This document shows positions 1 to 64,000 of a stretch of 64,000 nucleotides of DNA, in pieces. The stretch is from Amphiscolops sp. MND2022. Its lineage: Eukaryota. The position numbers and the translations under genes were made by a program. How positions within the stretch are numbered: the stretch's first letter is position 1; each line of letters opens with the position of its first letter. The notes under the pieces were generated by a model. The model ran no database searches, had not been told where the DNA came from, and saw only the letters and a list, made by a program, of their open reading frames with translations. Location of the stretch: assembly GCA_964187785.1 (NCBI GenBank), contig OZ076411.1:58218001-58282000 (forward strand). Direction: 5' to 3'.

Positions 1-1576
1 GAAGTTTCGTAATTTTTTGAACTTGAGAACGCATTATCTCAAACTTCAATAATCAATTTTGTAGTCTTGACATCGTTCTCTAACTTTCAGTTCTGACGCT
101 TTTCCTGGGAATGCTTTCTTGAAAAATGAGAATAACCAAAAACAAGCGTAATACCGTCGAAACATTATTTTTACCTGGATAAAAATTGTAGAATTCGCAT
201 TTTGTGATCGTTTTGTTATGTATCTTCTTAAGCAGGACGTTTTGAGAAAAATGCATCAATGGCACAAAGTTTGTATCAGGCATTGAGATAGGGCATGATA
301 AAATTCGAAAATGCCGAAAATCAAAAATAACGTAACTGTTATGACTTTTGTAATTTTTGTTTAATTTGAAAATGAAAAATAGCCCTGTGAGAAAATTGAA
401 AAAAAAACTTTGCTTCTGGACTTTTGTGTCAATTGATTAAAAATTTATTGCGATTTGAAACTTTTTGTTAGCAAAATCGAGTGTCTTCAGCATTTTGGTA
501 CCATAGTGTATTTGAAAACTAGTGCAAGTTGCAGTGGTGTTTGAATGCTTCGACAGGAAAGGGCGACTATACCAGTGGCTTCTTTAAAAACTAGCTAGCT
601 GATCGACAGATTTCGATAAGCATTTCGATTAGTTGTAACTTAGTAACTTGTAACTGCCACTTGGCCTACAGGTTACCCGGATTTTCTGAGGTCTCAGAAG
701 AAGGAGGACTTGGGTTCGATTCTCGCGCCCTTAACCATTTTTTTAAGATTGCCAAAGTAGAGGGGAGACCGAAAGGAGACTTGCCCTATGAGACCTTTTT
801 CAACCAAAATGCCCTCCTTTGATTTTTAGCAGAAACATTTTTTTCTGTTAAACAAATTTTGTAGTTTACCGTTAAGGAAAACCGTTTTCCGATTCTTTAC
901 GGTAGCATATTCTTAAGGGTAACATTCGGTTATTTTTTGGTAACGTGGGATTGATGAGAGTTTTCTCATCGATTGTGAAAAAGATTCTGTTTTTTCGGCA
1001 GTGTGCGACTTTTCAAAAGATAATTCATTTGGTCAACGAGAGTCAAAAAGTTTTCGGCTTGTAAAATGTGCTTCTCAAACAAAAAGGTACTCTTTTCTGA
1101 TTAAACCAATTGTTTTGGGGAAAATTTACAAAAATTCCAAATTTGCCTATCTACAAATGAAATCTTTTTCCATGACAGTATGTTAACGTCTATTAGATTA
1201 GTTTTTTCTTTGAACAAAACATTTTTTTCCAGACTTAGACTGTGATTATGTTCGAAATAACTGTTTTTTTGTGACTCAAAAAAAAGAAGTTTATTTCTTA
1301 ACAGAAAAAATGGCGTCTTTCCGGTTTTTCGGCACTATGAGACTTTTTCCGAAAGAAATTTTTTGAATTTTCTTTTAAAAAATTGACCTTTCAATAAAAA
1401 TTTTAAATTCCTCAAAAACTGTCCATGCAATTGCATGAAATTTAGTAGTCATTCTACACCCAAAGGTGCTCCTGCGTGCACAAATGACATCAAAATCGTA
1501 TGACTGGTATCTGAGGAAGATAGACAAAATTAGTCCAAAAATGACCATCGTTTGCAAATTAAAAATTACATTTTGT

Positions 1577-2072
1577 TTTTAGTCGGCGCTTTTCTTAAGA
1601 AAAGAGCCCGACTATTACAGTCACTCGTTTTTTTTTCTTTTTTTTTATTTAAGACAGACTCGAAGCGACGAACGTTAAAATTAACGTTCAACTACTAAAT
1701 ACAGTACTACTAAAATACTGGCAGCGCATTTGAGATAGTGCAAAGGGTCCCCCTTTCAGTAAGTCCATTTTTATCGTAAGATACAAAACAGGACGAGACT
1801 ATAGGGTCCCCCCTTTGAGTTTTTTCGGCACTGTGCGACTTTTTTTCGAAATTTTTTTTGTCCCCAAAGGGTCCCCCCTTCGAGTTTTTTGATATTTTGC
1901 AACGAAATGTATGTTAATAAATCCAGAAGGGTCCCCCTTTTACATTTTTCGGCACTATGCGACTTTTTTTTGAAAGAAAAAAAATTTTCAAAAATTTCAA
2001 TTTTCCAAAAAAAATCTTTTGCGCTTTTTGAGCCTTAGATATGGCGCCGACTTTAGACGTTCCCGTCTTGTT
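1577..2072 (+). mobile_element. HINE/DINE-1-like family 1 copy
   Basis: 5' TTTTAGTCGGCGC within a hairpin, internal GGGTCCCCC repeats, 3' subTIR GCGCCGACT + hairpin GACG-TTCC-CGTC + TTGTT. Confidence 0.7.
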
Positions 2073-2477
2073 CAATATTTTAATCCATTTCCGACTCCTT
2101 CACCGCACGTGCGGCTCTGGTTTGATGTTTTCGAGTCTTATGGGTATCCTTTTGGGTATTTTTGGCACTCTGTTTGAACATTGAGCCGGCGTAGACTTGG
2201 CAGGAATAAAGCAGGAGAATCTAGGGGTTGTATATTGTGAGCTTTGTATCGGTCCATGTTCACACCTTTGATAGGAGTGTTAAAAATTGTAAATAAACAG
2301 TGTTTTCCCGGCTCATTTATTTACTTACAGCGAATGATGTCGTTAATAAGAGTTTGTATATATTTACTACACACAGAGACGGATACCTTCGAAACGACCA
2401 TAATGCTCAATCGAACTTGCTGAAGGTTTAAATTCTATTTTTTCTGGATGGGTCAATGTCACCAGAAAAAATGGGAA

Positions 2478-2777
2478 ATTGAGTTCGCTCTGAAATACTG
2501 ACATTTTTCGTTTTCCTTCTACGAAGCCGTTCCTATTTGGCAGTTGTTTTGTGGTTTATTCTCTCTAATTTATAGAAATCTCGAGTGCGGCAATTGTTAT
2601 GAATGCAAATCATAACTGTAATTCAATCTATTCTCGCTTTAATGATTTGCATTCATAACAATTGCCGCACTCGAGATTTCTATAAATTAGAGAGAATAAA
2701 CCACAAAACAACTGCCAAATAGGAACGGCTTCGTAGAAGGAAAACGAAAAATGTCAGTATTTCAGAGCGAACTCAAT
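2478..2777. repeat. Perfect 136-bp inverted repeat with 28-bp loop
   Basis: 2478-2613 is the reverse complement of 2642-2777. TCAATCTATTCTCGCTTTA occurs at both 2623-2641 and 2773-2791. Confidence 0.95.
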
Positions 2778-2822
2778 CTATTCTCGCTTTAGTTAGTCAT
2801 TAAAAATGTGATTCATTTTCAG

Positions 2823-3005
2823 CCTGTTAAAGCTATAGAATTGTACCGAGAAGGTCTGCGACTTACAAGTGAGTATGCGGTTGAGGGCATTCGCAGTGAC
2901 TACTTACCCAAAATTCACACCATGTACAACCTGCACCTCATCCTCGGCTCTCTGCCAGAAGGCACAGTTGAACCCACACCAAGAGATTCAGAGCTTATCA
3001 CTGAG
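2823..3005 (+). CDS. SHPRH: SHPRH-like gene, internal coding exon (first seen in window)
   Basis: ttttcag acceptor, gag|gtacgt donor, phase 0/0. IELYREGLR...IHTMYNL...PTPRDSEL matches the vertebrate SHPRH segment AELYREVLR...LHATHNL...PTLRDGRL as I recall it. Confidence 0.85.
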
Positions 3006-3388
3006 GTACGTAGCTCTTGCCAAAAAGATCAAGTAGTCCAAATTTACCTTTTGGTAATGTATCAGTTTAGAAGTGCACCCGACTTTCAGAGTCAGCAAGT
3101 TTCTTAGCGAAAGCTTTACATTTTGTAACTTTTTCTCTCAGATTTTACTATTTTCACTTGGAAGTTTCAAAGCAAGTTTCTTTGTATCACACTCGTATTG
3201 GTGCAAAAAAGGACTGGTACACGAATAAAACGTTTGGTGCGAATTGGCTGCATGTACCGGTCACTTTTTGCCACTCTACCAATGTGATACAAATAAACTT
3301 GTTTTTGAAAATTCACAAAGCAATAGCACCACAGTTGACGTTGCAACCAATCCCTTCTAATTTGATTTTAACTGCGTTCACGTAATTA

Positions 3389-3920
3389 AACAAGCCGGGA
3401 ACGGCCAAAGTCGGCGCCATATCTAAGGCTCAAAATTTAAAAGGGGGACCCTTCGGGCTTTGTGAATCTCCAGCTGGTTGCAAAAAATTTTTAAAAAAAT
3501 GAAGGGGGACCCTTTGGAGACATGAAAAAATTTCCGAAAAATTTTTAAAATATTTTTGAACAGTGTCAAAGTGCCGAAAATTGTAAAAGGGGGGACCCTT
3601 TGCGATTTTTTGACATCCATTGTGTTGCAAAACATCAAAAAAAATTGAAGGGGGACCCTTTGGGGAAAAATTTCAATCCAAAAAGTTTCAAAAAGTCGCA
3701 TAGTTCCGAAAAAAGTGGGGATCCTTAGTGTGATTTCGAGGTTGTGGACGTCTGTTTTGTTTTTTCTTCTCGTTTTGGACGCTTCTGAGGTTGGAGTTGT
3801 TGAGGTTTGAAGTTGTGGAGGTTGTTGAACAAATGAACAAAAAGTGGACCTTTCGTGTCTAAAAAAAATACCCATTGTAATAGTCGGGCACATTTTCTAC
3901 TAAAATGCGCCGACTAAAAA
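3389..3920 (-). mobile_element. HINE-like family 1 copy
   Basis: Same ends. It interrupts a ~180-bp sequence whose uninterrupted relative is at 6791-6970, inserted in an A/T run with no TSD. Confidence 0.75.
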
Positions 3921-4017
3921 CTGAATTGAATCTCAACGAATCCAAACTTAGTACAAATAATGAATTGAATTGTTATTACTCGGAATAAGATTCAACCAAT
4001 CAAATTTGAATTACGTA

Positions 4018-5945
4018 ATATGCACAAAGAATATTGGACAAACGCACTGAACTATGCATTTTACATCAAGAACTTGCTCTCACACTCAGCAACCAAGCAA
4101 ACACCATATGAGAGGATGAATAGTGAAAAGCCAAACTTGACCTTCTTCGAAGTGTTTGGCTGCAAAGTTTACAATTTTGTGGAGAAGCAATTTAGAGGAA
4201 ATTCGACAAGAGAGCAAAAGTGGGAGTCTTTCTAGGTTTTGCAGAGAACATCAAAACGTACATAGTTGGATTAGAGGAAAACGGCGCAATCAAGAAGATG
4301 GAGACAAGAAGTGTGAAGTTCAATGAGAATGAGCTTTACTTCGGAACCGATGAAGGTCAACCAAGTGTGAACAACGTCCCATCCAATCAAGATCATGACA
4401 CAGTTGTTGTGGGCGATGAAGTGTCATTCAATGCACACAAGGAACCAAGTCAGACTAAGCTACCAAGTTCCGTTCAAGAAGCATTGAAAGATCCTCAGTG
4501 GAAAGAAGCAATGAAAGCTGAATTCGATTCCTTATGTAGCAACCAAGTCTGGACATTAAAGGAACTACCGGAAGGAACTAAGCCACTGAAAAGAAAATGG
4601 CATTTCGATATGAAACACAACGAAGACGGCACTTTCAATAAATGCAAAGCCAGATTTGTTGCGAAAGGGATTTCGCAAGTTGAGGGCGCGATTTCTTTGT
4701 CCCGATTTCTTTCACCTACCACAAGAATGTCCACAATACGGATTCTGTTGAACCTTGCTGGGCATTATCAAATGAAACCAAGACAGATTCACATCAAAAC
4801 AGCATTTTGAATGCGGACATAGAAGAAAACGTCTACATGGAACAACCGGAAGGCTTTGAAGTGAAAAGTAACGAAGGTAACAAAGTGTACTGAAAGTTGC
4901 GAAATAGTTTACACGGACTTAAACAGTACGGACAATCTGGTATTTATCACAGAAGACGTTCCTGGAAAGAATAGGATTCCGGTAATGTACGAATGACAAG
5001 TGCTTTTTGTTGCTAGAGGAACTGATGATATGTTGTATTGGGGACGACAGGAAAATTTCGTTGAATGGTTCGAGAAGAAAGTGGAAGAACAATTTGAAGT
5101 GAGTGACTGTAGTTCACTGCATTGGTTTCTTGGGATGAAGGTAGATGTCAGAGGTGAAAAGGCGGCGAGTCAGGAGAAATATATTGACGATCTTTCGATA
5201 CGCCTCAACATGGAAGAGTGTGAACCAGTACAGAGTCCGTTACCAGAAAACAGCAAGTTTGAATGAGAAAGTAACTAAGGACAGGATTACCACGAACAAA
5301 GCATAATGGAATGACGAGACTATTGAGAATTAGTTGGTATTTTAAACTACTTGGCACTTAGCAGTCGTTTTCGGCATTGGTCATGCCTCCCACGTCTTAA
5401 GTAGTTCCTAGAGCATCCATCAAAAGAGCATTGGCTGACCGGTAAACGATTTTCGATGTAATTGAGAGGACCCAAGCAACATGAACTCGTGTTTGGAAAG
5501 TGTGAAGCGGTGTGTCTGTGTGCTTTCTCAGGCAGATTGGACCGGCGAGTTGACACCGAGAAAGAGCACAAGTGGCCTGTGTGTGTGTGTGTGAAATTGA
5601 GCAGCATGAATGGTTATTCGTGTTGAACTGACAAGTTTCAAGGTAGTGTTGCTCTGTCAACAGCTGAAGCTGAAGTCAATGCTTGCACTGTTGCTGTCCA
5701 AGAGTTGGCGTCTTCTTGTGGTGTATTGAGTGAGCTTGGAGTTAGTGTGTCTAAACTTGTGAGCAAGTTTATTGGCAATCGAGCATGAATAGCTCTAAGC
5801 AAACACTCTGTCAATCATAACAAGACAACATTTTGCCATAAAAACTTGCTTCTTTCAGGGAACAACGGAAAAAGGCGAATTTTCATATGACTTTTAACCT
5901 ACCGATGAAATGCCGGCAGATCTGCTAACAAAACATCAAAGTGAA
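4018..5945 (+). mobile_element. Degenerate 5'-truncated Ty1/copia pol fragment (integrase C-term, RT, RNase H)
   Basis: YWTNALNYAFYIKN...TPYE...FGC; WKEAMKAEFDSL...VWTL...KARFVAKG; FLGM; STAEAE and PADLLTK remnants. Multiple stops and frameshifts. Confidence 0.9.
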
Positions 5946-6250
5946 AACAACAGGAAGGGAAGTGAAAACAGCACTTTCCACTAAAGTTTTGCTGTGCCCT
6001 TCATATAGCACCGAAAACTAGGAGTTTCAACATATGTTTGATCCATTAAGTTCTTGCATTATTAGCTCCCTTGACAGCACAGTGTTTCCCATAAATATAT
6101 TTCCGGTGCGATCAAGGTGTGGTATATAGTTGAGGTTAATTACCTCCAAATTGTTGATTTCCACTCAGTTGCCCAGTTTTTCGTCATTAATTGGAAAGAA
6201 TGATGACTACAAACATCTTTTCGTCTCATAACCTATAACGAAGAAACTTG

Positions 6251-6790
6251 TTTTTAGTCGGCGCAATTTAGTAGAAAATGTGCCCGACTATTACAGTGGG
6301 TAGTTTTTTTTAGACACGAAAGGTCCACTTTTTGTTCATTTGTTCAACGACCTCCACAACTTCAAACCTCAACAACTCCAACCTCAGAAGCGTCCAAAAC
6401 GAAAAGAAAAAACAAAACAGACGTCCACAACCTCGAAATCACACTAAGAATCCCCACTTTTTTTCGGAACTGTGCGACTTTTTGAAACTTTTTGGATTGA
6501 AATTTTTTCCCCAAAGGGTCCCCCTTCAATTTTTTTTTGATGTTTTGCAACACAATGGATGTCAAAAAATCGCAAAGTGTCCCCCCTTTTACATTTTTCG
6601 GCACTGTGACACTGTTCAAAAATCTCATTTAAAAAAATATTCGGAAATTTTTTCATGTCTCCAAAGGGTCCCCCCTTCAATTTTTTTTACATTTTTTGCA
6701 ACCAGCTGGAGTTTCACAAAGCCCGAAGGGTCCCCCTTTTAAATTTTGAGCCTTAGATATGGTGCCGACTTTGGCCGTTCCCGGCTTGTT
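6251..6790 (+). mobile_element. HINE-like family 1 copy (inverted near-identical partner of 3389-3920)
   Basis: TTTTTAGTCGGCGC ... GTGCCGACTTTGGCCGTTCCCGGCTTGTT. Confidence 0.75.
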
Positions 6791-7399
6791 GAAAATTCAC
6801 AAAGAAATACCACCACAGTTAAAGTCGCAACCAATTCTTTTTAATTTGATTTTAACTGCGTTTACGTAATTCAAAAAATTGAATTGAATCTCCAAGAATC
6901 CAAACTTACAAATAATAAATTGCGTTATCACTCGGAATAAGATTCTACCAATCAAAATTGAGTTACGTAATAAATGCTGAGATTACATGTAGAGAGCGGC
7001 GATTGACCGACCGCTCAACTGTCAGACTGTGCCTTTAGCCGATCCTATCATATATAATAGGATATCAGCGATGATGGTTGTATGGATTATAGCCGAACAG
7101 GATTAAAGTCGAATTTTTTTATAGCAGACTAGGATTGGATTCTTGATTGTAATTGGGCAAACCATTTTGGAAGCTTTAGCTTCCTAATTATTATGCAACA
7201 ATTAGATGCAGTCAGAAGAGATGGAAGTTAATGCATGTAGATTCGGTTATAATCCCAAGGGCTGTAATTCTGTTCGGGCTAAATCACGGCTAACCAGTGA
7301 TAATATTCTAGTTTTTGTTGTGAAACTATAATAGTAGTTGGTTATTATATACGCATTACAAACCGCAGGGGGGGGGGTTAGTTAGCAAAATAAAATTTC

Positions 7400-7490
7400 T
7401 ACCAAAGACTATGAGTCCCTCCCGGGACTCGAACCTCGCCGGTTGAAATAATGGGCCAGCGACCTAACCACTATGCCACGAAACCATCTC
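7400..7490 (-). ncRNA. tRNA-like Pol III cassette with terminal GNRA hairpin in the left terminus (mirror copy 32861-32960, +)
   Basis: Box A TGGCATAGTGG (7478-7468), box B GGTTCGAGTCC (7435-7425), hairpin GAGTCCC-GGGA-GGGACTC (7430-7413), then T4 runs. Does not fold into a clean cloverleaf. Confidence 0.5.
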
Positions 7491-7539
7491 AACCAGTATA
7501 TACAGGTTCTATATAAACCCAATAAATACCCAGTGAGCA

Positions 7540-7900
7540 CCCCCCGTCCACACTCTACATGCAAAAATTGAAAAATTTTGAAAATCTTACAAAAATTCGG
7601 GAAAGATATCTGAAACAATCAGAAATGAAAAAAACCACATCGTTGACATCAGAAAACAAAAAACGATAAAAAACTGTCAAAAATGTAACACCCCCCTTAC
7701 ACACTCTATATGCAAAAAATTGAAGTTTTTGAAAAACTCGGGAAAGGATCTGGAACAATCAAAATGAAAAAAAACGCATCGTTGACATCAGAAAACAAAA
7801 AAAACGATAACTGTCAAAAATGTGAACACAACCCCCCCCCCCCCTCCACAATCTACATGCAAAAAATCGAAAAATTTAAAATTTTTCAAATAACCCGAAA
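7540..7900 (+). repeat. Subterminal ~150-bp tandem repeats (~2.5 copies) with C-tracts
   Basis: CTACATGCAAAAAATTGAA...CATCGTTGACATCAGAAAACAAAAAACGATAA...CTGTCAAAAATGT-Cn recurs near 7550, 7700 and 7850, and is mirrored in each right-arm unit. Confidence 0.8.
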
Positions 7901-10068
7901 TGGTGTGAAACATTCGAAAATCTTGTTAAAAGCGTCGCAATCATCAATAATGAGGGCAAAAGGTCCCAGTAAATACTTCCTCAGGACATGTAAAATCCCA
8001 AAAACGAACAAAAACAGAAAACGGAACTTTCAACATGGAGTTTTGCAGCAAGATTTTGACCGTGGAACACAACTAAAACCAAACTATTAGAAATGTTCTT
8101 TCTGTAAACCTCATTCCAACGGCAGTCATTCATGGGAAATGAGAAACCCAAATTCAAGAGTGCCCATGACTGACTTGTAAAGTCTTTTAATTCCGCTGGT
8201 TGAACAGCTATTAATGGATTCTAGGTCGCATTATGCGGTTTGATACGAAGCAATTTATGCATTTTACAGAAATCCGTATAACTATAGTCATTGCTGCCAG
8301 TGTTTATGGTAACCGAGGATAAACAGGACTATATACCAGCAAAGCCGGAAAAAGCAAGGCTCATGCTTACCAAGTCCAATTGAGCATCATATCTGCTAAG
8401 TAATGACAAACATCGTACTTACACCTTCTGATCGTGATCATAAAGTCTTTAAAATGTAAGATACTACTACGAAGCTCCTTTCAGCGAAGGGGTATTGAAA
8501 TTTAGAAGCCAAGCATTTAACTTGTCTCGTTTTAGACTGTAAATGAGACATTATTGTGCCCATCAAGAGAAACTTTACCAGTCGGCTCTCTACCAGTAAT
8601 ATTCATCTCAATATCCAGGCGTTTAGTATTGCAGTTAATTAAAAATATATATCAAAGATATCCCTTGTGAAATCACCAATTTTTGGGTTTTGATGAGAAA
8701 CAATTTACGCTATCCAAACTTGTAAACCTTGTCTTTCTCATCTCAATTCGTGGGTATCTTTTGTCTCAAGTGTAACAGTCTGTAATCAATTGCAGGTGTA
8801 GTTTACATCCATTGCGCCAATTTTAGTACTGGATTTTCAAGCAAAAAGTAAAACAGATAGTTAATTGCACTCGATCAAATCACAACCTGGTCATCTCAGG
8901 TAAATCTAGCGAAGAGACTTCAAGTTACTTGTTTTCTGATCTTTGATACTTTCGATACTTTTCCAAAATTAAAACCTACATCTAGGGCTGTTCAGTCCCG
9001 CAATGTTTCCGCCTAACTGGAGAATAAATTCAATATACCAATAGATACTAGGTTTCATTGTGTTCAAGTATTTGTGATGGTCGAAAAAGATGATAACTCC
9101 ATCACTCCAATTATATGCTTACCGATTATTCAAGCTGCTTTCAGAGAATAGAATAAATTGACATTTCGGAAACTTTTACCACAAAATGTCATGCAAACCG
9201 GGGTTTCCTTTCGATTACCTGCAAATTAGAATAGGTACTGCTTGAAAGGTTGGCGAAAAGTCTACATATTGATAAAATTGCACGCCGGTGAGCTTTGTTT
9301 TTTGAAGGTTGCCTTGGATTGAACAGAAAGGAAACCTCACGCCCATCTTCGTTTTCAATGGTACTTCTGGAATACCTCCAACTGAGACACGGAGCTTTTA
9401 TAAAGACTCGGAGCTCTGACCAAGAATTGAATGTTTCAGATTGCATCTACCTACGAATGAGGATTCTAAATAGTGTAAAGTTGTGACCAATCAAGAGTAT
9501 GGTCTATATCGTCTCAAACATCATATCATAACCGCCCGAGCCTGACGGTAGATCAGCTGGATCTTTTCACTACTACATAGTCAAGTATCTCCCAATGTTT
9601 AGAGCTGTATATATTCGAAAAATTCACAATGCCTAGAGCTGCATATTCATGCACTTCCCATTTTCCAGAGTGAACGTTTTCTGCTAAAATTGTCTCTATT
9701 TCTTGATGCCGAGAATTACATAGAAGGTTTTGAATATTGTACTTTGCTGTTTTCATAATTCATGCAATCTCAGCAACATGAGACTGACAACATTTGTCAG
9801 TTATAAAAGCAACTTTAAAATGAGTCAGATTGAGTACGCAAAAGCTCCACTAAACAAGCTGACGCACGTTCAACAGCTGTAAAAAACATTTACACATACT
9901 GTGTCGGTACCGCTTTTGATCTTATCCAGCGTCGCACTCTGCAGAGTCTGTTTGCTTAATTATTTTCTAATTGTTTGACTGATGTTAAAAACAAATGCCA
10001 CCCGGGACACGCTATTGAAGCCACTGTCTAATGATTAATCACAAGTACAAAGTTCCGGTGTCGCTTTC

Positions 10069-10299
10069 ATGTTTACACAGCGTGTCGCTTTATTTAATCA
10101 ATATGGACTTGGCAACTACAGAGATCTATTGATCCAATATCAATCTTGCATCCGGTCTGCTCGGCCAAAACAAAAACAATCCATACTAAATTTTGTTTAC
10201 GATGAACTAGCGAATGGAAATGATTTGAATTTTGAGGTCTCGATTCTGTTTCAATCATTAGTATCTTGTTTCAAAACATTCATCAAATTTAGTGAATGA
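10069..10299 (+). CDS. Small orphan ORF (76 aa) present in all four copies
   Basis: Same length and almost the same translation at 21273-21503, 25596-25826 and 29912-30142. No recognisable motif. Confidence 0.3.
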   Translation: MFTQRVALFNQYGLGNYRDLLIQYQSCIRSARPKQKQSILNFVYDELANGNDLNFEVSILFQSLVSCFKTFIKFSE

Positions 10300-10487
10300 A
10301 AAAAGAATAGCAAGCCATTTCCGTGGTGTAAAAGTTTTGTGCCTGGTAAACATTGTTCTGTATGCAACAAGTTCTCTGTTGTGTTAAATGTCATTGAGCT
10401 TCAGTTTACTTCAAGTATTTTGTCAGTTAATTTTTTTCAGACGTTTGTCTTGAGATCACCGGTAGCACAGCATAATCACCAGTCAAA

Positions 10488-10871
10488 ATGTATCAGAAAT
10501 CAGCCATGACTTCCAGCTCTCCCACATCCTCAAAAGATCTCGAGTTCGGAGATGCCCATATTGACGTGGCATCATCTGATAAACGGCTTGTCCGCGTGAC
10601 CACAAACACATATAAAAACAGTGGTCTTACATTCATCAACATCAAGTTGTTCAAGAAAAATGAGGATCAAGAAGACTTTCGCATGCAACAGAGAGTGGGT
10701 CTCACTGTCAAGGAGTTTCAGGAAATTATAGCGAATGTAGAAAATATTAGCATGGGCCCTCCCAGTCCAGACGGCAGTACGGGGGAGAAGAAAATCAATA
10801 AGAGGATTGCTCAAAGCTATACGGGAACTGCTGTCGTCAAGAAGCCAAAAACTGCTGATAAGAAGGAATGA
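10488..10871 (+). CDS. PC4/Sub1-like ssDNA-binding protein (127 aa); right-arm copies frameshifted
   Basis: KRLVRVTTNTYKNSGLTFINIKLF...QRVGLTVKEFQEIIANVENI parallels the PC4 pattern RYVSVRDFKGKVLIDIREY...[20 protein letters not shown]. Basic C-terminal tail. By-eye match only. Confidence 0.6.
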   Translation: MYQKSAMTSSSPTSSKDLEFGDAHIDVASSDKRLVRVTTNTYKNSGLTFINIKLFKKNEDQEDFRMQQRVGLTVKEFQEIIANVENISMGPPSPDGSTGEKKINKRIAQSYTGTAVVKKPKTADKKE

Positions 10872-11815
10872 AAAGTTGTACAACTCATTTCAAAAGTAAT
10901 TACAGCATACAAGTTTCGTTAATGTTCCTAGTTTTAATCCGTTTTTATAACCATTAATTGTAGTAAAATAGGTTTTTCGAATGTTTTTGCTTCTATTTCA
11001 TTTTTCTTGCATCGGTACATCCCATGTTCTCAATCGTTTTTTTTTGTTGAACTGTGCTTTAATGCTTTCTTTTGTTTGTCCCTGATTTTGTCTTTTCTTC
11101 AATCTACCCTTTCTATCATTAGTTTTTTATCATTTATTTCGTTTTTGTTTCCATTGCATACGCTCCTCTCCTCATTTACGCTCTATCCCATCTTATACTG
11201 TAACGTATCGATTTGAGTTTACTTTCGATGAAGTGTTGTTGTTCCCTTCCTGTGGTATCCGCTCTTTTTTGCAATTTTCACCTCTTATACGTTTAAATTA
11301 ATTACTTGATTTACCTTTTTAATGTGCTTTGTTCTATTTTCTCCTGTCGTTGTTCCAAATCTGTACGTTAAGGGAGTATTCAATATTTAGCTAATCCCCA
11401 CTATTTCGTTTGTTGGTGTGATGCTTTTGTTTAATCTCAAAGTCCAGTGAAGTAATATATATTCGATATATACATTTTTTCAGCTCGTAGGTTTTTGAAT
11501 TAGTTTCATTCATCCCGAGTTTTTTTTCGTTGTTGAGGTAGTATTGGGTATTGAAAACACTTCGTGAAAAACTACTCAAAAATTTTTTCACTCCTTTATA
11601 TTTTATAGCAACATTGATGAAAAACATCCTTTTCCGAACGTTTTTGAGTAAGGGAATCTTTTCGGTGGCGGTTCTCCAGAATGTGCAAGCATCTTGAAAC
11701 TCGAATTGTCTCATGGAACTGTAAAACCCGTGATCCAAGCAACTTTTTGATTTTGTATAGTCAATGTGAAGTAATTGTATCAACTTTCATTTACAATTTT
11801 TTTTGTAGACGAAAC

Positions 11816-12262
11816 ATGGTGGAAGCAATGCATGAACAGCATCCGGACTTTTTCAAAAAACATCGGGAAAGGTTTCGGTACCTGGTGTTAGAAAAGGAAC
11901 CAAGGATTGGGCTTGACATTCCCTCAGGATCAAATTACGCATTTGGAGTTCATTCTTCAACCTCTGATTATCTTTGCGGCTTTGAGAAACAACCACACTA
12001 CCATGTTCTTTTTGAGTGGGATTCCAATATTAGAAAAGGTTACAATGTACCCTGCCTCTATTCAACTTTCTGTCTACTGTTGGCGGATTGTTCGAGTCTC
12101 GTTATGCAAGGTGAAATTATGAATCGTCTGCAGGTTGCAATGAAGTACAACGTAAAAGAAAACAAAACCTTGCTAGCGCAGGGTCGACGCAAAGTTCCTG
12201 TTGTTCAAATCAGACGAGACAAAAGTGTTCAAAACTGGTTTTTTACCGACTGCCACGTTTAG
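11816..12262 (+). CDS. Hypothetical protein with HUH-endonuclease-like motifs (ORF open from 11681)
   Basis: KQPHYHVLF (PHYHVLF at 11993-12013) followed ~50 aa later by YNVK (Tyr at 12146). The right-arm copy has a premature TAA at 19676-19678. Confidence 0.45.
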   Translation: MVEAMHEQHPDFFKKHRERFRYLVLEKEPRIGLDIPSGSNYAFGVHSSTSDYLCGFEKQPHYHVLFEWDSNIRKGYNVPCLYSTFCLLLADCSSLVMQGEIMNRLQVAMKYNVKENKTLLAQGRRKVPVVQIRRDKSVQNWFFTDCHV

Positions 12263-13276
12263 CCGATTTCAATAGTTGATTCAAGGCCCATCGGCTGCAA
12301 CTTTGTATAGAGTCTTGGACATTCTCAATGACGTATACGGAAGCATCGACACTACTAATTTGTATTTTTCGATTGACAATTCCAAAACTTTGTAAAGCTT
12401 GCATAGTTTATGAGGAATACATTGTGACATGAATATAATCTTCAAACCACTGTTTCCTTGTCAACGTCAGCCAGTGCTTGACAGCAAAAAATGGTTAGGG
12501 ATCAAAATTGATCAGTCAGGTATAAATAAATTGGATCATTGTGTACTGACATGTTTGCACTATCAAAAATTCATCTGAACGCTGGTAACGCTTAGTAGTA
12601 AATTTTGATTACATGAGGGAATTGCGCCGTTAGATTCAAACAAACTGAATCTTTGTGTAGTGGCATTTTAACGCTGTCATCGATTTATCTGAATACTGCG
12701 CATATAGTGACCGTGACAAAAACAATAAAACCTTGAAAAAGTAGGAGTATCAGTTTCACGATACTCGGAAACGAGAGCTGTAATTTGATGCATGTAATTT
12801 TAGTGTAGTAAAATACATGTAGTTCTATACATGTACTGTGTAGTCAATGAGTCAGGTCAGATATTGAGATGTAATACTCCAGGGTACAAGCATCGTTTAC
12901 TCAATGATTAATAAGACGATATACGCAACGAATAAACTGCAATACATGCTTTGTTTGCCGTTGCAAACCTAATTCTTCCTTTTCAACTCCGTCAAGCAAC
13001 TCGTTCCAACCAGTTCTTTCGAAACTCAAAACGTCACTGTAGAGCAAAAACTTTGATAGAATGTGCCCACTCATACACATTGTATTTTGGTTGTTCCTAA
13101 ATCCAATGGCGTTTAGTGTTGAGCAGAATCATTAACTCTCAAGCTCAGATAACAATCTAGAGTAGAAATAGAAATCGGCCAAATTGTACATTCGTCTTTT
13201 TTTCAAATTTGATCTTTTGTGAATAATTGGGCGCACTCTTCAACTTGTCAGCAGCTGAGCTACTATTAAACTATCA

Positions 13277-13858
13277 ATGCAGACTTTCACTGCTGTGTGT
13301 GGTAACTCGCCGTTCACATTTTATGAAACTTGGTTCAATAAAACAATAGCCATAATTGAAGAAACACGGTGGGAGGACATCTGGTCGATAAAAAGGTCAG
13401 TTTCGATCCCAAAAGATTTGTTTATTCTGCTGCGAGCTGAATGTGTATCGGGTACTAATCCAAATAGCTTCAACCTAACGGACATTCTAGAAACGCCATT
13501 CACTACAACAATAGTTTTTGATCGTTTCGAGTTGCCGTATGGTGTACGACAGCTTCTGTTTGACATTGATTGTCGAAATATACCCGTTTCAGAAAATCAG
13601 TTGGGTTGCATGACAGACTTGGAAAATTTAGAAAGTTACTGGGATATTAGAAGTCCCCCTGAATCACCACAAGAAGCTTCATGTTCTCTGTTGCCAAAGA
13701 TTGTCGACACAAATCAAGAGCAAATTGCTTGTGACAGTCCAATCAAATCAGAAACTAGCCCAATAAAGGAATCCCCGCCAGCACCAAAGAAGTATAGAGT
13801 CGAAAAATTCAAAAGGGAGGCATTGCAAATAGCTAAACTTGATCTCGCAGACGTTTGA
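13277..13858 (+). CDS. Orphan 193-aa protein, intact in both arms (partner 17679-18272, -)
   Basis: Longest ATG-initiated ORF in the arms and open in both copies. S/P-rich region and basic PPAPKKYRVEK (possible NLS) near the C-terminus. Confidence 0.55.
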   Translation: MQTFTAVCGNSPFTFYETWFNKTIAIIEETRWEDIWSIKRSVSIPKDLFILLRAECVSGTNPNSFNLTDILETPFTTTIVFDRFELPYGVRQLLFDIDCRNIPVSENQLGCMTDLENLESYWDIRSPPESPQEASCSLLPKIVDTNQEQIACDSPIKSETSPIKESPPAPKKYRVEKFKREALQIAKLDLADV

Positions 13859-14238
13859 CAAACATTCATGATGTGATGTTTTATAACTTGTTTGTTTGTA
13901 TCATCGTTCAAATCATTGCTTCAGTTTTGTCTATCAAGTCATTCTGTAATAAACTTTTCAGCTATTCTTTTCCCTGATGCCTAGCTTGATCACCTCACAA
14001 GAGTAAATTCGTGCTACTTTGAGTACTTGAATCCATAACGATTGATTAGAGAAAATTGATATTGCAGCTTGTCTCAACAATCAGAGTGGGCGAGGAAAAA
14101 AAAACAAAATAACCACGCCTTGATTCTGAATAACCCTTTACTTATAATCACTCTTCTATGTAAAGCCAATTCTTTTCAGAAAACGAAAAATGGTCAAGAA
14201 ATATTTTGGAAAATTAACTTTACACTGTTAGTTTGAAG

Positions 14239-14810
14239 TCATCTCTTCTCAGATTTTTGCCGTTGAATACAAACTCCAATACGTAGCATTGATTGTTTTT
14301 CGAAGAATTGATCGATGGTCTCAGTAAAAATTAAATGTTTCATGGCTCGTTCGACGCGGTAGCCAGCCGGAGTGATTTTCATCTGTCTCCTAGAAGTTTT
14401 TTCATCTCTGCTCTTGACGTCTTTCAAGAACACTGACAAGATGAAAGGACCTTTCAACTCCTTTTCGTTTGGATCCACCAATTCTACAGAGACCGATAAA
14501 ATTTCGCCGAATGTTGTCTCCAGCATTGGCTCCAGAATAAATTTGACCGTTACCTCAATTTTTCTCCAACGCGTTCAGACTGTAGGTTGAAGCAAGACTT
14601 TGCGAGAGTTTTACTAAAGACACACAATACAGGTTCTTGCTCACTGACGATAGTAGCTGCAAAGGCCTTGAGGTGCTCGAACGCTTCCTTGTCAGTTTTT
14701 ATTATTGCCATGCATTCTCTAATACAAGTATTCGTCAATATGGGTGTGCAAAAACCCACAGTCGAGTCCGAAAGAATATCACATAAATTTGTGTGAACAC
14801 CATCTGACAT
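14239..14810 (-). CDS. Split ORF pair (86 aa + 95 aa), probably one gene; mirrored at 16729-17297 (+)
   Basis: Adding one A in GAGAAAAATTGAG would fuse ...GEK IEVTVKFILEPMLET... The break is the same in both arms. Confidence 0.4.
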
Positions 14811-15137
14811 TGTCTGAAGTAGAGCAGAATTTTTTTAAAACTAATTTTTAAGGTTCATGTTCAATCTAGTTCTTTCAAACATTTGGGGACGACAATCTAT
14901 TTTCGTACTTTCGATATGAACCTGAACTAATTTTGATACCCATTTTCCAGCTTCACTGGTAATCGAGGTGATATCCGTTTTGTTTGAAAAGACGTCTCTT
15001 CGAAGTTATTATAGTAACGTACCGCTAACGACTGATATTGTTAATTATAGCTCTCAGGTTACCGATTGAGGTTAAAGAAGTCTGAATCAGGGAAAAATTT
15101 AAGATATACACTGATGAAACTTTTCTGATCATTGAGT

Positions 15138-16434
15138 CTAATCAGTGGACGTTCTCATTCCTATCGTCTGTAGCAGCTCGTGAAAACTAAGTTGGAAGTA
15201 CAGTTTGATATTTAAATTAGTTTCAAGATTATAAAACAAAACGAACTTGACATTTTTGTTCACAAAATAAATACTTCCTTCTCTAGAAAATGTAACTTCG
15301 ATGAACATTGAATCCTCCTTAAGGTATCCATGATCTCTGCTGCATCCATGTAACAAGCTTGAAAAAAAATTGATCACATTCATTCGAACTTTTTCAAGGC
15401 AAATTTTGTTTGGAATTGTCTCACCTGTGTGGTAGGAATTGCAGTATCCCAACCGACATGTTTCCTTTACACGAAGACGGACGCTTGAAGGAGCTCCCAG
15501 TTTTTTTTACTAGGGACTATTGATCGCGTCCATCTATCAGCAGGATCATATTGACTAATGACGCTGGTTTTGATTGTAGACTTGAATAGCCATTTGAGAA
15601 TAGCATCATACATTCCGGGAACTGTGGCAACAAAAACAGAAACGTGATTGCCAGCTGCCACTTCGCATCCAAATGGAAATAGTCTCACATACAAAGAATA
15701 TCCGAGAGAACCTGTGAATATTATTGGGCTACAAAAGTCTGTTGGCACTTTTTCAAATTTTGATTTCACTTCTTCAGCTCTTTTCGCCGCCTCGAAAAAT
15801 TTGTTGAAGCCACTGATTTTCCAAACAACTGACCCATCACGGCCACATTCCAGACTTTTTATACGATCGAGCAAATGGCGAGAAAATTGCTCAAGTGGAA
15901 CCATTTTTTTTCGAGTATCTTTCAATCAATTTGTTTTGACGCTTCATGACATCTTTGTTTAGACCTTCTCTTTTCACAGGCTTAACCTCCAAGCTGCTTT
16001 CCTTGATTTCGGCACTGCTTGCTGAGTTTTCCTTGATTTCACCACTGCGTTTTGCTGCATTGAATAGATTAGACTGAAGTCTAGTTTCTTTTAGTCCAAT
16101 CCTTTGACTCGAGACCTCGAGATTATTTGTAGAGCCAGAGGTTTTCCTTGTTTCACAGACAGTTTTTTCGCTTTTCCTTTCAATCATCTCATTCCTTAGT
16201 TGCGATAGCTCTTCTCGCATTCCGGCAGTAATAACTTGCATTGAATGGATGTACTGGAACACTTTTACATTGAGTAAGGGGAACTTTTTCGCCAGTGATT
16301 TGAGTTTTCAAGCAGAGAACCTCATCTCGCAATTTGTTGAAACAGGCTACTGGTTCTTCATTTTGGTTGAGACTCAAATGGTCCTCAGCGTTTCGCGGCT
16401 CTGACAAGTTTGAAGTTGCAGATTTGCTTCCCAT
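15138..16434 (-). pseudogene. TRAF-like gene (coiled coil + MATH/TRAF-C domain), one intron, three +1 frameshifts in homopolymer runs
   Basis: DGSVVWKISGF...CSPIIFTGSLGYSLYVRLFPFG...GNHVSVFV...YDAILKWLF, then SSFKRPSS...VGILQF and GYLKEDSMFIEV, follows the TRAF MATH consensus. GTGAGA...TTTTTTTTCAAG intron at 15424-15358 restores the frame. Frameshifts lie in a C4/A5 run (~16280) and two A8 runs (15904-15911, 15501-15508). Confidence 0.85.
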
Positions 16435-17678
16435 TGAGAAACTCTGAAAAAGATTTTTGAAAATATAGTAGATGGCTTGGTGAGATTGCATGCCTATTTT
16501 GAAAAAATATAGTACATGGCTTGGTGAGATTGCATGCCTAGAAAAGACGTTATTCAAGACCCATTGTCACCTCGTTTTACCAGTGAAGCTGGAAAATGGG
16601 TATCAAAATTAGTTCAGGTTCATATCGAAAGTACGAAAATAGATTGTCGTCCCCAAATGTTTGAAAGAACTAGATTGAACATGAACCTTGAAAATTAGTT
16701 TTAAAAAAATTCTGCTCTACTTCAGACAATGTCAGATGGTGTACACACAAATTTATGTGATATTCTTTCGGACTCGACTGTGGGTTTTTGCACACCCATA
16801 TTGACGAATACTTGTATTAGAGAATGCATGGCAATAATAAAAATTGACAAGGAAGCGTTCGAGCACCTCAAGGCCTTTGCAGCTATTATCGTCAGTGAGC
16901 AAGAACCTGTATTGTGTGTCTTTAGGAAAACTCTCGCAAAGTCTTGCTTCAACCTACAGCCTGAACACGTGGGAGAAAAATTGAGGTAACGGTCAAATTT
17001 ATTCTGGAGCCAATGCTGGAGACAAGATTCGGCGAAATTTTATCGGTCTCTGTAGAATTGGTGGATCCAAACAAAAAGTTGAAAGGTCCTTTCATCTTGT
17101 CAGTGTTCTTGAAAGACGTCAAGAGCAGAGATGAAAAAACTTCTAGGAGACAGATGAAAATCACTCCGGCTGGCTACCGCGTCGAACGAGCCATGAAACA
17201 TTTAATTTTTACTGAGACCATCGATCAATTCTTCGAAAAACAATCAATGCTACGTATTGGAGTTTGTATTCAACGGCAAAAATCTGAGAAGAGATGACTT
17301 CAAACTAACAGTGTAAAGTTAATTTTCCAAAATATTTCTTGACCATTTTTCGTTTTCTGAAAAGAATTGGCTTTACATAGAAGAGTGATTATAAGTAAAG
17401 GGTTATTCAGAATCAAGGTGTGGTTATTTTGTTTTTTTTTTCCTCACCCACTCTGATTGTTGAGACAAGCTGCAATATCAATTTTCTCTAATCAATCGTT
17501 ATGGATTCAAGTACTCAAAGTAGCACGAATTTACTCTTGTGAGGTGATCAAGCTAGGCATCAGGGAAAAGAATAGCTGAAAAGTTTATTACAGAATGACT
17601 TGATAGACAAAACTGAAGCAATGATTTGAACGATGATACAAACAAACAAGTTATAAAACATCACATCATGAATGTTTG

Positions 17679-18272
17679 TCAAACGTCTGCGAGATCAAGT
17701 TTAGCTATTTGCAATGCCTCCCTTTTGAATTTTTCGACTCTATACTTCTTTGGTGCTGGCGGGGATTCCTTTATTGGGCTAGTTTCTGATTTGATTGGAC
17801 TGTCACAAGCAATTTGCTCTTGATTTGTGTCGACAATCTTTGGCAACAGAGAACATGAACCTTCTTGTGGTAATTCAGGGGGACTTCTAATATCCCAGTA
17901 ACTTTCTAAATTTTCCAAGTCTGTCATGCAACCCAACTGATTTTCTGAAACGGGTATATTTCGACAATCAATGTCAAACAGAAGCTGTCGTTCACCATAC
18001 GGCAACTCGAAACGATCAAAAACTATTGTTGTAGTGAATGGCGTTTCTAGAATGTCCGTTAGGTTGAAGCTATTTGGATTAGTACCCGATACACATTCAG
18101 CTCGCAGCAGAATAAACAAATCTTTTGGGATCGAAACTGACCTTTTTATCGACCAGACGTCCTCCCACCGTGTTTCTTCAATTATGGCTATTGTTTTATT
18201 GAACCAAGTTTCATAAAATGTGAACGGCGAGTTACCACACACAGCAGTGAAAGTCTGCATTGATAGTTTCAT
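17679..18272 (-). CDS. Right-arm copy of the 193-aa orphan protein
   Basis: Near-identical translation with a few substitutions (I/V, V/E, S/L, A/G). Confidence 0.55.
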   Translation of the reverse strand: MKLSMQTFTAVCGNSPFTFYETWFNKTIAIIEETRWEDVWSIKRSVSIPKDLFILLRAECVSGTNPNSFNLTDILETPFTTTIVFDRFELPYGERQLLFDIDCRNIPVSENQLGCMTDLENLESYWDIRSPPELPQEGSCSLLPKIVDTNQEQIACDSPIKSETSPIKESPPAPKKYRVEKFKREALQIAKLDLADV

Positions 18273-19964
18273 AGTAGCTCAGCTGCTGACAAGTTGAAGA
18301 GTGCGCCCAATTATTCACAAAAGATCAAATTTGAAAAAAAACGAATATACAATTTGGCCGATTTCTATTTCTACTCTAGATTGATATCTGAGCTTGAGAG
18401 TTAATGATTCTGCTCAACACTAAACGCCATTGGATTTAGGAACAACCAAAATACAATGTGTATGAGTGGGCACATTCTATCGAAGTTTTTGCTCTACAGT
18501 GACGTTTTGAGTCTTGAAAGAACTGGTTGGAACGAGTTGCTTGACGGAGTTGAAAAGGAAGAATTACGTTTGCAACGGCAAACAAAGTATGTGTTGCAGT
18601 TTAATCGTTGCGTATATAGTCTTATTAATCATTGAGTAAACGATGCTTGTACCCTGGAGTATTATATCTCAATATCTGACCTGACTCATTGACTACACAG
18701 TACATGTATAGAACTACATGTATTTTACTACACTAAATTTACATGCATCAAATTACAGCTCTCGTTTCCGAGTATCGTGAATCTGATACTCCTACTTTTT
18801 CAAGGTTTTATTGTTTTTGTCACAGTCACTATATGCGCAGTATTCAGATAAATTGATGACAGCGTTAAAATGCCACTACACAAAGATTCAATTTGTTTGA
18901 ATCTAACGGCGCAATTCCCTCATGTAATCAAAATTTACTACTAAGCGTTACCAGCGTTCAGATGAATTTTTGATAGTGCAAAAATGTCAGTACCCAATGA
19001 TCCAATTTATTTATACCGGACTGATCAATTTTGATCCCTAAACATTTTTTGCTGTCAAGCACTGGCTGACGTTGACAAGGAAACAGTGGTTTGAAGATTA
19101 TATTCATGCCACATTGTATTCCCCATAAGCAATGCAAGCTTTACAAAGTTTTGGAATTGTCAATCGAAAAATACAAATTAGTAGTGTCGATGCTTCCGTA
19201 TACGTCATTGAGAATGTCCAAGATTCTATACAAAGTTGCAGCCGATGGGCCTTGAATCAACTGCTGAAATCGGCTAAACGTGGCAGTCGGTAAAAAACCA
19301 GTTTTGAACACTTTTGTCTCGTCTGATTTGAACAACAGGAACTTTGCGTCGACCCTGCGCTAGCAAGGTTTTGTTTTCTTTTACGTTGTACTTCATTGCA
19401 ACCTGCAGACGATTCATAATTTCACCTTGCATAACGAGACTCGAACAATCCGCCAACAGTAGACAGAAAGTTGAATAGAGGCAGGGTACATTGTAACCTT
19501 TTCTAATATTGGAATCGCACTCAAAAAGAACATGGTAGTGTGGTTGTTTCTCAAAGCCGCAAAGATAATCAGAGGTTGAAGAATGAACTCCAAATGCGTA
19601 ATTTGATCCTGAGGGAATGTCAAGCCCAATCCTTGGTTCCTTTTCTAACACCAGGTACCGAAACCTTTTCCGATGTTAGTTGAAAAAGTCCGGATGCTGT
19701 TCATGCATTGCTTCCACCATGTTTCGTCTACAAAAAAAAACTGTAAATGAAAGTTGATACAATTACTTCACAATGACTATACAAAATCAAAAAGTTGCTT
19801 GGATCACGGGTTTTACAGTTCCATGAGACAGTTCGAGTTTCAAGATGCTTGCACATTCTGGAGAACCGCCACCGAAAAGATTCCTTTACTCAAAAACGTT
19901 CGAAAAAGGATGTTTTTCATCAATGTTGCTATAAAATATAAAGGTGTGAAAAAATTTGTGTAGT

Positions 19965-22900
19965 TTTTCACGAACTGTTTTCAATACCCAATACTCTCAA
20001 CAACGAAAAAAAACTCGGGATGAATGAAACTAATTCGAAAACCTACGAGCTGAAAAAATGTATATATCGAATATATATTACTTCACTGGACTTTGAGATT
20101 AAACAAAAGCATCACACCAACAAACGAAATAGTGGGGATTAGCTAAATATTGAATACTCCCTTAACGTACAGATTTGGAACAACGACAGGAGAAAATAGA
20201 ACAAAGCACATTAAAAAGGTAAATCAAGTAATTAATTTAAACGTATAAGAGGTGAAAATTGCAAAAGAGCGGATACCACAGGAAGGGAACAACAACACTT
20301 CATCGAAAGTAAACTCAAATCGATACGTTACAGTATAAGATGGGATAGAGCGTAAATGAGGAGAGGAGCGTATGCAATGGAAACAAAAACGAAATAAATG
20401 ATAAAAAACTAATGATAGAAAGGGTAGATTGAAGAAAAGACAAAATCAGGGACAAACAAAAGACAGCATTATAGCACAGTTCAACAAAAAAACGATTGAG
20501 AACATGGGATGTACCGATGCAAGAAAAATGAAATAGATGCAAAAACATTCGAAAAACCTATTTTACTACAGTTAATCGTTATGAAAACGGATTAAAACTA
20601 GGAACATTAACAAAACTTGTATGCTGTAATTACTTTTGAAATGAGTTGTACAACTTTTCATTCCTTCTTATCAGCAGTTTTTGGCTTCTTGACGACAGCA
20701 GCCCCCGTATAGCTTTGAGCAATCCTCTTATTGATTTTCTTCTCCCCTGTACTGCCGTCTGGACTGGGAGGGCCCATGCTAATATTTTCTACATTCGCTA
20801 TAATTTCCTGAAACTCCTTGACAGTGAGACCCACTCTCTGTTGCATGCGAAAGTCTTCTTGATCCTCATTTTTCTTGAACAACTTGATGTTGATGAATGT
20901 AAGACCACTGTTTTTATATGTGTTTGTGGTCACGCGGAAAAGCCATCAGATGATGCAACGTCAATATGGGCATCTCCAAACTCGAGATCTTCTGAGGATG
21001 TGTGAGAGCTGGAAGTCATGGCTGATTTCTGATACATTTTGACTGGTGATTATGCTGTGCTACCGGTGATCTCAAGACAAACGTCTGAAAATTATTCGTC
21101 TCAAAAATTAACTGACAAAATACTGACAAACGTCTCAAAAATTAACTGACAAAATACTTGAAGTAAACTGAAGCTCAATGACATTTGACACAACAGAGAA
21201 CTTGTTGCATACAGAACAATGTTTACCAGGCACAAAACTTTAACACCACGGAAATGGCTTGCTATTCTTTTTTCATTCACTAAATTTGATGAATGTTTTG
21301 AAACAAGATACTAATGATTGAAACAGAATCGAGACCTCAAAATTCAAATCATTTCCATTCGCTAGTTCATCGTAAACAAAATTTAGTATGGATTGTTTTT
21401 GTTTTGGCCGAGCAGACCGGATGCAAGATTGATATTGGATCAATAGATCTCTGTAGTTGCCAATTCCATATTGATTAAATAAAGCGACACGCTGTGTAAA
21501 CATGAAAGCGACACCGGAACTTTGTATTTATTGATTGTTTATTACACAGTAGCTTCAATAGGCGTGTCGCGAGTGGCATATAGATCTCCGTAGTTACAAA
21601 TTCCAGATTGATCAAACAGAGCGACACGCTGTGTAAACATGAAAGCGACGTCGGCCCTTTGTACTTGTGATTAATCATTAGACAGTGGCTTCAATAGCGT
21701 GTCCCGGGTGGCATTTGTTTTTAACATCAGTCAAACAATTAGAAAATAATTAAGCAAACAGACTCTGCAGAGTGCGACGCTGGATAAGATCAAAAGCGGT
21801 ACCGACACAGTAGGTGTAAATGTTTTCTACAGCTGTTGAACGTGCGTCAGCTTGTTTAGTGGAGCTTTTGCGTACTCAATCTGACTCATTTTAAAGTTGC
21901 TTTTATAACTGACAAATGTTGTCAGTCTCATGTTGCTGAGATTGCATGAATTATGAAAATAGCAAAGTACAATATTCAAAACCTTCTATGTAATTCTCGG
22001 CATCAAGAAAGAGACAATTTTAGCAGAAAACGTTCACTCTGGAAAATGGGAAGTGCATGAATATGCAGCTCTAGGCATTGTGAATTTTTCGAATATATAC
22101 AGCTCTAAACATTGGGAGATACTTGACTATGTAGTAGTGAAAAGATCCAGCTGATCTACCGTCAGGCTCGGGCGGTTATGATATGTTTGAGACGATATAG
22201 ACCATACTCTTGATTGGTCACAACTTTACACTATTTAGAATCCTCATTCGTAGGTAGATGCAACCTGAAACCTTCAATTCTTGGTCAGAGCTCCGAGTCT
22301 TTATAAAAGCTCCGTGTCTCAGTTGGAGGTATTCCAGAAGTACCATTGAAAACGAAGATGGGCGTGAGGTTTCCTTTCTGTTCAATCCAAGGCAACCTTC
22401 AAAAAACAAAGCTCACCGGCGTGCAATTCTATCAATATGTAGACTTTTCGCCAACCTTTCAAGCAGTACCTATTCTAATTTGCAGGTAATCGAAAGGAAA
22501 CCCCGGTTTGCATGACATTTTGTGGTAAAAGTTTCCGAAATGTCAATTTATTCTATTCTCTGAAAGCAGCTTGAATTATCGGTAAGCATATAATTGGAGT
22601 GATGGAGTTATCATCTTTTTCGACCATCACAAATACTTGAACACAATGAAACCTAGTATCTATTGGTATATTGAATTTATTCTCCAGTTAGGCGGAAACA
22701 TTGCGGGACTGAACAGCCCTAGATGTAGGTTTTAATTTTGGAAAAGTATCGAAAGTATCAAAGATCAGAAAACAAGTAACTTGAAGTGTCTTCGCTAGAT
22801 TTACCTGAGATGACCAGGTTGTGATTTGATCGAGTGCAATTAACTATCTGTTTTACTTTTTGCTTGAAAATCCAGTACTAAAATTGGCGCAATGGATGTA

Positions 22901-25900
22901 AACTACACCTGCAATTGATTACAGACTGTTACACTTGAGACAAAAGATACCCACGAATTGAGATGAGAAAGACAAGGTTTACAAGTTTGGATAGCGTAAA
23001 TTGTTTCTCATCAAAACCCAAAAATTGGTGATTTCACAAGGGATATCTTTGATATATATTTTTAATTAACTGCAATACTAAACGCCTGGTTATTGAGATG
23101 AATATTACTGGTAGAGAGCCGACTGGTAAAGTTTCTCTTGATGGGCACAATAATGTCTCATTTACAGTCTAAAACGAGACAAGTTAAATGCTTGGCTTCT
23201 AAATTTCAATAACCCTTCGCTGAAAGGAGCTTCGTAGTAATATCTTACATTTTAAAGACTTTTATGATCACGATCAGAAGGTGTAAGTACGATGTTTGTC
23301 ATTACTTAGCAGATATGATGCTCAATTGGACTTGGTAAGCATGAGCCTTGCTTTTACCGGCTTTGCTGGTATATAGTCCTGTTTATCCTCGGTTACCATA
23401 AACACTGGCAGCAATGACTATAGTTATACGGATTTCTGTAAAATGAATAATTTGCTTCGTATCAAACCGCATAATGCGACCTAGAATCCATTCATAGCTG
23501 TTCAACCAGCGGAATTAAATGACTTTACAAGTCAGTCATGGGCACTCTTGAATTTGGGTTTCTCATTTCCCATGAATGACTGCCGTTGGAATGAGGTTTA
23601 CAGAAAGAACATTTCTAATAGTTTGGTTTTAGCTGTGTTCCACGGTCAAAATCTTGCTGCAAAACTCCATGTTGAAAGTTCCGTTTTCTGTTTTTGTTCG
23701 TTTTTGGGATTTTACATGTCCTGAGGAAGTATTTACTGGGACCTTTTGCCCTCATTATTGTAATTGCGACGCTTTTAACAAGATTTTTGAATGTTTCACA
23801 CCATTTCGGGTTATTTGAAAAATTTTAAATTTTTCGATTTTTTGCATGTAGATTGTGGAGCGGGGGTGGTGTTCACATTTTTGACAGTTATCGTTTTTTT
23901 TTGTTTTCTGATGTCAACGATGCGTTTTTTTTCATTTTGATTGTTCCAGATCCTTTCCCGAGTTTTTCAAAAATTTTAATTTTTTGCATGTAGAGTGTGT
24001 AAGGGAGGGGGGGGCGGTGTTACATTTTGACAGTTTTTTATCGTTTTTTGTTTTCTGATGTCAACGATGTGGTTTTTTTTATTTCTGATTCTTCCAGATA
24101 CTTTCCCGAATTTTTGTAATATTTTCAAAATTTTTCAATTTTTGCATGTAGAGTGTGGGCGGGGGGGGGGGGGTGCTCACTGGGTATTTATTGGGTTTAT
24201 ATAGAACCTGTATATACTGGTTGAGATGGTTTCGTGGCATAGTGGTTAGGTCGCTGGCCCATCATTTCAACCGGCGAAGTTCGAGTTTTCACGAACTGTT
24301 TTCAATACCCAATACTATCTCAACAACGAAAAAAAACTCGGGATGAATGAAACTAATTCGAAAACCTACGAGCTGAAAAAATGTATATATCGAATATATA
24401 TTACTTCACTGGACTTTGAGATTAAACAAAAGCATCACACCAACAAACGAAATAGTGGGGATTAGCTAAATATTGAATACTCCCTTAACGTACAGATTTG
24501 GAACAACGACAGGAGAAAATAGAACAAAGCACATTAAAAAGGTAAATCAAGTAATTAATTTAAACGTATAAGAGGTGAAAATTGCAAAAGAGCGGATACC
24601 ACAGGAAGGGAACAACAACACTTCATCGAAAGTAAACTCAAATCGATACGTTACAGTATAAGATGGGATAGAGCGTAAATGAGGAGAGGAGCGTATGCAA
24701 TGGAAACAAAAACGAAATAAATGATAAAAAACTAATGATAGAAAGGGTAGATTGAAGAAAAGACAAAATCAGGGACAAACAAAAGACAGCATTATAGCAC
24801 AGTTCAACAAAAAAACGATTGAGAACATGGGATGTACCGATGCAAGAAAAATGAAATAGATGCAAAAACATTCGAAAAACCTATTTTACTACAGTTAATC
24901 GTTATGAAAACGGATTAAAACTAGGAACATTAACAAAACTTGTATGCTGTAATTACTTTTGAAATGAGTTGTACAACTTTTCATTCCTTCTTATCAGCAG
25001 TTTTTGGCTTCTTGACGACAGCAGCCCCCGTATAGCTTTGAGCAATCCTCTTATTGATTTTCTTCTCCACTGTACTGCCGTCTGGACTGGGAGGGCCCAT
25101 GCTAATATTTTCTACATTCGCTATAATTTCCTGAAACTCCTTGACAGTGAGACCCACTCTCTGTTGCATGCGAAAGTCTTCTTGATCCTCATTTTTCTTG
25201 AACAACTTGATGTTGATGAATGTAAGACCACTGTTTTTATATGTGTTTGTGGTCACGCGGAAAAGCCATCAGATGATGCCACGTCAATATGGGCATCTCC
25301 AAACTCGAGATCTTCTGAGGATGTGTGAGAGCTGGAAGTCATGGCTGATTTTTGATACATTTTGACTGGTGATTATGCTGTGCTACCGGTGATCTCAAGA
25401 CAAACGTCTGAAAATTATTCGTCTCAAAAATTAACTGACAAAATACTGACAAACGTCTCAAAAATTAACTGACAAAATACTTGAAGTAAACTGAAGCTCA
25501 ATGACATTTGACACAACAGAGAACTTGTTGCATACAGAACAATGTTTACCAGGCACAAAACTTTAACACCACGGAAATGGCTTGCTATTCTTTTTTCATT
25601 CACTAAATTTGATGAATGTTTTGAAACAAGATACTAATGATTGAAACAGAATCGAGACCTCAAAATTCAAATCATTTCCATTCGCTAGTTCATCGTAAAC
25701 AAAATTTAGTATGGATTGTTTTTGTTTTGGCCGAGCAGACCGGATGCAAGATTGATATTGGATCAATAGATCTCTGTAGTTGCCAATTCCATATTGATTA
25801 AATAAAGCGACACGCTGTGTAAACATGAAAGCGACACCGGAACTTTGTATTTATTGATTGTTTATTACACAGTAGCTTCAATAGGCGTGTCGCGAGTGGC

Positions 25901-28900
25901 ATATAGATCTCCGTAGTTACAAATTCCAGATTGATCAAACAGAGCGACACGCTGTGTAAACATGAAAGCGACGTCGGCCCTTTGTACTTGTGATTAATCA
26001 TTAGACAGTGGCTTCAATAGCGTGTCCCGGGTGGCATTTGTTTTTAACATCAGTCAAACAATTAGAAAATAATTAAGCAAACAGACTCTGCAGAGTGCGA
26101 CGCTGGATAAGATCAAAAGCGGTACCGACACAGTATGTGTAAATGTTTTCTACAGCTGTTGAACGTGCGTCAGCTTGTTTAGTGGAGCTTTTGCGTACTC
26201 AATCTGACTCATTTTAAAGTTGCTTTTATAACTGACAAATGTTGTCAGTCTCATGTTGCTGAGATTGCATGAATTATGAAAATAGCAAAGTACAATATTC
26301 AAAACCTTCTATGTAATTCTCGGCATCAAGAAAGAGACAATTTTAGCAGAAAACGTTCACTCTGGAAAATGGGAAGTGCATGAATATGCAGCTCTAGGCA
26401 TTGTGAATTTTTCGAATATATACAGCTCTAAACATTGGGAGATACTTGACTATGTAGTAGTGAAAAGATCCAGTTGATCTACCGTCAGGCTCGGGCGGTT
26501 ATGATATGTTTGAGACGATATAGACCATACTCTTGATTGGTCACAACTTTACACTATTTAGAATCCTCATTCGTAGGTAGATGCAACCTGAAACCTTCAA
26601 TTCTTGGTCAGAGCTCCGAGTCTTTATAAAAGCTCCGTGTCTCAGTTGGAGGTATTCCAGAAGTACCATTGAAAACGAAGATGGGCGTGAGGTTTCCTTT
26701 CTGTTCAATCCAAGGCAACCTTCAAAAAACAAAGCTCACCGGCGTGCAATTCTATCAATATGTAGACTTTTCGCCAACCTTTCAAGCAGTACCTATTCTA
26801 ATTTGCAGGTAATCGAAAGGAAACCCCGGTTTGCATGACATTTTGTGGTAAAAGTTTCCGAAATGTCAATTTATTCTATTCTCTGAAAGCAGCTTGAATT
26901 ATCGGTAAGCATATAATTGGAGTGATGGAGTTATCATCTTTTTCGACCATCACAAATACTTGAACACAATGAAACCTAGTATCTATTGGTATATTGAATT
27001 TATTCTCCAGTTAGGCGGAAACATTGCGGGACTGAACAGCCCTAGATGTAGGTTTTAATTTTGGAAAAGTATCGAAAGTATCAAAGATCAGAAAACAAGT
27101 AACTTGAAGTGTCTTCGCTAGATTTACCTGAGATGACCAGGTTGTGATTTGATCGAGTGCAATTAACTATCTGTTTTACTTTTTGCTTGAAAATCCAGTA
27201 CTAAAATTGGCGCAATGGATGTAAACTACACCTGCAATTGATTACAGACTGTTACACTTGAGACAAAAGATACCCACGAATTGAGATGAGAAAGACAAGG
27301 TTTACAAGTTTGGATAGCGTAAATTGTTTCTCATCAAAACCCAAAAATTGGTGATTTCACAAGGGATATCTTTGATATATATTTTTAATTAACTGCAATA
27401 CTAAACGCCTGGTTATTGAGATGAATATTACTGGTAGAGAGCCGACTGGTAAAGTTTCTCTTGATGGGCACAATAATGTCTCATTTACAGTCTAAAACGA
27501 GACAAGTTAAATGCTTGGCTTCTAAATTTCAATAACCCTTCGCTGAAAGGAGCTTCGTAGTAATATCTTACATTTTAAAGACTTTTATGATCACGATCAG
27601 AAGGTGTAAGTACGATGTTTGTCATTACTTAGCAGATATGATGCTCAATTGGACTTGGTAAGCATGAGCCTTGCTTTTACCGGCTTTGCTGGTATATAGT
27701 CCTGTTTATCCTCGGTTACCATAAACACTGGCAGCAATGACTATAGTTATACGGATTTCTGTAAAATGAATAATTTGCTTCGTATCAAACCGCATAATGC
27801 GACCTAGAATCCATTCATAGCTGTTCAACCAGCGGAATTAAATGACTTTACAAGTCAGTCATGGGCACTCTTGAATTTGGGTTTCTCATTTCCCATGAAT
27901 GACTGCCGTTGGAATGAGGTTTACAGAAAGAACATTTCTAATAGTTTGGTTTTAGTTGTGTTCCACGGTCAAAATCTTGCTGCAAAACTCCATGTTGAAA
28001 GTTCCGTTTTCTGTTTTTGTTCGTTTTTGGGATTTTACATGTCCTGAGGAAGTATTTACTGGGACCTTTTGCCCTCATTATTGTAATTGCGACGCTTTTA
28101 ACAAGATTTTTGAATGTTTCACACCATTTCGGGTTATTTGAAAAATTTTAAATTTTTCGATTTTTTGCATGTAGATTGTGGAGCGGGGGTGGTGTTCACA
28201 TTTTTGACAGTTATCGTTTTTTTTTGTTTTCTGATGTCAACGATGCGTTTTTTTTTCATTTTGATTGTTCCAGATCCTTTCCCGAGTTTTTCAAAAATTT
28301 TAATTTTTTGCGAGTGTGTAAGGGAGGGGGGGGGCGGTGTTACATTTTGACAGTTTTTTATCGTTTTTTGTTTTCTGATGTCAACGATGTGGTTTTTTTT
28401 ATTTCTGATTCTTCCAGATACTTTCCCGAATTTTTGTAATATTTTCAAAATTTTTCAATTTTTGCATGTAGAGTGTGGACGGGGGGGGGTGCTCACTGGG
28501 TATTTATTGGGTTTATATAGAACCTGTATATACTGGTTGAGATGGTTTCGTGGCATAGTGGTTAGGTCGCTGGCCCATCATTTCAACCGGCGAAGTTCGA
28601 GTTTTCACGAACTGTTTTCAATACCCAATACTATCTCAACAACGAAAAAAAACTCGGGATGAATGAAACTAATTCGAAAACCTACGAGCTGAAAAAATGT
28701 ATATATCGAATATATATTACTTCACTGGACTTTGAGATTAAACAAAAGCATCACACCAACAAACGAAATAGTGGGGATTAGCTAAATATTGAATACTCCC
28801 TTAACGTACAGATTTGGAACAACGACAGGAGAAAATAGAACAAAGCACATTAAAAAGGTAAATCAAGTAATTAATTTAAACGTATAAGAGGTGAAAATTG

Positions 28901-31900
28901 CAAAAGAGCGGATACCACAGGAAGGGAACAACAACACTTCATCGAAAGTAAACTCAAATCGATACGTTACAGTATAAGATGGGATAGAGCGTAAATGAGG
29001 AGAGGAGCGTATGCAATGGAAACAAAAACGAAATAAATGATAAAAAACTAATGATAGAAAGGGTAGATTGAAGAAAAGACAAAATCAGGGACAAACAAAA
29101 GACAGCATTATAGCACAGTTCAACAAAAAAACGATTGAGAACATGGGATGTACCGATGCAAGAAAAATGAAATAGATGCAAAAACATTCGAAAAACCTAT
29201 TTTACTACAGTTAATCGTTATGAAAACGGATTAAAACTAGGAACATTAACAAAACTTGTATGCTGTAATTACTTTTGAAATGAGTTGTACAACTTTTCAT
29301 TCCTTCTTATCAGCAGTTTTTGGCTTCTTGACGACAGCAGCCCCCGTATAGCTTTGAGCAATCCTCTTATTGATTTTCTTCTCCACTGTACTGCCGTCTG
29401 GACTGGGAGGGCCCATGCTAATATTTTCTACATTCGCTATAATTTCCTGAAACTCCTTGACAGTGAGACCCACTCTCTGTTGCATGCGAAAGTCTTCTTG
29501 ATCCTCATTTTTCTTGAACAACTTGATGTTGATGAATGTAAGACCACTGTTTTTATATGTGTTTGTGGTCACGCGGAAAAGCCATCAGATGATGCCACGT
29601 CAATATGGGCATCTCCAAACTCGAGATCTTCTGAGGATGTGTGAGAGCTGGAAGTCATGGCTGATTTCTGATACATTTTGACTGGTGATTATGCTGTGCT
29701 ACCGGTGATCTCAAGACAAACGTCTGAAAATTATTCGTCTCAAAAATTAACTGACAAAATACTGACAAACGTCTCAAAAATTAACTGACAAAATACTTGA
29801 AGTAAACTGAAGCTCAATGACATTTGACACAACAGAGAACTTGTTGCATACAGAACAATGTTTACCAGGCACAAAACTTTAACACCACGGAAATGGCTTG
29901 CTATTCTTTTTTCATTCACTAAATTTGATGAATGTTTTGAAACAAGATACTAATGATTGAAACAGAATCGAGACCTCAAAATTCAAATCATTTCCATTCG
30001 CTAGTTCATCGTAAACAAAATTTAGTATGGATTGTTTTTGTTTTGGCCGAGCAGACCGGATGCAAGATTGATATTGGATCAATAGATCTCTGTAGTTGCC
30101 AATTCCATATTGATTAAATAAAGCGACACGCTGTGTAAACATGAAAGCGACACCGGAACTTTGTATTTATTGATTGTTTATTACACAGTAGCTTCAATAG
30201 GCGTGTCGCGAGTGGCATATAGATCTCCGTAGTTACAATTTCCAGATTGATCAAACAGAGCGACACGCTGTGTAAACATGAAAGCGACGTCGGCCCTTTG
30301 TACTTGTGATTAATCATTAGACAGTGGCTTCAATAGCGTGTCCCGGGTGGCATTTGTTTTTAACATCAGTCAAACAATTAGAAAATAATTAAGCAAACAG
30401 ACTCTGCAGAGTGCGACGCTGGATAAGATCAAAAGCGGTACCGACACAGTAGGTGTAAATGTTTTCTACAGCTGTTGAACGTGCGTCAGCTTGTTTAGTG
30501 GAGCTTTTGCGTACTCAATCTGACTCATTTTAAAGTTGCTTTTATAACTGACAAATGTTGTCAGTCTCATGTTGCTGAGATTGCATGAATTATGAAAATA
30601 GCAAAGTACAATATTCAAAACCTTCTATGTAATTCTCGGCATCAAGAAAGAGACAATTTTAGCAGAAAACGTTCACTCTGGAAAATGGGAAGTGCATGAA
30701 TATGCAGCTCTAGGCATTGTGAATTTTTCGAATATATACAGCTCTAAACATTGGGAGATACTTGACTATGTAGTAGTGAAAAGATCCAGCTGATCTACCG
30801 TCAGGCTCGGGCGGTTATGATATGTTTGAGACGATATAGACCATACTCTTGATTGGTCACAACTTTACACTATTTAGAATCCTCATTCGTAGGTAGATGC
30901 AACCTGAAACCTTCAATTCTTGGTCAGAGCTCCGAGTCTTTTTAAAAGCTCCGTGTCTCAGTTGGAGGTATTCCAGAAGTACCATTGAAAACGAAGATGG
31001 GCGTGAGGTTTCCTTTCTGTTCAATCCAAGGCAACCTTCAAAAAACAAAGCTCACCGGCGTGCAATTCTATCAATATGTAGACTTTTCGCCAACCTTTCA
31101 AGCAGTACCTATTCTAATTTGCAGGTAATCGAAAGGAAACCCCGGTTTGCATGACATTTTGTGGTAAAAGTTTCCGAAATGTCAATTTATTCTATTCTCT
31201 GAAAGCAGCTTGAATTATCGGTAAGCATATAATTGGAGTGATGGAGTTATCATCTTTTTCGACCATCACAAATACTTGAACACAATGAAACCTAGTATCT
31301 ATTGGTATATTGAATTTATTCTCCAGTTAGGCGGAAACATTGCGGGACTGAACAGCCCTAGATGTAGGTTTTAATTTTGGAAAAGTATCGAAAGTATCAA
31401 AGATCAGAAAACAAGTAACTTGAAGTGTCTTCGCTAGATTTACCTGAGATGACCAGGTTGTGATTTGATCGAGTGCAATTAACTATCTGTTTTACTTTTT
31501 GCTTGAAAATCCAGTACTAAAATTGGCGCAATGGATGTAAACTACACCTGCAATTGATTACAGACTGTTACACTTGAGACAAAAGATACCCACGAATTGA
31601 GATGAGAAAGACAAGGTTTACAAGTTTGGATAGCGTAAATTGTTTCTCATCAAAACCCAAAAATTGGTGATTTCACAAGGGATATCTTTGATATATATTT
31701 TTAATTAACTGCAATACTAAACGCCTGGTTATTGAGATGAATATTACTGGTAGAGAGCCGACTGGTAAAGTTTCTCTTGATGGGCACAATAATGTCTCAT
31801 TTACAGTCTAAAACGAGACAAGTTAAATGCTTGGCTTCTAAATTTCAATAACCCTTCGCTGAAAGGAGCTTCGTAGTAATATCTTACATTTTAAAGACTT

Positions 31901-32921
31901 TTATGATCACGATCAGAAGGTGTAAGTACGATGTTTGTCATTACTTAGCAGATATGATGCTCAATTGGACTTGGTAAGCATGAGCCTTGCTTTTACCGGC
32001 TTTGCTGGTATATAGTCCTGTTTATCCTCGGTTACCATAAACACTGGCAGCAATGACTATAGTTATACGGATTTCTGTAAAATGAATAATTTGCTTCGTA
32101 TCAAACCGCATAATGCGACCTAGAATCCATTCATAGCTGTTCAACCAGCGGAATTAAATGACTTTACAAGTCAGTCATGGGCACTCTTGAATTTGGGTTT
32201 CTCATTTCCCATGAATGACTGCCGTTGGAATGAGGTTTACAGAAAGAACATTTCTAATAGTTTGGTTTTAGTTGTGTTCCACGGTCAAAATCTTGCTGCA
32301 AAACTCCATGTTGAAAGTTCCGTTTTCTGTTTTTGTTCGTTTTTGGGATTTTACATGTCCTGAGGAAGTATTTACTGGGACCTTTTGCCCTCATTATTGT
32401 AATTGCGACGCTTTTAACAAGATTTTTGAATGTTTCACACCATTTCGGGTTATTTGAAAAATTTTAAATTTTTCGATTTTTTGCATGTAGATTGTGGAGC
32501 GGGGGTGGTGTTCACATTTTTGACAGTTATCGTTTTTTTTTGTTTTCTGATGTCAACGATGCGTTTTTTTTTCATTTTGATTGTTCCAGATCCTTTCCCG
32601 AGTTTTTCAAAAATTTTAATTTTTTTGCATGTAGAGTGTGTAAGGGAGGGGGGGGGCGGTGTTACATTTTGACAGTTTTTTATCGTTTTTTGTTTTCTGA
32701 TGTCAACGATGTGGTTTTTTTTATTTCTGATTCTTCCAGATACTTTCCCGAATTTTTGTAATATTTTCAAAATTTTTCAATTTTTGCATGTAGAGTGTGG
32801 ACGGGGGGGTGCTCACTGGGTATTTATTAGGTTTATATAGAACCTGTATATACTGGTTGAGATGGTTTCGTGGCATAGTGGTTAGGTCGCTGGCCCATCA
32901 TTTCAACCGGCGAAGTTCGAG
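19965..32921 (+). repeat. Tandem triplication of a ~4.32-kb unit (19965-24285, 24286-28601, 28602-32921)
   Basis: The same ORFs recur at offsets 4323 and 4316. Both junctions read GTTCGAG|TTTTCACGAAC. Confidence 0.95.
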
Positions 32922-33934
32922 TCCCGAGAGGGACTCATAGTCTTTGGTAGAAATTTTATTTTGCTAACTAACCCCCCCCCCCTGCGGTTTGTAATGCGTA
33001 TATAATAACCAACTACTTATAATTCACATCGAATCAAAAGTCAGATCTGTATTGAAAATTTGTTTGCAACACGTTTACATTTTTTCATTTAAAAGGATCC
33101 TATAAAGTATTTGCTATAAATTTATATCAATTATAGGAATTTATATTTCTAGTAACTTCATTACGATACATATGCCGCAACGAACTAGCAAGATCTTTCT
33201 AGTTCGATTAACAGCCAATAGAAACGCGTTCTTATTTCTGATACGCGTTACGAGTTTTGCTCGTTACACTGTGTGATTTGGCGTTACGCGTTGTGATCAA
33301 ACTACAGTAAATGACCACTTTACACTCTCTTCAATTACGTACTTTGACTGGTTTCCACTTCACACACGAAGACGGAAGTTGATTATTTTACACATATAGG
33401 CTATATAGTATTTCACATAGGATCCTATTTACTGGTCATCACTGGATAGAGGCTTGGCGTTAACATTGGCTTCTCATTTTACAGAAGCAGGTTTCGGAAA
33501 AAAACAAAACTTTGAAAAAATCTTGTTTAAAACATGTTCAATTCGTTGGCTTTCTCAATTTAGAGTCGATTTCGTGTTTGGTTGTGGACGAAGCCCAAGG
33601 TGCTATAAATTCGTTCCAAGTCTACCGAACTTGGAATAAGAACTAGAAGAGCATCGAAAATTTTTACTTGCGATTTTAGGAACTTCAAAATTTCTATAAC
33701 TGAAATTGAAACAATTGAACAAAATGCAGGTTTTTATCACGTTTGAAACTCTGCCTAGAACATGTTAAAACGCGTTTAAAACACGGCATGTTTTAAACAT
33801 GCGAACCGTCAGAAGTGTCAGAACTTTTCTTTTTCAATGGAGTAGACGTAAACATCCGGAAGTGCAATAACTGAAGTATACGGAGCAATCATTCGAGTGG
33901 AAATGTTGAATGTATGAGTGGATGTTTGTTTCAG

Positions 33935-34042
33935 TGCAACAGATTGAAGTTGGAGTTTTTGACTGCGTTCGACAAAGATACTGAGTCAGCCAAGATCAAG
34001 TGGGCAGACATTCACGACAAGATTCTTTTTCTCAGGCAACAA
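33935..34042 (+). CDS. SHPRH: SHPRH-like exon
   Basis: tttcag acceptor, caa|gtatgt donor, phase 0/0. CNRLKLEFLTAFDKDTESAKIKWADIHDKILFLRQQ fits the helical segment between the neighbouring SHPRH exons. Confidence 0.7.
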
Positions 34043-35674
34043 GTATGTATCTTCATTTTTAGGAGTCGGAAAAAATTTTCGACTACTTATGCAATCGTGC
34101 TGTTTTTTTTCTCCCGACCTTTTCATGAAAATTTCAAATTTCTCAAAAACTGTCCATAAGATTTTCACGAAAATTTGCACAGTCATTCTACACCCAAAGG
34201 GGCCCCTGTGTGTGCAAAGGCATCAAAATCGTATGGCTGGGTGAGTGGGGGAATCCCCAAAAATTGTTCTGAGGGATGGTTAGGGCCCCTATCCCGAGAT
34301 CGAGGGCGGAGCTAAATAACAACCATATCCAAAATGTAAACTTTTGAGTACGATCTCGAAAACTGTCCGTAGGATTGGGCTGAAACTTTGCACTCATGCA
34401 CAACTCGATATTCTAAGCACTTTTTTGTCTGATGTTTTGCCGAAAAGATCTTTGGTCATGCCGAAAAACCCTATTTTTTCAAGAAAAAACGACTTTTTTC
34501 AGTTTTCAGTTTTTCTCAATCATGACCTCATAACTTCTCTCAGAGTTCTCGGCGCGATTCGGACGTGGACCACAGCATTGCCGGTGAAAAATTATGTGAC
34601 TTCGAACATTCAAAATAGTTTTTTTTTCGACTTGACTTTTTTGTTCAACTTCAGGCCGCCCAAATGTAAGAAACTTCCACACATTTTAGATTGCAGGTGG
34701 ATGCATGTGGAAAGTACTCTGATAGACGAGAAAAATGGGCTATAGAACAACTCTATCTTAACTTGACGTTGACTTATGATGTTTTGGATGTGCGATTGAG
34801 AAGTGTTAAAATTGTCAAAAAATGAAAAGGGTCCCCTTGAAAACTTATCGATAGACGTTCAAGAAACTGCAGAGCTGTTCAATTGACGTAATTTAGTGTA
34901 CCAACACTCATCAATTTTTTTGACCTATTTTAAAAAGTGTTGAAATCTGCTTTATGTATCAGTTAACAAGACATACCCAAGTACATTCTCATCTCTCCCC
35001 ACTGTCGGGGGAGATGAGAATGTATACTTCGAAAGCCAAAATATGCTACCTTCTCAACTTCTTCAACCTCGTCAACCGACACGCAGAAGACACAAAACTG
35101 TTTCCAGTAACTCCATGACAGTAGCTTTAGGTTCTGTAAAAAAATCGCAGTTGTGATACAAAGTGATCCAAAATTGAATACATATAGTAAACCATGGAAA
35201 TACTTTGAGAACATCTGTCATCGTGATCAACTTTTCGCACCCATCCACTGGCCTATCTTGTGAGGACGTGCATCCGTCTTGGATGTGAGAAACATAGCCA
35301 AAATTAGCCCAAAAATGGCCAAAAAACAGCGATTTTTCGACTTTTTTCGATTTTCTCAAAAACTGTCCATACGATTCGAACGAAATTTTCAAATCCAAAC
35401 GTTGAGGGGACAATCATGTAAGTGATTGTTAATTGTTGTTAAATGGGTGATAAAAATGTGTCGATTAATAATTTGAAAGGTTCTTGTTTAAAAGCTTGCT
35501 GGCCCCTTCTTCGCGTTCACCACCAGCAGCTGTTGTAGGGGATGATTACAATTACGATTTTCTTCCATCGTTTCTAAGTAGACCAAATATGCCAACCAAG
35601 TATAAAATTGTTTAACCGCTCTATTGTTTTGTACTAATTTAAGCCACTCGCTGGAATGTTTTTTTCTGTTTCAG

Positions 35675-35796
35675 TTCGATTCCAATTCTTGGTTGGCCGA
35701 TTTATGTGAGAATGTTTTAGAAGGCAATCTAGAAACGCCATTACTGGAAAAGGTGTACTCGGATCTGCAGAAAAATGAATATTGCTTTGATGGAGG
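35675..35796 (+). CDS. SHPRH: SHPRH-like exon
   Basis: tttcag acceptor, gg|gttaat donor (phase 0/2). FDSNSWLADLCENVLEGNLETPLLEKVYSDL resembles SHPRH SPWWL...ELVQRV. Its phase-2 end joins the 49126 exon in frame. Confidence 0.7.
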
Positions 35797-35997
35797 GTTA
35801 ATATTTGTTTTTGATCCTATTTCTTGATTTGCTGATAATTTCCATCAAAACTGGAACACAAAATGGTATTTGTTGATAGCTATCGTTAGGTCAAACACAA
35901 TTTTGCAGTTCGTGTTTGATGCATCCAGTAATATTATAGATCCAAATTCATCTGCCAAAATTCCAAAAACGTCAATTCGCACAGTCCTCATGCAATT

Positions 35998-36420
35998 TAT
36001 TAGTCGGCGCTTCATGAAGTGAAACGCGACTATTATAGTGACTTTTTTCAATCCACACGAACTGGCCAGAATAGTTCTACAAAAGTTCTACGAAATATTA
36101 TGTGTCAAATTGAACCATTTGGCCTAGCGAACTGAACCAAAAATGTTTTTCCGCGTAACAATGTACCGGGGGAGACTAAAGGGTCCCCCCTTTCAGTTTT
36201 TTTGGCATTGTGAGACTTTTTCGAAAAGAAATTCCCCAAAGGGTCCCCCTTCAATTTTTTGATCTTTTGCATCAATGGATGGTAAAAAATCCGAAATGGT
36301 CCCCACTTTTAGCGCACCAATTCGGTTCAACTTTTGGGTTTTTTGGTACTGTTAAAGAATACTTGACACTCTTTTTGAGCCTTAGATATGGCGCCGACGT
36401 ATGCCGTTCCTGGCTTGTTT
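35998..36420 (+). mobile_element. HINE-like family 1 copy
   Basis: AGTCGGCGC start; GCGCCGACGTATGCCGTTCCTGGCTTGTT end. Confidence 0.7.
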
Positions 36421-39110
36421 CTAGACATATATTTATTTGAACCACTTGAAGTTTTACGCATGTTTTAAACAGGCTAATTTTTCCTGATTCAGGATTCTAT
36501 ATTAAGCATGTTTTAAACAAGTATAAACGGAATGAAGAGAAATCAAAGAAAACGTTCAGAGCAAAACAGTAAAATGCTGAGCAGAGTGAACTCTGCTGCA
36601 TGTCGTAAAAACTTCTGAAGGAGACAAAAGCAAACCGGACCATGGGTTATCTTTCGAAAGCAGTTGGACAACTCGCTTTGATCTTTGAAGAGTAATTACT
36701 TTCGTCAGCGGTTCTGTAAAACCAGGGCATTGAAAAACTTTTGTGAAGGTAACTGTAGTGGGGAAAACGGCCGGGTTTGCAACGGGGTCAGAACCCCCCC
36801 CCTGCGGCCGGGTTTATAATTACTATGAAATTATAAAGCTCATGTAGGAAAAGCATATAGATTCTTACTATTTGCTTGAACGTTTGTAAGAACTAACCTT
36901 GACATTTTGGTGCAAGTGAAAGGCAAAGCAGCGGTGGATTAACTAACATTTTCAAGTTTTGACAAGCTCTACAAAACTTTCCAAACTTGGTAACAACTAG
37001 TGATATGTATTATTTTTTATTTGCAACAGTGGTTAGCTCAGAGGAATGTTAATATGACCACATATGTTTCCAGGTGTTCTTGGGTAATTGGAGAGCTCTA
37101 CTTGACTGAAATGCTGGTTGTGAAATTTTCTTCAATTCCTGAATCTAATTTTGCAAAGGTCTAAATTTCATGTGTCACCAAAACGGTGTTATCTCTTTGC
37201 TTCACCTTATTTGACATTCGTATTTCTTATTCCTAAACATTTCTGAAAGGAAGCATTTGGAAAAATTTCCTAGTTTACGGTTAAATACGATTTTACTTTA
37301 CAATATTGCGGTTACAAATTGATTATTTCCTCATTTTTGAAGGGAAGAAGAATTCAATAAAAATGGTATTAAATCTTGCTGTCAAACTCCGTAGCTCAAG
37401 TTAATGAATCATTCTTCAAATGTCTGTTGAAAGAAGGAAATTTTTAGAAGGAACTGTGACTACTTTTGAAGTTATATCAATCAATAAAGAAAGGTTAGAT
37501 CGTTTTTTCAAACCAGAAACAATTATAGAAAGACAAATAATTGTATTATCTTCAGAATGTATCAAATCATTGGTTTTTGTTAAGCAACTCTTTAGCATAC
37601 TTTATCAACCCATGTTCCCTCTGCATTTTGTTGTTAGATCAAAGCATAGATCCAATAATGCTGTTTGATATCCAGCAACGGCGTTTCTGTCAACATAATA
37701 CTGTAAGGGAGAGTCTGCTGACAATTGAATCGTGGTTTGACAAATTTCATTTGCCCTTGATAGTTGTTAGACTGAGTGAAAATTCGTTTCAATTGTTCTG
37801 TCAAAACGACTGTCCAAAAGACACATTGCTTTCTTAGCCTTTTCTTGAAAATATTTTGTGTAGAAATCGGCGGGGACCTACACAAGAAAATTATGTAAAA
37901 CCTGAAACTGATTGTAACCAGTTTATTGTTCTCACGAATGGAACAAGGAAAATTACCAATATTTTATTCAGGTTCTTGGTCAACGCGTGTTGGTTCGATC
38001 CTGTTTTCACTGCTCCAAGAGTTGTTGGTTTTACATTTATAGTTTCAATTGCTTGCACAACATTCAGTTAATCATTTTTCATTTTGAAAAAGAGCAAACG
38101 CTTAGGTGTTGTCATTGAATTCGTCCATTTTGTAGTTTTTTGGATTAAATTTTCAAGCGGAAGTGAATTGAATGAGGAGAGAAAAGAGCCGAGTCGATTG
38201 TATTCTACAAGAGTATGTTTGAATCTCTTCTCAAAAGTCTCCTTGAATGAAAATCAATATTTTGCTCACGTCCCGGAAGAGCTTATCCTTCCTGGTAACA
38301 CTTCAAACTCTGGATTTGGTGAATTATTCGTGTCTTGCCTTTTCGGCTAGCCTTCCTTCTATGCCAATAACCTGAATAATCTGAGAAATTTCCACCACCG
38401 ATTCTATTGGACTCAGTCATTTCGAGTTTCGTTCAACCAATCCCGTTTTAGAGAAGGGCATTGCTGTTCATCGAAAGAGTGAATATTTTACGGACTCTCT
38501 TTTTAACAAATGATTTTTCCAAAATTGTCTCGCGCATCTGCACGTGAATTTTGAACTCGATCGGACCGGCCAGTTTCGAGAAATATTTTTTTGTTTAAAT
38601 TTAACTTTTTCGAAAAATGTAAATTGGGTCAATTATCTCAACATTTCAAGGTGTTCAGCCAAAAATTCCCCACTGATTCCATTTTTTCCAGACCATTTGA
38701 TTAGGTGTGATGTGTACCATTGCGCAATCGTGTTTGCACAAAATGCGTTTGATGTTGATTGGTAGCATTGGAAGATCAGAATGATGAATTTCCTCAACGT
38801 CCCAATCCTCATGTGAATCACCCCATTCGAAGACACAGTCTAGCTTCCGTTCTGCAGAATGATACTTGCTGGTACCCATTTTTTGGCGGTTTTGATGAAT
38901 AAATTGTTGGGTAGCGAAATTTCTTTTTTTTTGGTTTCCCACTTCAACGCCTCATTTGTCTCGTTTCTCATCTTGGTCTTCCTCCCTCTGCTAATCAATG
39001 GTGACTATAGGTTTTTGCACATGACGAAGTCAATGTGCATTGCAGTCCAGCTAAGAAAGTTTTTTTTTCCACAGTAGCCAACTTCATAATAAGCGCCTTT
39101 TAGAGAAAAG

Positions 39111-39186
39111 CCAAAACCCCAGAGAGATTCGAACCTGCAGCCTCCCGATTGCGCGGCATAAGTGTTAACCACTGTGCCATAAGGAC
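39111..39186 (-). pseudogene. tRNA-derived sequence (tRNA pseudogene or SINE head)
   Basis: Box A TGGCACAGTGG and box B GGTTCGAATC at tRNA spacing. Stems are imperfect. Confidence 0.55.
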
Positions 39187-40274
39187 GTTATTGAATAAAG
39201 TTGAACTGTTGAATATATACGCATGCGATTAAAATAATATATATACGCATATTAAAATAATCGTTGTCTTCGTCATGTGTTGCGAAGCACCGCTTCGCCT
39301 CTGTGTTGAAATTATGTTTCCGTAAACAATAAAAATCCGAGACGTGGGAAGTGTCAAGACTGTAGCCATTGTTGCGAAGGTTGCTCATTTTCAATGAATA
39401 TTTCCAACAAATTGAATCAAGTCTACCTCTGTTTCCAGTCGTTTATACTAGAATTGCTAGTTCACAGGTGGGAACCGTATTTGATCACCCCTTGTAAATC
39501 AGGTACTCGTTTATTAGCTAATATAAATTGTGTTTTTCATTGAAGCTTCACTACTGGGAACAAATGCCGACAACTCTGGTACTCATATGTCTTTTAAAGA
39601 ATTGCTTGTTTTTCATCAGTGTGGACATTTACTGCAAAGAACGTGCCGCAAACAGAGTGTGTTGACAAATCGAGGTAGACTGATCAAAGGATACCTCTCA
39701 AGAAGCACAAAATTTTAACCAGACAGTTGCAAGTGTCTTTTCGTGTAAGTGTAGTAGGATTTCGTTCCTCGCGTTCAGAATGTCTTTCTCTAGTGACTTC
39801 ACTGATGAAAGACGAAAACTTTCAAGTGTGTTTTTCATCACAACATTGCAAGTAGACTTGTTCGAGCTACAATAAAAACCTATGACAGAACAGGAACCAA
39901 TTTTTTCCAACGTTTTTCAACAAAAAGGCTGACAACTAATTTTATCTTGCCCAGAAAGTTAACTTGACAAAACAGTTTGAAAGTTGCTTCTGACGGAAAA
40001 TTCAATTTTTAACCACCAAGTAACTCCACAGAAGGTGCCAGCCGAGTTGAGGTGAAGAACTTAGCAATCTCTTTGGATTCGGGAAAAGAGTACAACCACG
40101 AACCGAAGAACTGTGACCCCCTAAATTATGGCGGAGGCCATGTTTGAGTGGTCTCCTGATTATTTCAATTAATTCCGAAGATATTTTCGATTTTAAATAT
40201 TCAAAAAACCCGAAACTGGAGTTGATTTTCCTGTAGAGATTGCTCTTTCGTTTGGTTTACACTCAACCAAATTG

Positions 40275-40440
40275 AAGGCGATGTAAACTTGTACAGTGAT
40301 TACATGTAATTGTGCGCTAAATAATGAATAAACAAGTGTATTGGTATTCCAGATATGATTCTTTTATTAATGATTTTTTTGTTTAAAAAAATAAAGATTA
40401 AAGCAGAAATAGTACTGAGCCCCGGAGGGGCCTATTTTTT
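40275..40440 (+). repeat. ~165-bp dispersed repeat (second copy ~62547-62710)
   Basis: TGTAAACTTGTACAGTGATTACATG...GTACTGAGCCC(C)GGAGGGGCCTATTTTT present at both sites. Confidence 0.85.
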
Positions 40441-41614
40441 TAGTCGGCGCCTTTTCCCTTAAGGAAAAAAGCCCGACTCTTACAGTGAGTAGTTTTTTAG
40501 TCGGCGCCTTTTCCCTTAAGGAAAAAAGCCCGACTCTTACAGTGAGTAGTTTTTTTTTCAGTTGACAATCTCACTCTGAGTGGTCCACTTTTCTTACAAT
40601 TTTTGTTCATCTTTCATATTTGTTCATCTTCCATCTTCGACCCAGCCGGAGAGCGTGGGTTCGATTCTCGCACTAAACCATAAATTTTTTAATGCTTCCA
40701 AAAGTACATGTGAGACCAAAGGGTCCCCCTTTGGGTTTTTTTCGGCACTATGCGACTTTTTTCGAAAATTTTCGAAATTTATCAAAGGGTACCCCTTTGA
40801 ATTTTTTTGAAGTTTTCGGTTTGTAGAAAACGTTGAATGAGCCTGAATGGCCTCTTTTTGAGTTTTTCGGCATTGTGCGACCTAAAAAATACTTTTTTTT
40901 CGAAAAAAAAATCAAAAAATTTTTTTTTGAAAAAAATTTTTTTTTCCAAATTTTTCCAATAGTTGTTCCTTGAATATTTTTGAGCCTAAGATATGGCGCC
41001 GACTTGGGACGTTCCCGTCTTGTTTTAATCGGCGCTTTCCCTTAAGGAAAAAAGCCCGCCTATTACAGTGGGTAGTTTTTTTTCAGTTCACTCTGAATGG
41101 TCCACTTTTTTGTTCATTTGTTCAATTTTTTAGCCGAGATATTTTAGTTCGGAAATAACGTTTTCAAAGTTAAAATTCGGATGTAACGTTTTCGAAGTTC
41201 GGATATAACGTTTTCAAAGTTCGGATATAACATTTTTATTATTTCTGCGATAGCAGGAATATTTTTGAAATCCCAAGAATTCAACTTAGTTTTTAGTCGG
41301 CGCCTTTTCCTTTGAAGGAAAAAAAAGTCCGACCATTACAGTGACTAGTTTTTTTCGTCAGACAACAGAATGTATGCGTAGTGGACACTTTTTCTACAGA
41401 ACTACTAAACTACTGTACCGGCCAAATCTGGCCAGCAGAATCGCATCTACGTTAGTGCAAAGGGTAGCCTTTTTCGTGTACTCAATTTCGAATGTAACGG
41501 TTTCAAAGTTCGGATATAACGTTTTCATTTCTCGTATAGCATCATCGATTTTTTCCGAATTTAAAAATTTGTTGAGCTTTAGATATGGCGCCGACTCGGC
41601 CGTTCCCGGCTTGT
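40436..41614 (+). mobile_element. Tandem cluster of HINE-like family 1 copies
   Basis: Repeated AGTCGGCGC heads (40440, 40500, 41030, 41295) and tails ending at 41024 and 41614. Confidence 0.7.
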
Positions 41615-41689
41615 TTTGAAGTTCAATTGACAGGGATTGATATACCCAATAAAATTCACTTTTCGATATCGAAAGTTTTTGTTACAGAA

Positions 41690-42300
41690 ATACTCCAGTA
41701 ATTTGAAGGTGCCGATTTTATGTGCAGTGTTTTCTATCTCACATTTTTTGATCTACCTAACAGACTCATTGTGTCTAAGCTCACTGCTCTTGAAATTCAA
41801 GAAGACCTTAACTGCCTGATGCTACGGCCTTACGGAAATCAGCTACAATTTCTTTCATTAAAGTCCAATTTTTTTCTTCCAGCAGAAGCCATTCGAGTCG
41901 TCCATGTATAATACTTGTCTAAAATCCGCCGACTCAACAAGAAATCTTGGTGTAATCGTCGATAGACGACTCAAATGAGCGAACATGTTTTTCAAAAAAT
42001 TACTAAGTGCACCAGAACTTTTTTCTTCTCATCGAAATATTCCATACTGCAACAATGAATGGACGAAAGACTCATTGAAACCCTCATTCTCTCGAACTCA
42101 CTTTATTGCTCGCTCTGTGGTATGCTAACATTACTTGTCTCAGAGACTCGGAGCAATTTCAGTTCAAAATCTTGCACTTTCAGTACAAAATCTGCTAGGG
42201 TCAAATCGTATTCACCAAACATTTATATACTGGAGGAATTAGATCTCCTACCTATATCCTACTTGTTAGTAAAAAATGACATCATTTTGTTGTGGGAAGT
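41690..42300 (+). mobile_element. Highly decayed CR1/L2-type RT fragment
   Basis: Remnants DLCAVF (cf. DLSAAFD), ADAT (cf. YADDT), STRNLGVIVD and ILSNSLYC in shifting frames. Confidence 0.55.
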
Positions 42301-42725
42301 GGTAATTCAAACAAGACGCCCGCTAAGCACCGGGATATTTTCCGCTAAAAATGTAACGCATCAGCCCGGGATCGAACCCACGGCCTCGTATCTCCCTGGT
42401 GACTAGATTTTACTGTGTAACTAGACTTTTTCATGTAAAATCTGTATAAAAATTGAGGACCGCGCGTATTGAAACCGTGATATGGTGTAAAGATATAAAT
42501 TTTTGCCCTTAATACATGGAGGGCGTGTAAGTGAAAGGAGTTAGGGTGTCTGTACGCTGCAAGCTGCAGAGCCTCCTTACAGTGTAAAATAACGGTCCTA
42601 TAAAATAAAATTGGAAAACATCGGTAAGTGGAGGGTAATTTAAAAATTAGGACAGTGTATCTCAAATTTTATTGATCGTCGGAAATTATATGGTGTCATG
42701 GTAAGCACCCGAGGGATTGTCAGAT

Positions 42726-45700
42726 TTATGACAGTCCTCCCTCGTAAACTATAGCACTGATTGATGACTCTACGATTGCTTGTTGACGGCTTGTCGCTCT
42801 GCAGCCTCTGAGACAAAGGACGGAACTACGTAGAAGGGCAAAACTTATCTTTGTTCTAATGTAGCTAATCGCGTCGGCGTAGCTTTCTGATACTTTTTCG
42901 TTGATTTTTGCAGCTAGTCGGGTAAAAACTTTTGTGGCTGATGGTCCAGCGCCACCTGTACATGCAAAGATTAGGGGGTTAAAGGTGCTTTTTCCACATT
43001 TATGACTCTGGACTCGTATTTGAGTTTCTTTTGAGATTCATGGAATTTATAGGCTTCGTTGACATTTTGAGGACTTGTTCTAGCGAGCGGGTTGGAAATC
43101 TTGACGTCGAAAAAAGTTCTACAGGAACGAGAGTCCTAAAGTCCGTTTGCTTTATTGTCTAATCTCGCCTCATCTTCAGTTGTCGTTGTTTTAAGAACGA
43201 CGGACTCACCTTCCAAAGGCTGGAGTTTTCGCTCAATTTCAACATCATAGCAGACTTCTTTCATAACAGAAGCGAAAGGGTCGCGAATTTCATTCTGTCG
43301 CATCTGGCTGTACCATCTTTTGTTGCATTGGAGGGAATGCGAGAGACTGAAAAGTTCTCAGCAGGGACACAACGCCGGTTTTTTCAGTGGTTCCCACCCA
43401 TAGCGCAGGGCCAAACCGGCGCGGAATTCCTTTTTCGTTAGTTCAAACTGATATCGTTTGAGTGGCAGCGTGTTAAGCCAGCTTGATGCACCTTTTTCAA
43501 TTGTCAGATCTAGTGCATATCGTTGATTTTCATCGTGTTTTTCTTTCGAAACTGATATCTTTAATGTTTGTGGACTTTTCTTTCCTAATCTGTTTCCGAT
43601 TAAAGACTGTTGAGCTTCCGGGTCATTGTCTAAACAAGCTGCCATATGTCTTGACCAGTTCAATTCTTCAGGATCTACTATGTTATGTCCACCATCCCTT
43701 ACAGGCAGGGAAAGAGACCGTTTCTCGTCCGTGATGTCACTTTTGCCAGCTTTGGCTGGGATCAGGTTTTGCTTGATTTTTTTTCCGTTTCTTCGAGGTT
43801 TTTTATGAAATTGGTAGTCATCCGTGAGAAAAGTGACTTTGTTTTGGAGACCTTTGGTAAAGCAGTGAAATACATTGTGGGGAGAAACTTTTGCGTGTTT
43901 TGACAACTTCTCTGCGATCTGGTTGTATTCACTTCGTTTATAGCTCTCTGAACTTGTCACAAGCAGCTTCTGATCCTATTACCGACCCGAGGACCCGATG
44001 TCCATCAACAATTTCAACATCTTTTTTGTTAAATAGACTTTGAGCTTGTTTCATGTTTTCGGTTTTTGCAATGATGTTGCATTCCGTCAGTGTGTAGCCG
44101 AAAGCCAGTCCATGCTTTTTCAATTGTTCGTGGACCGCTTTTAGGTCTTTGAGACTGCCTGTTACTGCTGTCGTCTGCGTACCACTTCTGAGTGATGTTT
44201 TCTTTTTTTGAATCAGATGAATCAACGGTAAGATAGCAATTCCGTACATCGCCATGGCAAGAGGATCTCCTTGAGTCGTTCCCTCTTGTGATTGCAAGGT
44301 TTTGCCGTTGACGAAAAGACTTGTCGGTATTTTGTACGAATTCCTGATAGCTGTTATAATTGAAGGACATAGTTTTTCAATGTTCCGGAGCGCGAGATCC
44401 CTGTTCAGGCTTTTAAAATTTTGTTCCCTGCATCGATGAGCAACATGCCTTGAATTTCAGGGGTCTTGAACTTTTTCCTGAGGCTATGTATAACGTTCGA
44501 TTCCGCATTTCTGACCGAGCTTCAGGTCGTTCTCTACACAGCGCAGTGTGGTTCGTCTGAGAACTTTCTCAACCCCAATTGGCCGTACCCCTGGGTTCTT
44601 GTCGAGGGGTATCAGGCGGCAGGCATTGTACGGCGTCAGTGCTTCATTATCAATTTCTTTTAGGTCTTTGAGACTGCCTGTTACTGCTGTCGTCTGCGTA
44701 CCACTTCTGAGTGATGTTTTCTTTTTTTTGAATCAGATGAATCAACGGTAAGATAGCAATTCCGTACATCGCCATGGCAAGAGGATCTCCTTGAGTCGTT
44801 CCCTCTTGTGATTGCAAGGTTTTGCCGTTGACGAAAAGACTTGTCGGTATTTTGTACGAATTCCTGATAGCTGTTATAATTGAAGGACATAGTTTTTCAA
44901 TGTTCCGGAGCGCGAGATCCCTGTTCAGGCTTTTAAAATTTTGTTCCCTGCATCGATGAGCAAAATGCCTTGAATTTCAGGGGTCTCGAACTTTTTCCTG
45001 AGGCTATGTATAACGTGTTCGATTCCGCATTTCTGACCGAGCTTCAGGTCGTTCTCTGCACAGCGCAGTATGGTTCGTCTGAGAACTTTCCCAACCCCAA
45101 TTGGCCGTACCCCTGGGTTCTTGTCGAGGGGTATCAGGCGGCAGGCATTGTACGGCGTCAGTGCTTCATTATCAATTTCTTCAGTAGCGATCCTCACTGC
45201 TAAGCGGGCGACCGTATGGTAGATCGACGTCGATGACTGGCTAAAATGACATCCAGCGCCGCCATTCGTTTGCATTCACACCGGAGGGTCCGTGGCTCCC
45301 GTGTGTTTTCATTCCGGCCCTGCGAATGGTTCCGGCTAGTATTCTGTCGAAGATCACAGGATGGTAAGGCAGATTGTTTCCGGAACTTGCAATTTCGTAG
45401 GCGTCGTCGCAGCTTTTAGCTGGGGCTGTTTATCCTTCGAAAATATAAATTCACAGATATTCGCAATATATCGAAAACAGTCTTGTCAATTTTCTCTGAT
45501 AGAGATAATACTCCGCTTTTTTCACAGTCATTAACACTCCGTAGGTCATTTGAGATTTTCCAGCGGAGATGTGTGCATCGAAGTCTCGGAACATATCTCT
45601 TGTTCGTTTTTGATTTCGTTTTTTGTTTCTGCAATGCCTCTGCTTCCTTGAAAAGTTGTTCATTTTCGCCGTTTAACCACATTTTCAGTCGCCTGGTCGT

Positions 45701-46246
45701 CGTCTTGTTCCTCGACGCATCTGGCTCAGACGTAGTCCTTGCTATGACTAAATGAGGAATTAGCATTGCTGCATACAGAGCTGTGTTTTCATTGCTTTGT
45801 TCCTGTGCAATTACAGCAAGTACGCGGTCCATTGTTTCAACAAACTTATGCCCAGTTTTGTTTTTAGGTAACGCAATGAATAGAGGTTTCCAATGAACCA
45901 CTTGATAATAAAAATCTTTAATTTGATTTGCTATTTCGAGGGTGACTTTTGCCCAGAAACGAGCCACTGATAGTTCTTCGTTCAGTTCATCAGTCAGGGG
46001 TTGTCTCTGGTGTGTGGCGGTGCTCGGGTGACTGGTTAATCTGCTCAGTGGTTCTATGGCTGGAGAGTGGGCGGCTTCGCTTGGATGTGGTCCTCGGCAG
46101 CGTACACAGGTGAAATCTTTGGACTAGTCTTTTGCAGCAGACAGACCGCTGCATTTCGTGTGCACGTAACTACATATCGCACACTATTCGCCGCGACTAT
46201 GTATATGGGTCTGGCAAATGCTGCAGTGCGTTTGATTGCTTAACAT
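42726..46246 (-). pseudogene. CRE-like non-LTR retrotransposon ORF2 (PHD finger - RT - Zn finger/RLE), degenerate
   Basis: QEGTTQGDPLAMAMY and KWYADD (RT); SSWLNTLPL...EFRAGLALRYG...CPC; QNEIRD...ARLD...FFDVK (restriction-like endonuclease). An N-terminal C4HC3 pattern from ATG 46246 is in frame with 45967. Many stops and frameshifts. Confidence 0.85.
44141..45180. repeat. ~519-bp tandem duplication within the CRE-like RT
   Basis: TTAGGTCTTTGAGACTGCC starts at 44141 and again at 44660. Confidence 0.9.
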
Positions 46247-46305
46247 TATGGAGGGAGAGCTGTCGTGTCAATTTGATTACATGTAAAGTGATTAAAATGA
46301 AACTT

Positions 46306-46803
46306 CTAAATCTGAGAGGAAACTAAATTTCCAAATCGGGAAAAATAGATGCCGTCTCGGGAAAAGATCTTGTGATCAAAATCACGATTGAAATGAGATG
46401 ATTTTATAGGCAGGCTGAAGGAGCGTAGCAGATTGTAGAAAGCAATATTCAGCTGGTCGATTTTTCTATTGACTGACTGGTTGTTCGAGGTTGAAATAGT
46501 TCTGGGGATAATGAGGTGACGGGACTGAAATTTCAGGTATGCAAGCCGAATCATGATTCTCCAATTTTTTGTAAATGTACTTGCTGTATCACGGTGATCA
46601 TCAAAACCAGCGACAATAATGAGGGTTTTGATTTTGCGCTGCGGGTTTTGTTGGATTAGGTTACAGAGCTCGGGCAGGGAGGCACCGCGGTAAGAGTGAA
46701 CTGCTGCACCGATGTCTTTTGACCTTATAAATTTCGTTCTGGATGTGCCAATCACAAGATTTCTTGTTCGTTGGCTCAGCTGTCTGGGCTCAAAGCGTGG
46801 CAT
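46306..46803 (-). CDS. SGNH/GDSL-hydrolase (esterase)-like ORF, probable ORF1 of the adjacent retroelement
   Basis: LVIGTS (block I), HSYRGA (block II), LIIVAGFDD (block III), FSRDGIYFSRFG (block V, H replaced by Y). Confidence 0.7.
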   Translation of the reverse strand: MPRFEPRQLSQRTRNLVIGTSRTKFIRSKDIGAAVHSYRGASLPELCNLIQQNPQRKIKTLIIVAGFDDHRDTASTFTKNWRIMIRLAYLKFQSRHLIIPRTISTSNNQSVNRKIDQLNIAFYNLLRSFSLPIKSSHFNRDFDHKIFSRDGIYFSRFGNLVSSQI

Positions 46804-47664
46804 CCTGAAACATAAAGACGAAGCAGTATCGATGGATCATTTGAGTCTTGAAGGCAATAAAATTTTCGAAAAATTACAAGCTAAAAGCTCGATAAAGAGC
46901 ACTAAAAAACAAAAAGAAGCCCTAAGAGCTCAAAAAGAGCACTAAAAGCCTCGAAAAAGAGCACTAAAAGCTCAAAAAAGGGCACTAAATGCTCAAAAAG
47001 AGCACAAAACAAAAAGTAACGAAACAACTTGATATGGAAGAATTTCGTCTGGTTGTAGGTGGCTCCTTCCTGTGCCTCGCCGCACCACTGAATATTGTAA
47101 AAGCTCAAGAGCTGTGAATCATACAATGCCGGCCGCTGAAATCCCTAACTAGAATTAGGGCTACCCAATCCAGAATTGTCCGGGCTTACATAACACAAAG
47201 GTTTATCAAAACAATTAGGCTTGTTTATCACAACAATTTTCAATGTAAAATTAAGTTTCAGCGTTTTAATAGTAACTCCTTTCCATTTTTGGGGGAAAAT
47301 GCGGAAATATTGGTCTACCTTGTGTGCATCATTTACAGTTGATGTTTCACGGGTAATAATTCTGATCTTAGTGATAGCATGTATTTGCGATGAATTATAC
47401 CATGAGTCTACACGTGCTACAGACGAATAAAGAACGGAAACAGCCCTCAAGAGATTAAGGCAAGTTGAAATGGAAGGTTGGTGCATCGCTCCATTTTAAT
47501 AGTTACACAAAAATTTTCTGTGAACTAAACCTCAGATCGAAAATTGACTTCCATGCTCACATCTGAATCATGCATTCCAAGAGATTTATACGTGCTGCAA
47601 TAGTTTTCAAATCACTCAATGCAACTGAATGTAAGTTTTCTCAACATATACCCGCAATTAGTTT

Positions 47665-49003
47665 TTTTAGTCGGTGCTTTTATTAATACAAGAGCCCGAC
47701 TATTACTGTCACTCGTTTTTAGTCGGCGCTTTTATTAATAAAAGAGCCCGACTATTACAGTCACTCGTTTTTTCTTTTTTTTGAAGACTGACTCGAAGCG
47801 ACGAACGTTAACGTTCAACTAATGAAACTAAACGAATACCCGGTAAACGTAAACAAGTTATTCCAAAGGGGGTCCCCCTTTGGTTTTTTACTTTTTAAAC
47901 GTGACCTACAAAACCGGACGGGACTCAAGGGTCTCCTCTTTCGATTTCTTTTGTTACTGTGCGACTTTTTTTCGATTTTTTTTTCTCCAAAGAGTTCCCC
48001 CTTTGGTTTTTAGTCGGCGCTTTTCTAGGGAAAAGTGCCCGACTCTTACAGTGGCTAGTTTTTTTGGTCAGACTACAATCTCACTCTGATTGGGCCACTT
48101 TTCTTACAATCGAAACTACTAAAACTACTAGCATATGGCCAAGTCCGGTCAGCGGAAATTAGTGCAAAATGGTCCCCCCTTTCATTTTTTACTTTTTAAA
48201 CGTAACCTACAAAACCGGACGAGACTAAAAGGTTCGATTTTTTTCGGCATTGTGCGACATTTTTCGAAAACTTTTCAATGTCTTAAAAGAGTCCCCCTTT
48301 CGAGTTTTTTGATATTTTGCAACAGAATATATGTTAATAAAGCCCAAAGGGTCCCCCTTTTACATTTTTCGGCACTATGCGACATTTTCTGAAAAAAAAA
48401 TCAAAAATTTCAAGTTTTCTTTAAAAAAGTCTTTTGCGCTTTTTGAGCCTTAGATATAGCGCCGACTTTAGACGTTCCCGTCTTGTTTACTTTTTAAACG
48501 TAGCCTACAAAACCGGATGAGTGTAAAGGGTCCCCCCTTTTTACTTTTTCAAGGAAACCTACAAAACCGGACTAGCCTAAAGGGTCCCCCTTTTACATTT
48601 TTCGGCACTGTGACATTTTCCGAGAGAAAAAATTTCGAAAAAAGTTTTTTTCCAAAAAAATGTTTTGCGCTTTCTGAGCCTTAGATATAGCGCCGACTTT
48701 AGACGTTCCCGTCTTGTTTTTGATTTTGTTCCTTTTTTAAAACAGACTCGAACCGACAAACGTTAACGTTCAACTAATGGAAACTAGATACCAGGGAAAC
48801 GCAACGAAGTTATTCCAAAGGGTCCCCCTTTGGTTTTTTACTTTTTAAACGTAGCCTACAAAACCGGATGAGTGTAAAGGGTCCCCTTTCGTTTTTTTCG
48901 GCACTGTGCGACTTTTTATCTATTTTCTTGTCTCCAAAGGGTCCCCCTTGGATTTTATTTGAGGCTTAGATATAACGCCGACTTGAGACGTTCCCGTATT
49001 GTT
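47665..49003 (+). mobile_element. Tandem cluster of HINE-like family 1 copies
   Basis: Three GCGCCGACTT..GACGTTCCCGT tails (~48485, ~48718, ~49003) and several heads. Confidence 0.7.
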
Positions 49004-49125
49004 AATGTTTGGGGTGGTTGGGCTGAAGGTGACTGGGTTGTGCCACTGATTAGAATGTTTTTGTCATTCGATCATTTTGATGTGAAGTGATGCACCTTGG
49101 ATATCATTGGATGCCTGCATTTTAG

Positions 49126-49413
49126 CTTTCGCAACATAGTTGGACTCGAATATTACGTCTACTCGACTTTGGAAAAAATTCTTTCGACCCGAGAGAAGTG
49201 TTGCAACGCTGTTGAACAATTGGACGTGGTCATGAGTGATGAAATTGTATCGGCCTGCTACGAATGCCATCTCAAACCGGAGACTGTCACCAATCCATCG
49301 AATGTGACGGCGAAGAAACCCCAAGTGAAGAGACTCCGATGTACTCACTGTAAAGTGCATGACTCGCTGATCGAATACGAAAATCTCATATTTGGATCTG
49401 CGCTTCAATCAAA
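49126..49413 (+). CDS. SHPRH: SHPRH-like exon
   Basis: ttttag acceptor, aa|gtatgt donor (phase 2/2). FRNIVGLEY...CYECHLKP...CTHCKVHDSLIEYENLIF matches SHPRH FRDCRGLQF...CHLRP...CVFCKADELFTEYESKLF. Confidence 0.85.
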
Positions 49414-49821
49414 GTATGTATGAGACAAAACCTTGTACGTGATTGCTCGAGTCAACATCAATTTGCATCCTTCATAAAGGTCTTGCACTTCCTTGTAAAA
49501 CTGCATCAATTGAAAGATCTGTCAATGAAACGCGTCTTCTCGAAAACAAAGCATTCATTCTAATATTTTGCTATATGTTCGCATCTTGCAGTTAATTTTG
49601 AATCTTTGAACTTTCTACTCATTGGTCGCCCATTCGTTGAAGTATTTCCTGATCAGCCGCGTGAAAACCTCCCTGCTGAATCAACTGACTAAATGTTAAA
49701 TTCTTTTCCATAATAATCTCAATAGAAGTTTAAAAGGCTTGTAAAAAACCTAATTGGGAGGATCTGGCAAACAGTTTTTTTGTTGGCTGTGTTATCTGTC
49801 TTTCCATATCAGAAATAATCA

Positions 49822-49920
49822 GAAAATATTAGAAATTGGCATATAAAATATTAGAAATTGGCATTTGAAATATTAGAAATTGGCATATAAAATGTTAGAA
49901 ATTGGCATATAAAATATTGA
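49822..49920. repeat. ~22-bp minisatellite (AAATATTAGAAATTGGCATAT-like, ~4 copies)
   Basis: Directly visible tandem units. Confidence 0.85.
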
Positions 49921-50858
49921 AGCAACAAATTGAGAATAGAGTCCGAAAATCAGAAATCTTAAACATCAAGTGATGAAGTGATGAACTGCTCATTTTAGCA
50001 CCCCACTTAAATATCGGATATTTCAAGTATGAAGTGTTTGGGAGCAGGCGTAGTGTTACTGTTAGAGCATTCGGGTGGTACCACTTTCTGATGTCTCAGC
50101 TCCCCATTCTTGGGACGTAAGCTAGTCCTTCATCCTTCGTTTACTGGTGTGGCCATGGCATGAAAAAACGCATTTCAGTGCTCATTAAGCGGAAAAGAAA
50201 TGAAAATACCTGAATGAACACCAATAATATGCTTGATATGATAATAGTTTGATAATAAAAGGCTTGATAATAGTTCCAGTTAACCTCAATAAACTAAATG
50301 AAAAAATCTAGAATCTAACAAATTATTTAATTGCTTTTCTTGGTATCATTCCAAAGAACAAAATCTTGCTCATAAACAGTGTGATCATCACTGAGTAGAT
50401 AGTGTCATCCTTACCGTTTAAAATCCTGAAGTTCATTGATCCTAATGGTCCAATTGCTTAATTGTAATGGTCGACCAAGGCGAAAAACGCGTCACGCATT
50501 TCCTGGAATACAAGACGTTATTCTCTGATGTTATTCTGCCTTATACACAGATGATTTATGTCATGTCCTAACATTTTCCTGTTTTCACGGTTATCTGGCG
50601 TGGGCCCCGGGGAAAACTGGGGATTTAATTGAAAGAATCTCTTTTTTCCATCTTGGGTTGGATAAATCAAAGTTGCGATTGATTCATTTCAAGTAATTTC
50701 TATTTGTAAAAGCATAATGTCAATGAAGACTTCTCTGTGAAATTTCCAACCAAAAAGTGATTGTTGTTCACAAACTATTCATAAAATGTAGCATCGAAAC
50801 AAACTAATGAGTCAGAGTTGAAACCCCCGCCTTTTCGGCGCTACATTTTGACCCTCAC

Positions 50859-51984
50859 CTACATGTTCCCTAACAAAAATTTTCGAAATGTTTGGGTTTT
50901 GTTTCTTCCCAAGTTTTTGGTCAAAATATCCGCTGGTTGTTTGTCGGTTGGAGTGTATAATAACTTCACTTTTTGCTTTTCGCATAAATCGCGAATGGAA
51001 TGTAGTTTTGTGGCAAAATGTTTTGTTTTACCATGGTGCAATGAATTTTTGCTCAATTCTATACTTGCCTGATTGTCAACGTACAAACATACAGGTTCAA
51101 CAACAGGCACACTCAACTCACGCAACAAACCAGTCAGATAAACAGACTCTTGGGCAGCACTCACACAAGCATTCATTTCAGCTTCAGCAGTGGATGTGGC
51201 TACAGTACCTTGTACTTTACTCAACCAACTCACACATGCTGATGATTCATTCAACTTGAAGCAATAACCGGAAGTACTCTTACGATGATCTTCATTTCCA
51301 GCCCAATCAGAATCAGAATAACCAACAAGACCCATTCCACTGTCACACTTTTTAAGCGTCAGACACAGATCCTTTGTTCCCTGTAAATATCTCAAAACGT
51401 GTTTAGCCGCTACCCAGTGCTGCTCGCCAGGGTTTTCCAAAAAGGAACTGAGGACATGCGAAGCTTGAGCAATATCAGGCCTGCTTGACAAAGACAGATA
51501 GTTCAAACTTCCAATTAAACCACGATAGTTACGTTCACTCATCACTACGTTCACTACCTTTCAGAGGACACATGTCTTTGGTCAGTTTCACATGCTCAGC
51601 CATCGGTGTACTAAGAGCCTTACAATCACTCATACCAAATTTCTTCAATAGATTCTCAATGTACTTTTCTTGGTTAACAGTAACCGATGTTTCATTCACA
51701 GTCACGTTCATTCCCAGAAACCAACTCAACATACAACATTCACTCACACGGAACCTTGTTTTTACTTCTTTCTCAAACCAATCAACAAAGTCATCGTCCT
51801 TTCCACAATAAATGATATCATCAACCCACACACACACAACAGCATTCACACAATCATTCACGTGCCTCACAAACAAACAACTGTCATGCACACATACAAC
51901 GAAACCAATTTTTTCTAGAAAAGCTTTCAACGTATAGTACCAGTTTCTCCCAGACTGTTTAAGACCATACAAGCTTTTGTTCAA
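50859..51984 (-). pseudogene. Copia RT C-terminus and RNase H (two overlapping frames)
   Basis: SLYGLKQSGRNW...VWVDDII...FLGM; YRGLIGSLNYL...RPDI...GYSDSDWAG...STAEAE...VDNQASI...QPADILTK. Confidence 0.9.
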
Positions 51985-52132
51985 CTTACAAACAAGTTTT
52001 TTCCGTTGGGGCCTTTCTCGAAACCTTCAGGCTGTTTCATGAAAATGTCGGCATCGACATTAGCGTTCAAATAGGCTGTCTTGATGTCGAGCTGCTTTAT
52101 TTGCCAACTATTTTGTGCAGCAATGTTCATGA

Positions 52133-54343
52133 CTACCCGAACTGTTGACAAGCGAGCGGTGGGAGAGTATGTCTTCTTGTAGCCAATTCCTTCACGTTGA
52201 CTAAATCCTTTGCCACGAACCTTGCCTTATGTCGACATGGCTTTCCATTCGGTCCGAACTTCACTGTGAAGTGCCAACGACTGCCGATCGAATTCTTCCC
52301 GTCTGGTAGCTCCACAAGATCCCACACTTTATTGTCTTTCAACGATTGGAGTTCGTCTTCCATTGCTTTCACCCAACTTGGTTCCTTCATAGCTTCGTTG
52401 ACAGATTTTGGTACTTCTTCGTTCAAAATTAGAGTGTCTTCAACCTCCGCTACAAAGCTGAATTGCTCGTCAATTGTTGACTTTCTATGGATTCGACTGA
52501 CGTGGCTATTAGTCTTGTTGTCATTAGTGCTGATTGGATTTTGTTGGATGTCATGTGATGAAAATTGGTTTTCTGTATAGTTTTGGTTATTTGATGAACT
52601 TGGACCATAAATCGCATGTTGCTTCATGAACATCTTTTTCTCCTCGAATTTCACGTTTCGTGATTTCATGATTCTCAGTGATCCATCTGTTTTTGGTATT
52701 CCCACGATATAGGTTTTGGAGTTATCACTGAAGCCTAGAAACACTCTGACTTCCGCTGTTTTGTCCAGCTTCTTACGAAACTGCTTCTCAATGAAGATAT
52801 AGGACGTACACCCAAATGTTCGCAAAAAGTCAATATTGGGTTTCACACCGTACATGCGCTCATATGGTGTCATTCCAATTGCAGAATGTAAACAGAAGTT
52901 CTTCACGTAAAATGCGTAATTGAGTGCATACGGCCAATATTGTTTCCCCAAACGGTCATTGTCTAACATACATCTTGTCATTCCAACCACTGTTCCCCAG
53001 ACTCTTTCAATTTTCCCATTCTCCTCCGGGGTATAAGGTGCCGATGTTTCATGTCTTATTCCACGCTTACGACAGAATGATCTGAACTCAGAAGATGTGA
53101 ATTCCTTCGCACCATCACTGACAACCATACGTGGATTTCCTATATCAGAACAAAACTGCTGAAATTTTTCCATAACTTCATCCCTTCTTCTCATGAAGTA
53201 CACTTTGATGAATCGGGAGAAGCTATCCACAAAACCAATTGCATACTTGAAGCTCTCAGGTGACTCGTTGGCAATAGGACCCAAAATATCCGTGTGAACA
53301 ATTTCGAGTACCTCAGTTGCACGAGTAATTGTATCTTTTGGTACCGGCCTTCTTATAGATTTGTTGGTTTCACAACATCCGCAAATGCCTTCATCTTTGT
53401 TACTTATCTTCATCCCTTCGACATGTTCTGATAACCGTTTCAAGTCGTTGTAGTTAGTATGCCCCAAGCGCTCATGCCAAACTTTCAGACTTGATGCAAA
53501 ACACTGTTCCTCTTGGTTACAATGATTGCTATCCATGTCAATTGTGGGATTGGTTACTGTCCTCCAAACGAACATGTTATTTCTTGGTTCCAACGCAAAA
53601 ATGATTCCATCCTTCGTTACTATCTCATCGCGCTCTGCAAAATGGAAAGAAGCGCCGGCTTGTTTCAACTTGGCTACGGATAGCAGGTTCTGACCATTAC
53701 TTGGTGTATACAGCGCGTCTTTGAGAATAATTTTTGCAGAGTCACCATTACTCTTGGTTGCATAGAACTCAGCTCTTCCTCTGCCTTCTATTTTAGAATT
53801 AGTTCCGTTAGCACATTCATAGGCACCATAGTCATTCTCGTCCAAATCAACGAAAAAGTGTTTATCTTTTATCATGTAATTACTACACCCTGAGTCGATG
53901 ACAAAAACAGGGTTCTCTTCCGCACGAAAACCAGTGTTTATGAAGAAACTGAATTCGTCTTTTCCATCTTCGTCATCAACAAAATTCACTTTTTCAGATG
54001 TCCTGCCAGCAAAGCAATCCTCCGCTTTATGCCCTTTTCTTTTACATTTGCCACAAATGATCTCACTTTTCCTTGCTTTGTTTTTCTGGAAACAGTTTTG
54101 CACTGTATGGCCATTTCTTTTACACCATGAGCGAAACCTACTATTACCTTGGTTACTGTTTTCTTGGTTGCCATGTCGTTTGGCTCTACAGTCTTTGGTA
54201 AAATGACCTTTCTTGTGACAGTTGGAGCAAAAAACACTATCTTGGTTGCGACAATCGATTGCTTTGTGACCTTCTTCATTACAGTTGTAGCATTTGATTC
54301 GTATTGGTTTTCCCACGTACAATACCGAATCGCTCGCTGACAT
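52133..54343 (-). CDS. Copia gag zinc knuckles + protease + integrase + start of RT
   Basis: Four CCHC-like knuckles, FVIDSGCSNYM protease, WHERLGH...CGCC, VHTDILGP...SDGAKEF...ENGKIER integrase, WVKAMEDELQSLKDNKVWDLV. Confidence 0.92.
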   Translation of the reverse strand: MSASDSVLYVGKPIRIKCYNCNEEGHKAIDCRNQDSVFCSNCHKKGHFTKDCRAKRHGNQENSNQGNSRFRSWCKRNGHTVQNCFQKNKARKSEIICGKCKRKGHKAEDCFAGRTSEKVNFVDDEDGKDEFSFFINTGFRAEENPVFVIDSGCSNYMIKDKHFFVDLDENDYGAYECANGTNSKIEGRGRAEFYATKSNGDSAKIILKDALYTPSNGQNLLSVAKLKQAGASFHFAERDEIVTKDGIIFALEPRNNMFVWRTVTNPTIDMDSNHCNQEEQCFASSLKVWHERLGHTNYNDLKRLSEHVEGMKISNKDEGICGCCETNKSIRRPVPKDTITRATEVLEIVHTDILGPIANESPESFKYAIGFVDSFSRFIKVYFMRRRDEVMEKFQQFCSDIGNPRMVVSDGAKEFTSSEFRSFCRKRGIRHETSAPYTPEENGKIERVWGTVVGMTRCMLDNDRLGKQYWPYALNYAFYVKNFCLHSAIGMTPYERMYGVKPNIDFLRTFGCTSYIFIEKQFRKKLDKTAEVRVFLGFSDNSKTYIVGIPKTDGSLRIMKSRNVKFEEKKMFMKQHAIYGPSSSNNQNYTENQFSSHDIQQNPISTNDNKTNSHVSRIHRKSTIDEQFSFVAEVEDTLILNEEVPKSVNEAMKEPSWVKAMEDELQSLKDNKVWDLVELPDGKNSIGSRWHFTVKFGPNGKPCRHKARFVAKDLVNVKELATRRHTLPPLACQQFG

Positions 54344-54366
54344 CTCCCTTGATCTTCATTTTCCTG

Positions 54367-55005
54367 TCACTCAAAATTAATCAGGTCTCTCTTGATTTCA
54401 TCGAGGCTCTTGGACTCACAACTGAACTTGACCAGCGTCACGAACGTCTCATACTCTCGTGGGAGTCCCTTCAAAACCATTGCGACTAACATTTTCTCTG
54501 TTACAGCCTCGCCAACTTGTTTCAACTCATATTGACATGCCTCCGCGCGACAAATGTACTCAGTTATGTTCTCCGATGGCAACTTCCGCAGACTTGTTAG
54601 TTTCTCTATCAACTGCTGCAGTCGCGGTCTCTCATAACTTTTGTACTTTGCTTGTAGTACCTCCCAAGCCTTCGGTCCCTCGCCTTTGTAAGACCTCAGG
54701 TACAAGACATTAGTTTTGTCTAACGCCTGCACCAACTCACACCAGATCATTCTTTTCTTATCTTTCATCATACTTTCAGCCTTCTCCTTTGCTTTGTTAC
54801 GTCCTTCCTGATTAGTTCCTTCTCTCAACTTTTGTTCCATCTCTTTCTCTGTTACGCGACGTTCCATTACATCCAACAATTTCAAACAATACATACGAGC
54901 CTCAAACTGTTCTTGGAAGTATGTGAAATCTTCCTCTTTACCACTGAAAAGGACACGACTGAGCTTCCCAACACCGTCTTCAAACAAATTATCAGCCATC
55001 ATCAT
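54367..55005 (-). CDS. Copia gag (UBN2-type), N-terminal part
   Basis: FSGKEEDF...W...L...LQQLIEKLTSLRK...ITEYI...LKGLPREYETFV is a typical copia gag. Confidence 0.85.
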   Translation of the reverse strand: MMMADNLFEDGVGKLSRVLFSGKEEDFTYFQEQFEARMYCLKLLDVMERRVTEKEMEQKLREGTNQEGRNKAKEKAESMMKDKKRMIWCELVQALDKTNVLYLRSYKGEGPKAWEVLQAKYKSYERPRLQQLIEKLTSLRKLPSENITEYICRAEACQYELKQVGEAVTEKMLVAMVLKGLPREYETFVTLVKFSCESKSLDEIKRDLINFE

Positions 55006-55898
55006 ACGCTACAGCACTCAACAACACAAGCAACAGACAACAAACAATCAAGGAAGTATGGAATTGAACAAAATATTGTCAAATCTACAAATGTACAACT
55101 GCAGTGAATTATTTTCGACTATTGGATAGGTTTATCCATTCATTGGAATTCGAACAAAAGTCACAAAATGAGTTTTTTGTTTTCAAATTTATCACAACCA
55201 GCGAACAATTCTATGTTCGATATTGGCTTACTCGACTAAAAACGTTATCATAGAGCCAATTCAACCGTTTATGTTTTATAAAATTTTTCAAAATGGAAAT
55301 GGACCAAAAAATTTACGTTTCAACTACTGACTTTTTTAGCACAATTTGAAAGAAAATTTGAGTTTGTTTTTCAAAAAAGTTTCTGCCTTCGAGACAACGG
55401 GTCCTTTGTGTTGGTTAGACGTAGGATGTTGCTCAGCAAACTTTTGGACTTTTCGCGTACTCAATGTTCCATAACATTTTGGAAAAATTGAAAACTGGAA
55501 GATTTTTTTCGGGTTTTTTTTCTGCTGGGTTCTTTCCAGATAGGCAACTTCAGACAATCGTTTTTTGCAGGTGGGGATTTTTCCCCTGGGCTCATAACCT
55601 TTCACGGTTATCTGGCGTGGGCCCCGGGGAAAACTGGGGATTTAATTGAAAGAATCTCTTTTCCATCATGGGTTGGATAAATCAAAGTTGCGATTGATTC
55701 ATTTCAAGTAATTTCTGTTTGTAAAAGCATAATGTCAATGAAGACTTCTCTGTGAAATTTCCAACCAAAAAGTGATTGTTGTTCACAAACTATTCATAAA
55801 ATGTAGCATCGAAACAAACTAATGACGAGTCAGAGTTGAAACCTGTGTTGCGTGACTTTTATCGTATCATCCTCATATCAGTTTGCTTTCGTTTGCAG

Positions 55899-56307
55899 TG
55901 CTGCTGATGGTCAAGGTTGGGACGTAGACCTTGTAGACTATCCGGAAGCAGCGGTCAAGGAAGAACAACCCTCTACATCTTCGAATGGCCTAATTAGTTC
56001 ATCCAGGAGCGAGCCAGAAAAGTGGAATCCTTCTCGAATTGAGATCATTTGCAGCACTATCAGTTCTTTCGCCGAAAGTTATTGTCTGCCTGAAAGGGAT
56101 GTAAAGTCTTCCAAGTATGTCCGTAACATGTTCGAGCTTCTGAAAAGAGAATTCAAGTTTTTGCGTAGTTTTTGGAGATGTCTCACTGACCGGGTTTCTG
56201 CGCACGACGAACTGAGAATGGCAACTGAAAGAATTAGACTATTGACTAAAGATGAAGACCCTAAAATCTTGAGTCAAGCACCCACTAATATTCTACATCC
56301 GCATATG
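55899..56307 (+). CDS. SHPRH: SHPRH-like exon
   Basis: tttgcag acceptor, atg|gtaatt donor (phase 2/0). RVSAHDELRMATERIRL matches SHPRH RVSAVDELAMATERLRV. Confidence 0.9.
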
Positions 56308-56407
56308 GTAATTGGATCTTTTAAAGTCTGTCATGTGCAGTTTACGTCTCGTTCCTCCTGTGCATTTAATATCTAGAATTTCCTGAGGCATAGGGTTTGT
56401 GTTACAG

Positions 56408-56572
56408 CTGCCACAAACTCATAAACGGCTACAAAACGAGTTGTGCATGTATGAAACAGAGCTGCTGGAGAGAAGAGGTCGCAAAGCGTATTTGGCCAAT
56501 TTGGACAAGGCCAAGAATCTGAACAGAAACACTGAGTTGTGTCCTGTATGCCGTACCGAGTTCGATAAACAG
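56408..56572 (+). CDS. SHPRH: SHPRH-like exon, start of RING finger
   Basis: ttacag acceptor, cag|gttggt donor, phase 0/0. Encodes AYLANLDK...ELCPVCR (first RING CxxC). Confidence 0.9.
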
Positions 56573-56863
56573 GTTGGTATCATCCTCATATCAAACTGTT
56601 GATTGCATTGCCAAGCTGAGTGAGAAATATTTAGTGTATTTTGCAGGTAATGCTTCAAATGCTTTAATAATTATTCCTTGAATAAAATGCTGTGGAGTTT
56701 GATGCCATATAGGAAAAATACAACCACGCGTTTCAAGTGCTTTATTACTGAGTTGCTGATTTCACAAATGTCATTTTCAGAAATGTTCACTAAAACGCGA
56801 TTTGCTTATTAGGACGATTAGTTAAGGTTTGAGATATGTCGAATTTCGCTGAATGTTTTGCAG

Positions 56864-57145
56864 TGGAGTGTGTTTGCGTGTGGCCACAGTTTCTGCTTGC
56901 GTTGTGTGGGAATTCTTTTGGACGACCCACAGCATTCGAACGCTTCTTCCTTCGACGATTTCAAAGTAAAGACAATGTCTTCTAGAAAAACCAAGGTGAA
57001 GTGTCCTGTTTGCCGTCAAGTGTCCCCATTGGCCACAATTAGTTATGTGAAGACCCAGAAGCAACAGCGACAGGAAACCCTGACTGCCATAGAAGGGGTG
57101 GGCCCACCGAGTGAAGAGACTACCGTTTCTGAAGTAGAGGTTAAG
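56864..57145 (+). CDS. SHPRH: SHPRH-like exon, rest of C3HC4 RING finger
   Basis: ttttgcag acceptor, aag|gtgagg donor, phase 0/0. WSVFACGHSFCLRC...KCPVCRQ...ISYV. Confidence 0.9.
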
Positions 57146-57299
57146 GTGAGGGCTCCATTTAATTCTATTCCTCGCAAATGTCATGGAAGTCGTTTTTGTT
57201 ATGACTTTCATTTGTTCAGGGGATGTTTTGCTTTGTTTTCGACTAGAGAGTTGCTATTTATTATCTGGATGAAATCAGGTCAATGGTTCATATGGATTT

Positions 57300-57700
57300 T
57301 TATTAGGGATCGGAAAAAATGTTCGACTACTTATCCAATCGTGTCGTTTTTTTTGTTTTTTGTTCTCATGAAAATTTCAAATTTCTCGAAGACTGTCCAT
57401 ACGATTTTCAGAAAATTTTGCACAGCCATTCTACACCCAAAGGTGCCCCTGCGTGCGCAATGGCATCAAAATCGTATGACTGGGATGTGAGAAACATAGC
57501 CCAAAAATGGCCAAAAAACAGCCATTTTTCGACTTTTTTCGATTTTCTGAAACTGTCCATACGATTCGAACGAAATTTTCTACAGTCATTCTACACCATA
57601 CGGACCTATGTGTGCAAGTGCATCTAAATCGCATGACTGGGGTTCAAGCGAGTCAGAAGGAAAAGACCTAAGCCGACTCCTTCACCGCGCATGCGACTTT
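57300..57700 (+). mobile_element. HINE-like family 2 copy
   Basis: Same head and body. Tail CCGACTCCTTCACCGCGCATGCG. Other pieces at ~34060-34250, ~35280-35395, ~2090-2120 and ~60365-60395. Confidence 0.7.
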
Positions 57701-57786
57701 GATTATTATTTTTTTAAAAAATACCCATAATTATTATTGAAGGCTGTTTTTTCCATATGGTATAATAACTGAACATGCTGCTTCAG

Positions 57787-57879
57787 GGAGATCTATCTGC
57801 GAAAACTCATGCAATTGTGGAAACCATCGTTTCAACATTGAAATCGGAGCCTCTGGCCAAATTCCTCGTGTTCTCAACA
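57787..57879 (+). CDS. SHPRH: SHPRH-like exon, start of helicase C-terminal lobe
   Basis: cttcag acceptor, aca|gtatgt donor. GDLSAKTHAIVETI...AKFLVFST matches SHPRH GSHSTKVEAVVRTL...AKALVFST. Confidence 0.9.
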
Positions 57880-57949
57880 GTATGTTTTCTTCATCTCATT
57901 ATATAGAATCTTGTGGATGGTTTCATATTTGATTTTTTTTCCATTTCAG

Positions 57950-58036
57950 TGGATGGAAGTTCTCAACATTCTCTCTTCCGCCTTAGAAATGAATCACGTT
58001 CCTCATTTAACGCTGACTTCAGGGCATAATTTTAAG
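57950..58036 (+). CDS. SHPRH: SHPRH-like exon (last found; gene must continue beyond the exons I can identify)
   Basis: tttcag acceptor, aag|gtacgt donor. WMEVLNILSSALEMN matches SHPRH WQDVLDIISKALTDN. Confidence 0.85.
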
Positions 58037-58099
58037 GTACGTTCTTGCCAGTACCGCTGCTTTTATAATTAAACTTTCACTGCGATTCTAATCTACGCC

Positions 58100-59115
58100 T
58101 TTTTAGGAGTCGGAAAAAATTTTCGACTACTTATGCAATCGTGCTGTTTTTTTTCTCCCGACCTTTTCATGAAAATTTCAAATTTCTCAAAAACTGTCCA
58201 TACGATTTTCACGAAATTTTGCACAGTCATTCTACACCCAAAGGGGCCCCTGCGTGTGCAAAGGCATCAAAATCGTATGGCCTGGATGTGAGAAACATAG
58301 CCAAAATTAGCCCAAAAATGGCCAAAAAACAGCCATTTTTCGACTTTTTTCGATTTTCTCAAAAACAGTCCATACGATTCGAACGAAATTTTCTACAGTT
58401 ATTCTACACCATATTAGAGTCCTATATGTGCAATGGCATCAAAATCGTATGGCTGGGATGTGAGAAACATAGCCAAAATTAGCCCAAAAATGGCCAAAAA
58501 ACAGCCATTTTTCGACTTTATTCGATTTTCTCAAAAACTGTCCATACGATTCGAACGAAATTTTCTATAGTTAGTCTACACCATATTAGAGTCCTATGTG
58601 TGCAATGGCATCAAAATCGTATGACTGGGATGTGAGAAACATAGCCAAAATTAGCCCAAAAATGGCCAAAAAACAGCCATTTTTCGACTTTTTTCGATTT
58701 TCTCAAAAACTGTCCATACGATTCGAACGAAATTTTCTACAGTTATTCTACACCATATTAGAGTCCTATATGTGCATTTTCATTAAATTCGTATGGCTGG
58801 GATGTGAGAAACATAGCCAAATTTAGCCCAAAAATGGCCAAAAAACAGCCATTTTTCGACTTTTTTCGCTTTTCTCAAAAACTGTCCATACGATTCGAAC
58901 GAAATTTTCTACAGTTATTCTACACCATATTAGAGTCCTATATGTGCAATTTCATTAAATTCGTATGGCTGGGATGTGAGAAACATAAAAATGGCCAAAA
59001 AACAGTCATTTTTCGATTTTTTCGATTTTCTCACAAACTGTTCATACGATTCGAACGAAAGCGAGTCAGAAGGAAAAAGACTTAAGCCGACTCCTTTACC
59101 GCATATGCGGCTCTG
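58100..59115 (+). mobile_element. HINE-like family 2 copy carrying a 172-bp tandem array
   Basis: 5' TTTTAGGAGTCGG, 3' CCGACTCC + palindrome CCGCATATGCGG. TGTGAGAAACATA recurs at 58287, 58459, 58631, 58803 and 58975 (period 172). Confidence 0.75.
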
Positions 59116-59263
59116 GGTTTGTTTATAATACAACTAACTTCTACAAATAATTTCATTCGTACAAAAATCAGCTTTGCACTTCTACGGAGCTCGGTACTAT
59201 GCCTGAGAGGATTTTGCACCCTTAATCTCCAAATAGACCATATTGAGTCTTCCATTGCGACAA

Positions 59264-59715
59264 CAGTGCAGGGGGGAAGGCTGTCGTGAATTATGACGTG
59301 AATCCCAAGTGGGTGCATATCCTGACCGTCAATTTTTGACCATTTAAAATAAAATTTGGTGTTTTGTCTTGTAAATCTGCCCTCCACTCGTTGAGCTTTT
59401 CAGTATTTATATATACAGTGACCGTTACTGACCGTTACTGACACTGCAAGGAGGTTCTGCAGCTTGCAGCGATTCGGCACTATCTCATCATTCAGTGCAG
59501 GAGGAAAGGCTGTCGTGAATTATGACGTGAATCCCAAGTGGGTGCATATCCTGACCGTCAATTTTTGACCATTTAAAATAAAATTTGGTGTTTTGTCTAG
59601 TAAATCTGCCCTCCACTCGTTGAGCTTTTCAGTATTTATAGATACAGTGACCGTTACTGACACTGCAAGGAGGCTCTGCAGCTTGCAGCGATTTGGCACT
59701 ATCTCATCATTCAGT
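59264..59715. repeat. ~229-bp tandem duplication
   Basis: AAGGCTGTCGTGAATTATGACG at 59277 and 59506. Confidence 0.9.
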
Positions 59716-59789
59716 CATTAAACTGTCACTTTGAACTCTGGGTCATCATTACCGTTGCAGATCAACATGGTTTCGCCTCGCACGGTCCC

Positions 59790-60240
59790 GTTTAGCCGGC
59801 GCTTTTTCCCTTACGAAAAAAGCCCGACTTTTGCAGTGGGTAGTTTTTTTCAGTTGACAATCACTCTGAATGGTCCACTTCTCTTACAATTTCTTACAAT
59901 TCTTACTTTATAAATTTATAAATAATGGCGCAAAAGTTTACGAAGTAGTATTTTTACATCATCTAAGAAACTCAACGGGACCAAAGGGTACTCCCTTAGG
60001 GTATTTTCGGCTCTGTGAGACTTGCTTCGAAAAAAAATCACACAGGGTCCTCACTTGAATTTTTTAAATATTTTCCGACACAATGGATGTTGAAAAATCC
60101 CAAAGGGTCCCCCCTTTGAGTTTTTTGGCATTGTGAGACTTTTCTCATTTTTTTCATAAAAGGGTCCCCAATTCACAAATACTTTGACATTTTGAAGTCC
60201 TTTTGCTATTTTGAGCCTTAGATATGGCGCCGACTTAGAC
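59790..60240 (+). mobile_element. HINE-like family 1 copy, 3' hairpin truncated
   Basis: TTTAGCCGGCGC head; GAGCCTTAGATATGGCGCCGACTTAGAC tail. Confidence 0.6.
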
Positions 60241-60772
60241 AATTTTTGTTTTCTTCAATTTTTTTATGTTTTCCGACAGAACTGATGTTGAAAAATCCCA
60301 AAGGGTCCCCCCTTTCAGGTTTTTTGGCATTGCGAAACTTCAATTTGTTTTCACCAAAAAGGCCTGAGCCGACTCCTTTACCGCACATGCTGTCCTGGTT
60401 ATAGAAGCCATAAATTTGATATTTTTCTCCACACCTTTTGTCGATCCGTTTTTTCCGCTAATTGTAGTAGCAGTGAGGCAGCGTTACTCCCGGTCTTTAG
60501 CTTGTTTGTTTATTTCTCAGAGCAGCGCTTTATTGAGATAAGGCAAACGAGTCTGAATTATTCTTACGCCGAGAGCTTCGCGTGTATTCAAATACGAATG
60601 CGAAAGATCATATAGTTATGGTCATATAATTTCATTTTGACTGATGACCACTTGTGTTTGAAATCAGGACTAATCGAGGAATTGGTTTCTTGTATTTCAA
60701 CTATCGGCAAAATTGAACCTTTGATTGGGAATTATTTTTTGAAGGAGCCGGAATTTGGCTCGTATTCTGAAT

Positions 60773-61710
60773 AAACAAGCCGGGAACGGCATACGTCGGT
60801 GCCCCGCTTAATTCTCAAAAATAGCAAAAATACTCAAAAGCGTTAAGTGTTCTTTTCCATCTTCTTCTTCTTTTAGTGCCGTGTCTGGTCACAGACATAG
60901 GCTTTCCATAAAAGTATCCATTCTTCTCTCTTCTTTGCGATTCTTATGCACTCGGCCCGACTTCTTTTTAATTTTTCCGAGATATCATCAAGATATGTCT
61001 TTCTACTTCTTCCTCTGGATCTGTTGCCGTTGATGTATCCGGAAAGAATTGTTTCTTCCGAATCGCATTTTCTGATCACATGTCCAAAGAATTTAAATTG
61101 TCTCGTTCCAATATCTCTAAGTATCATCCGACTTTTCTGGGTTTTACTTAAAACAAATTCATTGGTTTTGTGTGCTGTGTATGATATGCGCTCCATTTTC
61201 CTGAGATACCACATTTCAACACTGAAGGAGTTTCTTCGACTCAAGATTGAGTGTCCAGGTTTCACACGCATACAAAAGTACCGGCCAAACGTAGCAACGT
61301 AAAACTAAATCTGGTTTTGAAGGGAAGTTTTTTGTTTGTCAGGATCTTTTTCTTTTCCATAGTACCCGAAAAACGCAAAGGAGAACCGAACTGGCGCGCA
61401 AGAAGGGAGACCCTTTGAGATTTTTTAACAACCAATGTTGCCAAGGATCAAAAAAAATTGATGGTGACCCTTCGTAGCCATTAAAAAATTTCGAAGTCTC
61501 ACACTGCCGAAACTTTGAAAGGGGGACCCTTTAGTCTCGTTTCCAGTTGTGTATGTTACGCTAAAAAGACGGAAAAACTATTATGGTTCAGTTCCTTAGG
61601 TCAAATGGTACAATTTGGCTACTTGAAATTTTGTAGAATTTTTTAGAACTGTTTTGGTCAGTTCTTGTGGATTTAAAAAAGCCACTATTTTGTGAAGCGC
61701 CGACTAAAAA
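60773..61710 (-). mobile_element. HINE-like family 1 copy split by the RTE fragment
   Basis: Head GCGCCGACTAAAAA at ~61697-61710 and tail AACAAGCCGGGAACGGC at ~60773-60790. Confidence 0.55.
60858..61271 (-). mobile_element. RTE-clade LINE 3' fragment with (AAG)n tail, inserted in a HINE copy
   Basis: EMWYLRKMERISY...TNEFVL...RQFKFFGHVIR...RSRGRSRKTYLDDI, followed by an AAG-repeat tail. Confidence 0.85.
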
Positions 61711-64000
61711 CGCGTTTCGAGCCTGTTTTTTTGTCGGCGGTTTTTGAAACGAATACGCCTAGAGTTGCATTTTCTTTAGACTGAGAAAAATCAAATGCGT
61801 AGTAAACTAGTATAATGAATAATTTTAGGCTATATATTGAATTGACAGGGGTGTATAGTCACTTCAGATACGTAGTATGTTTTTCTAATTGAAAGATCAA
61901 GTTAATGGTCATCGTCTTTGTTTTTTCGGTACTATGCTACTTTTTTCTGATTTTTTAGCCCAAGCTCTGCTTCAACTTTTGACAAAAACGGAGCTTTTTG
62001 CTAGCATAGAGGGCCCTCGTACAGTTTTCGGCACTGTACGATTTTTTCCCGATTAGTTATTTGGTAAAGGGTACCCCTTCATTTTTTTGAAAACTTTGTG
62101 GCTTGCAAAATACGTTTTGCGATCTCGGTTTTTTGGCACTGTGACACTTTTTCATGAAGAAACAAATTTCCAACATTTTTTAATGTTTCTGCTTTAGCAG
62201 GAATATTATTGTAACCTCAAACTTGCTACTTTTTTTTCAGAACAATTTTTCGGACGATCTGAATAATTCAGATATTTTGTTCGGCAGTGAGTGTAAGCGA
62301 GAGAGCTACCGAAGACAATTCAATTCTAGTGCCATGGAACGAGCGAGTGGTAATTATCCATTCGTATGCTGACGTCATTGAGATGAAGCGAGCGAATGTT
62401 CGTAATTGCTTTCGTTGCCCCGAGTTATTGATGAAGCGAATGAGTGTTAATTATTCGTTCGTTGAGAGCTTCGCCTGCATTCAAATGCGAATGCGAAACT
62501 TCGTCTACGCTCAGTTGTTATATTTTTTTTAGTCCGAGAAGAATTAAAGGCGGTGTAAACTTGTACAGTGATTACATGTAATTGTGCGCTAAATAATGAT
62601 TAAACAAGAGTGTTTTGGTATTCCAGATATGATTCTTTTATTAATGATTTTTTGTTTCAAAAAAAAGATTAAAGCAGAAATAGTACTGAGCCCCGGAGGG
62701 GCCTATTTTTCAAAAATTGGGTTTTTGATGTTTCGAGTACTTTTGGCGCTGTAATATTGATAAAAATTACTCTCGAAAATATCTTCATGTTCAAAACAGT
62801 TTGATCTTTTTAAACCTTGAGCAGCGGTGCGTCGACTTGGGCCGTTCCCAGCGTGTTCGCATAAAAGTGTGCTTTGTGGCCCAAGTAGTTATCTGCTTTC
62901 TCAAACTCTCTATTTCAGTCCGTTTCAACCCTAAATCGACCATGGTACGATTTCGTACCAGCTAAATTCTGCAAACTTCTAAACGCACCAGCTGACCGTA
63001 TGGTGAAGAAAACTCTTGAATAAGATTTTCAGACGATTTGACATAGAATTGCACGCCATTTCACGGAATATTGACATGATGTCTCCGAAATCATTGAAAT
63101 GGGACCAAAAAATCAGAAAAAAATTGAACGCAGATTTTCTGTTTTTCCAGGTTTCGTTTCTGGCCCTTTTATCCCACTGGTACCAAGATTGGGTCAAAGT
63201 GACCCTTGCATGTGTTGAAACATACTGGAATGCAATCAGAGACACGAGGCGTGCAAAGTTTTGGCGCAAAGTCCGGAGCCAGTGTGGCGAATATGCACGC
63301 ATGCGGAGGACTTTGTGCAAAAAAAGTTTGCGCGCAAGTGGACCGCGCTAGCGGGCCCCCAGCCAAGCAGTTTGAAAATCAAAATGAAAGCCCTGATTGT
63401 CTTCTTTCGAACGCGCTATGAATCGTTTGCTGGACTTGAATAGTTTAGGAGATATTGCGGTTTAAAGTTTAAACACCAGATTTTTGGATGCATCCGGAAA
63501 TGTCCTGGTCCATTTAGGGTTAACTTTTTTGATGTTTTGGTTCAATTAGGCATCCGGTTAAACATTTTCATTTCCTCTTAGAACAGTATGCTAAGTAGCC
63601 TAACGCTCCATTGTTTTCAGTGGTGTTCCACACCCAAAAAATTCCCAAAGTAAGACAGAAAATGCTTAAAATAAGGAAAGTCGCAAAAAGAAAAGTTGAA
63701 ACACTTTAGTTCATTTCACTCGATTCTTCGATTGCAAAATATAGAATGATTCTGCAAATTAGCCTACTTCGCAGGTAAATGTAGTTGGAGTCTACAAAGA
63801 GCGTAAAAAGCTTGGACGTTGACAAATTTGACTTTTCGAGCAATTCTTGGGCATTGCGAATATTTGTAGATAGTAAACTTCACATTTTCTATTCAAAAGT
63901 ATGCTAAGTTTTATTCGGTGGTCAAGCTGAGCGTGATGTAATATTCACCAAAAGTTGAACAAGACTTGCGTAGTTTTCGAAATTTTTTGGTCATATCGAA

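What the first reader, a model, noticed from the sequence alone, without database searches (positions are those of the whole stretch)
7333..33017. 25.7-kb Polinton-ended element that is essentially one giant palindrome and lacks all Polinton core genes
Seen: AGTAGT...ACTACT ends, a perfect 6-bp TSD (TATAAT), a 7,639-bp left arm inverted against the right arm, and only a 1,595-bp unique spacer. Established: these ends and 6-bp TSDs are the signature of Polinton/Maverick retroviral-like integrase insertion, whose TIRs are normally a few hundred bp to about 1 kb and whose 15-25-kb bodies encode pPolB, integrase, ATPase, protease and capsids. None of those is recognisable here. Inference: this is a fold-back (copy-back/snap-back) or satellite genome that duplicated one end of a parental polintovirus by template switching, kept both integration-competent termini and was integrated in trans by a helper. 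That would make it a defective-interfering or satellite class of Polinton carrying its own cargo (PC4-like, HUH-like, TRAF).
Basis: partly seen in the sequence, partly recalled or inferred. Interest (0 to 1): 0.92.

Follow-up and report, generated by a model that had tools for sequence, protein, structure and literature searches.

The report
Palindromic gene-poor Polinton-derived satellite element
This is a real inserted mobile element from a family that descends from Polinton virus-like transposons, has lost their polymerase, integrase and capsid genes, and exists as a giant inverted duplication that probably depends on complete Polintons to move.

Summary
The element spans 7333-33017, ends in AGTAGT...ACTACT and is flanked by a perfect TATAAT duplication. 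It has a 7,639-bp left arm, a 1,595-bp spacer and an inverted right side. Without the two extra units the element is about 17 kb.

It is not an assembly artefact. Five further copies in an independent long-contig assembly are also palindromic. The two whose ends are both on hand each have their own 6-bp duplication. Arms are 98-100% identical within a copy but only 82-92% identical between copies.

No pPolB, integrase, ATPase or capsid gene is present. Each arm carries three small genes under purifying selection. All three have homologues, as a neighbouring trio, in complete Polinton genomes. One integrated relative with an integrase also has AGTAGT ends and a 6-bp duplication.

The spacer holds a truncated TRAF (MATH-domain) gene as subfamily cargo.

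Best reading: a heritable, non-autonomous Polinton derivative integrated in trans. It is not a one-off copy-back genome. "PC4-like" is not supported and "HUH-like" only weakly. No helper from the same genome was found, and the host is unidentified.

The parts
7327..7332 (.). Left target-site duplication, TATAAT
   Evidence: Read directly; identical to 33018-33023.
7333..33017 (.). Whole element, 25,685 bp, ends AGTAGT...ACTACT
7333..14971 (+). Left arm, 7,639 bp. The outer ~3.1 kb has no conserved gene; the inner part carries the gene trio.
   Evidence: Self-BLAST, 97-98% identity to the inverted right arm.
7405..7500 (-). Subterminal tRNA-like stretch, preceded by a run of about 10 G. It is mirrored at about 32850-32945 and sits at the two internal tandem junctions.
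   Evidence: Folds with z = -3.7. Not called a tRNA by ARAGORN or Rfam. Conserved in copy L002.
10488..10871 (+). Left-arm copy of the 127-aa 'PC4-like' gene, intact
   Evidence: 46-52% identical to a gene of Polinton genome L006. dN/dS 0.22-0.34 between subfamilies. No PC4 match.
11816..12392 (+). Left-arm copy of the ~190-aa 'HUH-like' gene, broken: 1 frameshift, shared with the right-arm copy
   Evidence: The family has 152 representatives. dN/dS 0.10.
13277..13858 (+). Left-arm copy of orf197, intact
   Evidence: 34-36% identical to the gene next to pPolB in L006 and L007. dN/dS 0.21-0.26 between subfamilies.
14550..14810 (-). Left-arm copy of a small ORF (orf76) at the inner end of the arm, intact; conserved only within the TRAF-bearing subfamily
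14972..16566 (.). Unique spacer, 1,595 bp
15424..16434 (-). TRAF-like gene (TRAF-C/MATH domain, no RING or zinc fingers), broken by 3 frameshifts. An intact 344-aa version is in copy L002.
   Evidence: Pfam PF21355: 51.1 bits here and 70.6 bits in L002.. MATH-domain dN/dS 0.25.
16567..24286 (-). Right arm, first full inverted copy of left-arm positions 14971 down to 7427
16729..16989 (+). Right-arm copy of orf76, intact
17679..18272 (-). Right-arm copy of orf197, intact
19144..19720 (-). Right-arm copy of the HUH-like gene, broken: 1 frameshift, the same as in the left arm
   Evidence: There is no indel between the two arm copies.
19965..32922 (-). Three tandem copies (about 4,320 bp each, 99.6% identical) of the outer-arm block. 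Each carries a PC4-like copy with 1 frameshift (20661-21037, 24984-25360, 29300-29676).
32923..33017 (-). Right terminal 95 bp, present once, mirror of 7333-7427
33018..33023 (.). Right target-site duplication, TATAAT

Best explanation
The element is a decayed copy of a heritable family of non-autonomous, Polinton/Maverick-derived elements. Members are about 14-17 kb long and consist of two inverted arms of about 7-10 kb around a short unique centre. Shown: they have lost the protein-primed polymerase, the integrase, the packaging ATPase and the capsid genes. Each arm keeps a trio of small genes inherited from Polintons. One subfamily carries a RING-less TRAF (MATH) gene in the centre. Inferred: a retroviral-type integrase supplied by a complete Polinton inserts them, recognising the AGTAGT ends and making 6-bp duplications. 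Inferred, less certain: the helper's protein-primed polymerase copies them. The very long inverted ends could then pair during copying and be made alike at each round. That would explain why arms are nearly identical within a copy yet far apart between copies. Their near-Polinton length hints at packaging in helper capsids. In the window copy, the tandem triplication of 4.3 kb of the right arm arose after insertion, by slippage at a few bases of microhomology.
For: Real insertion: exact ends and TATAAT duplication.

The family is palindromic. Six copies show it: the window, ctg180116 (L001/L002), ctg183430 (L005), ctg185915 (L003), ctg184939 (L004, partial) and ctg185139 (L010). They come from a separate assembly at 84-113x coverage. 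Own 6-bp duplications are TGAATG and GACGTA.

Arm identity is 98.2, 100.0 and 99.6% within copies, against 82-92% between copies.

Polinton descent: all three arm genes match a neighbouring trio in L006, L007 and L008 (E 1e-11 to 1e-40 for the PC4-like and HUH-like genes; orf197 1e-29 to 1e-31 in L006 and L007 but only 4e-4 in L008). L006 and L007 carry rve, a Pox_A32-type ATPase and an adenovirus-type protease; pPolB reaches Pfam significance in L007 only (PF03175), and the 1,423-aa L006 protein is taken as pPolB from its position and its shared N-terminal zinc fingers. Of L008's core genes only a weak precomputed rve match is on record. L008 is integrated, 17,718 bp long, with 214-bp inverted ends starting AGTAGT and a TCCGTT duplication. 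The spacer of L003 keeps a piece of the Polinton protease.

The genes are real: dN/dS is 0.10 (HUH-like), 0.21-0.26 (orf197) and 0.22-0.34 (PC4-like) between subfamilies.

Non-autonomy: no core gene is found by tblastn or Pfam. The HUH-like gene carries the same frameshift in both arms, so this copy was probably already defective when its arms were last identical.

Lengths: 16,727 and 14,335 bp, and about 17,048 bp for the window copy without the extra units. Relatives measure 17,718 bp and at least 16.3-16.6 kb.

Order of events in the window: tandem units are 99.6% alike while the arms are 97-98% alike. The PC4-like frameshift is shared by all three right-hand copies and absent on the left.
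Against: No complete Polinton was found in the same genome, and none that shares more than the terminal AGTAGT hexamer. The relatives with core genes come from other samples and are only 35-50% identical in the shared proteins.

The trio's order differs: orf197(-) PC4-like(+) HUH-like(+) in complete genomes, all three (+) in the palindromic elements. The route from parent to palindrome is therefore unknown.

Gene conversion between arms in the chromosome would also keep them alike, so copying by a helper polymerase is not required by the data.

Packaging is inferred from length alone (three full-length palindromic copies).

The functions of the three proteins are unknown.

No empty-site allele or read-level evidence was available. 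The host organism was not identified.
Confidence: 0.72

Rival explanations
1. Same element and same trans-integration, but it is an ordinary chromosomal transposon with giant inverted ends. It is never copied or packaged like a virus. Its arms stay alike because long inverted repeats in a chromosome undergo gene conversion.
For: Within-copy arm identity far above between-copy identity fits conversion as well as it fits resetting at each copying round. No capsid or polymerase gene is present. No free linear form was seen. IMG/VR holds no relative.
Against: Arm identity differs between copies (98.2, 99.6, 100.0%). It is lowest in the copy with broken HUH-like and TRAF genes and highest in the one where those genes are intact. 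That looks like decay after a reset rather than steady conversion, but it rests on only three copies. Full lengths stay close to those of complete Polintons.
Confidence: 0.25
2. The element is autonomous. One of the three conserved small proteins, for example the HUH-like one, is a new kind of transposase or replication initiator that moves the element without any Polinton helper.
For: The trio is the only gene set kept in all subfamilies and is under purifying selection. The HUH-like protein has a near-invariant His-x-His on a strand. Its weak fold matches are almost all Rep or NS1 nuclease domains.
Against: The same trio sits in genomes that have their own integrase and polymerase, so it is not a substitute for them. 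By general knowledge, HUH enzymes do not make fixed 6-bp duplications, whereas retroviral-type integrases of Polintons do. The candidate catalytic Tyr is Phe in 8 of 44 family members. The window copy seems to have been inserted with the HUH-like gene already frameshifted in both arms.
Confidence: 0.07
3. A one-off copy-back (defective-interfering) genome made by a template switch during replication of a parental Polinton and then integrated.
For: Palindromic layout with two integration-competent ends. By general knowledge, adenovirus incomplete particles and deletion derivatives of linear plasmids with protein-primed replication form such molecules.
Against: The layout is shared by at least six copies in two subfamilies that differ by 8-18% or more in DNA. 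They share the same spacer or the same arm boundaries, and their genes evolved under selection. The palindrome is therefore inherited, not remade each time. The gene order does not match one end of any complete relative seen.
Confidence: 0.04
4. Assembly artefact: a fold-back chimeric read or a mis-join produced the inversion.
For: Long palindromes and tandem repeats are classic failure points of assemblers. The 3x tandem array in particular could be mis-counted.
Against: The arms differ by about 2% and carry different breaks: the PC4-like gene is intact on the left and frameshifted on the right. The outer ends have a perfect duplication. The same architecture recurs in five places of an independent assembly.
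Confidence: 0.02

Closest known systems
Polintons / Mavericks (polintoviruses), including integrated copies such as locus L008
   Same: 5'-AG...CT-3' ends (here AGTAGT), 6-bp target duplications, a total length of about 14-18 kb, and three homologous genes.
   Different: By definition Polintons encode a protein-primed polymerase and a retrovirus-like integrase (PMC5499653). Neither is present here, nor are the ATPase, protease or capsid genes. Inverted ends here are 7.6 kb or more. L008 has 214 bp, and a recent coral survey searched only the 100-2,500 bp range (PMC11131425).
Transpovirons
   Same: Capsid-less, plasmid-like linear elements with inverted ends. They are thought to have arisen from Polinton-like viruses by losing the morphogenetic module, and they depend on another virus's particles (PMC5499653).
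   Different: Transpovirons are about 7 kb, carry a helicase fused to an inactivated polymerase, and ride in mimivirus particles. The present family has none of these genes, is twice as long, is almost wholly palindromic, and is found integrated with 6-bp duplications.
Incomplete adenovirus genomes and hairpin or palindromic deletion derivatives of protein-primed linear plasmids (my own knowledge, not checked in a paper here)
   Same: Replicons with protein-primed polymerases can yield sub-genomic molecules that duplicate one end in inverted orientation. Pairing of long inverted ends keeps them identical.
   Different: Those arise sporadically and are not inherited lineages with their own selected genes and cargo. 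The arms here are not collinear with one end of any complete relative seen.
Foldback (FB) transposons
   Same: Very long inverted ends that contain internal tandem repeats, with a short or absent centre.
   Different: By my own knowledge FB elements make 9-bp duplications and have no Polinton genes. Here the duplications are 6 bp and three genes are shared with Polintons.
HUH (Rep) endonucleases of small DNA viruses and plasmids; HUH genes reported in Mriyaviruses and some integrase-bearing Polinton-like virus clusters (bioRxiv 10.64898/2026.06.19.733378)
   Same: The ~190-aa protein has a near-invariant His-hydrophobic-His on a beta strand. In the PDB search 17 of the top 40 hits are Rep-type nuclease or origin-binding chains, and in the viral search 10 of the 11 named hits are Rep/NS1 proteins.
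   Different: No match reaches significance (best E 0.017). No Pfam or PDB sequence match was found. The would-be catalytic Tyr is not invariant. There is no helicase domain.

Membership tests
Polinton/Maverick (autonomous) | [quoted passage not shown] | tested here: not met
   No DNA_pol_B_2 match in any ORF. tblastn with the L007 pPolB and the presumed L006 pPolB finds nothing in the window element or in the palindromic loci it covered, L001-L005.
Polinton/Maverick (autonomous) | Encodes a retrovirus-like (rve) integrase | tested here: not met
   No rve match inside the element. tblastn with three integrases is negative. The only rve hit in the window belongs to a Copia element at 52-54 kb.
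Polinton/Maverick (autonomous) | 6-bp target-site duplication and 5'-AG...CT-3' inverted ends | tested here: met
   TATAAT (window), TGAATG (ctg180116) and GACGTA (L003). All ends start AGTAGT.
Polinton/Maverick (autonomous) | Morphogenetic module: capsid proteins, A32-type ATPase, adenovirus-type protease | tested here: not met
   Absent from the window element. Only the spacer of L003 keeps a truncated protease piece.
Non-autonomous derivative of Polintons | Internal sequence homologous to part of complete Polintons | tested here: met
   The PC4-like, HUH-like and orf197 genes match neighbouring genes of L006, L007 and L008.
Non-autonomous derivative of Polintons | Shares its terminal sequence with a complete element in the same genome | tested here: inconclusive
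   Only the AGTAGT hexamer is shared with L008, which comes from another sample. No complete element from sample ERZ25074608 was recovered with the look-ups available.
Copy-back / defective-interfering genome | Arises sporadically; arms collinear with one end of the parent | tested here: not met
   The palindrome is inherited across six copies and two subfamilies. The gene order differs from every complete relative seen.
HUH endonuclease superfamily (the ~190-aa protein) | His-hydrophobic-His metal-binding motif on a beta strand | tested here: met
   H61 and H63 are each present in 42 of 44 members. They lie on strand 62-67 of a model with pLDDT 90.
HUH endonuclease superfamily (the ~190-aa protein) | Invariant catalytic tyrosine on the following helix | tested here: inconclusive
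   Y111 lies on helix 100-115 but is Tyr in 33 of 44 members and Phe in 8 of 44.
HUH endonuclease superfamily (the ~190-aa protein) | Significant sequence or fold match to known Rep nuclease domains | tested here: inconclusive
   Pfam and PDB profile searches are empty. The best Foldseek E-value is 0.017 and TM-scores are below 0.3. RepB, M-Rep, circovirus Rep, AAV Rep and parvovirus NS1 are strongly over-represented among the weak hits.
PC4 / Sub1 single-strand DNA-binding fold (the 127-aa protein) | Match to the PC4 family by sequence profile | tested here: not met
   No PC4 family hit at E up to 1 for the window, L002 or L006 versions. A PDB profile search returned no PC4 chain.
TRAF proteins (spacer gene) | C-terminal TRAF-C/MATH domain | tested here: met
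   PF21355 scores 70.6 bits in the intact 344-aa L002 copy and 51.1 bits in the window fragment.
TRAF proteins (spacer gene) | N-terminal RING and TRAF-type zinc fingers | tested here: not met
   No RING or zinc-finger family matches the 344-aa protein at E up to 1.
Foldback transposons | 9-bp target duplication (my own knowledge) | tested here: not met
   All three palindromic copies whose ends are both on hand have 6-bp duplications.

The most novel reading that the evidence does not exclude
These elements are a true satellite lineage of polintoviruses. They would be capsid-less and polymerase-less genomes that keep a helper-sized length by doubling themselves into a palindrome, are copied and packaged by a helper Polinton, have their arms reset to identity at each round, and carry a RING-less TRAF decoy that interferes with host signalling. 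That would be the first satellite class described for Polintons, and a natural example of genome-length maintenance by palindromisation.
Probability: 0.3. Interest if true: 0.85.

Novelty: new variant of a known kind. Interest (0 to 1): 0.72.

Why it matters
Surveys find Polintons by their hallmark genes and by inverted ends of up to about 2.5 kb (PMC11131425). A family with no hallmark gene and 7-10 kb inverted ends escapes such screens. Yet it is abundant in at least one genome: the 90%-identity cluster of one HUH-like protein holds 93 member sequences.

If these elements depend on complete Polintons, they add a parasite-of-a-parasite layer comparable to transpovirons.

Arms that are identical at insertion would date each insertion, much as LTRs do for retrotransposons. 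That gives a descriptive handle on how Polinton-type genomes are copied.

The work also defines a conserved three-gene module of unknown function, with 152 representatives in public data for one of its genes. The module is shared by complete Polintons and their reduced derivatives. It also shows capture of a truncated TRAF gene whose MATH domain stayed under constraint.

Tried and rejected
- tRNA: the subterminal tRNA-like stretch is not called by ARAGORN or by Rfam, even at E 10. I treat it as tRNA-derived at most.
- A first AlphaFold model of the HUH-like protein, from 20 close sequences, was unusable (pLDDT 48). A 44-sequence alignment gave pLDDT 90.
- Pfam and PDB sequence searches with single proteins and with profiles gave nothing for the HUH-like, PC4-like and orf197 proteins.
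- IMG/VR held no relative of the HUH-like family. The broad alignment was too diverse for that tool.
- Host identification failed. TRAF and Copia protein searches returned only unnamed ENA or JGI proteins as close hits, and cluster look-ups gave no names. The one exception was a distant diatom protein (Epithemia clementina KAL7570788.1).
- Looking for a complete Polinton in sample ERZ25074608 through divergent HUH-like hits found only more palindromic copies.
- A 206-aa ORF in the outer arm of L002 is a translated minisatellite, not a gene.
- Two head-to-head insertions were rejected: the inner arm boundaries carry no AGTAGT end, and different copies share the same spacer.
- A possible second, decayed trio at about 38.7-40.3 kb of the window rests on three weak tblastn hits. 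Profile searches did not confirm it, apart from one weak PC4-like hit. ORFs at 34-48 kb show no Polinton domain.

Full report
**1. Observation**

The element runs from 7333 to 33017 (25,685 bp). It starts AGTAGTTGGTTATTATATACGC and ends with the exact reverse complement. A 32-nt terminal probe matches only these two places in 64 kb, against none expected by chance. TATAAT lies immediately outside both ends.

Self-BLAST pairs 7333-14971 (7,639 bp) in inverted orientation with sequence beginning at 16567, at 97-98% identity. That leaves a unique 1,595-bp spacer.

The right side is 16,451 bp long because the block corresponding to left-arm positions 7427-11570 is present three times in tandem (19965-24286, 24286-28602, 28602-32922; 99.6% identical). 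The terminal 95 bp is present once. The junctions show only 3-4 bases of microhomology and fall inside a tRNA-like stretch. Without the two extra units the element would be about 17,048 bp.

**2. Not an artefact: a family**

The ~190-aa ORF in the arm has 50 close homologues, all from ENA assemblies. Fetching their contigs gave five more elements from sample ERZ25074608. Its contig names indicate 84-113x coverage, and contigs reach about 1 Mb. The loci are:
- ctg180116 (L001/L002)
- ctg183430 (L005)
- ctg185915 (L003)
- ctg184939 (L004, cut by the contig end)
- ctg185139 (L010)

All are palindromic.
- ctg180116 is 16,727 bp, has the same 13-base ends as the window copy, and is flanked by TGAATG.
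- L003 and L010 form a divergent subfamily that DNA BLAST aligns with the window copy only in short gene-internal stretches (about 78% identity). L003 ends AGTAGTGGTGG, is flanked by GACGTA and is 14,335 bp long.

Over the 3.4-kb gene block, arms are 98.2% (window), 100.0% (ctg180116) and 99.6% (ctg183430) identical within a copy. Between copies they are only 82-92% identical. Arms therefore cluster by copy. They are made alike either at each round of propagation or by conversion afterwards. A chimeric read cannot explain arms that differ by 2%, carry different gene breaks, and recur with different flanks.

**3. Gene content**

No ORF in the element exceeds 197 aa. Pfam recognises only a TRAF/MATH domain in the spacer.

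Comparison of copies defines three conserved arm genes, all reading inward:
- a ~190-aa protein ("HUH-like")
- orf197

A small orf76 is confined to one subfamily. Between subfamilies, dN/dS is 0.10 for the HUH-like gene, 0.21-0.26 for orf197 and 0.22-0.34 for the PC4-like gene. These are real genes that mattered to the lineage.

The spacer gene is intact in ctg180116 (344 aa). It has an N-terminal region with no Pfam match followed by a MATH domain, with no RING or zinc fingers. Its MATH part has dN/dS 0.25. It is absent from the L003 subfamily, so it is cargo.

Break counts in the window copy:

| Gene | Left arm | Right arm |
|---|---|---|
| HUH-like | 1 frameshift | 1 frameshift, the same one (no indel between the arms) |
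| PC4-like | intact | 1 frameshift in each of the three copies |
| orf197 | intact | intact |
| orf76 | intact | intact |
| TRAF (spacer, single copy) | 3 frameshifts | |

The pattern implies this order of events:
1. Insertion with the HUH-like gene already broken.
2. Divergence of the arms.
3. The frameshift in the right-arm PC4-like copy.
4. The tandem triplication.

**4. Link to Polintons**

A profile of the HUH-like family found 152 representatives among 1.84 billion proteins. Most are 170-220 aa and unnamed. One is a diatom gene model.

Two of them lie on 16.6-kb and 16.3-kb metagenome contigs, L006 and L007 from ERZ1742291. L007 encodes:
- a 1,149-aa protein with the DNA_pol_B_2 domain (44.5 bits, cut-off 25.8)
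- an rve integrase (42.3 bits, cut-off 32.6)
- a Pox_A32-type ATPase (25.7 bits, cut-off 22.8)
- an adenovirus-type protease (19.7 bits, just under its cut-off)
- a ~438-aa protein in the capsid position

L006 has the same layout: rve integrase (39.4 bits), ATPase (22.3 bits, just under its cut-off), protease (19.1 bits) and a 437-aa protein. Its 1,423-aa protein did not reach a DNA_pol_B_2 match and is taken as the polymerase from its position and its shared N-terminal zinc fingers.

A third relative, L008 (ERZ25071366), is integrated in a 274-kb contig. It is 17,718 bp long with 214-bp inverted ends that begin AGTAGTATAG. It is flanked by TCCGTT and carries a gene with a weak rve match.

In all three, homologues of orf197, the PC4-like gene and the HUH-like gene sit side by side, between the polymerase and the protease. 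The arm genes are therefore Polinton genes, not private cargo. The spacer of L003 also retains the N-terminal part of the protease.

tblastn with all called proteins of L006-L008 finds no other Polinton gene in the window element.

**5. Mechanism**

Shown: a mobile family with AGTAGT ends, 6-bp duplications, no integrase or polymerase of its own, genes inherited from Polintons, and arms that are alike within copies.

Inferred from what is established for Polintons (6-bp duplications made by the rve integrase; PMC5499653, PMC6431247): integration is carried out in trans by a Polinton integrase.

Inferred with less certainty: the element is copied by the helper's protein-primed polymerase. In such systems long inverted ends can pair on the displaced strand, which would homogenise the arms. 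This draws on my own knowledge of adenovirus and linear plasmids.

The similar total lengths (14.3-17.0 kb against 16.3-17.7 kb) hint at a packaging constraint. That rests on three full-length palindromic copies.

The main rival for this part is plain gene conversion between chromosomal inverted repeats.

A RING-less TRAF would be expected to act as a decoy in TRAF signalling. This is general knowledge and was not tested here.

**6. The protein labels**

*PC4-like.* No tool returned PC4. The label is unsupported, and the fold was not tested.

*HUH-like.* With a 44-sequence alignment, AlphaFold gave a confident two-domain model (pLDDT 90). Foldseek found nothing at E below 0.001. Even so, Rep-type proteins are strongly over-represented among the weak hits:
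- PDB: 17 of the top 40 hits are Rep-type nuclease or origin-binding chains (pMV158 RepB in 11 of the top 13, nanovirus M-Rep, a vientovirus Rep, circovirus Rep', AAV2 Rep origin-binding domain) or an IS200-type transposase. Unrelated proteins such as VSG13, at ranks 1-2, are interspersed.
- Viral library: 10 of the 11 named hits are Rep, NS1 or replication-initiator proteins. The exception is an uncharacterised Klosneuvirus protein.

H46, C54, H61, H63 and C80 are near-invariant. The tyrosine that would be catalytic is Phe in 8 of 44 members. I read this as a Rep-like nuclease or origin-binding fold with a metal site. Whether it is catalytically active is open.

*orf197.* It has a conserved ~125-aa N-terminal domain, a variable middle, and a conserved basic proline-rich C-terminal patch. 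It has no database match.

**7. Comparison and novelty**

The element fails the definition of a Polinton, because it has no polymerase and no integrase. It meets the cis features: the ends and the duplication.

The nearest concept is the transpoviron, a capsid-less dependent derived from Polinton-like viruses (PMC5499653). Gene content, size and architecture all differ.

A phrase search for non-autonomous or derived Polintons and Mavericks in 8.4 million papers returned four papers, none describing anything like this. A coral survey limited its search for inverted ends to 100-2,500 bp and required hallmark genes.

I rate it a new variant of a known kind.

**8. Limits**

- The host is unidentified.
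- No helper from the same genome was found.
- There is no read-level or empty-site evidence.
- Protein functions are unknown.
- The evolutionary route to the palindrome is unknown, because the trio's order differs from that in complete relatives.

- I stopped once I noticed.
- The tblastn tables printed list alignment bounds for broken genes, from which approximate positions of frame changes could be read. I did not extract, list or use them. This report gives counts only.

Noticed in passing
L009 (ENA ERZ25074608 ctg170536_2x_c, 15,650 bp): A 2x-coverage contig flagged circular by its name. It consists of four head-to-tail copies (3.5-4.0 kb period, 99% identical) of just the PC4-like / HUH-like / orf197 block of the L003 subfamily. 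It could be a tandem array, an extrachromosomal circle or an assembler effect. Together with the window's triplication, it shows that arm segments of this family amplify in tandem repeatedly.
   Followed up: partly
L003:12407-12672 (minus strand), at the edge of the 657-bp spacer: A truncated N-terminal piece of the adenovirus-type protease of Polintons (43-53% identical to those of L006 and L007). It is a vestige of the complete ancestor at the centre of the palindrome.
   Followed up: partly
window 38688-40265: Three weak tblastn hits (E 0.008, 4e-4, 0.002) to orf197 (minus), PC4-like (plus) and HUH-like (plus). Their order and orientation match those in complete Polintons. This may be a very decayed second trio. 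Profile searches confirmed only a weak PC4-like hit (E 0.0012), and neighbouring ORFs show no Polinton domain.
   Followed up: partly
window 7405-7500 and mirror copies; L004:5700-5760: A tRNA-like sequence with box-A/box-B-like segments, preceded by a run of 10-12 G. It lies 40-170 bp inside both ends in the TRAF-bearing subfamily. It is not recognised as a tRNA by ARAGORN or Rfam and is absent from the L003 subfamily. The tandem-duplication junctions of the window copy fall inside it.
   Followed up: partly
window 50583-55843: A Copia-type LTR retrotransposon on the minus strand. Its direct repeats at 50583-50825 and 55600-55843 are 97% identical. It has gag (54367-55005) and a 736-aa pol piece with zinc knuckle, integrase and the start of RT. 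The closest protein hit (92%) is an unnamed ENA protein. Named relatives are only about 30% identical.
   Followed up: partly
window 3389-3921 and 6250-6793; 4220-4810: A 540-bp inverted repeat pair (95% identical) brackets a fragment of a Copia-type reverse transcriptase, just left of the element.
   Followed up: no
window 57299-59060, 34056-34241 and 1385-1547; also 44138-45181: A roughly 172-bp satellite array at 58.2-59.1 kb, with dispersed copies elsewhere in the window, and a 2 x 522-bp tandem duplication at 44.1-45.2 kb in a stretch with higher G+C.
   Followed up: no
window 55852-57490 (+): ORF pieces with an SHPRH helical domain and a RING finger, probably exons of a host SHPRH-like gene next to the Copia element.
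   Followed up: no
L010:1-1045 (ENA ERZ25074608 ctg185139): A host gene product of 910 residues with HARP and SNF2 helicase domains (SMARCAL1-like), called as one uninterrupted ORF. It could help identify the host and suggests few introns in that gene.
   Followed up: no
Protein P0084 (NCBI KAL7570788.1, Epithemia clementina): A 2,643-aa diatom gene model contains ten stretches matching the HUH-like profile. It probably merges a tandem array of such genes. It shows that the family reaches diatoms.
   Followed up: no

Follow-up and report, generated by a model that had tools for sequence, protein, structure and literature searches.

Host genes are known as cargo of Mavericks, a type of virus-like transposon; the donor, the route of capture and the selection acting on the cargo are rarely visible together. 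Mavericks/Polintons carry an (AGT)2 motif at their ends, flanked by a 6-bp target duplication (PMC8097293), and have terminal inverted repeats (TIRs) of 100-1,500 bp (PMC10748475). Mavericks of nematodes are reported to bear intron-containing cargo, with wasp proteases and krma kinases as examples (10.1101/2022.07.12.499685). Butterfly polintons have gene-containing TIRs of ~2 kb, and PolB-less polintons with TE cargo are described in the same account (10.1101/2025.02.07.637071). The giant gypsy elements Burro/GYPSM1 of planarians encode MATH_TRAF_C, BIR and BCL2-like domains (PMC6431247), and a TRAF-like ORF, a label given by structure prediction, has been reported from non-animal datasets in viruses with adinto-like genes (10.1101/697771).

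The window analysed here, a stretch of 64,000 nucleotides from the genome of Amphiscolops sp. MND2022, contains an element at 7333-33017 that shares features with these systems and departs from each of them. Like autonomous Mavericks/Polintons, the element and its relatives have (AGT)2//(ACT)2 ends, a 6-bp duplication, related accessory genes and, in a sister family, a protease remnant (PMC8097293). Unlike them, the element is a palindrome without PolB, integrase, ATPase and capsid, and its repeats measure ~7.7 kb instead of 100-1,500 bp (PMC10748475). As in butterfly polintons, genes are doubled in enlarged TIRs and mobility has survived the loss of polB; however, butterfly polintons keep capsid and protease, whereas the present arms are four times longer, no core gene remains and a gene for host signalling is carried in place of TE cargo (10.1101/2025.02.07.637071). 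As in nematode Mavericks, a Maverick-type carrier holds an intron-bearing gene thought to be host-derived. The nematode cargo is described from largely complete Mavericks, between TIR and integrase, whereas here it occupies the loop of a core-gene-free palindrome, and it is a TRAF whose donor lineage and shared intron could be traced (10.1101/2022.07.12.499685). The viruses with adinto-like genes resemble the present case in that a TRAF-like gene resides in a Polinton-related carrier, although the accessible parts of that report describe no intron, donor, selection or palindrome for it (10.1101/697771). Our survey of the open-access literature found no description of a palindromic Maverick derivative with TRAF cargo.

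In the window, a broken TRAF gene lies in the loop of a Maverick-ended palindrome that belongs to a family of ~17-kb elements. We consider it probable that the palindrome is copied and inserted by full Mavericks of the same genome, and that the gene was captured as DNA from a host TRAF paralogue and likely kept for competing with host TRAF signalling to the benefit of the element. The features of the window copy are collected in Table 1.

Table 1. Features of the palindromic element and its TRAF gene (positions are those of the window)
Feature	Position	Strand	Remarks
Left target-site duplication, 6 bp	7327..7332		same 6-mer on both flanks
Left arm, a giant TIR of ~7.6 kb	7333..14971	plus	starts AGTAGT; 97% identical to right arm
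Arm ORF1, Maverick accessory gene	10491..10871	plus	44-58% identical to ORFs in six full Mavericks
Arm ORF2, Maverick accessory gene with HxH motif	11819..12392	plus	34-39% identical to full-Maverick ORFs; frameshifted here
Arm ORF3, Maverick accessory gene	13259..13858	plus	28-34% identical to ORF upstream of PolB in full Mavericks
Arm ORF4	14245..14834	minus	~190 aa in other copies, directed away from loop; broken here
Unique loop of palindrome	14972..16566		between inverted arms; ~40 genome copies, 80-88% identity
TRAF last exon	15138..15357	minus	end of MATH domain; 27 residues in most copies, extends to 15138 here
Intron	15358..15424	minus	67 nt, GT-AG, phase 2; site common to host TRAF paralogues
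TRAF first exon	15425..16434	minus	encodes N-terminal helical block, linker, TRAF-N and greater part of MATH; frame broken three times here
44-bp tandem duplication	16455..16540		limited to lineage of window copy
Right arm	16567..33017	minus	ends ACTACT; lengthened by tandem triplication
Mirror ORF4	16705..17291	plus	head to head with TRAF gene; broken
Mirror ORF3	17682..18278	minus	right arm
Mirror ORF2	19144..19717	minus	right arm; broken
Three tandem copies of 4.32-kb arm segment	19965..32922		99.6% identical, split ORF1 in each
Right target-site duplication, 6 bp	33018..33023		same 6-mer on both flanks

A DNA search of the 1.07-Gb genome with the loop, in which 40 of 82 candidates were scored, returned among those scored ~40 long matches on 10 chromosome-size contigs. 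Inverted arms adjoin the loop in 26 of 30 excised loci. The sequence-only reading had taken this stretch for the unique loop of a palindrome belonging to a virus-like element, and both views hold, given the inverted arms on both sides and the Maverick ends, target duplications and genes; the loop recurs in the ~40 scored copies, many of which share its TRAF, and is no one-off flank. Ten copies fetched with 10 kb per side define a typical element of ~17 kb with arms of ~7.6-7.8 kb, so that ~90% of the palindromic element is repeat. The AGTAGT...ACTACT ends and the 6-bp target duplication are found in the window and in 7 of the 10 copies fetched in full, the remaining 3 being truncated or rearranged. 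The duplicated 6-mer differs among the 8 insertions, and their flanks are unrelated. Note that the triplication in the right arm may be specific to the window insertion or may be an assembly artefact.

In most copies compared, the two arms resemble each other more than they resemble those of other copies. Over an arm segment of 2.1 kb, the two arms of one copy were nearest neighbours in 6 of 9 two-armed copies, and these same-copy arms were 0.2-1.6% apart as against 0.4-9% between copies; the pattern was partial in a seventh copy, one young copy was unresolved and one was a mosaic. It thus seems that copying makes the arms equal and that they drift once inserted. Searches by tblastn gave no match to PolB (E 0.01, queries from two local Maverick families), integrase, ATPase or capsid in the window element or in 44 palindrome loci, and the adenovirus-like protease is absent from the TRAF-bearing palindrome family. 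Among 20 loci chosen for unusual arm spacing, 7 carried the TRAF and 2 its 3' end only, 6 had deleted or rearranged centres, and 5 represented a TRAF-less sister family; part or the whole of the loop has been lost in several palindromes. A Maverick protease remnant lies at the loop in 4 of the 5 sister-family loci (E about 1e-15), and 6-bp target duplications flank two sister-family insertions as well. A tRNA-like sequence noticed by eye near the terminus had no ARAGORN or Rfam match.

The palindrome is not an autonomous Maverick and would behave like a Maverick satellite. PolB genes are numerous in the genome (93 matches), and 8 full Mavericks with located ends share the AGTAGT hexamer and the 6-bp duplications. 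All 6 loci fetched through a homologue of ORF2 are Mavericks of ~19 kb with ATPase, integrase, capsid-like, protease and PolB genes, and all 6 contain homologues of ORF1, ORF2 and ORF3 (28-58% identity); none of the fetched full Mavericks had a TRAF match. They share with the palindrome no end sequence beyond the terminal hexamer and a G-run. The homology of ORF1-3 and the protease remnant of the sister family argue that the palindrome descends from Mavericks. The order of the protease and the inverted ORF2 and ORF1 in the sister family is that of full Mavericks; this hints at a single Maverick end having been doubled into an inverted dimer.

We propose the following steps for its origin and spread. 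The palindrome would be a non-autonomous, inverted-dimer Maverick derivative, formed from one Maverick end through template switching or fold-back in protein-primed replication; the dimer is postulated because mirror-image protease and accessory genes survive in the sister family. Whenever the element is copied, fold-back of the displaced strand would make its arms equal, and the arms would then drift, as LTRs do. PolB and integrase would be provided in trans by putative helper Mavericks by way of the shared AGTAGT ends.

The arm ORFs may bear on this mechanism. ORF1 has no Pfam or PDB sequence match, and its model is of low confidence (pLDDT 43); the top four fold matches are Pur-alpha and a PC4 homologue (Z 4.8-5.2), a weak suggestion of a PC4/PUR-like single-strand-binding fold. 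ORF2 has 127 relatives, and H60 and H62 of its HxH motif are conserved in at least 90% of 38 rows, in which a Tyr that starts the next helix is common but conserved in less than 90%. Pfam and PDB sequence searches with ORF2 gave no match, and an atlas search led to unnamed clusters only. Its confident model (pLDDT 92) finds HUH or related origin-binding domains in the top 9 rows, with weak fold matches (Z 3.6-4.7, rmsd 3.1-5.2, 74-85 aligned; Foldseek best E 0.043), and suggests an HUH-like fold; over all fold searches the top HUH Rep domains score Z 3.5-4.7. Neither assignment is secure; together, the two proteins would suit the handling of single-stranded or hairpin DNA. The idea that nematode Polintons carry an HUH nuclease found no backing in PMC10748475, from which the term is absent. 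Family searches with ORF3 and ORF4 gave none, and ORF4 had no Pfam match. With dN/dS values of 0.13 and 0.25, ORF2 and ORF3 are under purifying selection, while the value for ORF1 (0.45) has an interval that includes 1.

The cargo was identified by profile search. In the window, the MATH (TRAF-C) domain matches Pfam PF21355 (E 2.2e-13) and PF22486 (E 5e-11) at 15470-15925 of the minus strand, an open copy of the gene matches PF21355 at E 2e-17, and all 28 PDB sequence matches are TRAFs, so that the TRAF identity first read from the letters is confirmed. The segment that precedes the MATH domain, a putative coiled coil (TRAF-N), aligns both with the pre-MATH segment of solved TRAF chains and with a helix, LERFVMH, that cellular orthologues have. 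Pfam matched neither a RING nor a TRAF zinc finger in the open copy, as had been noted for the window. TRAF1 is a RING-less human TRAF with a regulatory role. The loop TRAF resembles it in having a coiled coil and TRAF-C without a RING; unlike TRAF1, it lies nearer to TRAF4-type chains, which are the best PDB matches (E 3e-16 to 1e-14, against 1e-9 for TRAF1), and belongs to an acoel-type lineage.

The sequence-only reading had described a minus-strand coding sequence for coiled coil and MATH from an ATG at 16434. Domain, strand and ATG stand, but the coding sequence is not a single one: its frame shifts three times, near 16298, 15911 and 15508, with stops between, and the last exon reads past the usual stop. 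The window TRAF is a pseudogene copy broken by frameshifts. That the frame changes mark extra introns was considered and rejected, as open copies read through without a break. The 67-nt GT..AG intron, proposed to join GILQFLPH to SLLHGCSRDHGYLKEDSMFIEV in frame, was recovered exactly. The tandem of ~44 bp upstream of the gene was also located; its motif, strictly defined, is doubled in only 2 of 30 copies, and the duplication is therefore incidental.

Statistics on the TRAF were gathered from the 30 best loop copies. The intron donor AG|GTGAGA is present in 30 of 30, the length of the intron varies from 61 to 72 nt and is mostly no multiple of three, and the second exon was recovered in 29. 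With an invariant donor, a variable length and a second exon in nearly all copies, the intron is real, beyond chance. The first exon is open in 6 copies and broken in 24, among them the window copy. Between two palindrome subfamilies, TRAF-N and MATH had a dN/dS of 0.18 (CI 0.07-0.43), the N-terminal block one of 0.16 (0.03-0.57) and the linker one of 0.61 (0.28-1.55); these are single pairs with few changes (12 synonymous and 8 non-synonymous in the domain). Averages over open copies were 0.21, 0.20 and 0.72, respectively. The TRAF domain is thus under purifying selection between the subfamilies, and since these are only dS 0.12 apart, selection acted during the spread of the palindrome itself. 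The element TRAF retains 71 of 95 residues that are invariant in 10 cellular rows. The sequence-only reading had proposed comparing cargo and dN/dS among copies, and MATH phylogeny and intron position with host paralogues; the first two comparisons gave the recurrent cargo and purifying selection just described, and the latter revealed a shared intron site with a weakly resolved donor.

Two multi-exon cellular TRAF paralogues, at C3:90.87 Mb (paralogue 1) and C3:25.70 Mb (paralogue 2), have their last intron at the same codon and in the same phase as the element intron. The nearest named relative (72% across the MATH exon) belongs to an acoel, Convolutriloba macropyga, and its gene model splices at the same position; the host of the element is therefore probably an acoel. 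A gain of the intron inside the element was rejected, as the host genes share the site. Pfam found no RING or zf-TRAF in the full-length annotated Convolutriloba orthologue, in which one Cys/His cluster is seen by eye; motif search found no RING exons upstream of host paralogue 1, in ~20 kb interrupted by a retrotransposon; and a zf-TRAF search gave one other locus. The RING-less state of the element TRAF is therefore inherited, and the idea that the element had shed the RING must be given up. Compared with the host proteins, the element TRAF lacks only the N-terminal Cys/His cluster (by eye) and the C-terminal tail.

Inside the captured span, the two host paralogues contain an additional intron each; the sites of these introns differ, and the element has neither. 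Single-ORF relatives on genomic contigs of other assemblies (e.g. P0134 and P0136) also lack them, and the cellular ORFs P0134, P0136, P0138 and P0140 are unbroken over the whole first exon, as is the element. The extra introns therefore look like later gains, and the element matches what is likely the older two-exon layout. The simplest reading, and probably the right one, is a capture from a host TRAF at the DNA level, as the sequence-only reading had held on the strength of the intron; the shared site and phase in two paralogues and the Convolutriloba orthologue uphold it. The captured piece would correspond to the two final coding exons of an acoel TRAF that had no RING, with the zinc-finger remnant and the C-terminal tail left out. 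The donor paralogue is weakly resolved, because a branch as long as 1.8 changes per site leads to the element TRAF, which is 54-59% similar to all cellular rows alike. No relatives of the element TRAF, of ORF2 or of the long-branch relative P0141 were confirmed in viral or JGI metagenome contigs.

TRAFs of this kind also occur in retroelements. A MATH search of the genome gave 440 candidates, of which 150 were scored; the top 30 loci fall into family B (19), family C (9) and cellular genes (2). In all 28 loci of families B and C an intron-less TRAF adjoins an env-like gene, and the carriers are gypsy elements that have LTRs of 2.1 kb and encode a fusion protein of Monjiviricetes type. The TRAF has an ORF of its own, located between env and the 3' LTR, with dN/dS of 0.13 and 0.04 in the two families. 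These intron-less relatives in two LTR families, like the broken state of the window copy, had escaped the sequence-only reading. Burro/GYPSM1, as env-related gypsy elements with MATH/TRAF, are a precedent for the families found here (PMC6431247). Unlike those planarian elements, the present ones belong to another animal lineage, their TRAF is a separate ORF with traceable host paralogues, and the same TRAF lineage also resides in a DNA element (PMC6431247). No description of one TRAF lineage in both DNA and retroelements was found in the open-access literature.

The gypsy TRAFs are of the same lineage as the palindrome TRAF and probably stem from a separate capture, a reading that we favour and that is unproven. 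It competes with a single capture as DNA, after which gypsy gained the TRAF through RNA with loss of the intron, or with the reverse relay, so that no convergence took place; this we hold to be rather unlikely. A first tree had 23 rows (quick mode), and a second, of 14 rows, omitted two outgroups, two long cellular rows, both gypsy-C rows and three redundant element rows. In the latter, gypsy-B joins host paralogue 1 (support 92/97) and its placement with paralogue 2 is rejected (p-AU 0.035), whereas the palindrome TRAF is rejected with paralogue 1 (p-AU 0.021) and allowed with paralogue 2 (p-AU 0.144). An N-terminal motif block divides the two element TRAFs as the tree does, and their proteins are 28% identical, less than either is to host MATH, all of which speaks against a common capture. 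On the other side, long branches blur the phylogeny, a clade of palindrome and gypsy-B is not rejected in the 14-row tree (p-AU 0.162), and the N- and C-terminal portions of the host protein that one of them lacks are missing from the other as well.

The remaining alternatives concern the carrier and its cargo. That no mobile element is involved, the TRAFs being a segmentally duplicated host family and the palindrome a local rearrangement or assembly artefact, is scarcely credible: the near-identical triplication may be such an artefact, but insertions with unrelated flanks and different duplications already contradict the reading, as do the Maverick genes in the arms and an architecture that is constant across chromosomes. 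Very unlikely, too, is retro-capture of a partly spliced mRNA that retained the last intron only. It would account for the extra intron in each host paralogue, and reverse transcriptases are abundant in the genome; yet these introns lie at different sites and are missing in P0134 and P0136, and no remnant of a poly(A) tract was visible downstream of the gene. The TRAF might also be a passenger, useful, if ever, in an earlier full Maverick and now a decaying gene dragged along by the palindrome. The many broken first exons fit this idea. So do the palindromes that have lost part or all of the loop and the sister family, which has spread without a TRAF, so that the TRAF is not required for spread; that the fetched full Mavericks lack it also tells against a need for it. 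We nevertheless regard a mere passenger as quite unlikely, for dN/dS is below 1 between subfamilies at dS 0.12, with the constraint confined to the folded parts, splice signals are kept in 29-30 of 30 copies, and related TRAFs are conserved in two gypsy families.

If the TRAF is instead kept for a function, as we prefer to think, it would act through its partners. TRAFs are adaptors in TNFR/TLR, NF-kB and JNK signalling. The predicted product is an adaptor of coiled coil and MATH that lacks a ligase domain. It would share its binding partners with the host paralogue and would dampen or divert signalling in stress, death or innate immunity in those cells in which the element is active, a role akin to the modulation of host immunity that the sequence-only reading had suggested; we give this prediction slightly less than an even chance. 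It is likely that mobile elements here gain something from a TRAF adaptor, possibly by dampening host defence signalling. The conservation of all three element TRAFs points at one host adaptor that is worth keeping for two kinds of mobile element. The intron marks the DNA route and the intron-less gypsy relatives mark the RNA route.

A wider proposal is tentative, and we would sooner expect it to fail than to hold in full. It states that animals have giant fold-back Maverick satellites with a loop that serves as a swappable cargo slot; these would be comparable to copy-back defective virus genomes, except that they are inherited and spread. It further states that one RING-less host TRAF lineage was captured independently, together with its intron by such a DNA-virus-like satellite and minus the intron by env-bearing retrotransposons, because it controls a host pathway that restricts mobile elements. 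Palindromes of this type would be missed by surveys that require PolB and integrase. A palindrome whose arms appear to be equalised at each insertion allows the fold-back model of Maverick replication to be tested directly on genome sequence, and the TRAFs offer a testable entry point into the restriction of endogenous viruses in a simple animal, probably an acoel.

The palindrome copy at L041/L042 carries arms that belong to different subfamilies and stand 3.6% apart, its right arm being 1% from another copy, and this mixed constitution is the product of recombination between copies. The right arm of the copy in the window contains a 4.32-kb segment repeated three times in tandem at 99.6% identity, which represents either a recent duplication or an assembly artefact. 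A 295-bp sequence of the window recurs at 98-99% identity in each arm of three palindrome copies (L031-L034, L049-L050); it is a small mobile element that was acquired by one palindrome subfamily. A stretch near the palindrome terminus appeared tRNA-like by eye only; it had no ARAGORN or Rfam match and was rejected.

A sister palindrome family has the same arm genes at about 75% DNA identity. Its loop is about 600 bp long, its subterminal regions hold long tandem arrays, and it retains the remnant of a Maverick protease. Homologues of the arm gene ORF2 occur in a clade of full Mavericks, in which HUH-like and PC4/PUR-like accessory genes separate the protease gene from PolB. Near one end of these elements lies an EGF-like ORF (weak Pfam match). 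Since four copies of this clade share an identical ORF2 protein, the clade is young.

Feature coordinates and loci
Feature	Window position	Loci
Inverted repeats	3386-6793
Copia reverse-transcriptase fragment	4196-4810
tRNA-like stretch (rejected)	7410-7490
4.32-kb tandem segments	19965-32922
295-bp element	39012-39306
Ty1/copia retrotransposon	50583-55843
ORF with weak SHPRH match	55840-56376
172-bp satellite array	58176-59060
Sister palindrome family		L115, L118, L130, L132, L133, L147-L150
TRAF-bearing gypsy families (examples)		L099-L101, C10:48.22-48.24 Mb; L102-L104, C7:40.08-40.10 Mb
Maverick clade		L156/L143, L157-L159, L162-L163, L165-L166, L169-L170, L173-L174

The window also holds a Ty1/copia retrotransposon (LTRs of about 245 bp, 97% identical; gag-pol split), 544-bp inverted repeats (95%) that enclose a copia reverse-transcriptase fragment, a satellite array, and an ORF whose match to the SHPRH helical domain is weak (E 4e-5, below cut-off).

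In two related env-bearing gypsy families, with LTRs of 2.1 kb, an intron-less TRAF occupies the interval from env to the 3' LTR; these families likely number well over 100 copies. Two long-branch TRAFs from other assemblies, P0141 and P0142, belong to the lineage of the element TRAF. The P0141 ORF terminates at the last TRAF intron site, common to the palindrome and the host paralogues, and P0141 may be element-borne.
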